Both the position numbers and the translations under genes were made by a program. A stretch of DNA of 64,000 nt from an uncultured delta proteobacterium (GTDB taxonomy: Bacteria; Myxococcota_A; Polyangia; Haliangiales; Haliangiaceae). The stretch covers positions 192,001 to 256,000 of the forward strand of contig CAWKDB010000002.1 of the NCBI GenBank assembly GCA_963848295.1, read 5' to 3'. Positions 1-64,000 of this stretch are shown piece after piece. The notes under the pieces were generated by a model. That model did no database searches. It had not been told where the DNA came from and saw only the letters and a list, made by a program, of their open reading frames with translations. Within the stretch, counting starts at the first letter, position 1, and every line of letters starts with the position of its first letter.

Positions 1-973
1 CATACATGCCGGGCAGCAGCGCGCCGTCGCCGTTCGGCACCTGGATCTCCGTCGTCATCGTATGAAGCTCGGGATCGAGCGAGCCGGCCGAGCGCGTCAC
101 CTTGCCGGGGAAGGTCCGATTCGAGTATTCGCGCGAGGTGACGGTCGCCGGGGTGCCCGGCTGCACGCTCGTCGCCACGGTCTGCGGCATATCGACGAAC
201 ACGCGCACCGGATCGGTCGCGGCGAGCGTATAGATCGGCGTCGCGGTGCTCGCCGTCGTCGTGTCTCCGACGAGCTGGCCGCGCTCGACCGTGCGCGACG
301 TGATCGTGCCGGCGAATGGCGCGGTGATCTTCGCGAACGAGGTCAGCTCGAGGAGCCGCTTCACGTTTGCCTGTTGCGCGACCACGTTCGCCTCGTCCGC
401 GACGATCGTCGCCTGGTCGGCGCCCGCTTGCGCTTGCGCTTGCTCGACCGTGCCCTTCGCGACCAACGACTGGTCGAGCATGACCTGGTTGCGCGCCGCG
501 TTCGAGGTCGAATACGTGGCCTGCGCCTTCGCCTGCTTGACCGCGGCTTCGGCCTGCAGCACTTGCGCGCGCGCCTGAGCGAGCTGCGCATCGACATCGG
601 GGATCTCGATCTCGGCGAGCAGCTGGCCCGCGACGACCTTGTCGCCGATGTCGACGAGCCAGCGCTTCACGTAGCCGGCGGTGTGAGGATAGATCTTCGT
701 CTCTTCGAGCGCGCGCACCGTGCCGGGCAGCTCGAGCGCGCGATCGGTCGCGAGCTGTTTGGGCGTGGTGACCTGGACCTTGATCGACCCGGTCTGGTCG
801 CTGCCAACCGGGGCGAGGGCCGGGTCGTTGCGCCGCACATAGCCGAACGCGAACGCGCCACCGGCCAAGATCACGACGCCGACGAGCAGCTTGAGCTTCG
901 AGCTTTGAGCCGGGGCCGGCAGCTCGAAGTCGAGCTCGTCGGGGGCATCATGAGGTTTGGTCGATTCAGTCAA
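1..973 (-). CDS. Efflux RND transporter periplasmic adaptor (membrane fusion protein), partial; runs off the left edge
   Basis: Manual minus-strand translation: TTG start overlapping the RND stop (TTGACTGA), N-terminal TM helix (LLVGVVILAGGAFAFGY), then LELPGTVRALEETKIYPHTAGYVKRWLVDIGDKVVAGQLLAEI (MFP lipoyl-like motif) and a coiled-coil hairpin. Not in the ORF track because it has no stop in the window. Confidence 0.9.
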   Translation of the reverse strand, partial: MTESTKPHDAPDELDFELPAPAQSSKLKLLVGVVILAGGAFAFGYVRRNDPALAPVGSDQTGSIKVQVTTPKQLATDRALELPGTVRALEETKIYPHTAGYVKRWLVDIGDKVVAGQLLAEIEIPDVDAQLAQARAQVLQAEAAVKQAKAQATYSTSNAARNQVMLDQSLVAKGTVEQAQAQAGADQATIVADEANVVAQQANVKRLLELTSFAKITAPFAGTITSRTVERGQLVGDTTTASTATPIYTLAATDPVRVFVDMPQTVATSVQPGTPATVTSREYSNRTFPGKVTRSAGSLDPELHTMTTEIQVPNGDGALLPGMY

Positions 974-3900
974 GCAGGTCATCCACCTTGCCGCGCGGCG
1001 GAGTACGCCGCAACAAGCTGTACATCACGGGGACAAAAAACAGGGTCGTGACCGTCGCCAATCCCAGCCCGCCGATCACCGCGCGACCGAGCGGTGCGTT
1101 CGCCTCGCCGCCGTCGCCCAAGCCGATCGCCATCGGCACCATGCCGATCACCATCGCGAGCGCGGTCATGATCACCGGCCGCAACCGCGTCATCCCCGAC
1201 GCGAGCGCGGCACTCTGCGCGTTGCGGCCGTGCGCCCGCTGGTCGTTCGCGAACGACACCACGAGGATGCTATTCGACGTCGCCACGCCGACGCACATGA
1301 TCGAACCGATCAGCGCTGGCACGGACAGCGTCGTGCCCGTGAGGAACAAGATCCACACGATGCCGGCGAGCGCGCCCGGCAGGGCCATCAGGATGATGAA
1401 CGGATCGAGCCACGACTGGAAGTTCACGACCATCAGCAGGTACACGAGCACGATCGCGAAGATCAGCCCGTACTGCAGTCCGCCGAACGAGCTGTTCATG
1501 CTCTCGGCCTGCCCCCTGACCGTGATCCGCGTCCCGGGCGGCGCCTTCGCTCGCATGTGCGCGACGACCGCGTCGACGGCGTCCGACACCGATCCCAGGT
1601 CGGCGCCTTCGACGTTCGCCTGGACGTCGTACGTGCGCGAGCTGTGGGTGTCGTGCGTGATGTTCGCCGGACCGCTGGTTCGCGTGATCCCAGCGAGGTT
1701 GCCTATCGTCTGTGGCTTGCCGCCGCCGGTCGAGATCGGCGTGGCCCGCAACGCATCTACCGAGTCGACCTCGTACTGCGGGGTCTGCACCGCGACCAGG
1801 TACTGCGCACCGCGTGGGTCGATCCAGAACGACGGGGCCACGACACCACTCGACGACAGCGAGACCAGCAGATCGCCCGCGACGTCGCGCTCGGACAGCC
1901 CCGCCTGCTGGGCCTCGGTGCGATCGATCGTCACCTTCAATTCGGGGACGTCCGTGACCTGCGCGAGGTGGACGTCGGCGGCACCGTGCACCCTCCCGAC
2001 TCGCGCCTCGAGCTCCCGCGCGAACGCGAGGGTCGCGGGCTCGCTGCCGATCGGTCCGACGACCTGGAGATCGATCGGTGCGGCGATACCGAAGTTCAGG
2101 ACCTGCGTCGAGATATCGGGCGCGAGGAAGAAGAACGTCTCGTGCGGGTACGCCGCGCGCAGCGCCTTGCGCATCGCTTGCCGGTAGTCGGCGGTAGGCG
2201 CGTGGCCGTCCTTGAGCGAGATCAGGATCTGCGCGTCGGCCGACGAGATCAGCGCGCCTTCGCTGAGCGACAGGTTGATTCCCGAGTAAGGCGTTCCGAC
2301 GATATCGAGCATCGTGTCGAGATCGCGCTTCGGGATCACGCCGCGGATCGTTTGTTCGATCGCGGCGATCCGCTTCTCGGTCTCCTCGATCCGTGTGCCC
2401 GGCGCGCCGCGCACGTGGAGCTTGATCAACCCGGCGTCGACCGACGGGAAGAAGTCGCGCCCGACGAGCGGGGTCAGCGTGAGCGAACCGGCGACGAACG
2501 CGGTGAACGTCAAGATCACGAACCCGCGGTGCTGCAACGCCCACGCGAGGTGCCGGCCGTACCAGGTGCGCACGCGATCGAAGTTGCTGTCGAACCAGCG
2601 CGCGAAAGGGTGCGGCCGGTGATGGGCCATCGCTTCGCGGGCGAGCAGATAGCGGACCATCGTCGGCAACAGCGTGCGCGACAGGACGTACGACATCAGC
2701 ATCGCGAACACGACCGCGAGCGCGAGCGGCACGAACAAGTACCGCGACACGCCGGCCAAGAACGCGATCGGCGTGAAGACGATGCAGATCGACAGCGTCG
2801 ACACGAACGCCGGCACCGCGATCTGCTGCGCGCCATCGAGGATCGCGCGCACGAACGGCTTGCGCTGGCCGACGTTGCGGTGAATGTTCTCGATCTCGAC
2901 CGTCGCGTCGTCGACGAGCACGCCGACCGCGAGCGCCAGGCCGCCCAGCGTCATGACGTTCAGCGTCTCGCCGAGTGCATGCAACGCGATGATCGAGAAC
3001 AGGATCGACAGCGGGATCGAGATGATCACGGTCAGCGTCGATCGCCAGCTGCCGAGGAACAGCAGGATCATTAGCCCGGTCAGCACCGCCGCGACGACCG
3101 CCTCCTTGACGACGCCGTTGATCGAATCGCGGACGAACACCGACTGGTCGAACATGGTCTTGACGGTCAGATGTCCTCGGGCCTCGGCCGGCAGGTGATC
3201 GAGCGCGTGCGGCAGGGCGGCCTTGATCCCGTCGGTGACCGCGAGGGTCGACGCGTCGCCGTTCTTCAGGATCGCCATCAGCACCGAGCGCCTGCCCTCG
3301 ACGTGGACCATGTTGGTCTGCGGCGGGTTGCCGTTGCGCACGCTCGCTACGTCCCGCACGTAGACGGTGTGTCCGTTGACCGTCTTGACCGGGAGCGCCG
3401 CGATCTCGTCGAGCGTCTGCGGCGTCGAGTCCATCACGATCGGGAACTCGTTGACCCCGAGCTTCGCGGTCCCCGACGGAAACACCACGTTCTCGAGCCC
3501 GAGCGCGGCCTGCACGTCGCGCGGCGACAACTGCCACGCCTGCAGGCGCTGCGGATCGATGTCGACCATGATCTCGCGCTGCTTGCCGCCGTACGGCCAC
3601 GGGATCTCCGCGCCGGGGACCGTCGCCAGCTCGGCGCGCACGAAGTAGATGCCGTAATCGAACAGCTGCTGCTCGGACAACGTGTCGCTCTCGAGCGCGA
3701 GCATCATCACCGGCACGCTCGTCGCGCTGTAGCGCATGATCAATGGCGGCACCGAGCCGGGTGGCATCGACCGCACCGCGGCCTGCGCGATCGACGTGGT
3801 CTCCGCCACGGCCTCGTCCTCGCTCGCGCCGGGCTGGAGGTAGATCTTGATCACCGCCTTGCCGAACAGCGTCAGGCTCTCCATGTGATCGATGTCGCTG

Positions 3901-4124
3901 ACGATCGTGGTCAGGAACCGCTCGAAGTTCGTCACCACCCGCTGTTCCATGTCCTGGGGCGTCAGGCCGTCGTAGCTGAAGATGACGGTGAGCACCGGGA
4001 TGTTGATGCTCGGGAAGATGTCGGTCGGCGTCTTCTTGATCGAGTAGCCGCCGCCGAGCGCGATCAGCATCGCCATCACGACGAACGTGTAAGGGCGGCG
4101 CAGCGCTAGCCGTACGATCCACAT
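966..4124 (-). CDS. Efflux RND transporter permease subunit (AcrB/AcrD/AcrF-type)
   Basis: 1052 aa; MWIVRLALRRPYTF, GVLVDDATVEIENI (TM4 DD pair), RLRPVIMTALAM, PLGRAVIGGL. Confidence 0.96.
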   Translation of the reverse strand: MWIVRLALRRPYTFVVMAMLIALGGGYSIKKTPTDIFPSINIPVLTVIFSYDGLTPQDMEQRVVTNFERFLTTIVSDIDHMESLTLFGKAVIKIYLQPGASEDEAVAETTSIAQAAVRSMPPGSVPPLIMRYSATSVPVMMLALESDTLSEQQLFDYGIYFVRAELATVPGAEIPWPYGGKQREIMVDIDPQRLQAWQLSPRDVQAALGLENVVFPSGTAKLGVNEFPIVMDSTPQTLDEIAALPVKTVNGHTVYVRDVASVRNGNPPQTNMVHVEGRRSVLMAILKNGDASTLAVTDGIKAALPHALDHLPAEARGHLTVKTMFDQSVFVRDSINGVVKEAVVAAVLTGLMILLFLGSWRSTLTVIISIPLSILFSIIALHALGETLNVMTLGGLALAVGVLVDDATVEIENIHRNVGQRKPFVRAILDGAQQIAVPAFVSTLSICIVFTPIAFLAGVSRYLFVPLALAVVFAMLMSYVLSRTLLPTMVRYLLAREAMAHHRPHPFARWFDSNFDRVRTWYGRHLAWALQHRGFVILTFTAFVAGSLTLTPLVGRDFFPSVDAGLIKLHVRGAPGTRIEETEKRIAAIEQTIRGVIPKRDLDTMLDIVGTPYSGINLSLSEGALISSADAQILISLKDGHAPTADYRQAMRKALRAAYPHETFFFLAPDISTQVLNFGIAAPIDLQVVGPIGSEPATLAFARELEARVGRVHGAADVHLAQVTDVPELKVTIDRTEAQQAGLSERDVAGDLLVSLSSSGVVAPSFWIDPRGAQYLVAVQTPQYEVDSVDALRATPISTGGGKPQTIGNLAGITRTSGPANITHDTHSSRTYDVQANVEGADLGSVSDAVDAVVAHMRAKAPPGTRITVRGQAESMNSSFGGLQYGLIFAIVLVYLLMVVNFQSWLDPFIILMALPGALAGIVWILFLTGTTLSVPALIGSIMCVGVATSNSILVVSFANDQRAHGRNAQSAALASGMTRLRPVIMTALAMVIGMVPMAIGLGDGGEANAPLGRAVIGGLGLATVTTLFFVPVMYSLLRRTPPRGKVDDLLD

Positions 4125-4215
4125 CGATGCGGGTCCAGTGTGCCCGTCTTGCCGCGGCTGTCCAGGGTCAGCCGCCGGGTCAACAGTTGTTCACGTATCG
4201 ATGTTGTTCGAAGCG

Positions 4216-5505
4216 TTACAGTGTCGGGGCGAGTCCGCGGGCCAATGCCAGCAGCTGTGCTGGAACATTGAGCGAGGGATCAACGATCACGGCGTCGAGC
4301 AGCGCCCCCAGCAGCTTGCCGATGGCGGGTCCGGGCCCGAGCGCGAGCTCCGCCATCAGGGTCTTGCCGTCGATCGCGAGGTCGGCGACCGCCAGGGGGA
4401 CGTTGGCCGCGAGCGCACGCTCCGAGTTGGCAACCAGCGGATTCGCGGGTGCTTCGGCTCGCCATAGGGCAATCGCAGCCGCGCGCTTGTCCTGATCGAT
4501 CTGGGAGAGCAGTCGACGAGCTTCCTCGTCCGTCCAGCTCCCCGCAACGACGCTACTCGACACGCTCGCCAGCACTGCGGCGGTTCTCGCCTCGTGCGCG
4601 CTCAGCTTCCACATCGACGCGAGCTTCGTCACCTCGCGAAAGCACGCCGTGTCGAGCCGGCGGGGATCTGCGCCCGGCGTCGCGAGTGGGGAACAGAACG
4701 CTCCGAGCCGCGTGTCCATGCTCGGGCTCCGGTCGATCACGTCTAGCCAGCGAGCCTCGTCCTCGCCAACGAGACGCGCTCCAATCTCTGCAAACACCGT
4801 GTCCACGATGCCGGTGCGCAACGCGGGCGCGAGTGCTCGCGACGGCTGGCGCGCCGCGAGGATCTTGCGCAGCTCGTCGGCAACACGCTCGCGCGACACC
4901 TTCGCGAGCGACGGCAGCGCGAGCGCGATCGCGGCCTCGGTCGCCGGCTCGAGCGTGAACTCGAGCTGCGCCGCGAATCGCACCGCGCGCATCACGCGCA
5001 AGCCGTCTTCGGTGAAGCGCGCGACCGGATCGCCGACCGCGCGCAGCACGCGGTTCGCGACGTCGTCGCGCCCGCCGAACGGATCGACGAGCTCACCGTT
5101 CTCGACGTCATAGGCGATCGCGTTGACGACCAAGTCTCGCCGCGCGAGATCCTCGATCAGCGGCACGCCGAACACGACCGAGTCCGGCCGGCGCGCGTCG
5201 GTGTAGGCACCCTCGCCGCGAAACGTCGTGACCTCGACGTGGCTGTGGACGCCTTTGCCGGTCACCACCGTCACCGTGCCGTGCTGGATCCCGGTCGGAA
5301 TGACGTGGCGAAATAGCGGCGTAACCTGGTCCGGCGTCGCCGAGGTCGCGACGTCCCAATCGCCGGGCGCGCGTCCGAGCAGCGCGTCGCGCACCGCACC
5401 GCCGACGGTGACCGCTTGAAACCCGGCCTGCGCGAGCGTCCTGCATACCGCGCGAACATTCGCCGGCACCGCGGCTGCGAGGCGTGCGAGCGCGTCGTCT
5501 GCCAT
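4216..5505 (-). CDS. cca: CCA tRNA nucleotidyltransferase / poly(A) polymerase family
   Basis: VGGAVRDALLG, DWDVAT, EVTTFR, DLARRDLVVNAIA, RFTEDGLRVMRAVRF, SRERVADEL. Confidence 0.88.
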   Translation of the reverse strand: MADDALARLAAAVPANVRAVCRTLAQAGFQAVTVGGAVRDALLGRAPGDWDVATSATPDQVTPLFRHVIPTGIQHGTVTVVTGKGVHSHVEVTTFRGEGAYTDARRPDSVVFGVPLIEDLARRDLVVNAIAYDVENGELVDPFGGRDDVANRVLRAVGDPVARFTEDGLRVMRAVRFAAQLEFTLEPATEAAIALALPSLAKVSRERVADELRKILAARQPSRALAPALRTGIVDTVFAEIGARLVGEDEARWLDVIDRSPSMDTRLGAFCSPLATPGADPRRLDTACFREVTKLASMWKLSAHEARTAAVLASVSSSVVAGSWTDEEARRLLSQIDQDKRAAAIALWRAEAPANPLVANSERALAANVPLAVADLAIDGKTLMAELALGPGPAIGKLLGALLDAVIVDPSLNVPAQLLALARGLAPTL

Positions 5506-5517
5506 GCGTCCGCTCGA

Positions 5518-8229
<2,712 letters not shown>

Positions 8230-8320
8230 CGAAGGCAATCGTATCAGATCACACGTCCTATCACCGCGGCCGTTCGCCACGAGACAGCAGTGGCGTGGCC
8301 GGTGTATCGTATCTCTCGGG

Positions 8321-8743
8321 ATGAGTCGTTTCGGCGCGTTCATCGCGTTCGCCGGCCTGCTGGCGCTCGCCGGGTGTCCTACCGTCGACCTCGGCGACAC
8401 GCCCGAGAACCTCGGCGTGTGCAACCCCCCCGGGGGGGAGCAGTACTTCGAGGACATGATCTGGCCGAACTACATGAACGTGCCGGGCACGATCCCGCCG
8501 GACCACAAGTGCACCGACTCCGGCTGCCACGACCTCGGCGGCTCGGTCATGCGCATGACGGTGGACCCACCCGACTACCAGGCGAACTATACGATCGTCC
8601 AAGCCGAGCTGAACTGTTCCGATCCGGAGGCAAGCAAGTTCCTGACGTGGCCACTCGCGGGTATCGACGCGCATGGCGGCGGCGACATCTTCAACGTCGG
8701 CGACCCGCAGTACGAAGTGTTCGAGGCATGGTTCGCTCCCTAG
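8321..8743 (+). CDS. Lipoprotein with putative atypical heme-c motif (CX4CH)
   Basis: Lipobox LAGC; KCTDSGCHD; downstream HGGG as a possible distal ligand. Confidence 0.7.
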   Translation: MSRFGAFIAFAGLLALAGCPTVDLGDTPENLGVCNPPGGEQYFEDMIWPNYMNVPGTIPPDHKCTDSGCHDLGGSVMRMTVDPPDYQANYTIVQAELNCSDPEASKFLTWPLAGIDAHGGGDIFNVGDPQYEVFEAWFAP

Positions 8744-9504
8744 TAAAGCACTCCGCCGCGGCGCTGGTTCTGTGTCTCGCCGCGAGCTCGGCGAGTGCGG
8801 ATGCGTACCTGCGCGTCATCGCGCAAAAGGCGTCGGTGCGCAGCGGCCCGAGCGCGAGCTACCGCGAAGTCTACGTCGCGGAGCGCGGCCAGGTGTTCCA
8901 GGTGGTCGAGCGCGGGACGAGCAACTACTGGTTCAAGATCGAGCTCGACGACGGCACGACCGGTTGGATCCTCGGCGACGTCGTATATCCGTTCGAAGCG
9001 GGCGAAGGCGAAGAGTCGCCGGGCGCGTTCACGCTGATGGGGCGCGCGATCCGCGGCGCGGTGCTCGGCCCCTCGCCGGTGCAATTCGCGCACGCCGGCA
9101 TGTCGTTCTCGGCGGGCGTGATCGACCACGAGGGCGTGTTCATGCTGCGACCGTCGTGGCTGATCGATCCGTACTGGGCGGTCGAAGGCTTCGCGGGGCT
9201 GTCGCCGCGCTCGACCACCGACGTCTATTACGGCGGCCTCGGGTTCACGCTCCGGATGATTCCAGGCGCGGTGATCGGGCCGTACGCGAACCTCGGGCTG
9301 GGCGCGGCGCATGTCTCGCCGAAAGCCGACAACTACGTCGATCCGCAGGAGACGCTGATGGCGCTGGTCGCCGGCGGCGGCTTGGAGATCACGCTGAAGA
9401 AACAGATCACGGTCCGGCTCGACGTTCGCAACTGGACGATCTTCAACCAGAACAAGTCGAGCCTCGGCCAGGAGTACACCGGCGGCTTGGCGGTCTTTTT
9501 CTAG
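8728..9504 (+). CDS. SH3-domain protein with C-terminal outer-membrane beta-barrel
   Basis: Signal peptide; ASVRSGPSASY...WFKIELDDGTTGWI (SH3b); amphipathic strands PYANLGLGA, VAGGGLEI, ending GLAVFF. Confidence 0.8.
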   Translation: MVRSLVKHSAAALVLCLAASSASADAYLRVIAQKASVRSGPSASYREVYVAERGQVFQVVERGTSNYWFKIELDDGTTGWILGDVVYPFEAGEGEESPGAFTLMGRAIRGAVLGPSPVQFAHAGMSFSAGVIDHEGVFMLRPSWLIDPYWAVEGFAGLSPRSTTDVYYGGLGFTLRMIPGAVIGPYANLGLGAAHVSPKADNYVDPQETLMALVAGGGLEITLKKQITVRLDVRNWTIFNQNKSSLGQEYTGGLAVFF

Positions 9505-9512
9505 GAGTCACC

Positions 9513-9737
9513 ATGCGGGCAATCATCAGCGCTCTCGCAATCGCCATCGTGGCTTCGCTCGCGACCGGCTGCGGTCGTACCGCGGTGCGGGCCTCGGAGA
9601 AGGCGTTCCTCGCGGATCAGGTGATGATCTTCGCCGCCGATCCGCAAGAGGCGGCGTCCGACGACCACATCAAGTCGGAGCGCGAAGGCGCGGCCGGCGG
9701 TAACGGCGCCAAGGGCGGAGGGTGCGGTTGCAACTAG
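9513..9737 (+). CDS. DUF4266-family small lipoprotein
   Basis: AGGAG RBS; lipobox ATGC; EKAFLADQVMIF...REGAAGG...GGGCGCN C-terminus typical of the family. Confidence 0.85.
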   Translation: MRAIISALAIAIVASLATGCGRTAVRASEKAFLADQVMIFAADPQEAASDDHIKSEREGAAGGNGAKGGGCGCN

Positions 9738-10993
9738 GCCGCATAGGACTGATCGCACTCGTCGCGGGCGTGCCGGTCGGGGTGGCGACCCCGGCGCGCG
9801 CCGACGATACCGCCGAGGCGTCGACGTCGGTGTTCGCGGAGAAGCGCGACGGCGGCAAGGGCGGTCTCACCGTGGTGCATCCGCAGCTCGACCTCGGCGT
9901 CGATCTCGGCCGCTATGTCACGCTCGCCGCCGGCTACTCGGCCGACGCGGTCAGCGGCGCGACCGCGACCACGTACTCGGTCGATGCAGTGTCGACCGCG
10001 ACGAAGTTCTCCGACTTCCGCCAGGAGGGTGACGTCGGCCTCGGCTTCCAGGGGCGGCGGTCGAAGCTGTCGTTCAACACGAGCTACAGCACCGAGCGCG
10101 ATTACCTGTCGCGTTCGATCGGCGGGGCGGCGTCGATCGACCTCGCCGGCCGCAACACGACGATGGCCCTCGCCTACTCGCATAGCTGGGACACGGTCTG
10201 CGACAAGGACAACGGGATGGCTACCCCACTCGATAGCCGCGCGCTGGTCGGCTCCGACCCGTGCATGAAGTCCGGGATCTCGGGCAAGGACGACCCGGGC
10301 ATCACGATCTGGAAGCCGCTGTCCATCGACACGGCGCAGGTGACACTGACCCAGAACCTGTCGCCGACGCTGAACATGCAGATCGCCGGTTACGGCCAGG
10401 TCCTCGACGGCTTCCAATCAAATCCGTACCGCAGCGTCGATGTCGGCGGCGTCAACGCGCAGGAGTACATCCCGAACGTGCGCGCGCGCTGGTCGGTCAC
10501 GGCGCGGGTCAACCGTTACCTGCCGAAGCTGCACGGCGCCGTCCACTTCGGCGCGCGGTTCTACGACGACACCTGGCACGTGATCGGCGGCGACGTCGAG
10601 CTCGCGTACTCGCAATATATCGGCAACAGCTTGCTCCTGCGCATCCACGCGCGGGTCTATCAGCAGACCTCCGCGGCGTTCTTCAAAGACGCGTTCTACT
10701 ACCTGACGCAATCGACCGCGGGCGCCTACTACACCGGCGACCGCGAGCTGTCGCCGGTGCGCAACGCGATGGTCGGGGCCAAGCTGACGTTGATCTCGCT
10801 CGGCGGCGACAAGAAGGTCTGGCACCTGTTCGACAAGCTCCAGCTCAACCTGAAGGGCGACGTGCTGTTCCTCGACAACCTCGCGGCCGACGACACCACG
10901 ATGAACACCGCGGGCATCGGCCAGCAGTTCATCTACGGCAACAGCATCGTCGATGCGGTGGTGCTCCAGCTGGGCCTCCTTGCCAACTACTAG
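9722..10993 (+). CDS. DUF3570-family outer-membrane beta-barrel-like protein
   Basis: Overlaps the DUF4266 3' end (MRLQL start); YSADAVSGAT, STERDYLS, GFQSNPYR, RFYDDTW, YTGDRELS. Confidence 0.82.
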   Translation: MRLQLGRIGLIALVAGVPVGVATPARADDTAEASTSVFAEKRDGGKGGLTVVHPQLDLGVDLGRYVTLAAGYSADAVSGATATTYSVDAVSTATKFSDFRQEGDVGLGFQGRRSKLSFNTSYSTERDYLSRSIGGAASIDLAGRNTTMALAYSHSWDTVCDKDNGMATPLDSRALVGSDPCMKSGISGKDDPGITIWKPLSIDTAQVTLTQNLSPTLNMQIAGYGQVLDGFQSNPYRSVDVGGVNAQEYIPNVRARWSVTARVNRYLPKLHGAVHFGARFYDDTWHVIGGDVELAYSQYIGNSLLLRIHARVYQQTSAAFFKDAFYYLTQSTAGAYYTGDRELSPVRNAMVGAKLTLISLGGDKKVWHLFDKLQLNLKGDVLFLDNLAADDTTMNTAGIGQQFIYGNSIVDAVVLQLGLLANY

Positions 10994-11066
10994 CGTTGGT
11001 TGCCCCGCAAACGAGGGCCTCGGCCTGGCCTCGGGCCAGAAATGTCCGCGTTTCAGACGAACCAGG

Positions 11067-11072
11067 TATAAT
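11067..11072 (+). promoter_or_regulatory. -10 box TATAAT, 6 nt before the GTG start (probable leaderless promoter)
   Basis: GGTATAATTAACGCGTG; perfect hexamer in a GC-rich background with no SD sequence. Confidence 0.6.
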
Positions 11073-11078
11073 TAACGC

Positions 11079-12320
11079 GTGTACCGCTACGGGGATGGCA
11101 CACCGTTTCCACTCGATGAGAACTTCATCGACACGTTGACCCTTGCGGTCGAGGCCTGCACGAACGCGTTCTTGCCGGTCTCTGACCTCGATGCACGCCG
11201 CGATCGCGCGCGCGGCGGCCACTCCGAGGCCGAAAAAGAGCTGTCGCGCATCACCGAGCTCGAGAAGTCGGTCGGCGGAGCACTGGCGCTCTACCTCGTT
11301 CCCGACAAGAAGGCCGGCCAGATCCAGCCGATCGCCCAGAAGATCATGCAGGCGTCGAAGGGCGCGATCACGGCTGCGCGATCGCAGGTCGAGGCGCGCC
11401 TGCAAGCGCTCGACGCGCAGGCGTCGGCGCGTACCGCATCGGACGCGGTGCTCGCGGCGCTTCGCCCGTTCTTCGACGCGCAACAACTGCCGAAGGCGCA
11501 GTGGATCATGTCGTGGGACGTCCGGGTCGAGCCGCAAGCCGATGCGGTCGCGACGTCGGGCAAGCTGTCGGCCGCGTTCCGGCTCAACATCGATCAGTGG
11601 CGCCAGCCGGTGCGCGTCGATCAGCTGAGCGAAGGCGTGGTCGTCCACATGATGAAGAAGGGCCTGCTCGGCAAAGCGAAGCCGGCCCCGGTCGACCTCG
11701 GCAAGTACGTCATGGTCGCGTTCGAGCGCAACGCCCGCGAGGCGGTGATGACGCTGCGCGAGAACCCGAACAAGGCCTCCGGTGGCTTGCGCTTCGCGGT
11801 CGCCGAGCAGAGCGCGACGTGGCAGTCGCTGACGCCGAGCGGCGACGCCGAGACCGAGCCGAACCCGCTCGACCTGGAAGACATCGCGGGCATCCGCCGG
11901 CTCGGCGAAGCGACCGCCGCCGCGCTCAAAGATCTCGTCAACAACCGCACGCTCACCGATCTGACGCTCGGCAATCAAGTGCTCGCAGACCTCGCCGAGC
12001 CGCGCGCGGTGCCGATGGAGGTGCTGCAGCAGCTCACGCCGCTCGCACGCACGATCCGCGAGCGCAGCCGGATGTCCGGCGAGCTCGTGCTCAAGAAGGA
12101 TCTCGGCGGTGGCCGGCGTGAAGAGCTGTTCGTGCCGCGCTCGCAGCTCGCCCAGCAGTTCGCGCGGCTGCCGCCGGAGTACCGCAAGCCATTCGAGGAG
12201 ATGGGGATCACGAGCGAGGACACCCAGCCCGCGATCGTGATCGGACGCCCGCCCGCGAAGTCGCCACCGCCGCCGCCCGGCGCGCTCGGCGAAGACGCGC
12301 CGACCAAAGTCACGAAGTAG
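11079..12320 (+). CDS. Hypothetical protein with N-terminal coiled coil and Pro-rich tail
   Basis: 413-aa ORF with strong GC3 codon bias; MYRYGDGTPFPLDENFIDTL. Confidence 0.8.
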   Translation: MYRYGDGTPFPLDENFIDTLTLAVEACTNAFLPVSDLDARRDRARGGHSEAEKELSRITELEKSVGGALALYLVPDKKAGQIQPIAQKIMQASKGAITAARSQVEARLQALDAQASARTASDAVLAALRPFFDAQQLPKAQWIMSWDVRVEPQADAVATSGKLSAAFRLNIDQWRQPVRVDQLSEGVVVHMMKKGLLGKAKPAPVDLGKYVMVAFERNAREAVMTLRENPNKASGGLRFAVAEQSATWQSLTPSGDAETEPNPLDLEDIAGIRRLGEATAAALKDLVNNRTLTDLTLGNQVLADLAEPRAVPMEVLQQLTPLARTIRERSRMSGELVLKKDLGGGRREELFVPRSQLAQQFARLPPEYRKPFEEMGITSEDTQPAIVIGRPPAKSPPPPPGALGEDAPTKVTK

Positions 12321-12357
12321 ATCGCTGCGCTGGTTTGTTACCGGCGCGTTCGTTTGG

Positions 12358-13410
12358 TCAGGACGCCATCGAAACGATCTCGTCGACGACGCGCTCGAGC
12401 AGCACGCGCTCGCCGAGCTCGCGGCCGAGCGTCTTCATCTGCGGTCCGGTGAACAGATCGCCGGCCGGGCCACCACCCGAGCGCGGCAGCGACAGCAGCG
12501 TGATGTCGCCCTTCAGCGCGCGATCGGCCGCGGCGAGCCGTTGCGTCGCGATCGCGAGCGCGTTCGGGCCGTAGCTCCGCGCCTGCGCGATCAGCTTGTC
12601 GACGATAAACGGTGGGACGCCTAGCCGGCCGTTCCATTCGCTGCGCGGCACGCCGCGATCGCGCAGGACGTGGACGAGCGACAGCTGACGAATGTGGCGC
12701 GCGAGCATGACGACCACGCCGACCGCGCTCTCCCGTTGATCGCATAGCGACACGACCGCGGCGAGCGCCCTGCCCCGATCGGCGGACCCGATCGCATCGG
12801 TCAGCTCGAACACCGACCGTTCGCGCGTGTCGGCGATCAGCTCGTCGACATCGTCGGCGGTCACCGCGCGGCCGGTCGCGAACAAGCCGAGTTGCTCGAG
12901 CGCGAGCGCGAGCCTCGACAGATCCGCGCCGACCGTCTCGATCAGCCGCGTCACCGCCGGTCCGTCGATCTTGACGCCGAGCGCGGTCGCTTCGTTGCGC
13001 ACCCACGGCATCAACTGGCGCGGTGCTTCGAGCACGTGCAGGAAGCCCTTCTTCGACAGTGCGGCGAACAGCTTCTGGCGCTTGTCGACCTTCGCGGCGA
13101 CGCCGACCACGACGGTCGACGGGTTAGGCTTGCCGAGATACGCGATCAGCGGCTCGGCGTCGTCGGCCGGCATCGCCGACAAGTCGCGCACGAACACCAT
13201 CCGGCGCTGGCCCATCATCGGCAGCGTCTGGGCGAGCGCGACGATCCGCGCCCCGGACGGCTTGCCCTCGACGACGTCGTAGTTGAAGCCGCGGGTCTCG
13301 GGCGGCACCGCGGCGTCTCGGATCGCGGTGAGCGCGCGCTCGATCAGGATCGCGTGCTCGGAGTGCAGCACGTAGATCGGATCCAAGCCATCGGCGATGA
13401 GCTCGTGCAC
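12358..13410 (-). CDS. holA: DNA polymerase III subunit delta
   Basis: PIYVLHSE, FNYDV, AQTLPMMGQRRMV, VDKRQK, VFELTDAIG, ADRALKG. Confidence 0.9.
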   Translation of the reverse strand: MHELIADGLDPIYVLHSEHAILIERALTAIRDAAVPPETRGFNYDVVEGKPSGARIVALAQTLPMMGQRRMVFVRDLSAMPADDAEPLIAYLGKPNPSTVVVGVAAKVDKRQKLFAALSKKGFLHVLEAPRQLMPWVRNEATALGVKIDGPAVTRLIETVGADLSRLALALEQLGLFATGRAVTADDVDELIADTRERSVFELTDAIGSADRGRALAAVVSLCDQRESAVGVVVMLARHIRQLSLVHVLRDRGVPRSEWNGRLGVPPFIVDKLIAQARSYGPNALAIATQRLAAADRALKGDITLLSLPRSGGGPAGDLFTGPQMKTLGRELGERVLLERVVDEIVSMAS

Positions 13411-13424
13411 GCTGGCAACCTAGC

Positions 13425-13490
13425 AGATCGTGGACGTGGACGTGGACGTGCACGTGACACGTGGCACGTGCACGTACACGTACACGATCT
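13425..13490. repeat. Imperfect 66-bp palindrome built of GTGGAC/GTGCAC/GTACAC hexamers
   Basis: AGATCGTGGACGTGGACGTGGACGTGCACGTG...CACGTGCACGTACACGTACACGATCT; terminal AGATCGTG/CACGATCT are exact inverted repeats. Confidence 0.85.
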
Positions 13491-13506
13491 CCGGTAGTCT
13501 CGATCC

Positions 13507-14841
13507 GTGGATAGCGTCGTCATCACCGCCGACCGCGCCCTCGTCGAGGGCGAGTCCTGCCTCGCGACCGCGGTGCTCGCGATCGACGGCGCGATCGCGC
13601 TGGTCGGTGACCCGGCCATCGTCCTCGCCGATCCGCGCGCCGCCGGCGCGCGGCGCCTCGACTGGCACCGCCGCGCCATGGTGCCCGGGACGATCAACAC
13701 CCACAACCACAGCTTTCAGTCGCTGCTGCGCGGCATCGGCGACGACCTGCCGTTCCTCGAGTGGCGCGACAAGGCGCTGTATCGCTACTCGCCGAGGCTC
13801 GGCGCCGATGACATGGCGACCGCGGCGTTGTTCGCGTTCGGCGAGATGCTGCTCCACGGGGTCACGACGGTCTGCGATTTCTACTATCTCAACGCGCAAG
13901 CCAACGACAACGCGTCGGCGACGATCGAGGCGGCGCGGCGGCTCGGCATTCGTATCGTGCTCGCCCGTTGTTTCTACGATTGGGACGGCGCGCCCGCCGC
14001 TTATCGCGAGACCGTGGCACAAGCGACCTCGAACTTCGAGGCGCTGCACGCGCACTATCGCGATCCGGTGCGCCAGCTCGTCACGATCCAACCCGCGCCG
14101 CACAGCCAGCATGGCGCGACGCCCGCGATGATCGAAGCTGGGGCCGGCTGCGCACGCGATGCCGGCGTCCCGTGGCACATCCATCTCGCCGAGGAGCACT
14201 ACCAAGTCGACGAGTCGCTCCGCCGGTTCGGCAAGCGACCGCTGCACGCGGTGGCCGAGCTGCCGGTCGACCTCGCGCAGATGATCGCGGTGCACGGCTG
14301 CTGGTTCGACGACGGCGAGCGCGCGCTGCTCGCCGAGCGCGGCGGCAGCCTCGCGTATTGCCCGGGTTCGAACATGTTCCTCGGCGACGGCACGACCGAC
14401 CTCGTCGACCTCGTCGCGCGCGGTGTGCGAGTCGGCCTCGGCACCGATGGCGGCTGCTCGAACAACAGGGTCAGTGTGTTCGACGAGATGCGGATGGCCG
14501 CGCTGCTGCAGAAGGTCCATCGCACCGACGGCCAGGCGATCGACGCGGAGACCTGCTTCCGGCTCGGCACCCGGACCGCAGGCGAAGTGTTGCGCCTCCC
14601 GGTCGGCCGGATCGCGTCAGGCTTTCGCTGCGATCTGGTCGCGCTCGACCTCGACGATCCGTCGCTGTGGCCGGTCCAGGCCCTCGAAAAGAATGCGGTC
14701 TACGCGCTGTCGTCTCGCGCGATCTCCGACGTCGTGGTAGATGGTCAGGAGGTCGTCTCCGCGCGGCGTCTGCGTCATGTCCAGCTCGACGAAATCCAGG
14801 CCCGCGTCGCCGACCTCACCCGAGGCTGGCTCCGAGACTAG
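13507..14841 (+). CDS. Metal-dependent amidohydrolase (MTA/SAH/purine deaminase-like)
   Basis: PGTINTHNH (HxH), APHS, HIHLAE, AVHGCW, CPGSNM, LGTDG. Confidence 0.9.
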   Translation: MDSVVITADRALVEGESCLATAVLAIDGAIALVGDPAIVLADPRAAGARRLDWHRRAMVPGTINTHNHSFQSLLRGIGDDLPFLEWRDKALYRYSPRLGADDMATAALFAFGEMLLHGVTTVCDFYYLNAQANDNASATIEAARRLGIRIVLARCFYDWDGAPAAYRETVAQATSNFEALHAHYRDPVRQLVTIQPAPHSQHGATPAMIEAGAGCARDAGVPWHIHLAEEHYQVDESLRRFGKRPLHAVAELPVDLAQMIAVHGCWFDDGERALLAERGGSLAYCPGSNMFLGDGTTDLVDLVARGVRVGLGTDGGCSNNRVSVFDEMRMAALLQKVHRTDGQAIDAETCFRLGTRTAGEVLRLPVGRIASGFRCDLVALDLDDPSLWPVQALEKNAVYALSSRAISDVVVDGQEVVSARRLRHVQLDEIQARVADLTRGWLRD

Positions 14842-15616
14842 CAAACAGGGTGAGGGCGAAGACGGCTACGAGCCGCGGCGGCCGCGCGCGCCCGGTGGCT
14901 CGATCGAGGTCGAGCTCGAGCCACAACACCAGCGGCCGCTGGGCTGGGCGGTGTTCGGGCTCATCGTCGGCGCGGTATTGATCTGGCAGTTCGGCGCCGT
15001 CGCGGTGTGGGGCGGGATCGTGCTCGTCGTGGTCGGCAGCTTCGGTGCGTGGGAGGCGGCGGTGTCGTACTTGCGGCCGGCTGGCTCGATCATCGTGTCG
15101 GAGCACGAGGTCGTATTGCCGCGCGGCCTGCACATGACCAAGCCGGTGACCGCGCCACCCGGTGCCGTGACCGCGGTGTACTTCCTGCGCAAGTCGGTCC
15201 CGTGGAATCGCGCGTCGCCGATCCTGATCGTCGAGATCGGCGGTCGCGCGATGGCGTTCCCGCGCGAGTGGTTCGCGTCGGAGGCCGATCAGAAGCACAT
15301 CGTGCACGCGCTCGTGCGCTTCCGCGAGGCGAACGCGAGCTCGGTCGCGCCCGACGGCAAGGTCGAGAGCGACGGGCCCGGCCTGCCCCCGGCCGGCAGC
15401 CGGGCCGAATGGGCCCGCGGTCCGATCGACGATGGTCGAGGCGCCGCGTTCGCCGAGATGGCCGCCGGCGCTGCGCTCGTCGTGCTCGGCGTCGTGATCA
15501 CGGTCGCCGCGTTGCCCACGTTCCTGACGGCCACGAAGGCTCAGTTCGTGGTCGCGTTCGCGCCGATCGCGGTCGGTGCGATGTTGTTCTGGCGCGGCGT
15601 CACCCGGCTCGGCTGA
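14777..15616 (+). CDS. Hypothetical membrane protein (about 4 TM) carrying the intragenic element
   Basis: Two N-terminal and two C-terminal hydrophobic helices; start uncertain because it overlaps the upstream gene. Confidence 0.65.
   Translation: MSSSTKSRPASPTSPEAGSETSKQGEGEDGYEPRRPRAPGGSIEVELEPQHQRPLGWAVFGLIVGAVLIWQFGAVAVWGGIVLVVVGSFGAWEAAVSYLRPAGSIIVSEHEVVLPRGLHMTKPVTAPPGAVTAVYFLRKSVPWNRASPILIVEIGGRAMAFPREWFASEADQKHIVHALVRFREANASSVAPDGKVESDGPGLPPAGSRAEWARGPIDDGRGAAFAEMAAGAALVVLGVVITVAALPTFLTATKAQFVVAFAPIAVGAMLFWRGVTRLG
15374..15429 (+). mobile_element. Intragenic double-hairpin element, copy 1
   Basis: GGGCCCGGCCTGCCCCCGGCCGGCAGCCGGGCCGAATGGGCCCGCGGTCCGATCGA; gapless 42/56 to the ribE copy; CGAC repeated 57 nt apart (15370-15373 and 15427-15430). 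Confidence 0.75.
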
Positions 15617-16766
15617 GTCGCAGCACGACCTCGACGTGCGAGGTCTGCGGCATCAAATCGAGGGGCCACGCCCGGTCGGCGCGATAGCCGGCGGCGACGA
15701 GGCGCTCGGCGTCGCGGGCCAGCGTCGCCGGATCGCACGACACGTAGACGATCGTGCGTGGCGCTGCGCGCACGATGCCCGCGATCGCTTCGGCGGCCCC
15801 GGTGCGCGGCGGGTCGAGCGCGATCGCATCGAACGATCGGCCGGCTGCGGCGAGCCGGTCGAGCACGGCGTCGGCGCGGCCGACCTCGAATCCCGCCGGC
15901 GGCCTCGCGGGCAGCGCGCCATCGCTCGGCGTGACCTCCCACCCGTCGCCGCGGAACGCGCGCGTGACGTTGCCCGCGCCGGCGTAGAGCTCGAGCAACC
16001 TGCCCGGGCCCGCGCCGAGCGCGGTCCGCGCGACCGCGACGAGCGCGCGATTGCCCGCGAGGCTCGCCTGCGCGAAGTCCCACGGCCCGCCCCACAACCC
16101 CGGCTCGAGCTCGATCACCGGCTCGCCGTGGGCCACGTCGCCAGCGATGACTCCGACGATGTCGGCCCGGCCGACGAGCTGCCCGGCCGCGCGCCATGGC
16201 TTCTCGATCCCGATCGCGACCTCGCCGCTCTCGCCGCGGACGACCGCGACCTCGCCGTCGGGGAGCGACGAGCCGAACAGCACCGCCATCGCCCGGTCGA
16301 GCCCGTGCTCGAGTTGGCCGCAGCTGGTCAGCCGGACGAGCTTGCGCGAGCCCGCCGCGTACAAACCGAGTACACCCCCCGCGACGTGAAAGCGCGCGCG
16401 CCGGCGCCAACCGTAAGGCGCGACCGGGTCCGCGATCGGCTCGATGACCAGCCCGTCGAGCTTGCGCAGCGCGCCGGCGACGATCGCGTGCTTCGCCGCG
16501 AGCTGAGCCGCGCGAGCGACGTGCTGCCACTGGCAGCCGCCGCAGCCTTCCGCGAAGTGCGGGCACGGCGGCACGACCCGCGATCGCGACGCCGCGACGA
16601 GCTCGACGACCTCGCCGCGCGCGAACGACGCCTTGGCCTTGCCGATCGCGACGCGTACGCGATCGCCGGGCGCGGTGCGGGGCACGAACACGACCCGACC
16701 TTCGCCATCGCGCGCGACGCCGTCGCCACCGGCCGCGAGCGCGGTGATGTCGAGCTCGGTGGTCAT
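15600..16766 (-). CDS. rlmD: TRAM-domain RNA m5U methyltransferase (RlmD/TrmA family)
   Basis: GGDGVAR, VFVPRTAPGD, CPHFAEGCGGCQWQH (Fe-S), LELYAGAG, LDPPRTG, YVSCDPATLARD, MPQTSHVE. Confidence 0.88.
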   Translation of the reverse strand: MTTELDITALAAGGDGVARDGEGRVVFVPRTAPGDRVRVAIGKAKASFARGEVVELVAASRSRVVPPCPHFAEGCGGCQWQHVARAAQLAAKHAIVAGALRKLDGLVIEPIADPVAPYGWRRRARFHVAGGVLGLYAAGSRKLVRLTSCGQLEHGLDRAMAVLFGSSLPDGEVAVVRGESGEVAIGIEKPWRAAGQLVGRADIVGVIAGDVAHGEPVIELEPGLWGGPWDFAQASLAGNRALVAVARTALGAGPGRLLELYAGAGNVTRAFRGDGWEVTPSDGALPARPPAGFEVGRADAVLDRLAAAGRSFDAIALDPPRTGAAEAIAGIVRAAPRTIVYVSCDPATLARDAERLVAAGYRADRAWPLDLMPQTSHVEVVLRLSRAG

Positions 16767-17515
16767 CGGTACGCGCCGCCCGGCGGCAGCGGCACGATCG
16801 GCGTCCCGCGGGGTGCGGCGAGCATGCGATCGGCGCGGCCGTTGCGCACCGCGATCTCGACGGTGCGCGCCGAGCCGACATACGCGACGAGCTCGCCGAG
16901 CGGCACGTCTTCGTACGTGCGCGCGAGCGGCAGCGCGCGACCCGCGATCGCGACCACGGCGCCTGCTTCGTCGCGCGGCAGGTCGGTGATGAGGTTGCCG
17001 TACGCGTCGATGTGCACGACCCGGCCCTCGCCCGCCGGCCGCGGCCCCCACGCGAGCGCGCCCTCGAGCGTCATGTCGGGCCCGATCTGATCGGGGTGCT
17101 TGCCGAGCGCGAGCGCTGCCCCGACCTGGGCGAAGATGTCGCGACCGTGGAACGTGGCGCTGATCTCGGGGGCGAGCATCGCGCGATTCTCGATCGCCCA
17201 CGCCCGTTCGATCGGCAGATAGCCGAACAACCCGTTGTCCGGGCCGACGTAGTAAGCACCCTCGGAGCGCACGATCGCGCCGCGGCGCGCCCCGCCGACG
17301 CCCGGATCGACGACCGCGACATGGATCGTGCCGGCGGGAAACTCGCGGCACGCGGTCGCGACCACCCACGCACCGTGCGCGATGTCGTGCGGCGGCACGT
17401 CGTGGGCGATGTCGATCACGCGCGCATCCGGAGCGAGCCGGATGACGACGCCCTTCATCGCGCCGACGTATCCGTCGCGTGTACCGAAATCGGTGGTCAG
17501 CGTGATGATCGGCAT
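16763..17515 (-). CDS. SAM hydroxide adenosyltransferase (DUF62; chlorinase/fluorinase family)
   Basis: [45 protein letters not shown] overlap with the methyltransferase. Confidence 0.92.
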
Positions 17516-17541
17516 CGCATCCAGAGGTAAGCATACAGCCG

Positions 17542-18246
17542 ATGAACAAGGTCTACCCGGACGCCGTGGCCGCCCTCGCCGACGTGACCGACGGAGTGAC
17601 GATCCTCGCCGGCGGCTTCGGGCTGTCCGGCAACCCCGAGAACTGCATCCGCGAGCTCGCGCGCAAGAAGGTCAACGGGCTGACGATCGTGTCGAACAAC
17701 TGCGGCACGACCGACCAGGGCCTCGGCATCTTGTTAGCGCAGGGCCAGGTCAAGAAGATGGTCTCGTCGTACGTCGGCGAGAACAAGGTGTTCGAGCAGC
17801 TGTTCCTGGCCGGCAAGCTCGAGGTCGAGCTCTGTCCGCAAGGCACGCTCGCCGAACGCCTGCGCGCGGGCGGCGCCGGGATCGAGGCGTTCTACACACC
17901 GACCGGCTACGGCACGAAGGTCGCCGACGGCAAGGAGACCCGCGAGCTCGGTGGCAAGCCCTGCGTGCTCGAGCACGCCATCCGCGGCGAGTTCGCGATC
18001 GTCAAGGCCTGGAAGGGCGACAAGTGGGGCAACCTGGTGTTCCGCAAGACGTCGCGCAACTTCAACCCGCTGTGTGCACAGGCCGGCAAGATCACGATCG
18101 TCGAGGTCGAACAGCTCGTCGAGGTCGGGGAGCTCGAGCCCGATCAGGTCCACCTGCCTTCGATCTACGTGCAGCGGATCTTCCAAGGCACCGACTACAA
18201 GAAACCGATCGAGCAGCGGACGGTAAGGAAGCGAGGTGCCGCGTGA
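17542..18246 (+). CDS. scoA: 3-oxoacid CoA-transferase subunit A
   Basis: [38 protein letters not shown]. Confidence 0.93.
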
Positions 18247-18902
18247 ACCGCCTCGATCGCGAGCAGATGGCGCGCCGAGTCGCGGCCGAGCTGTCCGATG
18301 GGTTCTACGTCAACCTCGGCATCGGCATGCCGACCCTCGTCGCGAACTTCATCGCGCCGGGCAAAGACATCGTGTTGCAGTCCGAGAACGGCCTCCTCGG
18401 CATCGGCCCGTTTCCCTACGAGGGCGACGAGGATCCGGATCTGATCAACGCGGGCAAGCAGACCGTCACGACGATCGCCGGCTCCGCGTTCTTCGATTCG
18501 GCGCAGTCGTTCGCGATGATCCGCGGCGGCCACGTCGACGTCAGCGTGCTCGGCGCGATGGAGGTCAGTCAATACGGCGACCTCGCGAACTGGATGATCC
18601 CGGGCAAGATGATCAAGGGCATGGGCGGCGCGATGGATCTCGTCGCCGGCAGCCGGCGAGTCATCGTCATGATGGAGCACACGGCGAAGGACGGCAGCTC
18701 GAAGATCTTGCGCGAGTGCTCGCTGCCGCTCACCGGCGTGCGCTGCGTCCATACGATCGTCACGGACCTCGCGGTGATCGACGTTGCAACGACCGGGCTG
18801 GTGCTGCGCGAACGCGCGCCCGGCGTCAGCGCCGACGACATCGCGAAGGCGACCGCCGCGCCGCTCACATGGACCGGCGACGTGCCCGAGATTCGCTGTT
18901 AG
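18243..18902 (+). CDS. scoB: 3-oxoacid CoA-transferase subunit B
   Basis: GTG overlapping the scoA stop; [15 protein letters not shown] (catalytic Glu), GMGGAMDL. Confidence 0.93.
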
Positions 18903-18908
18903 CGACGG

Positions 18909-21146
18909 CTACGACTTGCAGACCGGGCGCGGATCGAACGGGTCCTGGCCGCCCGGCGGCTGACACGCCGGCTGCTTGGGTTGCTTCGCCTGCTCGATCT
19001 GCTTCGGCTGGTTGGCGGTCGAGCTCGCGTGCTCGTGCCTCGTCGTGTTGTTGTGCGTCGGACTCGCTTTGTGCTCGGTGGTGCTCCGGTCGGGCGTGTG
19101 CTCCGGCACGTGGGTGGCAACGTGCTCCTGGCCGTGATCGACGACAGGCGGAGGCGCGACCGGCGTCGGTGCGGTCGGCACGGGCGCGGCCGCCTTCTTG
19201 AGCGGGATGTCCTTCGCGTAGTCTCCGGTCAGGTCGATCTTCGACGCGACCTCGACGTAGCCGTCGAGCTTGATCACGATCGGCGCCATCGTCTCGCCGG
19301 CTTCTTTGATCGTGGCTCCACGCCGGATCTTGGTGTCGAGCGGGGTCACGCCGACCTTCTTGCCGGCGATCAACACGTCGGCGCCGGGCGGATGCGAGAT
19401 CACGTGTAACGCGACGTAGTCATCGACTCCGGGCTCGTTGGTCGTCGGGGATGCAGGGGTCGCGTGGTCAGAGCCGACCGCGTTGTCGGGCGCGGCGACG
19501 ATCGACGCGGCATCCGCGGCGAACATCGCCGGTGTCTCGGAGCCGCGGCCGGTGAGCTTGACCGCGATCAGCGCGACCGCGCCGACGACCACGACGCCGA
19601 GCCCGATGAACAGCGCGCGGCGATTCGGTCGTAGGGTCGGCAGCTCTGTGCCGAGCCCCGAGGACGAGTCGATCTGCGGGAACGACGATTCGCTGCGCGC
19701 CGGCCCCGGGGCGCCGGCGTAGCCGTGCCTCGTGCTCGGAATCGCGGCGCCCGAGCCGGAGGGCGCCGTCGCGAACGCGCCTTGGGACCCGCTGGCCGGT
19801 AACGACAGCGGCTGCGTCCCGGCCGGTATCTGCGTCGGAATCGTGTCTGCGGCAACAGAGGCCGGCGGATACGTACGGCGGCTGAGCGACGGGTCGGAAG
19901 GCATCGCACCCGCCGGTGCGAGTGCCGCCGGCCGCATCGTCGGATACGACTTCGCGTTCCAGTCGGCGGCGTTCGGATCCTCGCGATCGGTGTCGTTGAG
20001 GCCGCGCGGCAGATCGAGCAGCGTCGGCTGCGCGAGCAAGTTGGCTTCGGCGTCGGCGCGCGCGATCGGCGGGAGCTCGGTCGGCAGCGGCCCGCGAATC
20101 GCGCGTTGTGCACCGCTGCCGCGACCGTCGGTCGACGAGATCGTGTTCTCCTTCGGCGGCATCACGGCGTTCATCCGGCCGGTGACGAGCCACGGCTCGG
20201 GGTGCTCGCCGAACATGTCGCGCATGAACCGGCCGAGCGACATCGTCGACAGCGACATCCGCGATGCGACCGCGAAGCTCTCGAGCGCTTCGAGCAGGAA
20301 CGTCGCGCTCTGATAGCGCTGCGAGGCGTCGATCGCGAGCGCCTTCATGACGATCGCCTCGAGCGCTTGCGGATAGCCCTGGACCAGACGCGTCGGCCGT
20401 ACGACGTCGCCGGTGACGATGCGATGCATCGTGTCGAAGTCGCTGTCGGCGCGGAAGCACCGGTGCTGGGTCGTGACCTCGTAGAGGATGATCCCGAGCG
20501 AGAACACGTCGCTGCGCTTGTCGACGTCGCGACCGCGGCATTGCTCGGGCGCCATGTAGGCGAACTTGCCCTTGATGATGCCGCTCTGGGTCTCGACCGA
20601 GCGCTGCGTCGCCTTCGCGATGCCGAAATCGAGCAGCTTGACCGCGCCGTCGTACCCGATCATCAAGTTCGACGGCGACACGTCGCGGTGCACGATGCCG
20701 AGCGGCGTGCCGTCCGGTGCGCGCCGTTCGTGCGCGTGGTTGAGCCCCGACGCGGCGCCGGCGACGATCGTCAGCGCGAGCTCGAGCGGCACCCGCGTGC
20801 CTTGGCTGCCGGCCTTCGCGAGCAACGCGCGCAGGTCCTGGCCGTGCACGTACTCCATCGCGAGGTAGTGGATGCCGGCGTCCTCGCCGACCTCGAACAC
20901 CTGCGCGACGTTCTGGTGGTTGAGCGAAGCGGCGAGCCGCGCTTCGTCCAGGAACATCTGGACCGCGGTCTGATCGTTCGCGCGTTCCGGTGTGATCAGC
21001 TTGAGTACAACGTGGCGTTCGAAGCTACCGATTCCGGTAGAACGTCCGATGTAGATCCGCGCCATGCCGCCCGCCGCGAGCGGCATGAGCAGTTCGTATT
21101 TGCCGAGGCGCGTGGGAATTCCCCCCGCCGGAGCAGCGGCTGGCAC
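18909..21146 (-). CDS. Membrane Ser/Thr protein kinase with extracellular PEGA domain
   Basis: LAAGGMA, HRDVSPSN, DFGIAK, YMAPEQ; Pro-rich linker; TM; VISHPPGADVLIAG...GVTPL (PEGA). Start may extend to 21182. Confidence 0.92.
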   Translation of the reverse strand: MPAAAPAGGIPTRLGKYELLMPLAAGGMARIYIGRSTGIGSFERHVVLKLITPERANDQTAVQMFLDEARLAASLNHQNVAQVFEVGEDAGIHYLAMEYVHGQDLRALLAKAGSQGTRVPLELALTIVAGAASGLNHAHERRAPDGTPLGIVHRDVSPSNLMIGYDGAVKLLDFGIAKATQRSVETQSGIIKGKFAYMAPEQCRGRDVDKRSDVFSLGIILYEVTTQHRCFRADSDFDTMHRIVTGDVVRPTRLVQGYPQALEAIVMKALAIDASQRYQSATFLLEALESFAVASRMSLSTMSLGRFMRDMFGEHPEPWLVTGRMNAVMPPKENTISSTDGRGSGAQRAIRGPLPTELPPIARADAEANLLAQPTLLDLPRGLNDTDREDPNAADWNAKSYPTMRPAALAPAGAMPSDPSLSRRTYPPASVAADTIPTQIPAGTQPLSLPASGSQGAFATAPSGSGAAIPSTRHGYAGAPGPARSESSFPQIDSSSGLGTELPTLRPNRRALFIGLGVVVVGAVALIAVKLTGRGSETPAMFAADAASIVAAPDNAVGSDHATPASPTTNEPGVDDYVALHVISHPPGADVLIAGKKVGVTPLDTKIRRGATIKEAGETMAPIVIKLDGYVEVASKIDLTGDYAKDIPLKKAAAPVPTAPTPVAPPPVVDHGQEHVATHVPEHTPDRSTTEHKASPTHNNTTRHEHASSTANQPKQIEQAKQPKQPACQPPGGQDPFDPRPVCKS

Positions 21147-21254
21147 GTTATCGATCGTTCCATCGCGTGCGCACCAAGTCAAGCAATGCCGCGGAACCTC
21201 AGTGCTAACCGAATAGATCTTCGCTCGATGTAGGGCGAGGTCGTAGTCGCGCGA

Positions 21255-22646
21255 TCACTTTCCGGCGAGCATCATGTGGGATACTCGGAACGTCGGCGCC
21301 GCGGTCGAGCTGCGCAGCTCGAGGTCGTCGGCCACCGCATCGATTCGCTTGAGGATCTGGTCGAAGTTCGCCGCGATCGTGACCTCGCTGACCGGGAACG
21401 TCAGCTCGCCGCCCTCGATCCAGAAGCCTTGGGCGCCGCGCGAGAAGTCGCCGGTGACCGGATTGAAGCCGAACCCGAGCAGCTGCGTCACGTAGAGGCC
21501 ACGCGGAGTCTGCCGCAGCAAGTCCGAACGCGTCATCGCGCCCTTGGCCATGATTAGGTTCGTCGTCGTCGGGCCGGGGCTGCCGCCGACGCCCCGCCCG
21601 GCCGATCCGGTCGATGCGCGACCGAGCTTGTTCGCGCTGTAGACGTCGCACAACACCGGCGCGAGCACGCCGCGATCGAGCACCGAGTTCTTGCGGGTCG
21701 CCAGGCCGTCGCCGTCGAACGGCTTCGAGCCCGGTGCGCGCGCGATCAGCGGATCGTCGGTGATCGTGACGAGCGGCGACGCGATCAGCTCGCCCTCTTT
21801 GCCGACGAGGTAGGTCGACTTGCGCCAGAACGCCGAGCCGTTCGCGACCGAGAACAGCGTACCGACGATCGCACGCGCGACCTCGGGATCGAACACGACC
21901 GCGCACTCCTGGGTGTCGACCTTGCGCGAGCCGAGCGTCGCGACGGTGCGCCGCGCGGCCTCGATGCCGACTTGCTCGGCCGGCTCGAGCGACGCGAGGA
22001 ACCGCGACGACGAGTACCAGAACCCGTTGCGCTTCTTCGGATTGCCCGGCTCGCTGTCGTCATCGCACAGCGGCTCGACGACGATCGACGCATAGCTACC
22101 GCGATAGCCGCCGGAGAACCCCCCCGACGTCGCGAAGGCGGTGCCGCCGATCACGCGCGACCACGTGCCGCCCTCGGAGTTGGTCACGCGCTTGTCGTGC
22201 TTGCGCGCCGCGGCCTCGCCCGCGATCGCTTGCTCGAGCGCCCACGCCGCATCGACTTCGGCGACCGCGGGGTCGTAGAGATCGAGCTCGGGCAGCGAGG
22301 TCGCGAGCAGCTTCGGATCCGGTGGCAGCGCGCATTCGTCGGGCTCGGCGAGCTCGGCGAGCGTCACGGTCTCGCGGCACAGCGCCTCGAGCGCGTCGCG
22401 GCGCAGATCGCTCGTGTAGGTCGTCGCTCGGCGCGCGCCGCGGATGACGCGCAAGCCGAGCGCGCGGCTACCGGCCTCTTGCACGAGCTCGGGCTCGCCG
22501 AGCCGGACCTTCGCGGTCAGCTCGCTGCCGTCGCGGACGAGCGCCTCGACATGATCGGCGCCGGCTTTCTTCGCGAGCTCGACCGCGAGCTCGGCGAGGC
22601 CGCGCAGCTCTTTGATCGTCGCTTCGGTTACCTGTGCTGCAGACAT
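21255..22646 (-). CDS. pmbA: TldE/PmbA family protein
   Basis: ALGLRV, FDPEVA, PFDGDG, NPVTGDFS, EVTIAAN; no HExxxH. Confidence 0.9.
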   Translation of the reverse strand: MSAAQVTEATIKELRGLAELAVELAKKAGADHVEALVRDGSELTAKVRLGEPELVQEAGSRALGLRVIRGARRATTYTSDLRRDALEALCRETVTLAELAEPDECALPPDPKLLATSLPELDLYDPAVAEVDAAWALEQAIAGEAAARKHDKRVTNSEGGTWSRVIGGTAFATSGGFSGGYRGSYASIVVEPLCDDDSEPGNPKKRNGFWYSSSRFLASLEPAEQVGIEAARRTVATLGSRKVDTQECAVVFDPEVARAIVGTLFSVANGSAFWRKSTYLVGKEGELIASPLVTITDDPLIARAPGSKPFDGDGLATRKNSVLDRGVLAPVLCDVYSANKLGRASTGSAGRGVGGSPGPTTTNLIMAKGAMTRSDLLRQTPRGLYVTQLLGFGFNPVTGDFSRGAQGFWIEGGELTFPVSEVTIAANFDQILKRIDAVADDLELRSSTAAPTFRVSHMMLAGK

Positions 22647-22652
22647 CGACTT

Positions 22653-24125
22653 TTACGCCCCCCCGGCCTGCGTGCCGCCGACCGTGATCGAGCCGATCTT
22701 GACCGTTGGAGTGCCGACCGAGACCGGCACCGACTGACCGTCTTTACCGCACGTCCAGATGCCGTCGGACAGCGCGAAGTCATTGCCGAGCATGTCGACG
22801 CGGCGAAGCACGTCGGGGCCGTTGCCGATCAAGTTCACGCCCTTGAGCGGCGCGGTCAGCTTGCCGTCTTCGATCAGGTAGCTCTCGGACAGCGAGAACA
22901 CGAAGTCGCCGTTCGAGATGTTGACCTGGCCGCCGCTGAATCGCTTCGCGTAGATCCCGCGCTTGACGGTCTTGAGGATCTCTTCCGGATCGTGCGGCCC
23001 CGCGTAGAGCGACGTGCTCGTCATCCGCGGCAAGGGCATCGCGCGAAACGATTCGCGCCGGCCGTTGCCCGAGGGCTCGACGCCGAAGTGCTTCGCGCTC
23101 AGCCGATCGTGCATGTAGCCGACGAGGATGCCGTCCTTGATCAGGACGTTGTGCTTACCGACGTGGCCTTCGTCATCGACGTTGATCGCGCCACGCGCCC
23201 CGACGATCGTGCCGTCATCGACCACGGTGCACAGCGGCGATGCGACTTGCTTGCCGAGCTGACCGGTGTAGTTCGACGTCTGCTTGCGATTGAAGTCCGC
23301 CTCGAGCCCGTGGCCGACCGCCTCGTGCAGCAAGATTCCGGAGTCGCCCGGCCCGAGCACGACCGGCATCTCGCCGGCCGGTGCATCGACCGCATCGAGC
23401 ATCGCGATCGCGACTCGCGCCGCTTCGCGCCCGTGCGCCGCCGCGTCGGTCTCGGCGCGCGCGAAGTAATCCATGCCGTAGCGACCGCCCCCGCCGCCCG
23501 AGCCTGCTTGACGCTTGCCGCCGACCTCGGCGACCGCGCGCACCCCGAACCGCATCAGCGGCTGGATGTCCGACGCCATCTTCCCATCGGAGGTGAACAC
23601 GAGCACCTCTTTGAGCGTCTCGACGAACGACGCCTCGACCTTGACGATCCGCGAGTCGTACGCGCGAGCCGCCTTGTCCGCGGCGCGCAGCAGCGCGAGC
23701 TTGTCGATCGCGGGCATCACGAGCGTCGGTTGCGGCACGTCGTAGAAGCTCGGCGTCGCGACGCGAGCCAACGTGTCGATTCCGACCGGCGCGTGACCAC
23801 CCGCGGCCGCGATCTGACCGGCGGTCTTCGCCGCGTGCAGCATCTTGTCCCACGCGAGGTCCTCGGTGTAGGCGTAGCCGGTCGCGTCGCCCTTCGTGAC
23901 CCGAACGCCCAACCCGAGCGTGATGCCGCGGCCGACCGAGCGGACTTGCTCTTCTTCGAGCGCGTAGTCGGCCGAGACGCGAAACTCGAAATAGAGATCC
24001 GCGTAGTCGCCGCCCGCCGCGAGCGCGGCAGACAACAGCTTGTTCGCGATCTGCGGATCGATCGAGCTCGCACCGCCGGCCGCGAACGGCGCGCGCAGCG
24101 TCGCGGGAAGGTTGCTGGTCACCAT
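22653..24125 (-). CDS. tldD: TldD metalloprotease
   Basis: GILLHEAVGHGLEADFNRK, NGRRES, PRMT, CGKDGQSVPV. Confidence 0.95.
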   Translation of the reverse strand: MVTSNLPATLRAPFAAGGASSIDPQIANKLLSAALAAGGDYADLYFEFRVSADYALEEEQVRSVGRGITLGLGVRVTKGDATGYAYTEDLAWDKMLHAAKTAGQIAAAGGHAPVGIDTLARVATPSFYDVPQPTLVMPAIDKLALLRAADKAARAYDSRIVKVEASFVETLKEVLVFTSDGKMASDIQPLMRFGVRAVAEVGGKRQAGSGGGGGRYGMDYFARAETDAAAHGREAARVAIAMLDAVDAPAGEMPVVLGPGDSGILLHEAVGHGLEADFNRKQTSNYTGQLGKQVASPLCTVVDDGTIVGARGAINVDDEGHVGKHNVLIKDGILVGYMHDRLSAKHFGVEPSGNGRRESFRAMPLPRMTSTSLYAGPHDPEEILKTVKRGIYAKRFSGGQVNISNGDFVFSLSESYLIEDGKLTAPLKGVNLIGNGPDVLRRVDMLGNDFALSDGIWTCGKDGQSVPVSVGTPTVKIGSITVGGTQAGGA

Positions 24126-24186
24126 CCCCGCAACATAGCAGCGCTGGCCCGCCCCGGCCCTGGCCGATCGGCCGGTTTCGCAGCGG

Positions 24187-25209
24187 TCAGTCCGTGAGCG
24201 GCAAGATCACCAGGCTGCCGGCTGCGTACTCGACCCAGAACAGGCACGTCGGGGTGACGACGATATCGATCGGGTTACCGCGCCCCGAGGCGATCGTCGC
24301 CGGCGCGCCGCCGTCGAGCCCGACTGACATGACCGAGCCATCGTCGGTCTCGATGCCGGAGTTTGTCCAATACACGTTGCCCGCATCGACCGCGATGCCG
24401 CTCGGATGGTTCTGACCGGTCGCGAGGGCGACGAGGCCGCGCCCGTCGAGCCCCACCTTCATCACCGAGTTGATCGGAGATGTCGCGGCCGGCTGCTCGA
24501 GCTCGATGCTGTTGGTCCAGTACAAGCTCGTCGCGTCGATCGCGAGGCTTCCCGGCCCCGGCTGTCCGGTCGCGAGCGCGACGGGCTCCCCGCCATTGCT
24601 GCTCACCTTCATCACCGCGCCGTCGCCGGTATCCGTGACCGAGTCGGTCCAATATACGCTACCGTTCGCGACGACCAGGTTGCGCGGCTCTAGTCCCGAG
24701 GCCAGCACCTGTGGGGTGCCGCCGGCGATCGCGACCTTCATGATCGTGCCGTCGCCTGGGGCGCCGTAGATCGGTGTGCCGACGTTGGTCCAATAAACGC
24801 TGTCTGCATCGACCGCGAGGCTCTGTGGGCTGTCCTGATTGGACGCGAGCGTGACCGGCGCTCCACCGGCCAACGGCATCTTCATGATCGAGCCGTTGCG
24901 CGAGAACATGTCCGTCCAGTACACGTTGTTTGCATCGACGGCGATGCCCTGCGGTTGTAGCTGGTGACTGGTCAAGACCGAGGGATCCTCTGCCTGCAAC
25001 CCCGACTTGCCGACGGTGCCGACTAGGACGCTTCCGTCGTTGTCGATCACGGCACCCTGCGTGACCCAGTAGATACTGTCCGCGTCGACCGCGAGTCCGA
25101 CCGGACCATCAAGGCCTGAAATCATTCGAAAGTCACCCGCGGGAATTGCGTCGTTGTTACATCCAGGTGCAAGGAGCAAGGCGATAACGGCGGTCAGAAA
25201 GCGCTTCAT
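24187..25209 (-). CDS. Lipoprotein with YWT-repeat beta-propeller (DUF5050-like)
   Basis: Lipobox APGC; about 7 repeats of P.GIAVD...VYWT.....G.VMKV...GG.P..LA. Confidence 0.8.
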   Translation of the reverse strand: MKRFLTAVIALLLAPGCNNDAIPAGDFRMISGLDGPVGLAVDADSIYWVTQGAVIDNDGSVLVGTVGKSGLQAEDPSVLTSHQLQPQGIAVDANNVYWTDMFSRNGSIMKMPLAGGAPVTLASNQDSPQSLAVDADSVYWTNVGTPIYGAPGDGTIMKVAIAGGTPQVLASGLEPRNLVVANGSVYWTDSVTDTGDGAVMKVSSNGGEPVALATGQPGPGSLAIDATSLYWTNSIELEQPAATSPINSVMKVGLDGRGLVALATGQNHPSGIAVDAGNVYWTNSGIETDDGSVMSVGLDGGAPATIASGRGNPIDIVVTPTCLFWVEYAAGSLVILPLTD

Positions 25210-28200
25210 GTCAGGCAAGACGACATCCGCCGACGCGAGTCGCGCGCTGTCTTCGATCGCCGATTGCCCCGATGCGAACGCGCTGGGCCGGCTCGTCGAT
25301 GGGGCGATCGACGACAGGGAACGGCGCGAGCTCGAGGGTCATCTCGATCGCTGCGACGCCTGCGCGCAGTTGATCACGGAGCTCGCGCTCGGTGCGCCGC
25401 GTTCGGTCGAGCTCGACGCAACGCGACCGACATCACGGCTACGCGGCACGGCGAGCGCGCTCGAAGCCGGCGCCACCGTTAGCCGCTTCACACTACTCGA
25501 GCCGCTCGGCGCCGGCGGCATGGGCGTCGTATGGGCCGCCTATGACCCACACCTCGATCGCAAGATCGCGCTGAAGTTCGTGCGCGCCGACCTCGCGCAG
25601 CCGGAGATGCTCGCGCGCCTCGAGCGCGAGGCGAAGGCGGTCGCTCGTGTCACCCACCCAAACGTCGTCGCGATTCACGACATCGGCGCCGACGATGACC
25701 GGATCTACTTCGCACAGGAGTTCGTGCGCGGCTGTGACCTCGGCGCGTGGCTCGCCGCGCGACCGCGCACTGTCGGCGAGATCCTCGAGATCTTCGTGCA
25801 AGCCGCGCGGGGCCTCGCCGCCGCTCACGCCGCGGGCATCGTTCATCGCGACTTCAAGCCGAGCAACGTGTTGGTCGGTGACGATGGCCGCGCTCGCGTG
25901 GTCGATTTCGGCGTCGCTCGCTCGGTCGAACAGCTCGAGCCGAACGCAACGCCATCGCCGACGACCGATCCGCGACTGACGGCGACCGGCGCCGCGGTCG
26001 GGACGCCGCTGTACATGTCGCCCGAGCAGTACCTCGCGGAGCCATCGGACGCGCGCAGCGATCAATTCAGCTTCTGCGTCTCGCTCGCCGAGGCGCTCTA
26101 CGGCGAGGTGCCGTTCATCGGCAAGACAGTCGCCGACTACGCGAGCGCGGTCATGCTCGGCAAGGTGCGGCCGCCGCCAAGCGGCTCGAAGGTTCCGGCA
26201 TGGCTCCGTGCGGCGATCGTTCGCGGGCTCAGTCGCGAGCGCGCGGACCGATTCCCGACGATGCAAGCGCTGATCGACGTGCTCGAGCACGATGACGCGC
26301 GAGGCGCGAAGCGACGCCGTCGGATCGTCGTCGGCGCGATCGCGGCGATCGCCGCAGGCTCGTTCGCGTTCGCGCTTGCGCGTCGTGATGGTGGGTCGCC
26401 CTGCGACGATGCGAGCGCGAAGCTAGCGGCGGTATGGAACCCGACCGTTGCCGCCGAGCTGCAGCGAGCGTTCACCGCGACGGGCCTGCCGGGTGCCGCG
26501 CAAGCCGCCGGACGTGCGCGCGCCGCGCTCGATCGCTACGGGCAGCAATGGGCCGCGATGCACACCGATACGTGCGAAGCGACTCGCATGCACGGCGAAC
26601 AGTCGGAGGATCTGATGGATCTCCGCATGACGTGCCTCGCGCAACGTCTGCAAGAGGTCAAGGCGATCGCCGACGTTCTCGTTCACCCTTCCGCGAGCGT
26701 CGTGCTCGATGTCGATCGGATCGCCGGCGGCGAGAGCTCGCTCGCGGTGTGCGCCGATGCCGCCGCGTTGCAGGCGGTCGTCCGGCCTCCGGCCGCGCCG
26801 GAGACTCGAGCGAAGGTCGACGAGCTGCGCGCGCGCCTCGCTCGGATCAAGGCCGCGGTGCTCGCCGGGAAGTACAAGGACACCCTCGCCGAGGCCGAAG
26901 CGACTGCCGACGCCGCCCGCGCGACTGGCTACGCGCCGGTCACGGCCGTCGCGTTGCGCGAGCTCGGCGGGCTCCAGGCGAGCCTGTCGAAATACGATCT
27001 GGCCACCGCGAACCTGCGCGCGGGCTACCTCGCCGCGTTAGGCGCGAACGATCGAGTCGAAGCCGCGGAGGCCGCGGCCGCGCTGATCGAGCACGTAGGC
27101 GTGAATCTGCAGAAGCGCGATGAAGGCGAGTGGTGGACGAAGGTCGCGCACGCCGAGCTCGAGGGCGTCGGCGAAGCAGGACACGATACCGCGGGCACGA
27201 TCGATTATCAGCAAGCCTGGTTGCTCCTGCATGCATCGCGGTTCGACGATGCGATCGCGGCCGCCGACCGCGCGGTCGAGATCTGGACCTCGACGCGCGG
27301 CGCCGACCACGTGTCGCTGTTTCGGCTGCAGGAGTTTCGCGCGATCGGGATCCGCGGCAAGGGCAAGATCGCCGATGCGCTGACCGCGTTCGGGACGCTG
27401 CTCGCGCGAGCGGAGAAGGCCCTCGGGCCAATTCATCCGGTCGTTGCCGACCTGCATACCGAGATCGGGAGCTCGTATTACTACCTGCAAGACCTCGACG
27501 CGGCGCTCGTCGAATACAGGCAAGCGCTCGCGATCAGCAAGCTGATCGACCCGGACGGCGCGGGGGTCGGTGGCTTGCACCAGAACATCGGCAACGCGCT
27601 CGCGGACCTGCATCAGTTGCCGCAGGCGGTCGTTGAATATCAGGCCGCGCTCGCGATCTACGAGAAGCTGCGCGGGCCCGAGAGTCCGAGCGCCGGCGAC
27701 ATTCACAACGACCTCGGGACGGTGCTGCAGAACCAGGGCAGGTATGCCGAGGCGCTCGTCGAATATCGCCGCGCACTCGCGATCTACGAGAAGGCGGTCG
27801 GACCCGACGCGCGCGAGGCCGGACGGATTCGCGCCAACGTCGCGGGCGCACTCCACGCGCTCGGCCAGAACGACGAGGCGTTGGTCGAGCTCCGTCGTGC
27901 GCAGGAGATCCTCACGAAGCTGCTCGGTCCGAGCAATCCGAGCGTCGCAGACCTGAGCGTGACGATAGCGGACATCCTGCACGCCCAACATCAGCTCCCC
28001 GCGGCGCTTGCCGAGCTCCAGCCAGCGCTCGCCGCGTTCGAGCAGGCGATCGGGCAGGACGCACCGTTCACCTCGCGGATCCGGATCACCATCGCGGTGA
28101 TCCAGCTCGAACGAAACCACGAAGTCACGAGCGCGCTCGTCGAGCTCGCTCGCGGCCTCGATGCGCTCGACAAGAGCGGGGCTCACGTCCTGCTGGCGGC

Positions 28201-28360
28201 GGAGCGGCTCGAGGCGGCTAAGGCGTTGCTCGCGCACGATCGGCCGCGCGCGCTCGCCCTCGCCGGGCAAGCCCGCGACTACTACGCCGCCCAACCGGAT
28301 CCGACCAGCAAGCAGAACGCCGCTGCGCTCGCCGGCTGGATCGCGGCGCACGCGCACTGA
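25208..28360 (+). CDS. Ser/Thr kinase with N-terminal ZAS (zf-HC2) motif, TM helix and C-terminal TPR domain
   Basis: HLDRCDAC; LGAGGMG, HRDFKPSN, DFG, GTPLYMSPE, SDQFSFC; TM; TPRs. Exact start uncertain. Confidence 0.92.
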   Translation: MSGKTTSADASRALSSIADCPDANALGRLVDGAIDDRERRELEGHLDRCDACAQLITELALGAPRSVELDATRPTSRLRGTASALEAGATVSRFTLLEPLGAGGMGVVWAAYDPHLDRKIALKFVRADLAQPEMLARLEREAKAVARVTHPNVVAIHDIGADDDRIYFAQEFVRGCDLGAWLAARPRTVGEILEIFVQAARGLAAAHAAGIVHRDFKPSNVLVGDDGRARVVDFGVARSVEQLEPNATPSPTTDPRLTATGAAVGTPLYMSPEQYLAEPSDARSDQFSFCVSLAEALYGEVPFIGKTVADYASAVMLGKVRPPPSGSKVPAWLRAAIVRGLSRERADRFPTMQALIDVLEHDDARGAKRRRRIVVGAIAAIAAGSFAFALARRDGGSPCDDASAKLAAVWNPTVAAELQRAFTATGLPGAAQAAGRARAALDRYGQQWAAMHTDTCEATRMHGEQSEDLMDLRMTCLAQRLQEVKAIADVLVHPSASVVLDVDRIAGGESSLAVCADAAALQAVVRPPAAPETRAKVDELRARLARIKAAVLAGKYKDTLAEAEATADAARATGYAPVTAVALRELGGLQASLSKYDLATANLRAGYLAALGANDRVEAAEAAAALIEHVGVNLQKRDEGEWWTKVAHAELEGVGEAGHDTAGTIDYQQAWLLLHASRFDDAIAAADRAVEIWTSTRGADHVSLFRLQEFRAIGIRGKGKIADALTAFGTLLARAEKALGPIHPVVADLHTEIGSSYYYLQDLDAALVEYRQALAISKLIDPDGAGVGGLHQNIGNALADLHQLPQAVVEYQAALAIYEKLRGPESPSAGDIHNDLGTVLQNQGRYAEALVEYRRALAIYEKAVGPDAREAGRIRANVAGALHALGQNDEALVELRRAQEILTKLLGPSNPSVADLSVTIADILHAQHQLPAALAELQPALAAFEQAIGQDAPFTSRIRITIAVIQLERNHEVTSALVELARGLDALDKSGAHVLLAAERLEAAKALLAHDRPRALALAGQARDYYAAQPDPTSKQNAAALAGWIAAHAH

Positions 28361-28366
28361 GCGGGG

Positions 28367-29233
28367 TCACGATCGCGACGCGAGCAGCCGGCTGATCGAG
28401 AGGTCGAGGCGGCTGACCACGAGCCCGAACATCTCGTCGAGCTCGGCCGGCGTGATCGCGAGCTTCTTGGCCAATGCGTCGCGAGTCGTCGCCGCGAGCT
28501 GTTCCTTGGCCTTCGCGATTCGACGCGCGGCGGTCGCGCGATGGATCCCGAGGGTCGCCGCGAGGTCGTCGATCGTGAGGCCCGCTACGAGGTGCTGCCG
28601 CAGCAGGTGGCGATCACCAGGCGGCAGCCTGCTCGCGCCCTGCTCGATGGCCGCGCGCACCGCCGCTCGATACTCGAGCTTGATCAGCTCGAGCCCGAGG
28701 TCGGACGGATCCGGGACCGCCGCGACGCCGCTGTCGCCGCTCGGATGCTCGCGCGCGCGATCCTTGCGCTTGCCGAGATCGATGAACAGCCGCGTCGCGG
28801 TGACGCGCAACCAGCTATCGAGGTGGCCCTGCCCGGCGTACTCGTTGATCTTCGCCGCCGGCCCGACGTAGAGCTTCTCGGCCAGCAGCTGGCGCAGGTC
28901 GTCGATCGAGTGGGTCGGCGACGCAAACCGGCGGACGGCTGCACCGATCGTCGCGCGATGCGCCGCTTCGATCGCCGCGATCGCCGCCGGATCGGCGCGC
29001 CCCGCCGCGCGAGCCAGCGCGAGGTCGCCGGCGTGGCAGCGCTCGAGATGCGCGATCACTCCAGTGCCCGGGCAGTGGCTGGCGATCGCGGCGACCAGCT
29101 CGCGATCGTCGAACGCGAGCTCGGGGTGTGCAGCGTGCGCGTCAGCGCAGCATCGCTCGAGCCGTAAGCCGAGCTCGTCGGGAAGCGCATCGCCATTCCA
29201 CGCCGCAGCAAACGCGTCGACGAGCTCGCGCAT
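28367..29233 (-). CDS. ECF-type RNA polymerase sigma factor (Myxococcales type)
   Basis: DLALARA..RADPAAI, YAGQGHLDSWLRVTATR, HTH GLTIDDLAATLGIHRATAARRI, SRLDLSI. Confidence 0.85.
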   Translation of the reverse strand: MRELVDAFAAAWNGDALPDELGLRLERCCADAHAAHPELAFDDRELVAAIASHCPGTGVIAHLERCHAGDLALARAAGRADPAAIAAIEAAHRATIGAAVRRFASPTHSIDDLRQLLAEKLYVGPAAKINEYAGQGHLDSWLRVTATRLFIDLGKRKDRAREHPSGDSGVAAVPDPSDLGLELIKLEYRAAVRAAIEQGASRLPPGDRHLLRQHLVAGLTIDDLAATLGIHRATAARRIAKAKEQLAATTRDALAKKLAITPAELDEMFGLVVSRLDLSISRLLASRS

Positions 29234-29294
29234 CCGCGCGGAGCGTAACATGGCCCGTTCGCGTCATACGAACGGCGTGAACGGCACGGCGTGT

Positions 29295-29786
29295 TCAGCC
29301 GCCAGACTGCGCGGTCGCGGGCGCCGCCTTCACGTTCGAATCGACCTCGCTCCACAGATCGCGGAACTTCGCGTCCATCACCTGGGCGACCCACATGTTC
29401 GCGTCGTGCACCTCGGTGCCGTTGCGAAAGCCACGTGGCGTGGCATGGACCGTGATCTCCGCCCCGACCGCGTCGACGCTGATCACCCACGCGAGGCCGT
29501 CATCGACGACGTTGACGTAGCCGACCCCGCCGGTCGCAGACGACGACATCGGCGCCGGCGACGTCTTGATCACGCCGGTAGCGGGGTCTTGGACCGTCAC
29601 CTGATACCCGAGAGTCGTTAGCGCGGTCACGCACGCTTGCGTCACCCGTTCACGCGACTGGTTTTGAAAGTGGTGGGTGCCGCGATCGGCGAGCTGCGCC
29701 GCGGACAGCACCGTATAGTGCGGAAACAGGCATCCGCTCGCGAAGACCAAGAACGAGGCCACAAAGACAGGCAGGAGTTTGTTCAT
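29295..29786 (-). CDS. Hypothetical lipoprotein
   Basis: Lipobox ASGC; ACVTALTTLGYQVTVQDPATGVIKT. Confidence 0.7.
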   Translation of the reverse strand: MNKLLPVFVASFLVFASGCLFPHYTVLSAAQLADRGTHHFQNQSRERVTQACVTALTTLGYQVTVQDPATGVIKTSPAPMSSSATGGVGYVNVVDDGLAWVISVDAVGAEITVHATPRGFRNGTEVHDANMWVAQVMDAKFRDLWSEVDSNVKAAPATAQSGG

Positions 29787-29844
29787 GCCTGCCAAGACGA
29801 GGGTCGCCGGCGCTTGTCGCGCGCGGCCGGCGATTTCGCGGACG

Positions 29845-30465
<621 letters not shown>

Positions 30466-30494
30466 GCGCCGCCACGCTACCAGAAGTCGCGAGG

Positions 30495-30992
30495 CTATTG
30501 GACGCGGCCGACCAGCGACATGACGAGCTCGGTCGCGCTGCGCTTCGCCGGTCCGCCGAGGTCCGCTTCGGTGACGTACTGCGATGCCGCGTGAACATCG
30601 AGCCGTTGGCTCTTCGAGCCGATGCGCGCTTCGATCTCGCTCTCGAGCACGGCGGCGAAGCCGTCGGTCAGCGACGGATCCTGCGACTTGACCCGCGGCG
30701 ATACGATGTCTTCGAGCATCGTCTTCATCCTGCGCTCGAACTGCGCGCGGAGATCGGTGAGCCGTTCATCGATCTCGAGCTCGAAGCTCTCGATCGAGAT
30801 CCGGCACACGACGACCAGCGCGCGCCCGTTCCACTTCGTCATGCGCGCGACGTCGCCTTCGATCAGGCCCTCGAGATACGTCACGCTCTTCGGCGAAAAC
30901 GTGAATGTCGTCGCGGCCCACGCACGCGTCGTCGGCTGGCCGATCACAGATGCCGCATACACAGGCCCCTGCGGAGAAAAACGTTCAGCCAT
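30495..30992 (-). CDS. Hypothetical protein
   Basis: About 165-aa ORF with normal codon bias, co-oriented with BMC-T. Confidence 0.65.
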   Translation of the reverse strand: MAERFSPQGPVYAASVIGQPTTRAWAATTFTFSPKSVTYLEGLIEGDVARMTKWNGRALVVVCRISIESFELEIDERLTDLRAQFERRMKTMLEDIVSPRVKSQDPSLTDGFAAVLESEIEARIGSKSQRLDVHAASQYVTEADLGGPAKRSATELVMSLVGRVQ

Positions 30993-31154
30993 GAGGCAGG
31001 CTACACATGGTTCGCGGAACCGCAACGCCGCTGGCGCATGAACGAGTGTTAAGGCTGGCGAAACCGCGCGCGTTGACTTCCCGCTCCGCGATTTCTAGGA
31101 GCTTCACTGAGACGCCTCGCCGTTCAGTTAGTTTGTGGTCTCGCTGCGGTCGCG

Positions 31155-32300
31155 CTAACGCGCGCGTTTGCCGAAGCTACGGCCCTGGCCACGCGGGCGC
31201 TCGCCGCGCGACGGTTTGCGATCGGTCGAACCGGGACGCGCTCGCGGCGCGCGATCATCGGGTCGGCGCGGCGCGCGATCGTCGGCGCGACGCGGTGCTC
31301 GATCGTCGGGTCGGCGCGGTGCTCGATCGTCGGGTCGGCGTGGCGCTCGATCATCGGGTCGGCGCGGACGGCGTCCGTCCCGCGCATCGCGGCTCGCTCG
31401 GCGGTCGTCACGAGCGGGCGCGCGCTCCTCGCGGGGCGGGCGCGGTGGCGTCGGATTCGCGAGCTCTTCGGCTTCGTCGCGCGCCTTCTGGCGAGCGCGG
31501 CGCGGAATATCGGTGTGCTCGCGATCGGTGTGCCAGCGCCCGCGGGCGACCGCCGTGTGGTCCATGCCGACCGCGTCGCGCAACTCGTTGAGCTCGTCCT
31601 GGCTCAGCTCGCGCGCATCGCCGATCCGCAGGCCGTGAAACGTGAGGTTCGCGAACGCGACGCGCTGCAGCTTGTCGACCTGGTAGCCGAGCGCTTCGAT
31701 CATCCGGTGGATCTGGCGATGCTTGCCCTCGTGGATCGTGATCGCGAGCCACGTGTGCTTGCTCTCCGCCGGCAGCACTTCGATGTCGGCCGGTAACGTC
31801 GTCGTGCCGTCGTCGAGCCGCACCCCTTCGCGCAGCCGCGCGATGTGCCGCGGCCCGAGCTGGCCGTGGATCTTGACGTGATACGTCTTCGGCACGTGCG
31901 ACGCGGGCGCGAGCAGCTTGGCCGCGAGCTCGCCGTCGTTGGTCAGCAGCAGGACGCCTTCGCTGTAGAAGTCCAACCGGCCGACCGGCTTGACCGGCAC
32001 CGGGAGGTTTTTTAGATAATCCATCACGGTCGGCCGCCCGCGATCGTCGCTGACCGCGGTGATGCAGGCCTTGGGCTTGTTGAACAACACGTAGAAGTGG
32101 TCGAGCATGACGACCGCTTCGTCGTCGACCTGGACGTGATCCTTGTTCGGATCGATCTTCGTGCCGAGCTCGGCCGCGACCTTGCCGTTGACCTTGACGC
32201 GGCCCTCCGCGATCATGACCTCGGCCTTGCGCCGCGCCGCGACGCCAGCGGCGGCGAGGTAGCGCTGCAGCCGCATCGGGCCGTCCGCCGGCTTGGTCAA
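31155..32300 (-). CDS. rluB: 23S rRNA pseudouridine synthase (RluB-like) with repetitive C-terminal tail
   Basis: S4 [26 protein letters not shown] (catalytic D); EGKHRQI. Confidence 0.9.
31243..31366 (-). repeat. 24-bp tandem repeat, about 5 copies, encoding RRPDDRAP
   Basis: CGCGGYGCNCGATCRTCGGGTCGG units, including synonymous variants. Confidence 0.9.
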
Positions 32301-33211
32301 CCGACGTCGTCCGGCGCCGGCTCGTCCAGCGGCACGATCTCCGGCAATTGTTCGATCGCCGGCTCCGGCATCGCATCGAGCGCGGCGACCGCGGCGACCG
32401 CGGCGACCGCGGACTCGGCGCCGGCGCCATCATCGCGCTCGTTCGTCGCGTCACCGAGGCGATCGAGCACGACCTGGCGGCTCTCCGCGGTGAGCTCGCT
32501 GTACTCGCGCAGCGTCGGCAGCTCGCGCAGGTCGCCGAGGCTGAAGAAGTCGAGGAACTCCTTCGTCGTCCCGTACAGCATCGGCCGGCCGACTTCTTCG
32601 CGCTTGCCGAGCACGCGGATCAGCGCGCGCTCGAGCAACAGCCTGAGCGTCGCCGACGAATCGACGCCACGGATGTCGTCGATCTCCGGCCGCGTGATCG
32701 GCTGGCGATAGGCCACGATCGCGAGCGTCTCGAGCTGGGCCCGCGACAGCCGCACCGGCCGGCCCGCGATCAGCTGCTGGACCCAGCCGGAGTACTGGGT
32801 GTTCGTGCGGAACTGATAGCCGCCGGAGACTTGCTGGAGCGACAGCCCGCGATCGCTGTAGTGGTCGCCGAGCTCGGCGAGCGCTTGATGGATCCGACCG
32901 ACATCGCTGATCCGGGTCAGCTGGCGGAGCCGCGCGACGGTCACCGGCTTGTCGGAGGCGAAGATCAGCGCCTCGACCAGGTGGCGCAGCTGCTCGGGCT
33001 CCATCGCGGAGGCGCCGGTCGGCAGCGCCGCGGCCGCGATCGCATCCGCCGTCGCCGCGAGCTCGGCATCGGGATCCACGGCGACGCCGTCGAGCGCCAT
33101 CGCCTCGACATCGGCCGCGTCACTCGGCTCGGGCTCGGGCGTGCCTGCGCTGCCCTCGGCCAAGATCTCCTCGGGTACGGCGTCTGCCTCGGGCTCGACT
33201 TCGCTCGACAT
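32297..33211 (-). CDS. scpB: SMC-Scp complex subunit ScpB
   Basis: [53 protein letters not shown]. Confidence 0.95.
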
Positions 33212-33228
33212 AGCTGGCCTTACTACTA

Positions 33229-34080
33229 CTACCGATAATCGTCGGCGCGGGCGACTGTTTGCTCCATTCGCGCCCGGAGATCTGCCCCGGCCCGCTCGAT
33301 GAAAATCTCGTCGCCGAGGCCGTCCCCGTCGAGCCCGGCGGTCTGGCTGATCGCGATCAGTCGCAGCTTCGCCATCTCGAGCAGCGCGAGGAACGTGACG
33401 ACCGCCTCGTGGCGGACCTCCTCGTAGCCGCGGGCGAGGCCGTCGCGCAGGAACGAGAACATCGAGCTGAACGCGAACCGGCCCTCGAGCTCGAGCCGAT
33501 CGGTGAGCTCCGAGATCTTCTGGCTGACGCTGAGCCGGTCGATCAGCACCTCGTGCGAGACCTTGACCTTCGCCGCGCGCATCAGCCGGTCGAACGCCTC
33601 GATCAGCTTGTGGACCGGGAACGCGGCGAGTGGCGCGATCGCGTCGGGGTCGATGTCGCCACCGACCGCGTCTTCGGATGCGGCTCCGCGGCTCCACACG
33701 TTGCGCCCCACGACCGGCCGGCCGCCGAGGTTGTCGGCCGCCTCCTTGTACTTCTGGTACTCGAGCAGACGCCGGATCAGATCGCCGCGGGGGTCGAGCG
33801 CTTCCTCGTCATCGCCGAGCTCGCCGTCGTCTTCGAGCGGCTCCGATGACGGCAACAGCTCGCGCGACTTGATGTGGCACAAGGTCGCCGCCATCAGGAG
33901 GTACTCGCCGGCCACGTCGATGTCGAGCGCGGCCATCGCATCGAGGTACTCGAGGTACTTCTCGGTCACGAACGAGATCGGGATCTCGAGGATCGACAGC
34001 TCGTGCTTCTTGACCAGGTGGAGCAAGAGGTCGAGCGGACCCTCGAACACGTCGAGCGCGACTTGATACGAAGCATCCAT
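33229..34080 (-). CDS. scpA: Segregation/condensation protein ScpA
   Basis: [48 protein letters not shown]. Confidence 0.95.
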
Positions 34081-34090
34081 CGTGGAACCG

Positions 34091-34777
34091 CTAGAACAGC
34101 GCGTGGAACAGGTTGTACACGTGGTCCGCGCAGAACACCGCCGGCGTGACGAAAATCCACTGAACCTGGGGGATCAGCATCACCCCGAGCACGATGAACG
34201 GACCGAACCTCGCGAACTCGTGAAATTTGTCGCGGTAGCGGTACGGCGTGAAGCTCTCGGCGACATGACCGCCATCGAGCGGCGGCACCGGCACGAGGTT
34301 GAAGAAGAACAGGATGAAGTTCGTGAACGTCGCGAACTCGAGGATCGAGTTGATGTCGGTCAGCCCCGCCCACGCGCCCGCGTGGACATGAATCACGCCG
34401 CGGGCGAGCAACAGCGCGCGGGTCGCCGCGAGCACGGTGCCGAGCACCACGTTCATCATCGGGCCCGCGAGCGCGACCAAGATGGTCGCGGTCGACATCG
34501 AAACGCCGCGCCGGATCTTGTGCGGCTGCCACTGCACCGGCTTGCCCCAGCCAAAGCTGCCGCCGCCGTAGAACCCGCCCAGGACCGGCAACAGCAGCGT
34601 GCCGATCGGGTCGGCGTGGGCGAGCGGGTTGAGCGTGACCCGACCCTGGCGGCGCGGCGTGTCGTCGCCGAGATAGTCGGCCATGAACGCGTGGCCGAAC
34701 TCGTGGATCGCGACCGACACGACCAGCACGAGCACGTACAGGAACACCCGTCGCAGTTCTGTGGTCGAGATGTTCAA
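34091..34777 (-). CDS. Site-2 protease family (M50) metalloprotease
   Basis: [36 protein letters not shown]. Confidence 0.92.
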
Positions 34778-34884
34778 AGCGGCGCCTTTTCCCGAGCTCG
34801 ACGGACTATGGACGCCGGCTCTGACATCTGCAACCCCACAAGAACTTGCCCGATCGGCGAGGTCGAGCGCCCAATGGATTCGCG

Positions 34885-35796
34885 ATGGCCCGCCGGCTCC
34901 AGATCGACGAGGCGATCGACCTCTACCTCGACTTTCTCAAGGTCGAACGCCACCTGTCGCCGCACACGCTCGACGGCTACTCCCGCGACCTCGCCCGGCT
35001 CGCCCGGTTGCTCGCGGAGCGCGGCCGAGTCGACATCGATGATGTCACGGCGATCGACATCGTCGACCATCTCGGCGTGATCGCCGAGGCGGGCCTCGCG
35101 GCTCGGTCGCGGGCGCGTGCGCTCGTCGCGATCCGCGGCGTGTTTCGCCACCTCGTGGCCGAGCGCTGGCTCGCCGCCGATCCGACCGCGCTGATCGACG
35201 CCCCGCGCGCCGCGCGCCGGATGCCCGGGGTGCTCGGCGAGGAGGCGATCGCGAGGCTGTGTGCCGCCCCGCCCGATACCCCGCGCGGGCGCCGCGACGC
35301 CGCGATGATCGAGCTCGCGTACGCTTCGGGCTTGCGCGTCTCCGAGCTCGTCGCGATCGCGCGCGCCGACGTCAACCTCCATCAGGGCTTCGTGCGCGTC
35401 ACCGGCAAGGGTAACAAGACGCGGGTCGTGCCGCTCGGCGCCACCGCGCGCACCAAGATCGAGCGCTACCTCGCCGAGGATCGCCCCGCCTGGCTACGCG
35501 ATCCGGCCGAGCGCGCGCTGTTCCTCACCGAGCGCGGCAAGCCGATGACCCGCCAAGGGTTCTGGAAAGCGCTGCGCGGCCATGCCCGGCGCGCCGACGT
35601 TCGCCTCGCCGGGGGCGATGTCTCGCCTCACAAGCTGCGCCACTCGTTCGCGACGCACCTCGTCGAGCGCGGCGCGGATCTGCGCGCGGTCCAGGCGATG
35701 CTCGGCCACGCCGACATCTCGACCACCGAGGTCTATACGCACGTCAGCGCGGCGCGCGTGATCGAGCAGGCGCGCAAGCATCCTCGGGCGCGCTGA
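34885..35796 (+). CDS. xerD: Site-specific tyrosine recombinase XerD
   Basis: ERHLSPHTLDGYSRDL, YASGLRVSE, GKGNK, TRQGFW, SPHKLRHSFATHL, LGHADISTTEVY. Confidence 0.88.
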   Translation: MARRLQIDEAIDLYLDFLKVERHLSPHTLDGYSRDLARLARLLAERGRVDIDDVTAIDIVDHLGVIAEAGLAARSRARALVAIRGVFRHLVAERWLAADPTALIDAPRAARRMPGVLGEEAIARLCAAPPDTPRGRRDAAMIELAYASGLRVSELVAIARADVNLHQGFVRVTGKGNKTRVVPLGATARTKIERYLAEDRPAWLRDPAERALFLTERGKPMTRQGFWKALRGHARRADVRLAGGDVSPHKLRHSFATHLVERGADLRAVQAMLGHADISTTEVYTHVSAARVIEQARKHPRAR

Positions 35797-35845
35797 ATAG
35801 TGAACCGGAACCGAGAACTCGAACGGAGTGCGCTACCATTGCCAG

Positions 35846-37900
35846 ATGCGATGGCTCGGAGCAACGCTTGCCCTCGCGGCCTGCGTCGGCGCACCGCGCG
35901 GCGACACCGGCACGTCGTATATCAAGACATACCGCCCGCTCGGCCACAAGGCCGACGCGAAGTCGCGCCAGCAGGCGGTGATCCTCGGCACCGACGCGAA
36001 CGACGGCTCGACCGTGTTGCACCTGCCGGCCGCGCCGCCGAAAGCGGTGGTGGATGCGATGTTCGTCAAGACCGGCGGCACCGACCCGGCGACCGGGGGG
36101 ATCACGCCCGTCAAGCTGTCGGCGTCGCCGACGACCGATGGCTCGGTCGAGGTCGGGATCTTCGAGGAGTTTGCGAACGGCACCGGCACGCAATGGCGCG
36201 CCGGCGTCTGGATGTCGGCGCTCGTCGCGGCGTCGACGCTCGGCAAAGACCTGACCGACTACGCGTTCGCCGCCAGCTCGGGCGGCTACATCGACGGCCC
36301 GTCCGCCTCGGGTCTCATGGCCGCCGGGTTTCTCGCCGTGATGACCGGGGCCGCGATCGATCCGACCGCGACGATGACAGGCGCGATCAACCCCGACGGC
36401 ACGATCGGTCCGGTCGGCGGCATTCCGGAAAAGTTCCTCGGCGCGATCGCGAGCGGCAAGCGCAGGCTCGGCTATCCGATCGGCATGCGCTGGGCGAAGT
36501 CCGAGGCGACCGGCAAGGCGGTCGACCTCGTCCAGCTCGCCAAGGACCACGGTGCGGAGGCGGTCGAGATCGCCGATGTCCACCAGGCATACACCCTGCT
36601 CACCGGCAAACAGCTGCCCGACACCGTGCCGGTGTCCGAGGCCGAGATGGCCCTCGATCCCGACACGGCGAAGCGGCTCGAGGCGAGCTATCAGGACTGG
36701 CAGCGGCTGATCGCCGGGCAATGGGCAACGATCGTCGAGCTCCACCAGTCCGGGCGGTTACCGGCCGGCCTGGTCTCGACCGTGCAGTGCGCCGAGGATC
36801 GTTACAAGGAGGCGCAGCAGCTCCACGGCGCTGGCAAGGTCGGCGCAGCGTGCCTGCGCATGATCGGCGCGTGGAGCTGTGCGGCGAGCGCGGTCGACAC
36901 CTACGACGTGCTCACGAAGGTGCGCGCCGGCGACACGACCGGCGCGATCGCGCAGATCGATGCCTACGGCCAGCTGCTGAAGAGCTCCGAGGCGGTGTTC
37001 GCGACGATCGGCGAGCAGAAGCCGGCGACGCTCGGCGGTTACTTGCAGATGCTCGCGTCGTTCGAGACGGCGCTGCGCGGCGCCGGGTTCGAAGGCCTGG
37101 CCGACCAAGGGCTCGTCACGGCGCGCACGACGCTGACCCAGCTCGCGACGAAGACCGTCGCGCAGCTCGGCGCGCCCGAGGTAGCCGATCAGGTCGTCGC
37201 CGCGATCCAACCGGTGGCCGTGCTCGTCAGCCAGGCCGTCGGCGAGGCGACCCTAGCGACCCAAGAGCTCGGGCTCGCGAACGCGCGCAGCGTCGACTAC
37301 ACGTGCTCGCTGCCGAACGTGCATCGCATGGCGACGTCGTATTCGTCCGCGGCGGTCGCCGGCCTGACCTACTTTGATGCGCTGCTCGTCCAGCCGTTCA
37401 TGGAGAGCCAGCACCTGAGCGAGCAGGAAGCGCGTGCCCGGGTCGCGACCGCCGAGCCGTCGTACCTCGTCGCGTACCTCGGCGCGCGGATCGATGGCTC
37501 GGAAGGCGTGCCGAAGCAGCTCAAGGACTCGTGGGGCGAGCAGTCACTCGCGTGGAACCTGTTCGGCCTCGCCGCGAGCCAGCTCGCGTACGCCAGCTCG
37601 GCCGAGCTGATCGCGAAGTACTACTCGCTCGGCGTCCACACCGGCTCGGACGGCAAGGTGCAGTCACTGGAGTACGACAAAGCCTTCACGAACATGCTCG
37701 CGCTCGCCGAACGGAGCGCGCGATCGAGTGCTCGCGCGGCGAGGATCGCGACCGGCGCGATCCCGATCCAGGCCAAGCTCGCGTACCAGCTCGCGACGGT
37801 CGAGCGCGACGGCGACGTGGTCGAGCAGATCGAAGCGCTCGGTCAGTTCTGGGCGTCGTCGGCGATGTCGCAGACCGCGGTGATGCTCGCGCGCAACTAA
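35846..37900 (+). CDS. Putative lipoprotein with Lon-type (S16) proteolytic domain and helical C-terminus
   Basis: Lipobox-like LAAC; DGPSASG (Ser) and TMTGAINPDGTIGPVGGIPEK (Lys dyad); no Walker motifs. Confidence 0.8.
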   Translation: MRWLGATLALAACVGAPRGDTGTSYIKTYRPLGHKADAKSRQQAVILGTDANDGSTVLHLPAAPPKAVVDAMFVKTGGTDPATGGITPVKLSASPTTDGSVEVGIFEEFANGTGTQWRAGVWMSALVAASTLGKDLTDYAFAASSGGYIDGPSASGLMAAGFLAVMTGAAIDPTATMTGAINPDGTIGPVGGIPEKFLGAIASGKRRLGYPIGMRWAKSEATGKAVDLVQLAKDHGAEAVEIADVHQAYTLLTGKQLPDTVPVSEAEMALDPDTAKRLEASYQDWQRLIAGQWATIVELHQSGRLPAGLVSTVQCAEDRYKEAQQLHGAGKVGAACLRMIGAWSCAASAVDTYDVLTKVRAGDTTGAIAQIDAYGQLLKSSEAVFATIGEQKPATLGGYLQMLASFETALRGAGFEGLADQGLVTARTTLTQLATKTVAQLGAPEVADQVVAAIQPVAVLVSQAVGEATLATQELGLANARSVDYTCSLPNVHRMATSYSSAAVAGLTYFDALLVQPFMESQHLSEQEARARVATAEPSYLVAYLGARIDGSEGVPKQLKDSWGEQSLAWNLFGLAASQLAYASSAELIAKYYSLGVHTGSDGKVQSLEYDKAFTNMLALAERSARSSARAARIATGAIPIQAKLAYQLATVERDGDVVEQIEALGQFWASSAMSQTAVMLARN

Positions 37901-37909
37901 CGCCCGCCG

Positions 37910-38662
37910 TCACGGGCACTCGAACAGCGTGTGCGAGCTGAGCGCGTAGTTCATGAAGTCTCCGCTCCCCGGTTCGACATCGACCGCGAGCACGCCATCC
38001 GCGATCGCGCCGCGAACAAGCGGTGCCATGAATACGATGGTCGGCCAATCCTTTTCGACGATCAGCGCGAGCTTGTGGCCGACACTAGCTGCGGTCACGC
38101 GCGCGAACTGTCTGGCGGTGCCGGGCGAGAGCACGAACCGGACTTCGTTCGCCGCGCGATCGGCCGAGATGGACGAGAACGTCGCGTCGTCGATCATCGG
38201 CTCGGCCTCGACATAGAAGGTCCGCCATGAATCGGGCGCTACATCGAGCGCGAGGGGATCACCTTTCATGTGTCGCGACGTGTAGGCGCGACCCTCGACC
38301 ACGATTCGATGATCGTGCGCGATCGGGCTATCGCGCGTTAGCTGGGCGACGTAGGACTCCAGCCGGCCGCGATCATCGGCCGCGAGATAGTAGTCGGCGT
38401 GCTCGACGCCGGCGACCTGCCAGGTGTCCTCGCCTGCGACGAAGCCGGCCGCTCGTGCTTTCGAATCGGCGGCCAGCTGATCGTGCAGTCGTTTCATGTA
38501 CTGCGCGCCGTCGTCGACGGTCGTCACTTCAAACGGCCGGGTACAACCGGCTGCCTGTACGGCTACCGGCTTCGCCGCAGGCGGATCGGCCGGCTTCGAG
38601 CTGCAGGCCGCGATGGCAAGCCCAGCGAGAACGAACGATTTCACCCGCGAACGATGCCACAT
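37910..38662 (-). CDS. Lipoprotein with SecDF P1-head-like domain
   Basis: Lipobox IAAC; VRFVLSPGTARQFARVTAASVGHKLALIV...APLVRGAIADG. Confidence 0.6.
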   Translation of the reverse strand: MWHRSRVKSFVLAGLAIAACSSKPADPPAAKPVAVQAAGCTRPFEVTTVDDGAQYMKRLHDQLAADSKARAAGFVAGEDTWQVAGVEHADYYLAADDRGRLESYVAQLTRDSPIAHDHRIVVEGRAYTSRHMKGDPLALDVAPDSWRTFYVEAEPMIDDATFSSISADRAANEVRFVLSPGTARQFARVTAASVGHKLALIVEKDWPTIVFMAPLVRGAIADGVLAVDVEPGSGDFMNYALSSHTLFECP

Positions 38663-38695
38663 GGCGACCGCGGCGGAGGTTACAGCTCGTCGGGT

Positions 38696-39190
38696 TCAGC
38701 GCGACTGACGAAGTAGCTCGGCCATGTCTTTTTGCCCGGCCGGATCTTCGAGCAGCGTGATCGGCTGGTCGGCGAGCAGCTGCTCCTCGAGGATGATCTC
38801 GATCGCGCGGCGCGCGCCGATCAGCCCGGACGCCCTGCCCGGGAGCTGCACCGACCAATCGCCGACTCCAGCGCGCGTCACGACCCCGAGGATCCACGCG
38901 AGGTCCTTGCGGAACCGGTCCTCGTTGTAGCCCTTCGTGTCGCCGAGCCCGAACCACAGCACGCGCTTGAATCGCAGGCGCCGGCCGGGCGGCAGCAGCA
39001 TCGTCTCGCCCGCATCCGCAGTCGCGCGATTCGCCTTGATCAACCGCGACAGCCGACCGCATAGCCGCCAATCGACGAGCCCGGCCGCGCCGCGCAGCGG
39101 ACGATCGTCGCGGAACACCGGCAGCACCAGGCAATCGCGCGCGGTCTCGTCCCAGCGCGCGAGATCGAGGGGGAGCACCGACAGCGCCAT
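38696..39190 (-). CDS. Stand-alone peptidase M17 N-terminal-like domain protein
   Basis: DDRPLRGAAGLVDWRLCGRLSRL, GETMLLP, RVLWFGLG; start overlaps the nusB stop. Confidence 0.7.
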   Translation of the reverse strand: MALSVLPLDLARWDETARDCLVLPVFRDDRPLRGAAGLVDWRLCGRLSRLIKANRATADAGETMLLPPGRRLRFKRVLWFGLGDTKGYNEDRFRKDLAWILGVVTRAGVGDWSVQLPGRASGLIGARRAIEIILEEQLLADQPITLLEDPAGQKDMAELLRQSR

Positions 39191-39624
39191 CAGTCCTCCG
39201 CGCCGCGGCCGACCGCGGTCGCGATCCGATCGAGCACCCCGTTGACGAACGCCGACGACTCGGCCGTGCCGAACCGCTTCGCGAGCTCGACCGCCTCGTT
39301 GATCACGACCTTGACCGGGACGTCGTGAAACGCGAGCAGCTCGCAGGCCCCGAGCCGAAGGATGTTGCGATCGACGCGCGACATCCGGTCGATCCGCCAG
39401 TTCTTCGACGACGACGTGATCAGCTCGTCGACCTTGGCGGCGTGGGTCGCCGAGGCCGCGACGAGTTCGCGCGCGAACGCGGCGGCGTCGGGCTCGACCT
39501 GGAGCTCGAACGCGTTGGCCCAGTCGCCCGCGGCACCGGCGACGTCGGTCGACGCGTCGCCGTCGCGCGCATAGAGCAGCTGCAGCGCGTAGGCGCGTCC
39601 CGAACGGCGATGCCCCGCGGTCAT
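39190..39624 (-). CDS. nusB: Transcription antitermination factor NusB
   Basis: RRSGRAYALQLLY, WRIDRMSRVDRNILR, INEAVELAKRFG, FVNGVLD. Confidence 0.96.
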   Translation of the reverse strand: MTAGHRRSGRAYALQLLYARDGDASTDVAGAAGDWANAFELQVEPDAAAFARELVAASATHAAKVDELITSSSKNWRIDRMSRVDRNILRLGACELLAFHDVPVKVVINEAVELAKRFGTAESSAFVNGVLDRIATAVGRGAED

Positions 39625-39633
39625 GACAGCTCG

Positions 39634-40146
39634 TTATTCTGCCTTGCCGCGGGCGCCGGCCTTGCCGCGGCCCGGCGCCTTGCCGAGCGCGCGGAACAGC
39701 GTCGCGAGCTCGATCGCGGCGATCGCGGCATCGAAGCCCTTGTTGCCGGCCTTCGTGCCAGCGCGCTCGAGCGCCTGCTCGACCGTGTCGGTCGTCAGCA
39801 CGCCGAAGCTGACCGGAACGGCCGAGCTCGCCGCCGCGCTCGCGATGCCGCGCGCGGCTTCGCCGGCGACGAGATCGAAGTGCGGCGTCGCGCCGCGAAT
39901 CACCGCTCCGAGCGCGACCACGGCGTCGATCCCACCGCGGTCGATGACCTTGCGCACGACCTGCGGCAGCTCCCACGCGCCGGGGCAGCGCACGATCGAG
40001 ATCGCATCGTCGTCGCCACCGGACCGCACGATCGCGTCGATCGCGCCGTCGATCAGCGGCTCGACGATCAGCCCGTTGAACCGGCTCGCGACGATCGCGA
40101 ACCGCAAGCCAGCCGCGGACAGGGTGCCTTCGATCGTGGTCGCCAT
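39634..40146 (-). CDS. ribH: 6,7-dimethyl-8-ribityllumazine synthase
   Basis: IVASRFN, PGAWELP, GAVIRGATPHF, FGVLT, RAGTKAGNKG. Confidence 0.96.
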   Translation of the reverse strand: MATTIEGTLSAAGLRFAIVASRFNGLIVEPLIDGAIDAIVRSGGDDDAISIVRCPGAWELPQVVRKVIDRGGIDAVVALGAVIRGATPHFDLVAGEAARGIASAAASSAVPVSFGVLTTDTVEQALERAGTKAGNKGFDAAIAAIELATLFRALGKAPGRGKAGARGKAE

Positions 40147-40188
40147 ACGCCGCGGGTATACCTCATTCAGCGGGCCGCTTGCCGCGAA

Positions 40189-41375
40189 TCAGGCGCCGGT
40201 CTTCGCACGCGCGGCGGTGGCGCGCGTCGGAATCGGCACGCGCTCGACGACATCGATCCCGAAGCCCTCGAGGCCTGGGATCTTGCGATCGCTCCACATC
40301 ATCAGCCGGATCTTCTTGCAGCCGAGATCCGCGAGCACCTGCGCGCCCAGCCCGAAGTCGCGCAGCGCTTCGCTCGACGCCGCGCGCGACTCCTTCGCGA
40401 TGTCAGTGAAGCTCGGCCGCACGACCTCGCGCTGGAGCACGAGCCGATCGAACGAATTCGCGAGCCGCATCCGGCCGCGATTGACGACGTAGAGCAACAC
40501 GCCGAGCCCGGCGGCATCGATCGCCTCGAGCGCGGCGGTGAGATCGGGCCGGAGCGAGAACGGATCGCCGAGCGGATCCATCGCCGCGACCCGCACGAGC
40601 ACGGTCTGGCCCGCGGCCGATGCCGCCGCGACATCGCCGCGCACGAGCGCGAGGTACTCGGTGTCTTCGACCTCGGTGTCGTAGTAATGCGCGACGAACG
40701 GCTCGCCCGGCGCCGAGCCCTCCCGGCCGCAGCGTGCCGGTGCCGCGGCAGCGCACGATTCGCTCGTGCTGCAGGCGATACGCGATCATGTCGGCGACCG
40801 ACAGCACCATCACGTGGTGGCGTTGGCCGAACGCTTCGAGCTCCGGCATTCGGGCCATCTCGCCGTCCTCGCGCATGATCTCGCAGATCACGCCGGCGGG
40901 CTTGCAGCCCCGCCATGCGCGCGAGGTCGACCGAGCCTTCGGTCTGGCCGGTGCGGACGAGCACGCCGCCCTTGCGCGCGCGCAGCGGGAACACGTGGCC
41001 GGGAGACACGATCTTGTGCGGCCCGGTGTCGTCGGCGATCGCGGCGCGGATCGTCGTCGCGCGATCGCGAGCCGAGATGCCCGTCGACACGCCGTGCCGC
41101 GCTTCGATCGACACCGTGAACGCGGTGCCGAGCGAGGCTTGGTTGTCGCGCACCATCATCGGCAGCTCGAGCTTGTCGATCATCGCGTCGTCCATCGCGA
41201 GGCAGATCAGGCCCCGCGCGTGGGTCGCCATGAAGTTGATGTGCTCGGGCGTGACGAGCTCGGCGGCGAACACGAGATCGCCTTCGTTCTCGCGATCTTC
41301 GTCGTCGACGAGGATCACCATCTTGCCGGCGCGGATCTCGTCGAGGGCACGCGCGACGCGTTCGAGGGCGGTCAT
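40189..41375 (-). CDS. ribB: DHBP synthase fused to a degenerate GTP cyclohydrolase II domain (RibBX); apparent frameshifts near 40910 and 40720
   Basis: [38 protein letters not shown] | [13 protein letters not shown] | [15 protein letters not shown]; pieces lie in three frames. Confidence 0.88.
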
Positions 41376-42029
41376 GACTGGCCTCCAGCAACTAGTTTTT
41401 CGACGTGCTTCGCGAGGATGTCGGTCTCGAGGTTGACGCGGTCGCCGATCGCGAGCGCGCCGAGCGTCGTGTGATCGCGGGTGTGCGGGATGATCGCGAC
41501 CGAGAACGTCTCGCGATCGACCGCGTTGACGGTGAGCGACACGCCGGCGATCGCGATCGAGCCCTTCTCGACGATGTGGCGGAGCAGCGCCGCCGGCGCG
41601 CGCACGCCGAGCACGAGGTTCGCGCCGAGATCGCGGCGCACCGCGAGCTCGCCGGTGCCGTCGATGTGGCCGGTCACCCAGTGACCGCCGAGCCGATCGC
41701 CGAGCCGCAGCGCGCGCTCGAGGTTGAGCTTTCCGCCGACGCGGGCGTGGCCGAGCGTCGTGCAGCGCGAGCGTCTCGGCGCCGGCGAGCACGGTGTAGC
41801 TGTCACGGGCTATTGAACCGCGCCGCCCTTCGGCGCCGCTGCCGGCCGGGGGCAAGCCCCGACCGTCGATCGCCGTGACCGTGAGGCACGCGCCGTCGTG
41901 GCAGATCGATTCGCCGATCGCGAGGTCGGCGAGCGCGAACGCCGCCGGCCGGATCGCGAGCACGAGCGCGTCGCTACGGCGATCCGCGCGCGCGATCGTG
42001 CCGACGTCAGCGACGAGCCCGGTGAACAT
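41372..42029 (-). CDS. ribE: Riboflavin synthase (alpha chain); apparent frameshift near 41765; carries the 19-aa element insert
   Basis: MFTGLV, GACLTV | [42 protein letters not shown]. Confidence 0.92.
41809..41864 (-). mobile_element. Intragenic double-hairpin element, copy 2 (in ribE)
   Basis: GGTCGGGGCTTGCCCCCGGCCGGCAGCGGCGCCGAAGGGCGGCGCGGTTCAATAGC; encodes [19 protein letters not shown] between TAID and RDSYTV. Confidence 0.8.
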
Positions 42030-42040
42030 CTGCTGCGGGT

Positions 42041-43120
42041 CTACCACGCGGCTCGCGCGAGGTGCAGGCGCAGGTCCGGGCCCTGCTGTACCGGTGCCGA
42101 GGCCCACGCAAAGCCGTGCGCGGCGGCGAGCTTGGCGACGCCCTCGCCGCCGACCCAGCTCGGCGCGGCGCCGCCGACGATGATCGGCGCGACGTAGAGG
42201 TAGAGCTCGTCCGCGAGCTTGGCGGCGAGCACCGCGGCGTGCAGCTCGCCCCCACCTTCGACCAGCACCGACATCACGCCGGCCGCGCCGAGCTTCTTCG
42301 CGAGCTTGCCGAGGTGAACGCGGCCGTCTTTCGACGCGGGGAGCCGCCAGACCTCCGCGCCGGCGGCGACCAGGCCGCGCTCTGCCCTCGCCGACGCGGT
42401 CGCGGTGGTCGCGATGATCGTGCGCGGGCCCGTGCCGCGCGGCAGCACCAGCGAGCGATGCGGCGTGCGCAGCGCGCTGTCGACGACGATGCGGATCGGA
42501 TCGCGTCCGTTCGGCACGCGCGCGGTCAGCCGCGGATTATCGGCGACCACGGTGCCGATGCCGACCATCACCGCGTCGGCGCGATCGCGCAACGCGTGGC
42601 CGTCGCGGCGCGCGACCTCGCCCGTGATCCACTTCGATTCGCCGGCGACCGTCGCGATCTTGCCATCGAGCGTGATCGCCGCTTTCAACGTGAACTGCGG
42701 CCGGCCCAGCTTTGCGAGCGTGAAGAACGGCCGATTCGCGGCGTCGCACTCGGCGACGAGCGCGCGGTCGACCGCGATCCCGGCGGCGCGCACCGCCGCG
42801 ATCCCGCCGCCGTGCGCCGCGATCGGATCGGCGCTGCCGACGACCACGCGCGAGACACCCGAGGCGATCACTGCAGGCGCACACGGCGGCGTGCGCCCGT
42901 GGTGGGTGCACGGCTCGAGCGTGACGTACAGCGTGCCGCCTTCCGCGCGCTCGGCCTCGACCTGGTCGAGTGCGAGCCGTTCGGCGTGCGGCGAGCCGGC
43001 GCGCTCGTGCGCCGCCTCCGCGATCACCTTGCCGCGCACGTCGACGATCACGCAGCCGACGATCGGGTTCGGCGCGGTCCGCCCGGCGAACCGCTCCGCG
43101 AGCTCGAGAGCGCGCGCCAT
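42041..43120 (-). CDS. ribD: Bifunctional deaminase/reductase RibD
   Basis: [39 protein letters not shown]. Confidence 0.95.
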
Positions 43121-43150
43121 CAGGGTGATGTCGCGATCGGCGCGCAGCGG

Positions 43151-43652
43151 CTACTCTCCCGCAGAGACTGGCGCGGCGACTGGCGGATGCTCGTCGGTCG
43201 CTTCTTCGCGCATCGCGTCGAGCTCCTTCGAGAACACGTCGAGGTCCGCGAAGTCGCGATAGATCGACGCGAACCGGACGTACGCGACCTGATCGATCGT
43301 GCGCAGCTTTGGCAAGACGCGCTCGCCGACATCGCGCGCCGCGATCTCCGCGACCCCGAGCTCGCCGATCTCGCGCTCGACATCGAGCGCGAGCGTCTCG
43401 ACTTGCTCCGGCGTGACCCGGCGCTTCGCGACCGCGGCGCGAATGCCGTGCACGATCTTGTTGCGGTCGAACGGTTCGCGCCGGCCGTCGTTCTTGATGA
43501 CGAGCGGCATCGACATCTTCGATCCGCTCGTACGTCGTGTAGCGGCGCGTGCAGCCCTCGCACTCGCGCCGGCGGCGGATCTCGTTGCCGTCTTTCGACA
43601 CCCGAGTCTCGATGACCTTGTCTTCGTAGGCGGCACAGAACGGGCAACGCAT
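43151..43652 (-). CDS. nrdR: Transcriptional repressor NrdR; apparent frameshift near 43513
   Basis: [22 protein letters not shown] | [25 protein letters not shown]. Confidence 0.92.
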
Positions 43653-44092
43653 TACACGTGGTCCAAGCTGCCGAGCTGATCGACTCGGCGTTGATGACGT
43701 CCACCCGCAAACGTCGTCGAGCGGAACGTCGCGAGCGCATGCTGCGCCACGCCGCCGCCGACGACCCGTGCCCCGAATGCGATGACGTTCGCATCGTTAT
43801 GCTCGCGCGCCATCTGCGCGGTGAACGCATCGTGCACGACCGCGGCGCGCACGCCCGCGATCTTGTTCGCGGCGATCGAGATGCCGATCCCGGTGCCGCA
43901 CACGATCAACCCGAGCGTGCCGGGCTCGCCCGCGACCTTGCGACCGACCGCCGCGCCGAACGTCGGATAGTCGACCGAGTCCTCGGTCAGCGTCCCGAGA
44001 TCCTCGACCGAGTCGCCGAGCTCGCGCAGGCCCGCCACGAGCTCGCGCTTGAGCCCGAGCCCCGCGTGATCCGAGCCGGCGTACCACTTCAT
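43652..44092 (-). CDS. rpiB: Ribose-5-phosphate isomerase B
   Basis: [40 protein letters not shown]. Confidence 0.95.
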
Positions 44093-44097
44093 CGCGC

Positions 44098-45348
<1,251 letters not shown>

Positions 45349-45415
45349 GGAGCTCCTTGTCGATCCAACCGGGCCCAGGTCCCGGCCAGCGATCCAGTCG
45401 CGGGACTAGACCCCG

Positions 45416-45434
45416 AAAATCGCTTCGAGGCGAC
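45416..45434 (-). terminator. Weak hairpin plus short T-run after acpP
   Basis: Minus strand GTCGC-CTCGAA-GCGAT-TTT; short stem only. Confidence 0.3.
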
Positions 45435-45443
45435 CCTCCGCGC

Positions 45444-45686
45444 CTACTTCGCGTGGGTCTTGATGTAGTTGACCGCGTCCTTCACCGTCTTGATCTGCTC
45501 GGTGTCTTCCTCGGGGATCGTGATCTTGAACTCTTGCTCGAACGCGAGCACGAGCTCGACCACGGCCAGCGAGTCGGCCTTGAGGTCATCGATGAACGAC
45601 GCCTCGGGCTTCAGCTGCTCGGGGGAGACCTCGAGCTGATTGCAGATGATTTCCTTGACCTTGGCTTCGATCTCGTCAGGCGACAT
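45444..45686 (-). CDS. acpP: Acyl carrier protein
   Basis: [20 protein letters not shown]; acidic, 80 aa. Confidence 0.96.
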
Positions 45687-45732
45687 GACACTTCCTCGAT
45701 GAGGGATGCGCGTTCTTAGTCTAGAACCGGAA

Positions 45733-46521
45733 TTACATCAACATCCCGCCGTTGACCCTGAGCACCTGCCCGGTGATGTAGGCAGCCTCCGGTCCGGCTA
45801 GGAAAGCCACGGTATCGGCAATGTCATCGGCCTTGCCGATGCGACCGAGCGGGATCTGTTCCATCAGCTTGGCCCGCGCGGCCTCGGGCAGATGGTCGGC
45901 GGTCATCGCGGTGTCGATATAGCCGGGCGCGACCGCGTTACAGGTCACGCCGCGCGACGCCAGCTCGCGAGCGGTCGACATCGTCAGGCCGATGATGCCG
46001 GCCTTGGACGCCGAGTACGCGGCCTGGCCGCCGTTGCCCATCTCGCCGACGACCGACGACAGGTTGATGATCCGGCCCGCTTCTTTCGCGCGCAGCAGCA
46101 GCGACGCCGCGGCCCGCGTGGTGTGGAACGCGCCGTTGAGGTTGACGTTGATCGTGCGCTGCCACTGATCGTCGGTGAACCGCATCAGCAGGCCGTTGAC
46201 CGCGATGCCGGCGTTGTTGACCAGGATGTCGAGCTGCTTGTGCTCGCTGCCGATCGCCTTGATCGCGTCGGTCACGCTCGCGCTGTTCGCGACGTCGAAT
46301 CCGGAGATCGCGCCTTGGCCGCCCGCGGCTTCGACCTCGGCCGCGACCGTGCGCGCGTCGGCTTCACGTGACGCCGGTGCGCCCGCGGCGTCGGGCAAGT
46401 AGTTCACGATCACCTTCGCGCCGCGCCGGCCGAGCGCGACGGCGATCGCGCGCCCGATGCCCTGCGATGCGCCGGTGACGAGCGCGACCTTTCCCGCGAG
46501 TGCCTTGTCCGTGATCGCCAT
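45733..46521 (-). CDS. fabG: 3-oxoacyl-ACP reductase
   Basis: [37 protein letters not shown]. Confidence 0.94.
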
Positions 46522-46529
46522 GTGCTCTC

Positions 46530-47454
46530 CTAAGCCTTGAACGCTTCCACTTCGTGCGGCTCGCCGATCGTCGTCGTCTCGATCTGGTTCGCGATGCGCT
46601 TGACGAGGCCCTTCAACGTCGACCCAGCGCCGAGCTCGTAGGCGCGCACGACGCCGAGCTTGCCGAGCGTCTGCACGCTCTCTTCCCAGCGCACCGGCGC
46701 GGTGACTTGCTGGACGAGCAGCTGGCGGATCGCGGCCGGGTCGCGCGTCGGCTCGGCCGTGACGTTCGCGACGACCGGCACGCTCGGCTGCGCGATCGCG
46801 ATGTCCGCGAGCGCCAGCGGCGAGTCGATCCGCGGCCGGCTGCATCAGCGACGAGTGGAATGGCGCGGACACCGCGAGCTTCTTCGCGATCTTCGCGCCG
46901 GCGGTCTTCGCCTCGGCGATCGCGCGATCGATCGCCGCGCTGTGCCCGGAGATCACGATCTGACCCGCGCCGTTCAGGTTCGCCGGCTCGACCGGCTCGC
47001 CCGGCGCCGACGCCTTCGCGCATACCGCGCGCACCGCCGCGAGCTCGAGACCGATGAGTGCCGCCATGCCGCCCGCGCCAACCGGCACGGCGTCCTGCAT
47101 GAACGTGCCGCGCAGGTGAGTGAGCCGAACCGCATCGCCGAGCGACAGCGCGCCGGCGGCGACCAGCGCGCTCCACTCGCCGAGCGAATGACCGGCGGCG
47201 ACCTCGAACGTCAGGCCGCGCTCGCGGAGCACGCGGAACACCGCGATCGACGTGGCCAGGATCGCCGGCTGCGCGTGCTTCGTCAGCACGAGGTCGTCCT
47301 CGGGTCCGTCGAAGCACAGCTTCGAGATCGAGAACCCGAGCGCCGAATCGGCCTCGTCGTACGTCTGGCGCGCGAGCGGGAACGTCAGCGCGAGGTCGCG
47401 GCCCATGCCGACCCGCTGCGAGCCCTGCCCTGGAAACAGCAACGCCGTGTGCAT
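46530..47454 (-). CDS. fabD: Malonyl-CoA:ACP transacylase; apparent frameshift near 46820
   Basis: FPGQGSQ, AQPAI, GHSLGE, VSAPFHS | [20 protein letters not shown]. Confidence 0.92.
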
Positions 47455-47474
47455 CGCGGGGGGTTTTCGCACAA

Positions 47475-47566
47475 GGGGACGGAGGAATCTCTGTCAACCG
47501 GCCCGAACCCGCAACTCTGCGTATCTGCGAACCTTTGCCGGGGACGGAGGAATCTTTGTCAACCGG
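47475..47566. repeat. Two 27-bp direct repeats (47475-47501 and 47540-47566) containing TTGACA on the minus strand, upstream of fabD
   Basis: GGGGACGGAGGAATCTYTGTCAACCGG, 26/27 identical, 38-bp spacer. Confidence 0.85.
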
Positions 47567-47614
47567 ACGCGGCGGCGTTCAGACCCCTCCGCGCGGTCGC
47601 GCGTTCAACCTGCG

Positions 47615-48610
47615 GTGCGGAGGCTCGTCGCGCTCGCGTTGGTCGTGGCCGGGTCCGACGTCGCCTATCGCGCGCCCGAGCACGTCGCCACCCGCTGGCC
47701 GGCTCCGCCGCCCAGTGCAGCCCCCGCCGGGATCGCCCGCCCGCTCGATGTCCGCGCCTGCGAGCTCGACCTCGGCGCCGGCGCGGCCAAGCCGCAGTCG
47801 TTGACGGACCTGCCGGCCGAGCGAGGGTCCCCACCTCCGGTCTCGCCGCGAATCGCGCTGATCGACCGGGCGACCGCGCTGGTGACCGCGGCGACCGTTG
47901 CGGCGACGTGGCCGACGGCGTGGCGACCGCATGTCGAGCTCGACTCGACGGGCATGGCCGCGCACGTCCAGCTCGAGCTGCCGGGCGAGCACAAGCCGAG
48001 CGAGCTCGTACCCGACGTGCTCGCGTTCGTCCGCTCACATCCATGCTTGTTCGGCGCGACCGATCCTAAAGCACTCGTCGCGCGCGCCAGCGAGATCCGA
48101 GGCCCGTGGGTGCTGATCGACCAGCCCCACTCGTTCGGCGCGATCCAGGCCGAGGTCGTCGCCGACCACGGCGTCACCCATGTGCGGATCGACCAGCACC
48201 TTTGGCCGATCGCGATGCCACGGGTCGCGATCGATCCGGCGCGCGTCCTCGCCCGGTATCTCGGGCTCGCGGCTCACCTCGAGATCGGCACGCGTTACAT
48301 GGTCGATCCGAAGACGCACCAACACACCGGCTGCGTACCGATATTCAAAGACGAGGTCACGACGGTAGACAGCTTTGCGCTACACGCACCACCGCTGTTG
48401 GTGTGCCGCGACCGGATCGCCACCGTCACCGCGGGAACCTACGTCGTGCTACCGGGCACGCCCGTGCAGGTCGATCCGGTGCTCGCCGAGCTCCCCGCCG
48501 CGCTCGATCCGAGCGGCGCGGTGATCGCCAAGCCGTGGATCGTCCCCGCCGAACGCCCGGTGGACGAGGACAACCTCGAATTCGACGTCGGTAGCTGCCC
48601 GCCGCCGTAA
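47615..48610 (+). CDS. Hypothetical exported protein
   Basis: VRRLVALALVVAG signal-like start, Pro-rich N-terminus, several Cys. Confidence 0.6.
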   Translation: MRRLVALALVVAGSDVAYRAPEHVATRWPAPPPSAAPAGIARPLDVRACELDLGAGAAKPQSLTDLPAERGSPPPVSPRIALIDRATALVTAATVAATWPTAWRPHVELDSTGMAAHVQLELPGEHKPSELVPDVLAFVRSHPCLFGATDPKALVARASEIRGPWVLIDQPHSFGAIQAEVVADHGVTHVRIDQHLWPIAMPRVAIDPARVLARYLGLAAHLEIGTRYMVDPKTHQHTGCVPIFKDEVTTVDSFALHAPPLLVCRDRIATVTAGTYVVLPGTPVQVDPVLAELPAALDPSGAVIAKPWIVPAERPVDEDNLEFDVGSCPPP

Positions 48611-48653
48611 GATCGCGCGCAACCGGCGGCGCGACCGGCCGATACGCCGGCCC

Positions 48654-49766
48654 ATGGGATATGGACACGCTCACAAGCCGAAACCCGCCGACCACCACGC
48701 CAAGCCCGCAGCGCACTACGATGCGCCGATGCCGAAGCCGAAGCTGATCGGCGACCCGTACCTGGACAACGGCCTCGTCTGCGACCGGCCGCTTAGCCAG
48801 CGCCCGTCGATCGCGGTCTGCGACTTGTTGGCGGCGACGCGTGCCCGCCTCGTTGGCGAGCTTGACCAGCGGGCCGGAGCTGCCAAGACCAACTACCAGC
48901 TCGCTCTCGTGGAGAAACGCGTCGATCTGCTGCTCAGCAAGAGTGACGATTGGGGGCTTCTCGGCGACCTCGCCTTCGGCGCCATTGCCGCGCTGTTGAT
49001 CGCGTGCAGCGATGGACTGCTGGCGCCGGCGGTGGAGGTCGCCGGTGGCGCCGAGGGCGCCACGCTCGCCGCGAAGGCCGCAGCGCCGGCGGAGGTTGCG
49101 ACAGTCTCGGAGCACATCTCGAACGCCGGCCCCGCGGTCGTCAAGTCGCTCATCAGAAGCGGAACCACAGCGATGAGGGCACCGCTCAAGGACAAGCTCC
49201 GGACGCTGCGCCCCGACGTGGCCGCGAAGACGCAATTCGTCGACGGATTGATCGACGCTGCAGGCCAGCTGTTCAATGGCATCACGAGCGCGGTGGAGGC
49301 AAAGGGCGATGATGCGGCGTTGCTGGCCTGGTATGCTGCCCTGGCCGACCGCAACGTGACCGTCTCCATCTTCGCGGCACAGATCGACGAGCTCGTTGCG
49401 CGCTTCTCCGCCAACCGCCTCGACCAGCTCGGGCGCGATACGTTGCCCACGTCGGATGCCCATCCGCGCGAGCTCAGCCGCGAGGTCGTGCGGATTCGCA
49501 ACGGCAAGCAGGTTCGCTACGCGGTGATCCAGTTCGCCGACCGTCTCCCGCCAGGACTGACGATCGGCGAGGTGCTCGGCATGGCCAAGCCCGTACCGCC
49601 GGGCCCGCCGCTCGCGTTCTTTCTCAACTGGGTCGACGCCGACTTCGTCGACGAGGGGGAGTCGATCCAGATGGCGACGTTCGGCACGATGCGCACCCTC
49701 GATGTCGACCACCCCGTGATTCGCGACCTGCCCGAGATCGCAGATTTCGCCGAGGAACACCGATGA
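48654..49766 (+). CDS. Hypothetical protein with His/Pro-rich N-terminus and hydrophobic helical segment
   Basis: 370-aa ORF; ATGA-coupled to the next gene. Confidence 0.7.
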   Translation: MGYGHAHKPKPADHHAKPAAHYDAPMPKPKLIGDPYLDNGLVCDRPLSQRPSIAVCDLLAATRARLVGELDQRAGAAKTNYQLALVEKRVDLLLSKSDDWGLLGDLAFGAIAALLIACSDGLLAPAVEVAGGAEGATLAAKAAAPAEVATVSEHISNAGPAVVKSLIRSGTTAMRAPLKDKLRTLRPDVAAKTQFVDGLIDAAGQLFNGITSAVEAKGDDAALLAWYAALADRNVTVSIFAAQIDELVARFSANRLDQLGRDTLPTSDAHPRELSREVVRIRNGKQVRYAVIQFADRLPPGLTIGEVLGMAKPVPPGPPLAFFLNWVDADFVDEGESIQMATFGTMRTLDVDHPVIRDLPEIADFAEEHR

Positions 49767-50155
49767 AGACCACCGTGATCAGCCTCGTAGCCGCGGCGGT
49801 GGCGCTCGCCGCCGCGATCACCACCGAAGAGGTTCGGCTTCAGCGTGCCGACGCTCGGATCGAGACGCTCGTCGCGGAGCGCACCGAGTATCGGATCCTG
49901 TGCTCGTCGATCCGGTACACCGCCCGCACCGCTTCGCAGAGACTCAACGCATCTGCGTTCGCGCAGCTCGACATGATCGGGATCTTCGCCGGGCTATGCG
50001 GGGCCGATCGCGAGCGCGCTCACCGAGCCGCCGAGCGCGCCGGCGACTGCGCCGCGATCAGCCACGACTGGGCGTGCGCTCGGCAAGCCGCCACGGAACT
50101 AGTCGACATGATGCCGGAGGACTATCCCGAGCTCGACCCGGCGTTCGACCACTAG
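49763..50155 (+). CDS. Hypothetical small exported Cys-containing protein
   Basis: Signal-like N-terminus, 4 Cys, ATGA overlap. Confidence 0.65.
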   Translation: MKTTVISLVAAAVALAAAITTEEVRLQRADARIETLVAERTEYRILCSSIRYTARTASQRLNASAFAQLDMIGIFAGLCGADRERAHRAAERAGDCAAISHDWACARQAATELVDMMPEDYPELDPAFDH

Positions 50156-51201
50156 CCCAACGCAGCGGCCAGCTGCTCGGTGAGCCCGCGCTCCGCGAAG
50201 CTCGCCGCCGAGCGGATCGCACTCGCGATCGCGGTGGCGTCGCTCCGGCCATGGGCGATCAGCACGGGCTTGGTCACGCCCGCGAGCAGCGCGCCGCCGA
50301 CCTCGGTGTAGTCGATCCGCTTCGCGAGGCCGCGCAGCGCCGGTGCGACGAGCGCCGCGCCGAGGCGGGCCCGGGGCGTGCGCTCGAGCTCTTGGCGGAC
50401 GAGGCCGAACAAGCCCTCGGCGATGCCCTCGCACGTCTTCAACACGACGTTGCCGGTAAAGCCATCGGTCGCGACGACATCGACCACGCCGCGAAACAGG
50501 TCGCTGCCCTCGACGTAGCCGACGTACTGGAAGGCGCCGGTTAGCGATCGAACCGCGCCGTCCTGCGGCGGCGCTGCTCGCCGGTCGTTCGCCCCGGCCA
50601 GCGCCGCGAGCAGTGCGTGGGCCTCGCGCGTGACCGCGGTGCCTTTGCCGGGCTCGCCGCCGTTCGACAACAAGCCGACCCGCGGGCGCGAATGCCCGTG
50701 GACGACGCGATCGTAGGCCGCGGCGAGCACGCCGAACTGCGCGAGCATCGCCGGCTTCGGCTCGACGTTCGCGCCGGCATCGCACAACACGAGCGGGCCC
50801 GACGGCGTCGGCAGCACGGTCACGATCGCGGGTCGCTCGACGCCGGGCAGGCGACCGAGCACGAACAGCGCGGTCGCGAGCATCGCCCCGCTGTTGCCGG
50901 CGCCGATCATCGCGTCGCCGCGCCCGGCCGCCAGCTCGGCGACCGCGATCCGCATCGACGAGTCGGGCTTGGCGCGGAACGCTTGCCCGGGGTGGTCGGT
51001 CATCGTGACGACTTGGCTCGCCGGCACGATCGCGAGCCGCGCACGATCCTCAGCGCTCGCGCCGGCGCGCACGAGCTCGGCTTCGATCCGCGCCGCGTCG
51101 CCGACGAGCGAAACGTCGATGCCGCCACCCGCGCGCAGCGCACCTAGCACCTCGGGCGCGGGTGCCCGATCACTTCCCATCGCGTCGACGACGACGCGCA
51201 T
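50152..51201 (-). CDS. plsX: Phosphate acyltransferase PlsX with a 19-aa element insert
   Basis: VDAMGSD, AGNSGA, ERPAI, DAGAN, GYVEG, TDGFTGNVVLK, HGRS. Confidence 0.95.
   Translation of the reverse strand: MRVVVDAMGSDRAPAPEVLGALRAGGGIDVSLVGDAARIEAELVRAGASAEDRARLAIVPASQVVTMTDHPGQAFRAKPDSSMRIAVAELAAGRGDAMIGAGNSGAMLATALFVLGRLPGVERPAIVTVLPTPSGPLVLCDAGANVEPKPAMLAQFGVLAAAYDRVVHGHSRPRVGLLSNGGEPGKGTAVTREAHALLAALAGANDRRAAPPQDGAVRSLTGAFQYVGYVEGSDLFRGVVDVVATDGFTGNVVLKTCEGIAEGLFGLVRQELERTPRARLGAALVAPALRGLAKRIDYTEVGGALLAGVTKPVLIAHGRSDATAIASAIRSAASFAERGLTEQLAAALG
50544..50599 (-). mobile_element. Intragenic double-hairpin element, copy 3 (in plsX)
   Basis: GGCCGGGGCGAACGACCGGCGAGCAGCGCCGCCGCAGGACGGCGCGGTTCGATCGC; gapless 43/56 to the ribE copy; CGCT repeated 57 nt apart. 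Confidence 0.75.
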
Positions 51202-51212
51202 GGCGACCCACC

Positions 51213-51413
51213 CTATTCTTCAGCCGACTTCTTCGCGACGATGGTCTCGCCGCGGTACTGGCCGCAGCTCATGCACACGCGGTGAGTGATCCGCGGCGCA
51301 CCGCAGTTCGGGCAGGCTTGAACCGCCATGTGGTTCGCGCCTGACTTCTTGGACCACGCCGAGCGCTGTTGGCGAGTACGGGTGGGTCCACGACGACGTT
51401 TCTGCAGTGCCAT
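51213..51413 (-). CDS. rpmF: 50S ribosomal protein L32 (zinc-ribbon form)
   Basis: MALQKRR...CPNCG...[17 protein letters not shown]. Confidence 0.95.
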
Positions 51414-51443
51414 AAGAAGACTCCGGGCGGCCTTTCTGCCAGT

Positions 51444-52061
51444 TCAGGAAGGTAATTTCAAGCCCTTGAGCGCGGCCAGGCGGGGGTCGATGGGCTTCTC
51501 GCACGCGCAGGTCTGTGTATTTCGGTCGATTCCGCACTGCGGGCATAGGCCCTTGCAGTCTTCGCGACACAGCGGCGCGTAGGGTACGGCGAGCACGAAT
51601 TGCTCTCGAAACAGCGGCTCGAGGTCGATCGCCTCGCCGTCGTAGGGGAACACGTCGAGGTCGCCGTCGCCGAGCTCGGCGCCGTCCTCGTCGTCATCGA
51701 CCTTATCTTTGTCCTTGTGCTTCGGCGTCGCCGGCTCGATCTCGGTCGGCAGCTCGCCGCGCGGCAGGAACGTCACGCGCAGGGTCTCGTCGATCGGCAG
51801 CGTGACCGGGCCGACACACCGGCTGCACGCGACCACGAGATGGCCGTGGAACTCGCCCGAGACGAACACCGTCTTGTCGTCGCCGTACAGATCGAGCTCG
51901 GCGACGCCCTGGCCGGCCTCGGGATCCGGTTCGGGTGCGCCGAGCGCGTCGCGCATCGGCATGCCGCGCAGCCAGTCGGAGACCTGGGTCGGCGTGACCT
52001 CGAACCGCCGATGGGTCGGCAGGTCGCGCAGCAACACCGAGAAGGGTGCTTCCTTCGCCAT
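51444..52061 (-). CDS. yceD: YceD/DUF177 family protein
   Basis: CSRC, IDLEPLFRE, PLCREDCKGLCPQCG, DPRLAALK; directly upstream of rpmF. Confidence 0.9.
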   Translation of the reverse strand: MAKEAPFSVLLRDLPTHRRFEVTPTQVSDWLRGMPMRDALGAPEPDPEAGQGVAELDLYGDDKTVFVSGEFHGHLVVACSRCVGPVTLPIDETLRVTFLPRGELPTEIEPATPKHKDKDKVDDDEDGAELGDGDLDVFPYDGEAIDLEPLFREQFVLAVPYAPLCREDCKGLCPQCGIDRNTQTCACEKPIDPRLAALKGLKLPS

Positions 52062-52121
52062 GGCGGCTGGGGAATATAGGTGCGCGATCGCCGCTGTCAA
52101 GCTGCGGTTAGAATGTTCCGT

Positions 52122-52559
52122 ATGAGCCAGCCGCCGATGTGGGTCGTACGCAGTCCCGTGCGATCGTCGTTGGGATACGGGATCCTTGTCGCGCTCAAAC
52201 GCGGGGCTCGGTCAATGGGACGCGGCAATCGAGTACGGCGCACGCTGGAGGTGACAACCAAAGCGCCGGCGGCCGAGGCGTACGCCAAGATCGAAGCGAT
52301 CGGTAGGCCCGTATCGGATCGACGATCGCGACGCCGAAGCGGGCCGCATGCTCGATGCTGTCGTCGCATCTACGCTGGTGATCTTGGGGGTTCATCTACC
52401 CAGTGGTCGTTAGATCGCGGCGCCGAGCGGCTCGCGGATCACTATCGGGATCCAGTCGAAGGTCTTCCAATACGGTTTTTTCGCCAACCGTGCCCATCGC
52501 CCGCTGTGCGACGCGAGCTGGAGGCGCTGCTGTCGGTGCCGGCGGCGCGAGTCGCGTAG
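52122..52559 (+). pseudogene. Small membrane-anchored protein gene with several apparent frameshifts (or sequencing errors)
   Basis: TAGAAT 7 nt before ATG; protein-like fragments in different frames (PYRIDDRD; SWGFIYPVVV; GSRITIGIQSKVFQYG; RELEALLSVPAARVA). Confidence 0.45.
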
Positions 52560-54145
52560 TGCGCTGGCTCGCGGCGCTCGCGTGCTGTGCGGCGTGTAGC
52601 GACGCCTCGACCGCACCGATCACGTTCGGATCGATCGGCCCGCTGTCGGGCGACGCCGGCAAGGGCGGGTTCCGGTTCGGCGTCGCGACCGCCGCGACCC
52701 AGATCGAGGATATGAACCCGAACACCGACTGGTACGTGTGGACCGAGCCCACCGCGCAAGGCGGCCTCGGCAAGGACACGTTCGTCGGCGACGCGGTCGA
52801 CGGCTTCACCGACGACCTCGGCGATGTCGGCCTGATCGCCGACATGGGGCTCGACAGCTACCGGTTCTCGATCGAGTGGGCTCGGATCGAGCCGCAAAAA
52901 GGCGTGATCGACGAAGCCGCGATCGCGCACTACCGCGCCGAGCTGCAAGCGCTGCACGACATGGGCATCCGTCCGCTCGTCACCGTGCTGCACTTCTCGG
53001 TGCCGGTGTGGGTCGGCGATCCGCGCGCGATCAGCTGTCCCGACGGCCCGACCGACACGAACCTGTGCGGGTTCGGCTCGGCCGGCGGCCCGCAGATCAT
53101 CGCCGCCGCGGCCGCCCACGCGACGTTGCTCGCGCAGCGGTTCGGCGATCTCGTCGACGAATGGGGCACGGTCAACGAGCCGATCAATTACCTGATCGCG
53201 GCTTACGGCGCCGGCACGTTCCCACCGGGCAAGGGCCTGGTGTTCGATCTGCCGAGCCTGGTCGCGGTGCTGCGCGACTACCTCGCGATCCACGCCGCGA
53301 TCTACACCGCGATCAAAGCGAACGACACGATCGATGCCGACGGCGACGGTATCGCGGCGTCGGTCGGGTTCTCGATGTCGGTCGCGGACTGGGAGCCCGC
53401 GCGCGGCAACAAGCCGTCGACCGATCCGGACGATATCGCCGCGCGCGATCGCCTGGTCTACATCTTCCACTACCTGTGGGTCGACGCCGTGGTGCAAGGC
53501 GGGCTCGACACCGACTTCGACGGCACGATCGACGAACCGCACCCCGAGTGGAAGGGCACCGTCGATTGGCTCGGCTTGCAGTACTACCTGCGCGGTGGCG
53601 TCACGAGCGCGCCCGCCGCATTCCCGCCGCCGATCTCGTTGACGCCGTGCGTGCTCGGCTTCGATCTCGGCGCGTGCCTGCCGGCGCCGGATCCGACGTA
53701 TTGCGTCGGCCAGATGGGCTACGAGTTCTACCCGCCGGCGCTTCGCGACTTGCTCGGCGCGTTCGCGAAGCGCTACCCGGGGCTGCCGCTGGTCGTCACC
53801 GAGTCCGGCATCGCGAGCGATGTCGGCACGCGGCGCGCGGAGCAGATCGTGCGCACGCTCGAGGCGATCGCGGCGGCTCGCGACAGCGACGGCGTCGACG
53901 TCCGCGGGTTCTACGAGTGGAGCCTGACCGACAACTTCGAGTGGGCGCAGGGGTTCGCGCCGCATTTCGGGCTGTACTCGGTCGACGACACGACCTACGC
54001 GCGGACCGCGACCGAGGGGGCGACCGTCCTCGGCGCGATCGCGAGCTCGCGCACGGTGACGAAGGCCCAGCGCGCGCAGTACGGCGGCACCGGGCCGATG
54101 ACCGCGGACGCGGTGGCGACCGACCCATTCTGCGCCGCGCAGTGA
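52559..54145 (+). CDS. Glycoside hydrolase family 1, lipoprotein-type
   Basis: FGVATAATQIE, YRFSIEWARIEP, TVNEP (acid/base), VTESG (nucleophile), WSLTDNFEWAQG; signal peptide ending CAAC. Confidence 0.9.
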   Translation: MRWLAALACCAACSDASTAPITFGSIGPLSGDAGKGGFRFGVATAATQIEDMNPNTDWYVWTEPTAQGGLGKDTFVGDAVDGFTDDLGDVGLIADMGLDSYRFSIEWARIEPQKGVIDEAAIAHYRAELQALHDMGIRPLVTVLHFSVPVWVGDPRAISCPDGPTDTNLCGFGSAGGPQIIAAAAAHATLLAQRFGDLVDEWGTVNEPINYLIAAYGAGTFPPGKGLVFDLPSLVAVLRDYLAIHAAIYTAIKANDTIDADGDGIAASVGFSMSVADWEPARGNKPSTDPDDIAARDRLVYIFHYLWVDAVVQGGLDTDFDGTIDEPHPEWKGTVDWLGLQYYLRGGVTSAPAAFPPPISLTPCVLGFDLGACLPAPDPTYCVGQMGYEFYPPALRDLLGAFAKRYPGLPLVVTESGIASDVGTRRAEQIVRTLEAIAAARDSDGVDVRGFYEWSLTDNFEWAQGFAPHFGLYSVDDTTYARTATEGATVLGAIASSRTVTKAQRAQYGGTGPMTADAVATDPFCAAQ

Positions 54146-54168
54146 CCGCCGCATAGTACGATCGGATC

Positions 54169-55041
54169 GTGCGGGCCGCGTGTGTCGTCATCGTCGGGCT
54201 CGCCGCGTGTAACTTCACGTCGAACGCCGGGGGTGGCGGCGGCGGTGGCGGTGGGCCGGCGGACGCGCCTCGCGACACGAGCACGGTCGACAGCGATGGC
54301 GATGGCGTGCCGGACAACGTCGACAACTGTCCGCACCAGGCGAACCCGGATCAGCACGACGAGGATCGCGATGGGATCGGCGACGTCTGCGACCTGTGCC
54401 CGCAGGTCGCGGCGCCCCAGATCGACAGCGATGGCGACGGCATCGGCGACGATTGCGATCCGCACCCGATGGTGGCCGGCGACGTGCTCGTCACGTTCGA
54501 ACCGTTCGCGACGCCAGGCGGGATCCCGGCCGACGCGACGCTCGTGGTCGGCACCGCGAGCGACTGGACGGTCGCGAACGACGAGCTGTCGAACACCGGT
54601 CTCGATCTCACCGACGTGCTGTTATTCGATGCCGGCACGCCGAACCAGACGATCGACGCGGGCGTGACCGTCACCGGGATCGAGGCGTCCGCGACCTCGA
54701 CCATCGCGATCATGGCGGTCACCGATTCGGAGAGCACCGCCGACAACTTCTTCCTGTGCCTCGCGGAGACGAACAGTTTCCCGAACTACGCGCTGTACTA
54801 CGATGCCGGAGGCATCTTCACCGCGCTCGATTTCGACGACGTGACCACGGCGACGTTCCCGGGCGTGTTCCGGTTGCGGTCGCGGATCGACGCGAACGGC
54901 GAGTCGTGCGCGATCGCTGCCTCGCCTGCGCCGCAGGCGCTGACGTCCGTCTCGATCCCGGTCGGCAACACGTACGTCGGGCTCCGCTTGCGCGAGGTCG
55001 TCGTGTCGATCCAATACGTCGCGGTCTACAGCTCGCCTTAG
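54169..55041 (+). CDS. Lipoprotein with thrombospondin type-3 Ca-binding repeats
   Basis: Lipobox LAAC; poly-Gly; DSDGDGVPDNVDNCP, DEDRDGIGDVCDLCP, DSDGDGIGDDCDP. Confidence 0.85.
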   Translation: MRAACVVIVGLAACNFTSNAGGGGGGGGGPADAPRDTSTVDSDGDGVPDNVDNCPHQANPDQHDEDRDGIGDVCDLCPQVAAPQIDSDGDGIGDDCDPHPMVAGDVLVTFEPFATPGGIPADATLVVGTASDWTVANDELSNTGLDLTDVLLFDAGTPNQTIDAGVTVTGIEASATSTIAIMAVTDSESTADNFFLCLAETNSFPNYALYYDAGGIFTALDFDDVTTATFPGVFRLRSRIDANGESCAIAASPAPQALTSVSIPVGNTYVGLRLREVVVSIQYVAVYSSP

Positions 55042-55823
55042 CGACGCGGCATCGCGGCGGAGAGCTGTTCGACCAGCGCGCGAAGCCCAGGCACGCCGGC
55101 GGTCGCGAGCCGATCGACGAGCGCCGAGCCGACGACGACGCCATCCGCAACTCGCGCGAACCGCGCGGCATCGGCCGCGGTGCTAATGCCGAAGCCGATC
55201 GCGACGGGCGCTCCGGCGGCGAGTCGGATCTGCGCGAGTCGCACCGGATCGACCGCGGCGGCCGCGCGCGCGCCGGTCACGCCGGTCATCGAGATGTAGT
55301 AGACGAACGGCGCCGTGAAGTCCGAGAGGCGGGCGATGCGTTCGGGCGTCGACGTCGGCGCGACGAGCGGCACGACGCCGACCCCGCGCGCGGCGAGCGG
55401 GTTCGCGAGCTCGGCGAGCTCGTCAATCGGCAGGTCGACGGTCAGCACCGCGTCGATGCCGGATGCCGCCGCGCGTTCGGCGAACGCCGCGACGCCGAGC
55501 GCGAAGATCGGGTTGTAGTAGCCGAACAAGACGATCGCGACGCCCTCGCCTCGCGCGCGCAGCTCGGCGACCGCAGCGAGCGCACCGGCCAACGTGCCAC
55601 CCGCGGCGAGCGCACGCTCCATCGCGGCCTGGATCGACGGGCCGTCCGCCGACGGATCGGAGAATGGCACACCGATCTCGATGACATCGGCGCCCGCTCG
55701 CGCCGCGGCGACGACCGCCTCGATCGACGTCTGCGGATCGGGGTCGCCGAACGTGAGGTACGCGACGAGCGCGGCGCGATGCTCGGTGGCGGCGCGCTCG
55801 AACGCCGCGCGCAAGCGGTTCAC
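55038..55823 (-). CDS. trpA: Tryptophan synthase alpha chain
   Basis: [40 protein letters not shown]. Confidence 0.96.
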
Positions 55824-57136
55824 GCGCCCCCTTGCTTCGCCGCGACCGTGGTCACCGCATCGATCGGCGCGCCAGCCCGCTTCGCCGCTATCGTCGTCAT
55901 GTCTTTATCGCCGCGGCCGGACAGCCCGACGATCACGACGCCGCCGTTGACCGCGCGCGCGACCTCCCCGAGCGCCGCGACTGCATGCGCGGTCTCGAGC
56001 GCGCAGATGATACCTTCGCTGCGCGCGAGGCGTTCGAGCGCCGCGAGCGCTTCGGCGTCGGTGCGCGCGATGTACGTGACCGCGCCAGTGTCCTTCCAAT
56101 GTGCGTGCTCGGGCCCGACGCCGGGATAGTCGAGGCCGGCGCTGATCGAGTGCGCGTGCGCGATCTGACCATCGGGAGTCTGCAACACGTAGCTCTTGCT
56201 GCCGTGGAGCACGCCGACCGCGCCAGCGCCGAGCGTCGCGGCGTGGCGCCCGGTCGCGATGCCGTCGCCCGCGGCCTCGACGCCGAAGCAGCGGACCTCG
56301 CCGATCATCGGCGCGAACAGCCCCGCCGCATTGGAGCCACCGCCGACGCACGCGACGAGCGCGGACGGCAACGCTCCGGTCGCGGCGATCACCTGCGCGC
56401 GCGCTTCGCGGCCGATCACCGACTGCAGATCGCGCACCAGCCATGGATACGGGTGTGGGCCGGCGACCGAGCCGATCAGGTAGAACGTGTCGCCGACGTT
56501 GGTCACCCAATCGCGCAGCGCCTCGTTCATCGCGTCCTTGAGCGTGCGCGTGCCGCTGTGCACCGCGTGTACCCTCGCGCCGAGCAGCCTCATGCGCTCG
56601 ACGTTGAGCGCCTGGCGCACGACATCTTCGGCGCCCATGTAGATCTCGCACGGCAAGCCGAACAGCGCGGCGACCGTCGCGGTGGCGACGCCGTGTTGAC
56701 CCGCGCCGGTCTCGGCGATCAGGCGGCGCTTGCCCATCCGGCGCGCGAGCACCGCCTGGCCGATGCAGTTGTTGATCTTGTGCGCGCCGGTGTGATTGAG
56801 ATCCTCGCGCTTGAGGTACACGTCGGCACCGACCTCGGCCGATAGCCGGCGCGCGCGATACAGCGGCGATGGCCGGCCCACGTAGTCGACGAGCAGCTGA
56901 TCGACCTCGCCCCAGAACCCAACATCCGCCCGTGCCGCTCGCCACGCGGCTTCGAGCTCGCCGATCGCCGGCATCAACGTCTCGGCGACGTATTGTCCGC
57001 CGTAAGGACCGAACCGGCCCTGTACCGGCTCGGGCAGCCGTACGATTTGCTCGACGGTCGGGGCTGGCCCCCGGCCGTCAGCGCCGCCGGATGGCGGTCC
57101 AGTTCTATCGGCGGTCGCCACGCCCGTGCGTACCAC
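55820..57136 (-). CDS. trpB: Tryptophan synthase beta chain with element-derived N-terminal segment
   Basis: [60 protein letters not shown]. Confidence 0.96.
57056..57111 (+). mobile_element. Intragenic double-hairpin element, copy 4 (antisense, in the trpB 5' end)
   Basis: GGTCGGGGCTGGCCCCCGGCCGTCAGCGCCGCCGGATGGCGGTCCAGTTCTATCGG; gapless 45/56 to the ribE copy; TCGACGGTCG and TCGGCGGTCG lie 57 nt apart. Confidence 0.78.
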
Positions 57137-57139
57137 GGC

Positions 57140-58417
57140 TCACGGGTCGCCCGGGCTGCCGAAGAAGCCGAGGTAAGCCTCGAGGACTTCGTCATGTTTG
57201 CCGACTGAAAAGACGTGTTGGGGCACCGACCAGCGATCGAAGCTCTCGACGTACACCCGGTCGCCGTCGACGATCGCGTGCGCGGTGAGTTGCATCGTGC
57301 CGGCGAACGGCGCGACCTCGCCCGCGGTCTCGCGATACGCGAGCTCGAACGGCAGCTCGATCGCGCCGCTCGCTCCTTCTGGTAACGCCGGCGCGCGGAG
57401 GCCGATCTCACCCTCGACGACGATCTCGCGCCCGCCGTCCAGCGCGATCGTGAGTCGCGCCTCGCCGCGCTCCTCGCCGCCGATCGCGCGCTCGGGGATC
57501 ACGGTGAACATCGCGCCGAATTGTTTGCGGTCAGCACCCGGACGTGTCTCGTTCACGTAGAGCGAGAACCAACGCCGGCGATCTAGATCGGACGGCAACC
57601 GGGCTCGGTCGTGCTCGACCGCCAACTCCGCGAGCGCCGGCCCTGGCTCGCCGGCGAGCACGCGCCGAGCCGCGACGAGCGTCGCGGCGTCGAACGCGCT
57701 GACGACCTCGAGCGGAAACCGCGAAGGGTCGGCGTGCAGGTTCCACAGCTGCGGCTCGCCTTGCCGTCCGACCACGGCGTCGATCCACGCCGGGGCCGAC
57801 GTGACGTCTCCCTCGCGCAGGTCTCCAGGCCGAAATCTGCCGCCCGATTCCTCGGTCGGCGCGCGTCCCGCGATCACGGTGAGCTCGCGGTCGGCCTTCA
57901 GCCGCACGTGGAGCACGCGGATGCCACCGTAGTCATCGTGCGGATCCGACGGTCGTACCGTGAGCTCCTCGATCGCCAGCTCGCGATAGAGTCCGTCGTA
58001 GACGATCGTGATCCCGCGTGGGATCCGGATCTGATACTTCGCAGCGATGTCGGCCCGGATCGCATCAGCGAGGGGTGCGACCGCGGAGTCGAATGCGGGC
58101 TGCTCGCCCGGATCGCGAATCAAACCTCCGAACCCGGTACCGAGCAGATGCACGCGCGCGCCAGGCTCGGTCGCGACCTCGTAGACTGCCTCGACGAGCT
58201 CGATGTGGTTGAAGAACGCGCGAAAGTGGTGAACGTACGGTCCGACGCTGACCACGCGGTAGTAGTTGCGGAGCTCGCGAAGCTGACCGTACTCGGCGTG
58301 TGGTGGCGGCGGCGGTGGCTCGGGCGCGACCGCGGGTGGCGGCACCGCGGGCGCGACTGGGGGCGGGCGGCCTGGCGCGGTACAACTCAGGACCACGAGG
58401 ATCAGAGCGCGTCTCAT
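57140..58417 (-). CDS. Hypothetical lipoprotein-like protein inside the trp operon
   Basis: GGAG RBS; MRRALILVVLSC, then Pro-rich linker; 425 aa. Confidence 0.7.
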   Translation of the reverse strand: MRRALILVVLSCTAPGRPPPVAPAVPPPAVAPEPPPPPPHAEYGQLRELRNYYRVVSVGPYVHHFRAFFNHIELVEAVYEVATEPGARVHLLGTGFGGLIRDPGEQPAFDSAVAPLADAIRADIAAKYQIRIPRGITIVYDGLYRELAIEELTVRPSDPHDDYGGIRVLHVRLKADRELTVIAGRAPTEESGGRFRPGDLREGDVTSAPAWIDAVVGRQGEPQLWNLHADPSRFPLEVVSAFDAATLVAARRVLAGEPGPALAELAVEHDRARLPSDLDRRRWFSLYVNETRPGADRKQFGAMFTVIPERAIGGEERGEARLTIALDGGREIVVEGEIGLRAPALPEGASGAIELPFELAYRETAGEVAPFAGTMQLTAHAIVDGDRVYVESFDRWSVPQHVFSVGKHDEVLEAYLGFFGSPGDP

Positions 58418-58500
58418 GACTCCGCGATATCACGCGGTCGCGCGTGCATGGCGAGCAAACTCGCGGTGCGACCACCGACGCGAAGTCGCGTCTCATGAAG

Positions 58501-59136
58501 TCATTGGCCGCGAGCGGCTGTAACAAATGCGGCGAGCTTCGCCGGATCCTTGATCCCGGGTCCGGCCTCGACGCCGCTCGCGACATCGACGACCCACGGG
58601 TCGACCTGCGCGATCGCGGCGCCGACGTTGTTCGCATCGAGGCCGCCGGCGAGCACGATCTTGAGCGCGGGGAACTTGTGGCGCGCATCGGCGGCGAGCG
58701 CGTGATCGAAGCGAGCCCCTGCCCCGCCGCGGCTGGGCGTCGGCGCATCGAGCAGCACCGCTTCGACCGGCCAGGCCTCGAGGTGCTCGAGGTCGCGCGC
58801 GGACTTCACCGCGATCGCCTTCCACACCGGGCGATAGACCGCGGCCGAGACGCGCTTGCACGTCTCGGCATCCTCGTCACCGTGCAGCTGGATCACGTCG
58901 AGCTCGACGCGGCCGGTGATCGCGAGGATCTCGTCGACGTCCGCATCGACGAACACGCCGACGAGCTTCGCCGCACCCGACGCGCGGGCGACCGCCGCGA
59001 GCATCGGCGCGCGCTCCGGCGCGACATAGCGCTTCGACTTGTCCCAGAAGTTCAGGCCGATGAAGTCGACGCCCGCAGCCGCGACGCGGGCGGCATCGTC
59101 GGCGAGCGTGACGCCGCACACCTTGATCCGCGTCAT
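58501..59136 (-). CDS. trpF: Phosphoribosylanthranilate isomerase
   Basis: IKVCGVT, QLHGDE, LLDA, GGAG..FD, LAGGL, DVASGVE. Confidence 0.95.
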   Translation of the reverse strand: MTRIKVCGVTLADDAARVAAAGVDFIGLNFWDKSKRYVAPERAPMLAAVARASGAAKLVGVFVDADVDEILAITGRVELDVIQLHGDEDAETCKRVSAAVYRPVWKAIAVKSARDLEHLEAWPVEAVLLDAPTPSRGGAGARFDHALAADARHKFPALKIVLAGGLDANNVGAAIAQVDPWVVDVASGVEAGPGIKDPAKLAAFVTAARGQ

Positions 59137-59930
59137 CGCAGCAGCTCCGCGAGCGCGACGCCAGGCGATGGTGCGCGCATCAAGTGCTCGCCGACCAGCA
59201 CGGCGTGCGCGCCGGCGTCGCCCATCCTGCGGACGTCGGCGCTCGTCTTGATCCCGCTCTCGGCGACGAGCACGACGCCCGCGGGCACGCGCTTCGCGAT
59301 CTGCTCGGTCAACGTCATGTCGATCGCGAGGGTGCGCAAGTCGCGATGGTTGACCCCGAGCAACGTCGCGCCCGCCTCGAGCGCGCGGTCGGCCTCCTCG
59401 ATCGTGTGCGCTTCGACGAGCGCCTCGACGCGACAGTTGCGCGTCGCCTGCAGCATCGTCGCGAGCTCGCCACCTGGCAACGCGGCGACGATCAGCAGCA
59501 CGGCATCGGCGCCGAACATCATGCCCTCGTAGACTTGCTCGGGATCGATCAGGAAGTCCTTGCGCAGGATCGGGATGCGGGTCGCGTGCTTGCACGGGCC
59601 GAGGAAGGCGATGTCGCCGGCGAAGAACTCGCGATCGGTCAGCACCGAGATCGCGGCGGCCCCTGCGGCTTCGTACTCGCGCGCGATCGCGACCGGATCG
59701 GCATCGCGGCGGATGTCGCCCGCCGACGGCGACGCGCGCTTGATCTCGGCGAGCACGCGCACGGGGGCCCCGCTCGGCCGGCGCAGCGCCGCGACGAGCG
59801 AGCGCTTCGGCTCCTTGATCAGCGTGCCCGCTTGCAGCGCCGCGATCACGCGATCGGTCGGCGCCACCGCGCGCAGGGCCGCGGCCTCGACGCGTTTGTT
59901 CGCGAGGATCGTGTCGAGGATCGAGCTCAT
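59133..59930 (-). CDS. trpC: Indole-3-glycerol phosphate synthase
   Basis: AEIKRASPSAG, SVLTD, LRKDF, GVNHRDL, AESGI, LVGEHLM. Confidence 0.95.
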   Translation of the reverse strand: MSSILDTILANKRVEAAALRAVAPTDRVIAALQAGTLIKEPKRSLVAALRRPSGAPVRVLAEIKRASPSAGDIRRDADPVAIAREYEAAGAAAISVLTDREFFAGDIAFLGPCKHATRIPILRKDFLIDPEQVYEGMMFGADAVLLIVAALPGGELATMLQATRNCRVEALVEAHTIEEADRALEAGATLLGVNHRDLRTLAIDMTLTEQIAKRVPAGVVLVAESGIKTSADVRRMGDAGAHAVLVGEHLMRAPSPGVALAELLR

Positions 59931-60970
59931 GCGGTCGCCTCGCGCCAGCGGTCGAGCACGCGCAGCGCCGAGCCATCGCGCACCGCCGCGGCCACGCGCG
60001 CGTACTGGCGGTGGAGCTCGGCGAGATCGAGGGGACCGAGCTCGAGCAGCGCGAGCCCGAGCGCCGCGGTCATCGCCGCCGCGTTGAGCACCGCTTCGTT
60101 GCGCTCGCCCGAGCCGATCTCGCGGCCCCGCGAGCACGTCTTCGCAGATCTTGGCGTTGTGCGCCGCATCGCCACCTGCGAGCCCCGCGGGATCGACCTC
60201 GCGGATATCGAAGCTCGCGGGTGACAGCGTCACCGTGCAAGTCGCTCCGTCGTCAAAGATCACGACGTGCGTCGTCGCCGGCGCACCGCGATTTCATCGA
60301 GATTCCCGGCGCCGTGCACGACCGCCGCCCGGCGCACGCCGAGCGCTCCGAGCGCTGTCGCCATCGGCTCGCACCATGCGCGGTCGTAGACGCCGACGAC
60401 TTGATGGCCGACATGCGCTGGGTTCGTGAGCGGTCCGAGCAGGTTGAAGATCGTCCGCGTGCCGAGCTCCTTGCGCGGGCCGGCCGCATGACGCGTCGCC
60501 GCGTGAAACCGCGGCGCGAACATGAAGCCGATGCCGAGCGTATGCGAGCTGACGCTCGACGACCGCCGGCTCACGATCGATCGCGACGCCGAGCGCTTCG
60601 AGCACATCGGCCGAGCCACACTTGCTCGACTGCGCGCGGTTGCCGTGCTTCGCGACGGTGCCGCCGCACGCCGCGATCAGGATCGCCGCGAGCGTCGATA
60701 CGTTGATCGTGCCCACACCGTCGCCGCCAGTGCCACACGTGTCGATCGCGCGCGAGGCATCGAACGCGAGCGGCGTCGCGCGGGCTCGCATCGCGGTCGC
60801 GGCACCGACGAGCTCGTCGACGGTCTCGCCCTTCGCGCGCAACGCGACGAGCAAGCCGCCGATCTGCGCCGGCGTCGCCGCGCCATCCATGATTTCGCCG
60901 AACACCGCGGCCATCTCGTCGCGCGCCAGGTCGACGCGCGCGATCAACTTCGCGATCGCGCCGGCGATGT

Positions 60971-60974
<4 letters not shown>
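59927..60974 (-). CDS. trpD: Anthranilate phosphoribosyltransferase; about 3 apparent frameshifts
   Basis: [31 protein letters not shown] | [25 protein letters not shown] | GGDAAHNA. Confidence 0.88.
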
Positions 60975-61546
<572 letters not shown>

Positions 61547-61550
<4 letters not shown>

Positions 61551-63079
61551 GACGCCACCGGCCCGGCCGTGCGGGCCATCGCGACCGCGCGCAGCACCGC
61601 TCGCGCCTTGTTCACGGTCTCTTGGTACTCGGTTTCGGGCACCGAATCTGCGACCAATCCGGCGCCGGCTTGCACGTAGATCGTGCCGCCGGTCGCGACC
61701 AGCGTGCGAATCGCGATCGCGAAGTCGACGTTGCCGGTGTAGCTGACGTAGCCGACCGCGCCGCCATACAAGCCGCGGTGATGCGGCTCGAGCTCGTCGA
61801 TGATCTCCATCGCGCGGATCTTCGGCGCGCCCGACAGCGTGCCGGCGGGAAACGCGGCGCGCAGCACGTCGAGCCAGGTCTTGCCCGGCGCGAGCCGGCC
61901 GACGACGTGCGACGTCAGGTGCATCACGTGCGAAAACTTCTCGACGATCATCTGCTCGGCGACCTGGACCGAGCCGATCTCGGCGACTCGACCGACATCA
62001 TTGCGGCCGAGATCGATCAGCATCAAGTGCTCGGCGCGCTCCTTCGGATCGGCTAGGAGCTCGGCGGCGAGCCGGTCGTCGTCGCTCGCGGTCGCGCCGC
62101 GCGGCCTCGTGCCGGCGATCGGCCGGAGCTCGACCCGGTCGTCCGAAAGCCGGACGAGCGTCTCGGGCGATGCGCCGGTCACCCGCGCCTCGGGAAACTC
62201 GAGGTGGAACATGTAAGGCGACGGATTGATCACGCGCAGCGCGCGATAGACATCGAGCGGTCGCGCGCCTGCCTCGGGCATCGCGAACCGCTGCGACAGC
62301 ACGACCTGGAACACGTCGCCGGCGAGGATGTAGTCCTTCACGCGCTCGACCGCGGCGATGAACTGCTCGCGCGGGAACGCCGACTCCGGCAACACCTCGC
62401 CGACCGCGCCGCGCATCTCGAGCTCCGCCAGCGCCTGACGTGGGGCGCGCAGCCGCTCGATGATCGCCTCGATCCGGGCACACGCGCGGTCGTAGACCGG
62501 CTCGGCGCGCTCGGGCCGTCCGACGTACGGTGTCGCGACGATCTTCATCGTCTGGCGCAGGTTGTCGAAGATCAGCAGCGTGTCGGTGATGACCATGCAC
62601 AACGGCGGCACCGCGGCCGAATCCGCGTAGGGGCCTGGCTTGCGTCGCGCCGGGAGATCCTCGAATGCGCGCACGCAGTCGTATGCGATCCAGCCGACCG
62701 CGCCGCCCCAGAACCGCGGCAAGCCGGGCACATCGACCGGGTGGAGCTCGCCGAGCACCTCGGCGACCGCCGCGGCCGGATCGGCGCACGCCCACTCCGC
62801 CGAGCGCGGCGCGCCGCCGCCATCGACGTCGTACCAGATGACGCTCGCGGTCCCCGCGGCCCAACGCACGACCGCGCGCGGCGCGACCCCGACGAACGAG
62901 TACGCCGCCCACGTCGCACCGCCGACGACCGACTCGAGCAAGAAGCTGTGCTCGCCAGCGCCGAGCGCGGCGTACGCCGACACCGGCGTGTCCGAGTCGG
63001 CGAGCAGCTCGCGATAGACCGGGATCAAATTCCCGCGCGTTGCGGCGGCGGCGAACTCGGTCCGCGAGGGCGTGTACAC
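61547..63079 (-). CDS. trpE: Anthranilate synthase component I
   Basis: [54 protein letters not shown] start 6 nt after TATAAC. Confidence 0.95.
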
Positions 63080-63184
63080 GCGAGCGTTATACCCCGCCGG
63101 GCATCGCCGCGGGATCGTGCGCTCGCGCGGGCTGCACTCGCTCGAGCCGGCGTTTTGTAACTTGCAGCCCGCTCGGCGCATCTC

Positions 63185-63811
63185 ATGCTTGTCGTGATGG
63201 AGCCGTCGTTCGCGACGATCGCCGCCCGCCGCCGGATGCGGATCGCGTTCGGTTGGGCGCTGATTGCAGGGGCGCTCGCGATGGTCGCGAACGGTCTCCA
63301 CCACCGCGTGCACCACGCGACGATTCTAATCGCGGCGTGGGGACTCGCGGTGTTCGCAGTGCTCGTGGCCCACGCGTTTCCCAGCCGCCGCATGCCCGGA
63401 CTGGCGCGCAGCCTCGCCATCCCGATGATCGGGCTCGCGCTGACGCTGCCGCTCACCCTTCACCTCGGCTTCGCGACGCTGGTGGGCTGGGGGAACGGCT
63501 GGTTCGACGACTGGGTCGATATCAGCCTGGTGATCGTCGGCCCCGCCCATCTCGCGATCGCCGCGATGTGCGCGTGGCGCGCGCACGAGCTCGCGATGCC
63601 GCAGCGACTGCCGATGTCGACGTTCACGATCTACTGGACGACGATCGGCGTGTCGTGCGTCCCGTTCGGCTTCCTGTGGATGATCCCGCCCGGGCTCGTC
63701 GCGGTCACCGCCCTCGGCCTCGTGCCGTTCATCTCGGCGATGCAGCGGATCGCCGAGCGTGAGCGCGTCCCGGCCGGAGACCGCATGCCGCGCGCGGTCG
63801 CTTCGGTGTAA
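63185..63811 (+). CDS. Hypothetical integral membrane protein (about 6 TM)
   Basis: Multiple hydrophobic helices; 208-aa ORF. Confidence 0.7.
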
Positions 63812-63821
63812 GACTCCCGGC

Positions 63822-64000
63822 ATGACGCTCGCCGACACCGACCCCGAGATCGCGAAGCTGATCGCCGCCGAGGAACAGCGCGAGCGCGACAAGATCCGCC
63901 TGATCGCGTCGGAGAACTACGTGTCGCGCGCCGTGCTCGCCGCGACCGGCTCCATCCTCACGAACAAGTACAGCGAAGGCTATCCAGGCAAGCGCTACTA
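63822..64000 (+). CDS. glyA: Serine hydroxymethyltransferase, partial (5' end)
   Basis: Manual translation: [59 protein letters not shown]. Confidence 0.95.

Follow-up and report, generated by a model that had tools for sequence, protein, structure and literature searches.

A family of 57-nucleotide two-hairpin elements inserted in frame in genes of an uncultured Haliangiaceae bacterium

Rickettsia palindromic elements (RPEs) are selfish palindromes that are read through in housekeeping genes, and we know of no transposase for them. REPs measure 20-40 bp and are found mainly between genes; inverted dimers predominate and head-to-tail ones are rare (PMC3733652). GTAG- and CGTC-tagged REPs also occur in frame inside ORFs, including those of helicases, repair genes and tRNA synthetases, to which they add 20-30 residues, and more in clusters (Di Nocera et al. 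2013, PMC3733652). With REPs and Rickettsia RPEs, the general phenomenon of in-frame intragenic palindromes is already known. In TnpA-REP systems, T2 and G4 of the GTAG tetranucleotide select a C|A site (PMC8266576, PMC6006769), and IS200/IS605 and IS91 are HUH systems with single-stranded circles (PMC6006769, PMC13181058).

The element described here was found in a 64,000-nt stretch of one contig, hereafter the window, and resembles each of these systems in part. It shares with RPE-1, -4 and -6 in-frame insertion, the use of several frames and a presence in housekeeping genes, so that the analogy drawn in an earlier, sequence-only reading of the window is upheld. It differs in having a defined target motif, in forming tandem arrays and in compensating its length from one subfamily to another. 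Its host is free-living with 68% GC, unlike the AT-rich intracellular Rickettsia, and a likeness in sequence to RPEs would not be expected. Hairpin 2 is preceded by a tetranucleotide, GCAG or TCAG, that may correspond to the GTAG of tagged REPs, for which GYAG is a listed variant. However, the 57-nt unit comprises two different hairpins and a spacer rather than a lone or inverted palindrome, its arrays are head-to-tail, 64% of its loci are intragenic whereas REPs are mostly extragenic, and no RAYT gene flanked by the element was found among 81 Y1/Y2 loci. The terminal CGTC and CCA tail of CGTC-tagged REPs, whose stem is 8-9 bp, are both absent from the consensus. REPtrons likewise have a tetranucleotide next to the base of a short hairpin, and E. 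coli REPs have an AA/GC internal loop as does hairpin 1 in some subfamilies here; in contrast to REPtrons, the mobile unit has fixed ends, and no cognate tnpA-REP was found. Finally, tetranucleotide-type target specificity, the lack of target duplication and subterminal hairpins recall IS200/IS605 and IS91, but the element has no coding capacity and no replication-strand bias, and a Y2 transposase gave no match in six other high-copy genomes.

Architecture of the unit and the four copies in the window

The consensus unit is 5'-CGAY-[hairpin 1]-(G/T)CAG-[hairpin 2]-GGTTNGAT-3'. The hairpin 1 loop is CNNG in 85 of 88 copies and the hairpin 2 loop is c-GNA(T/G/C)-g (cGNABg) in 84, with GNRA in a single copy of the 88. 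The tetranucleotide before hairpin 2 is GCAG in 61/88 copies, TCAG in 18/88 and GAAG in 54-nt types, and 5 of 138 genomes have a GTAG variant, with 12 matches between them. Its first three bases double as pairing partners of hairpin 1, to which unit position 4, covarying with position 26, also belongs. Both hairpins are maintained by compensatory change: the covariation score was 0.301 against 0.127 for shuffled alignments, and none of 500 shuffles scored as high, kinship among copies being ignored in this comparison. G-T pairs are frequent in the stems (e.g. 15/88 copies at pair 32:47). GNA and GNAB loops closed by a C-G pair have been described as DNA loops that fold cooperatively (PMC2275088) and, judged by their sequence, both hairpins carry predicted stable loops of the DNA type; GNA triloop variants were recovered by a model built without them. 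Hairpin 2 is conserved throughout the genus and occurs alone once outside the known loci.

The four segments first noticed in the window were confirmed, as were the identities of 42, 43 and 45 of 56 bases to the ribE copy and the reading frames and peptides given for them. A covariance model, whose training set included these four copies, returned only them in the window (E<=1.6e-7), the next match having E=0.22. Copy 1 (15370..15426, + strand; numbering of the 57-nt unit begins at the C of the left CGA) lies in frame in an extension at the C terminus of a hypothetical protein that has no Pfam match (14741..15616, +). This extension is absent from 4 of 5 orthologues, and in the sister genome G112 the site is shorter by 48 nt rather than by 57. 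Copy 2 (41812..41868, -) is in frame in the riboflavin synthase gene ribE (41372..42029, -) and is common to G112. Its hairpin 1, with a variable stem, spans 41841..41867 (-; unit positions 2-28), and its GCAG tetranucleotide and hairpin 2, with a conserved stem, span 41820..41842 (-; unit positions 27-49). An apparent +1 frameshift in ribE, which lies about 48 nt beyond the element (near 41764), is not due to it; G112 ribE carries this insert too and is intact. Copy 3 (50547..50603, -) is in frame in plsX (50152..51201, -), where 21 of 28 orthologues show a gap of exactly 19 residues and no orthologue carries the element; the insert was placed in a loop of PlsX by sequence alignment to solved PlsX chains. 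Copy 4 (57052..57108, +) is antisense to trpB (55820..57136, -), the sole trpB match in the genome, and lies in frame after codon 3 counted from the probable ancestral start, a GTG at 57121.

Insertion as an exact block at a fixed TCGA-like site

The genome was compared with G112, which is about 90% identical to it. At 21 of 68 loci G112 has an empty site exactly 57 nt shorter, 10 share the copy and 17 differ by other lengths. In addition, argS of G112 encodes 95 fewer residues (5 x 19); clean empty sites, which the sequence-only reading had anticipated, were thus found in G112, in argS and in the plsX orthologues. The empty site agrees with the left flank as far as position -1 and with the right flank beginning at about position 4. 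Its consensus is T-C-G-A, with 18 of the 21 sites within one mismatch of TCGA and 8 exact, a short-motif insertion without duplication as in IS200/IS605. The element thus inserts as an exact 57-nt block, without copy-specific duplication, at a fixed TCGA-like site that its own end recreates. The original proposal of a 53-bp element plus a copy-specific 4-bp target duplication is rejected, the flanking 4-mers being the fixed junction motif: positions 3 and 60 carry the same base in 59 of 86 loci, where 58.1 would be expected.

A short duplication of 2-3 bp, covering an invariant CG or CGA, is formally conceivable. In a reduced form of the original proposal, the element would be a classical MITE whose short invariant target (CG or CGA) is duplicated by a DDE transposase. 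Both ends carry CGA, and if an invariant target were duplicated the result would look the same as shared ends; moreover, positions 4 and 61 agree in 45 of 86 loci against 37.7 expected (p=0.03). However, there is no terminal inverted repeat beyond the palindromic TCGA, T precedes CGA in 99% of right junctions but only 63% of left ones, and eleven loci hold head-to-tail arrays. We regard this explanation as very improbable.

The same comparison bears on a host-beneficial DNA site (for protein binding, termination or chromosome organization) kept by selection. The conservation of hairpin 2 across the genus would fit such a role, as would the ribosome-binding site and start codon supplied by certain intergenic subfamilies. 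Nevertheless, most sites are confined to one lineage (in G112, 21 are empty and 10 shared), which counts against it; shared copies drift at about the rate of their flanks (31/342 against 86/720 bases, six pairs), and no match was obtained in 34 of the 85 genomes of the genus. We consider such a role very unlikely.

Distribution, genic location and length

The expectation of many copies genome-wide was borne out, nhmmer finding 188 copies at 163 loci (E<=0.1) and none in the reversed genome. The family is present in 51 of the 85 same-genus genomes and gave no match in any of 55 genomes outside the genus, counts that overstate independence since copies and genomes are related. No Rfam family matches the element, as the sequence-only reading had implied; viral contigs and phages gave no match, and plasmids one, weak and partial. 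Two features lay outside the view of that reading, namely the tandem arrays and the length compensation across species.

Among 135 strong loci, 87 are intragenic, 15 lie at gene boundaries and 33 are intergenic. The intragenic share is below the 87% of target sites that lie in genes (p=3e-11). Gene calls came from our own hexamer model, and a frameshifting insert would drop out of the intragenic class. In-frame hosts include era, trpB, EF-G, recG, uvrD-like and sbcD genes and cysG halves, and the single-copy argS holds five element copies amounting to 95 residues. Three-frame use was correctly described, although it is mostly explained by where TCGAY falls in codons. What was proposed as a non-autonomous element of 19 codons, conserved at the nucleic-acid level, is supported.

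Copies with a CG junction are 51, 54, 57 or 60 nt long in 146 of 172 cases, all multiples of three, across six architectures; with other junctions only 8 of 25 are multiples of three. An early idea that other lengths are confined to low-copy genomes was dropped, the high-copy genomes G016, G020 and G101 carrying such copies.

These data also bear on spread by reverse transcription of an RNA form, or splicing or bypass of the unit at the RNA level. The stems hold many G-T pairs, and the genome has four reverse-transcriptase matches. But the loops belong to the GNAB or GNA type and not to GNRA, 54 of the 87 intragenic loci are antisense to the host gene, so that the structured strand is absent from the mRNA, no reverse transcriptase adjoins a copy, and lengths kept at multiples of three would be needless under splicing. 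The odds are heavily against a route through RNA.

Mobilization of the element

In searches that covered the Y1, Y2 and IS110 types, no transposase adjoins a copy in this genome, as had been claimed for the window, and none is among the recurrent neighbours of the element in other genomes. The suggested search for copies beside a RAYT or IS200-family transposase likewise found none. The genome has 9 Y1 Pfam matches and 6 more from our own profile; even the nearest is 1.7 kb away from any copy, copies flank none of them, and Y1/RAYT was rejected as a linked mobilizer. Sampling 81 Y1/Y2 loci (about 3 kb each) from a genus with over 800 Y1 matches gave no element except one match (E=0.04) within a Y1 coding region. 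Among 90 genomes of the genus, 87 have Y1, which thus cannot discriminate carriers; G110 (98% complete) has 34 element matches and no Y1 match, and one Y1 gene, syntenic between G000 and G112, shows no link to the element. IS91-type Y2 was rejected, with no match in G112, G072, G081, G068, G094 or G085 and no element near the Y2 match of this genome. An autonomous parent with split ends was also sought: outside the known loci there were 16 left-half matches and one right-half match, where the control gave 7 and 0, and none pair around a gene.

A site-specific recombinase (IS110-type, tyrosine or serine) might instead join a 57-bp circle with a TCGA site through a shared core. The circle junction would then resemble the target, arrays would be a natural outcome and no strand bias would be expected; none is seen (70 against 65 loci, replichores judged by GC skew), which is unlike IS608. 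The genome also has 15 tyrosine-recombinase matches. On the other hand, IS110 transposase gave no match in this 85%-complete genome, and no integrase or tyrosine recombinase lies beside a copy. Double-strand recombinases need no single-strand hairpins, integron attC sites being an exception, and DNA-type loops on one strand and covarying hairpins would be superfluous for them. Circle recombination therefore seems rather unlikely to us.

Rather, we consider it probable that a non-autonomous element is moved as single-stranded DNA, inserts site-specifically and is filtered in length for reading frame. The folded consensus strand would be recognized by a nuclease acting in trans, for which an HUH type, the most likely candidate, has about an even chance. 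The nuclease would cut inside the TCGA motif at both ends and join the unit into another TCGA site, and arrays could arise by joining at the element's own end or by hairpin-assisted slippage. Because about 87% of TCGAY sites are genic and would admit only multiple-of-three units, only such lineages would spread, which would account for lengths of 51, 54, 57 and 60 nt; the encoded peptide would be a tolerated passenger. Extrapolated to GCAG, the TnpA-REP rule would predict C|G, matching the conserved CG at both junctions, but GAAG-type 54-nt copies do not obey the extrapolated rule, and in GTAG-type copies guide and target do not covary cleanly. Weighed against transfer as single-stranded DNA are the lack of a linked transposase, the even distribution over the replication strands, the 17 of 68 G112 loci with other length differences and the lack of identical dispersed copies, nearest copies differing at 2-19 of 57 positions.

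More speculatively, these would be minimal gene-invading elements moved by an unrecognized or host-encoded single-strand nuclease rather than a resident RAYT or IS, with a codon-common motif, scarless exit, repeated convergence on multiple-of-three lengths and an ongoing generation of protein loop insertions. We think this wider proposal unlikely.

The hosts are uncultured, and in-frame palindromes as such are not new. The family nonetheless offers a test case for how REP-like and RPE-like repeats spread and for whether in-frame length is selected or accidental, with exact ends, a target motif and dozens of sites that are filled in one sister species and empty in the other. Its subfamilies reach 51, 54, 57 and 60 nt by different structural routes, unlike those that are intergenic. 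Many positions at which a housekeeping protein seems to accommodate 19 additional residues are mapped by it as well, the single-copy argS taking as many as 95. The enzyme, if found, would be useful as a scarless, site-specific, in-frame inserter.

Copies, fold and relatives of the element

The sequence-only reading had described four copies of a 57-nt element with two hairpins and predicted many more genome-wide. All four segments were recovered where it placed them, with 42, 43 and 45 of 56 bases identical to the ribE copy. A profile built on these copies (one iteration, cut-off E<=0.1) found 188 copies at 163 loci of the 7.78-Mb genome and 0 in the reversed genome used as control. Counted from the left CGA, the unit consensus reads CGAY, hairpin 1 (2-28), AG, hairpin 2 (30-49), GGTTNGAT and then CGA. 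The top mutual information falls on pairing partners (4:26, 6:24, 8:22, 9:21, 10:20, 32:47 and 34:45), and the two-hairpin covariation score was 0.301 compared to 0.127 for shuffled and at most 0.103 for slid pairings (68 copies from many genomes, kinship uncontrolled). The hairpin 2 loop is c-GNA(T/G/C)-g in 84/88 copies and GNRA in 1/88, and the hairpin 1 loop is CNNG in 85/88. PMC2275088 describes GNA and GNAB loops with a closing C-G pair as DNA loops that fold cooperatively; among its references, cGNABg and gCNNGc appear as stable DNA tetraloops. The DNA-type loops in both hairpins thus point to recognition of the element as single-stranded DNA, on one strand.

At 11/163 loci, 2-5 units are arrayed head to tail, nine of the eleven with a strict period of 57. 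Units within arrays are near-identical (0-1 base apart in 22/36 within-array pairs), whereas dispersed copies lie 2-19 of 57 bases away from their nearest relative, so arrays grow locally.

The hairpin-2 pattern has matches in 39/90 same-genus genomes, and a covariance model in 51/85, compared to 0/55 from other genera of the order (tallies that take in the unpublished genomes G010 and G075 as rows). When one genome per species was scanned, 67 of the 80 titled loci among the matches listed were Kofleriaceae or Deltaproteobacteria. Complete two-hairpin units also occur in Acidobacteriota-titled records (L138, L164 and L170), where they may reflect bin contamination or transfer.

An Rfam search with the element matched no catalogued family; by the sequence-only reading, a match would have refuted novelty only. 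That reading also knew of no description in Myxococcota, and listings of open-access literature yielded none for myxobacteria. Repeat-family definitions were taken from PMC3733652, PMC6006769, PMC8266576 and PMC13181058. The element behaves like the in-frame intragenic REPs and RPEs: PMC3733652 reports that repair genes, helicases and tRNA synthetases contain in-frame REPs, and places RPE-4 and RPE-6 among such repeats. A search of the four supplementary files of PMC3733652 gave no match. Judged by criteria taken from descriptions, the element falls outside the REPs on unit structure, location and linked RAYT.

Ends and target of insertion

A T precedes CGA at 99% of right ends compared to 63% of left ends, so the right T is part of the element. 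The proposed copy-specific 4-bp direct repeats were not borne out, position 3 being identical to position 60 in 59/86 loci with 58.1 expected. Clean 57-nt empty sites were found by comparison with the sister genome G112 (~90% identical): the source genome is exactly 57 nt shorter at 21/68 G112 loci, the others being filled in both genomes (10), of other length difference (17), without orthologous site (13) or at contig edges (7). Empty sites agree with the left flank as far as position -1 and with the right flank beginning at about position 4; 18/21 are within one mismatch of TCGA. The crossover therefore lies inside TCGA, resolved to that motif as a whole. Less probably, insertion also duplicates 2-3 bp, an invariant CG or CGA. 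CG is the most conserved dinucleotide at the junctions (left 99 and 98%, right 94 and 97%). Sequence comparison indicates that the element family is real and mobile.

Candidate mobilisers

Four features favour a candidate HUH enzyme (single-strand nuclease class) as mobiliser: absence of duplication on insertion, a short target, DNA-type loops on one strand, and a GCAG that sits at the base of hairpin 2. According to excerpts of PMC8266576, a C|A cut is selected by T2 and G4 of GTAG; carried over by analogy to GCAG, this rule would predict C|G, the most conserved junction dinucleotide. The rule fails in GAAG-type copies, and hairpin 1 itself pairs position 2 of the unit with position 28, so we treat the extrapolation to C|G as hypothetical.

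The source genome has matches to Y1 (RAYT-like) and Y2 (IS91-type) transposases, reverse transcriptase and tyrosine recombinase, none adjacent to its element copies, and no match to IS110 transposase. Almost every genome of the genus has a Y1 match, yet none was found in G110, a 98% complete genome with 34 element matches. Y2 was rejected as mobiliser, with no match in six other high-copy genomes. Across 81 Y1/Y2 loci the sole element match was a weak one within the coding region of a Y1 gene (L080:1780-1862 of genome G072, E=0.04), an element-like fold probably due to chance. Loci in the source genome show no replication-strand bias (70 vs 65).

A multi-copy Y1 family of the source genome (L001-L009, e.g. 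C10:3806671-3807414, C2:329455-330669 and C10:3657361-3658149) is a mobile family separate from the element. Most of its copies have a common upstream stretch of ~150-250 bp with inverted repeats, and relatives occur in 88/90 same-genus genomes. At C10:1101369-1102325 a divergent Y1 gene lies between its own terminal repeats, like the TIR-flanked class, and C10:52000-54550 holds two head-to-head IS91-type transposase frames, partly broken, with an integrase alongside.

Insertions within genes and unit length

Genic insertions are common yet depleted. Using our own hexamer gene caller, 135 strong loci divided into 87 intragenic, 15 at gene boundaries and 33 intergenic, compared to 87% of TCGAY sites being genic (p=3e-11); in a stricter flank test, 63/163 loci were genic against 1647/3000 random places. 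Frame use of intragenic loci (antisense-0 47, sense-2 21, sense-1 11, others 8) largely tracks the phase of TCGAY within codons; beyond this, antisense loci are in excess (54/87, p=0.005).

NCBIfam named 15 of 20 hand-chosen host genes, including era, argS, EF-G, recG, a uvrD-like helicase, two Lhr-type helicases, sbcD and both cysG halves; era and argS are the sole matches in the source genome. Five units, 95 residues in all, sit in argS, and its G112 counterpart reads on without them. Among plsX orthologues, 21/28 are shorter by exactly 19 residues and 7/28 by 16-18, and the insert site is the break point in the alignment to solved PlsX chains. The ribE insert is common to G112, where the gene is intact. 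In the source genome ribE, the sole match, has a +1 frameshift at window position 41764, ~48 nt downstream of the insert, which is probably an assembly error. Deletion of the trpB unit leaves a start matching that of G112, which would place the unit after codon 3. Copy 1 lies within an extension that 4/5 orthologues are without, and at this site G112 does not differ by a clean 57 nt.

The trpB copy appears to adjoin a rearrangement. The gene upstream (window 57140-58417) has no Pfam match, and in G112 a different gene end, presumably trpF-like from its motif, directly precedes trpB. One Lhr-type helicase gene (C2:116226-120704) has three independent insertions, the second has an array of two units, and the cysG halves have one copy each, both common to G112.

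In six orthologous copy pairs, 31/342 element bases differ compared to 86/720 flank bases, which argues against a host function. Deviation by a non-multiple of three was seen in 0/103 genic copies vs 9/57 outside genes, a partly circular comparison. Tandem periods outside the source genome are multiples of three in 39/51 arrays. A length survey collected 333 copies, 197 of them measurable (reversed-sequence control, 2 copies). Nine of ten 53-nt calls are triloop copies and appear to have mis-placed ends. Lengths of 51 and 54 nt are reached by a shorter hairpin 1, 57 nt by a GNA triloop and longer spacer or by a shorter stem 2, and 60 nt by a five-base loop. GTAG-type copies occur in ATGA stop-start overlaps, often with GGAGG and ATG at their end (L473, L474, L477, L478, L480 and L481 in genomes G102, G103 and G078), and apparently rebuild the downstream gene's ribosome-binding site.

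Among copies with a left CG junction, 146/172 are 51, 54, 57 or 60 nt long, whereas the length is a multiple of three in 8/25 with other junctions; in-frame genic context was scored in 88/250 CG-junction copies vs 5/62 others. This contrast in length and context is the best evidence that unit length is selected for reading frame, although the subfamilies are related to each other.
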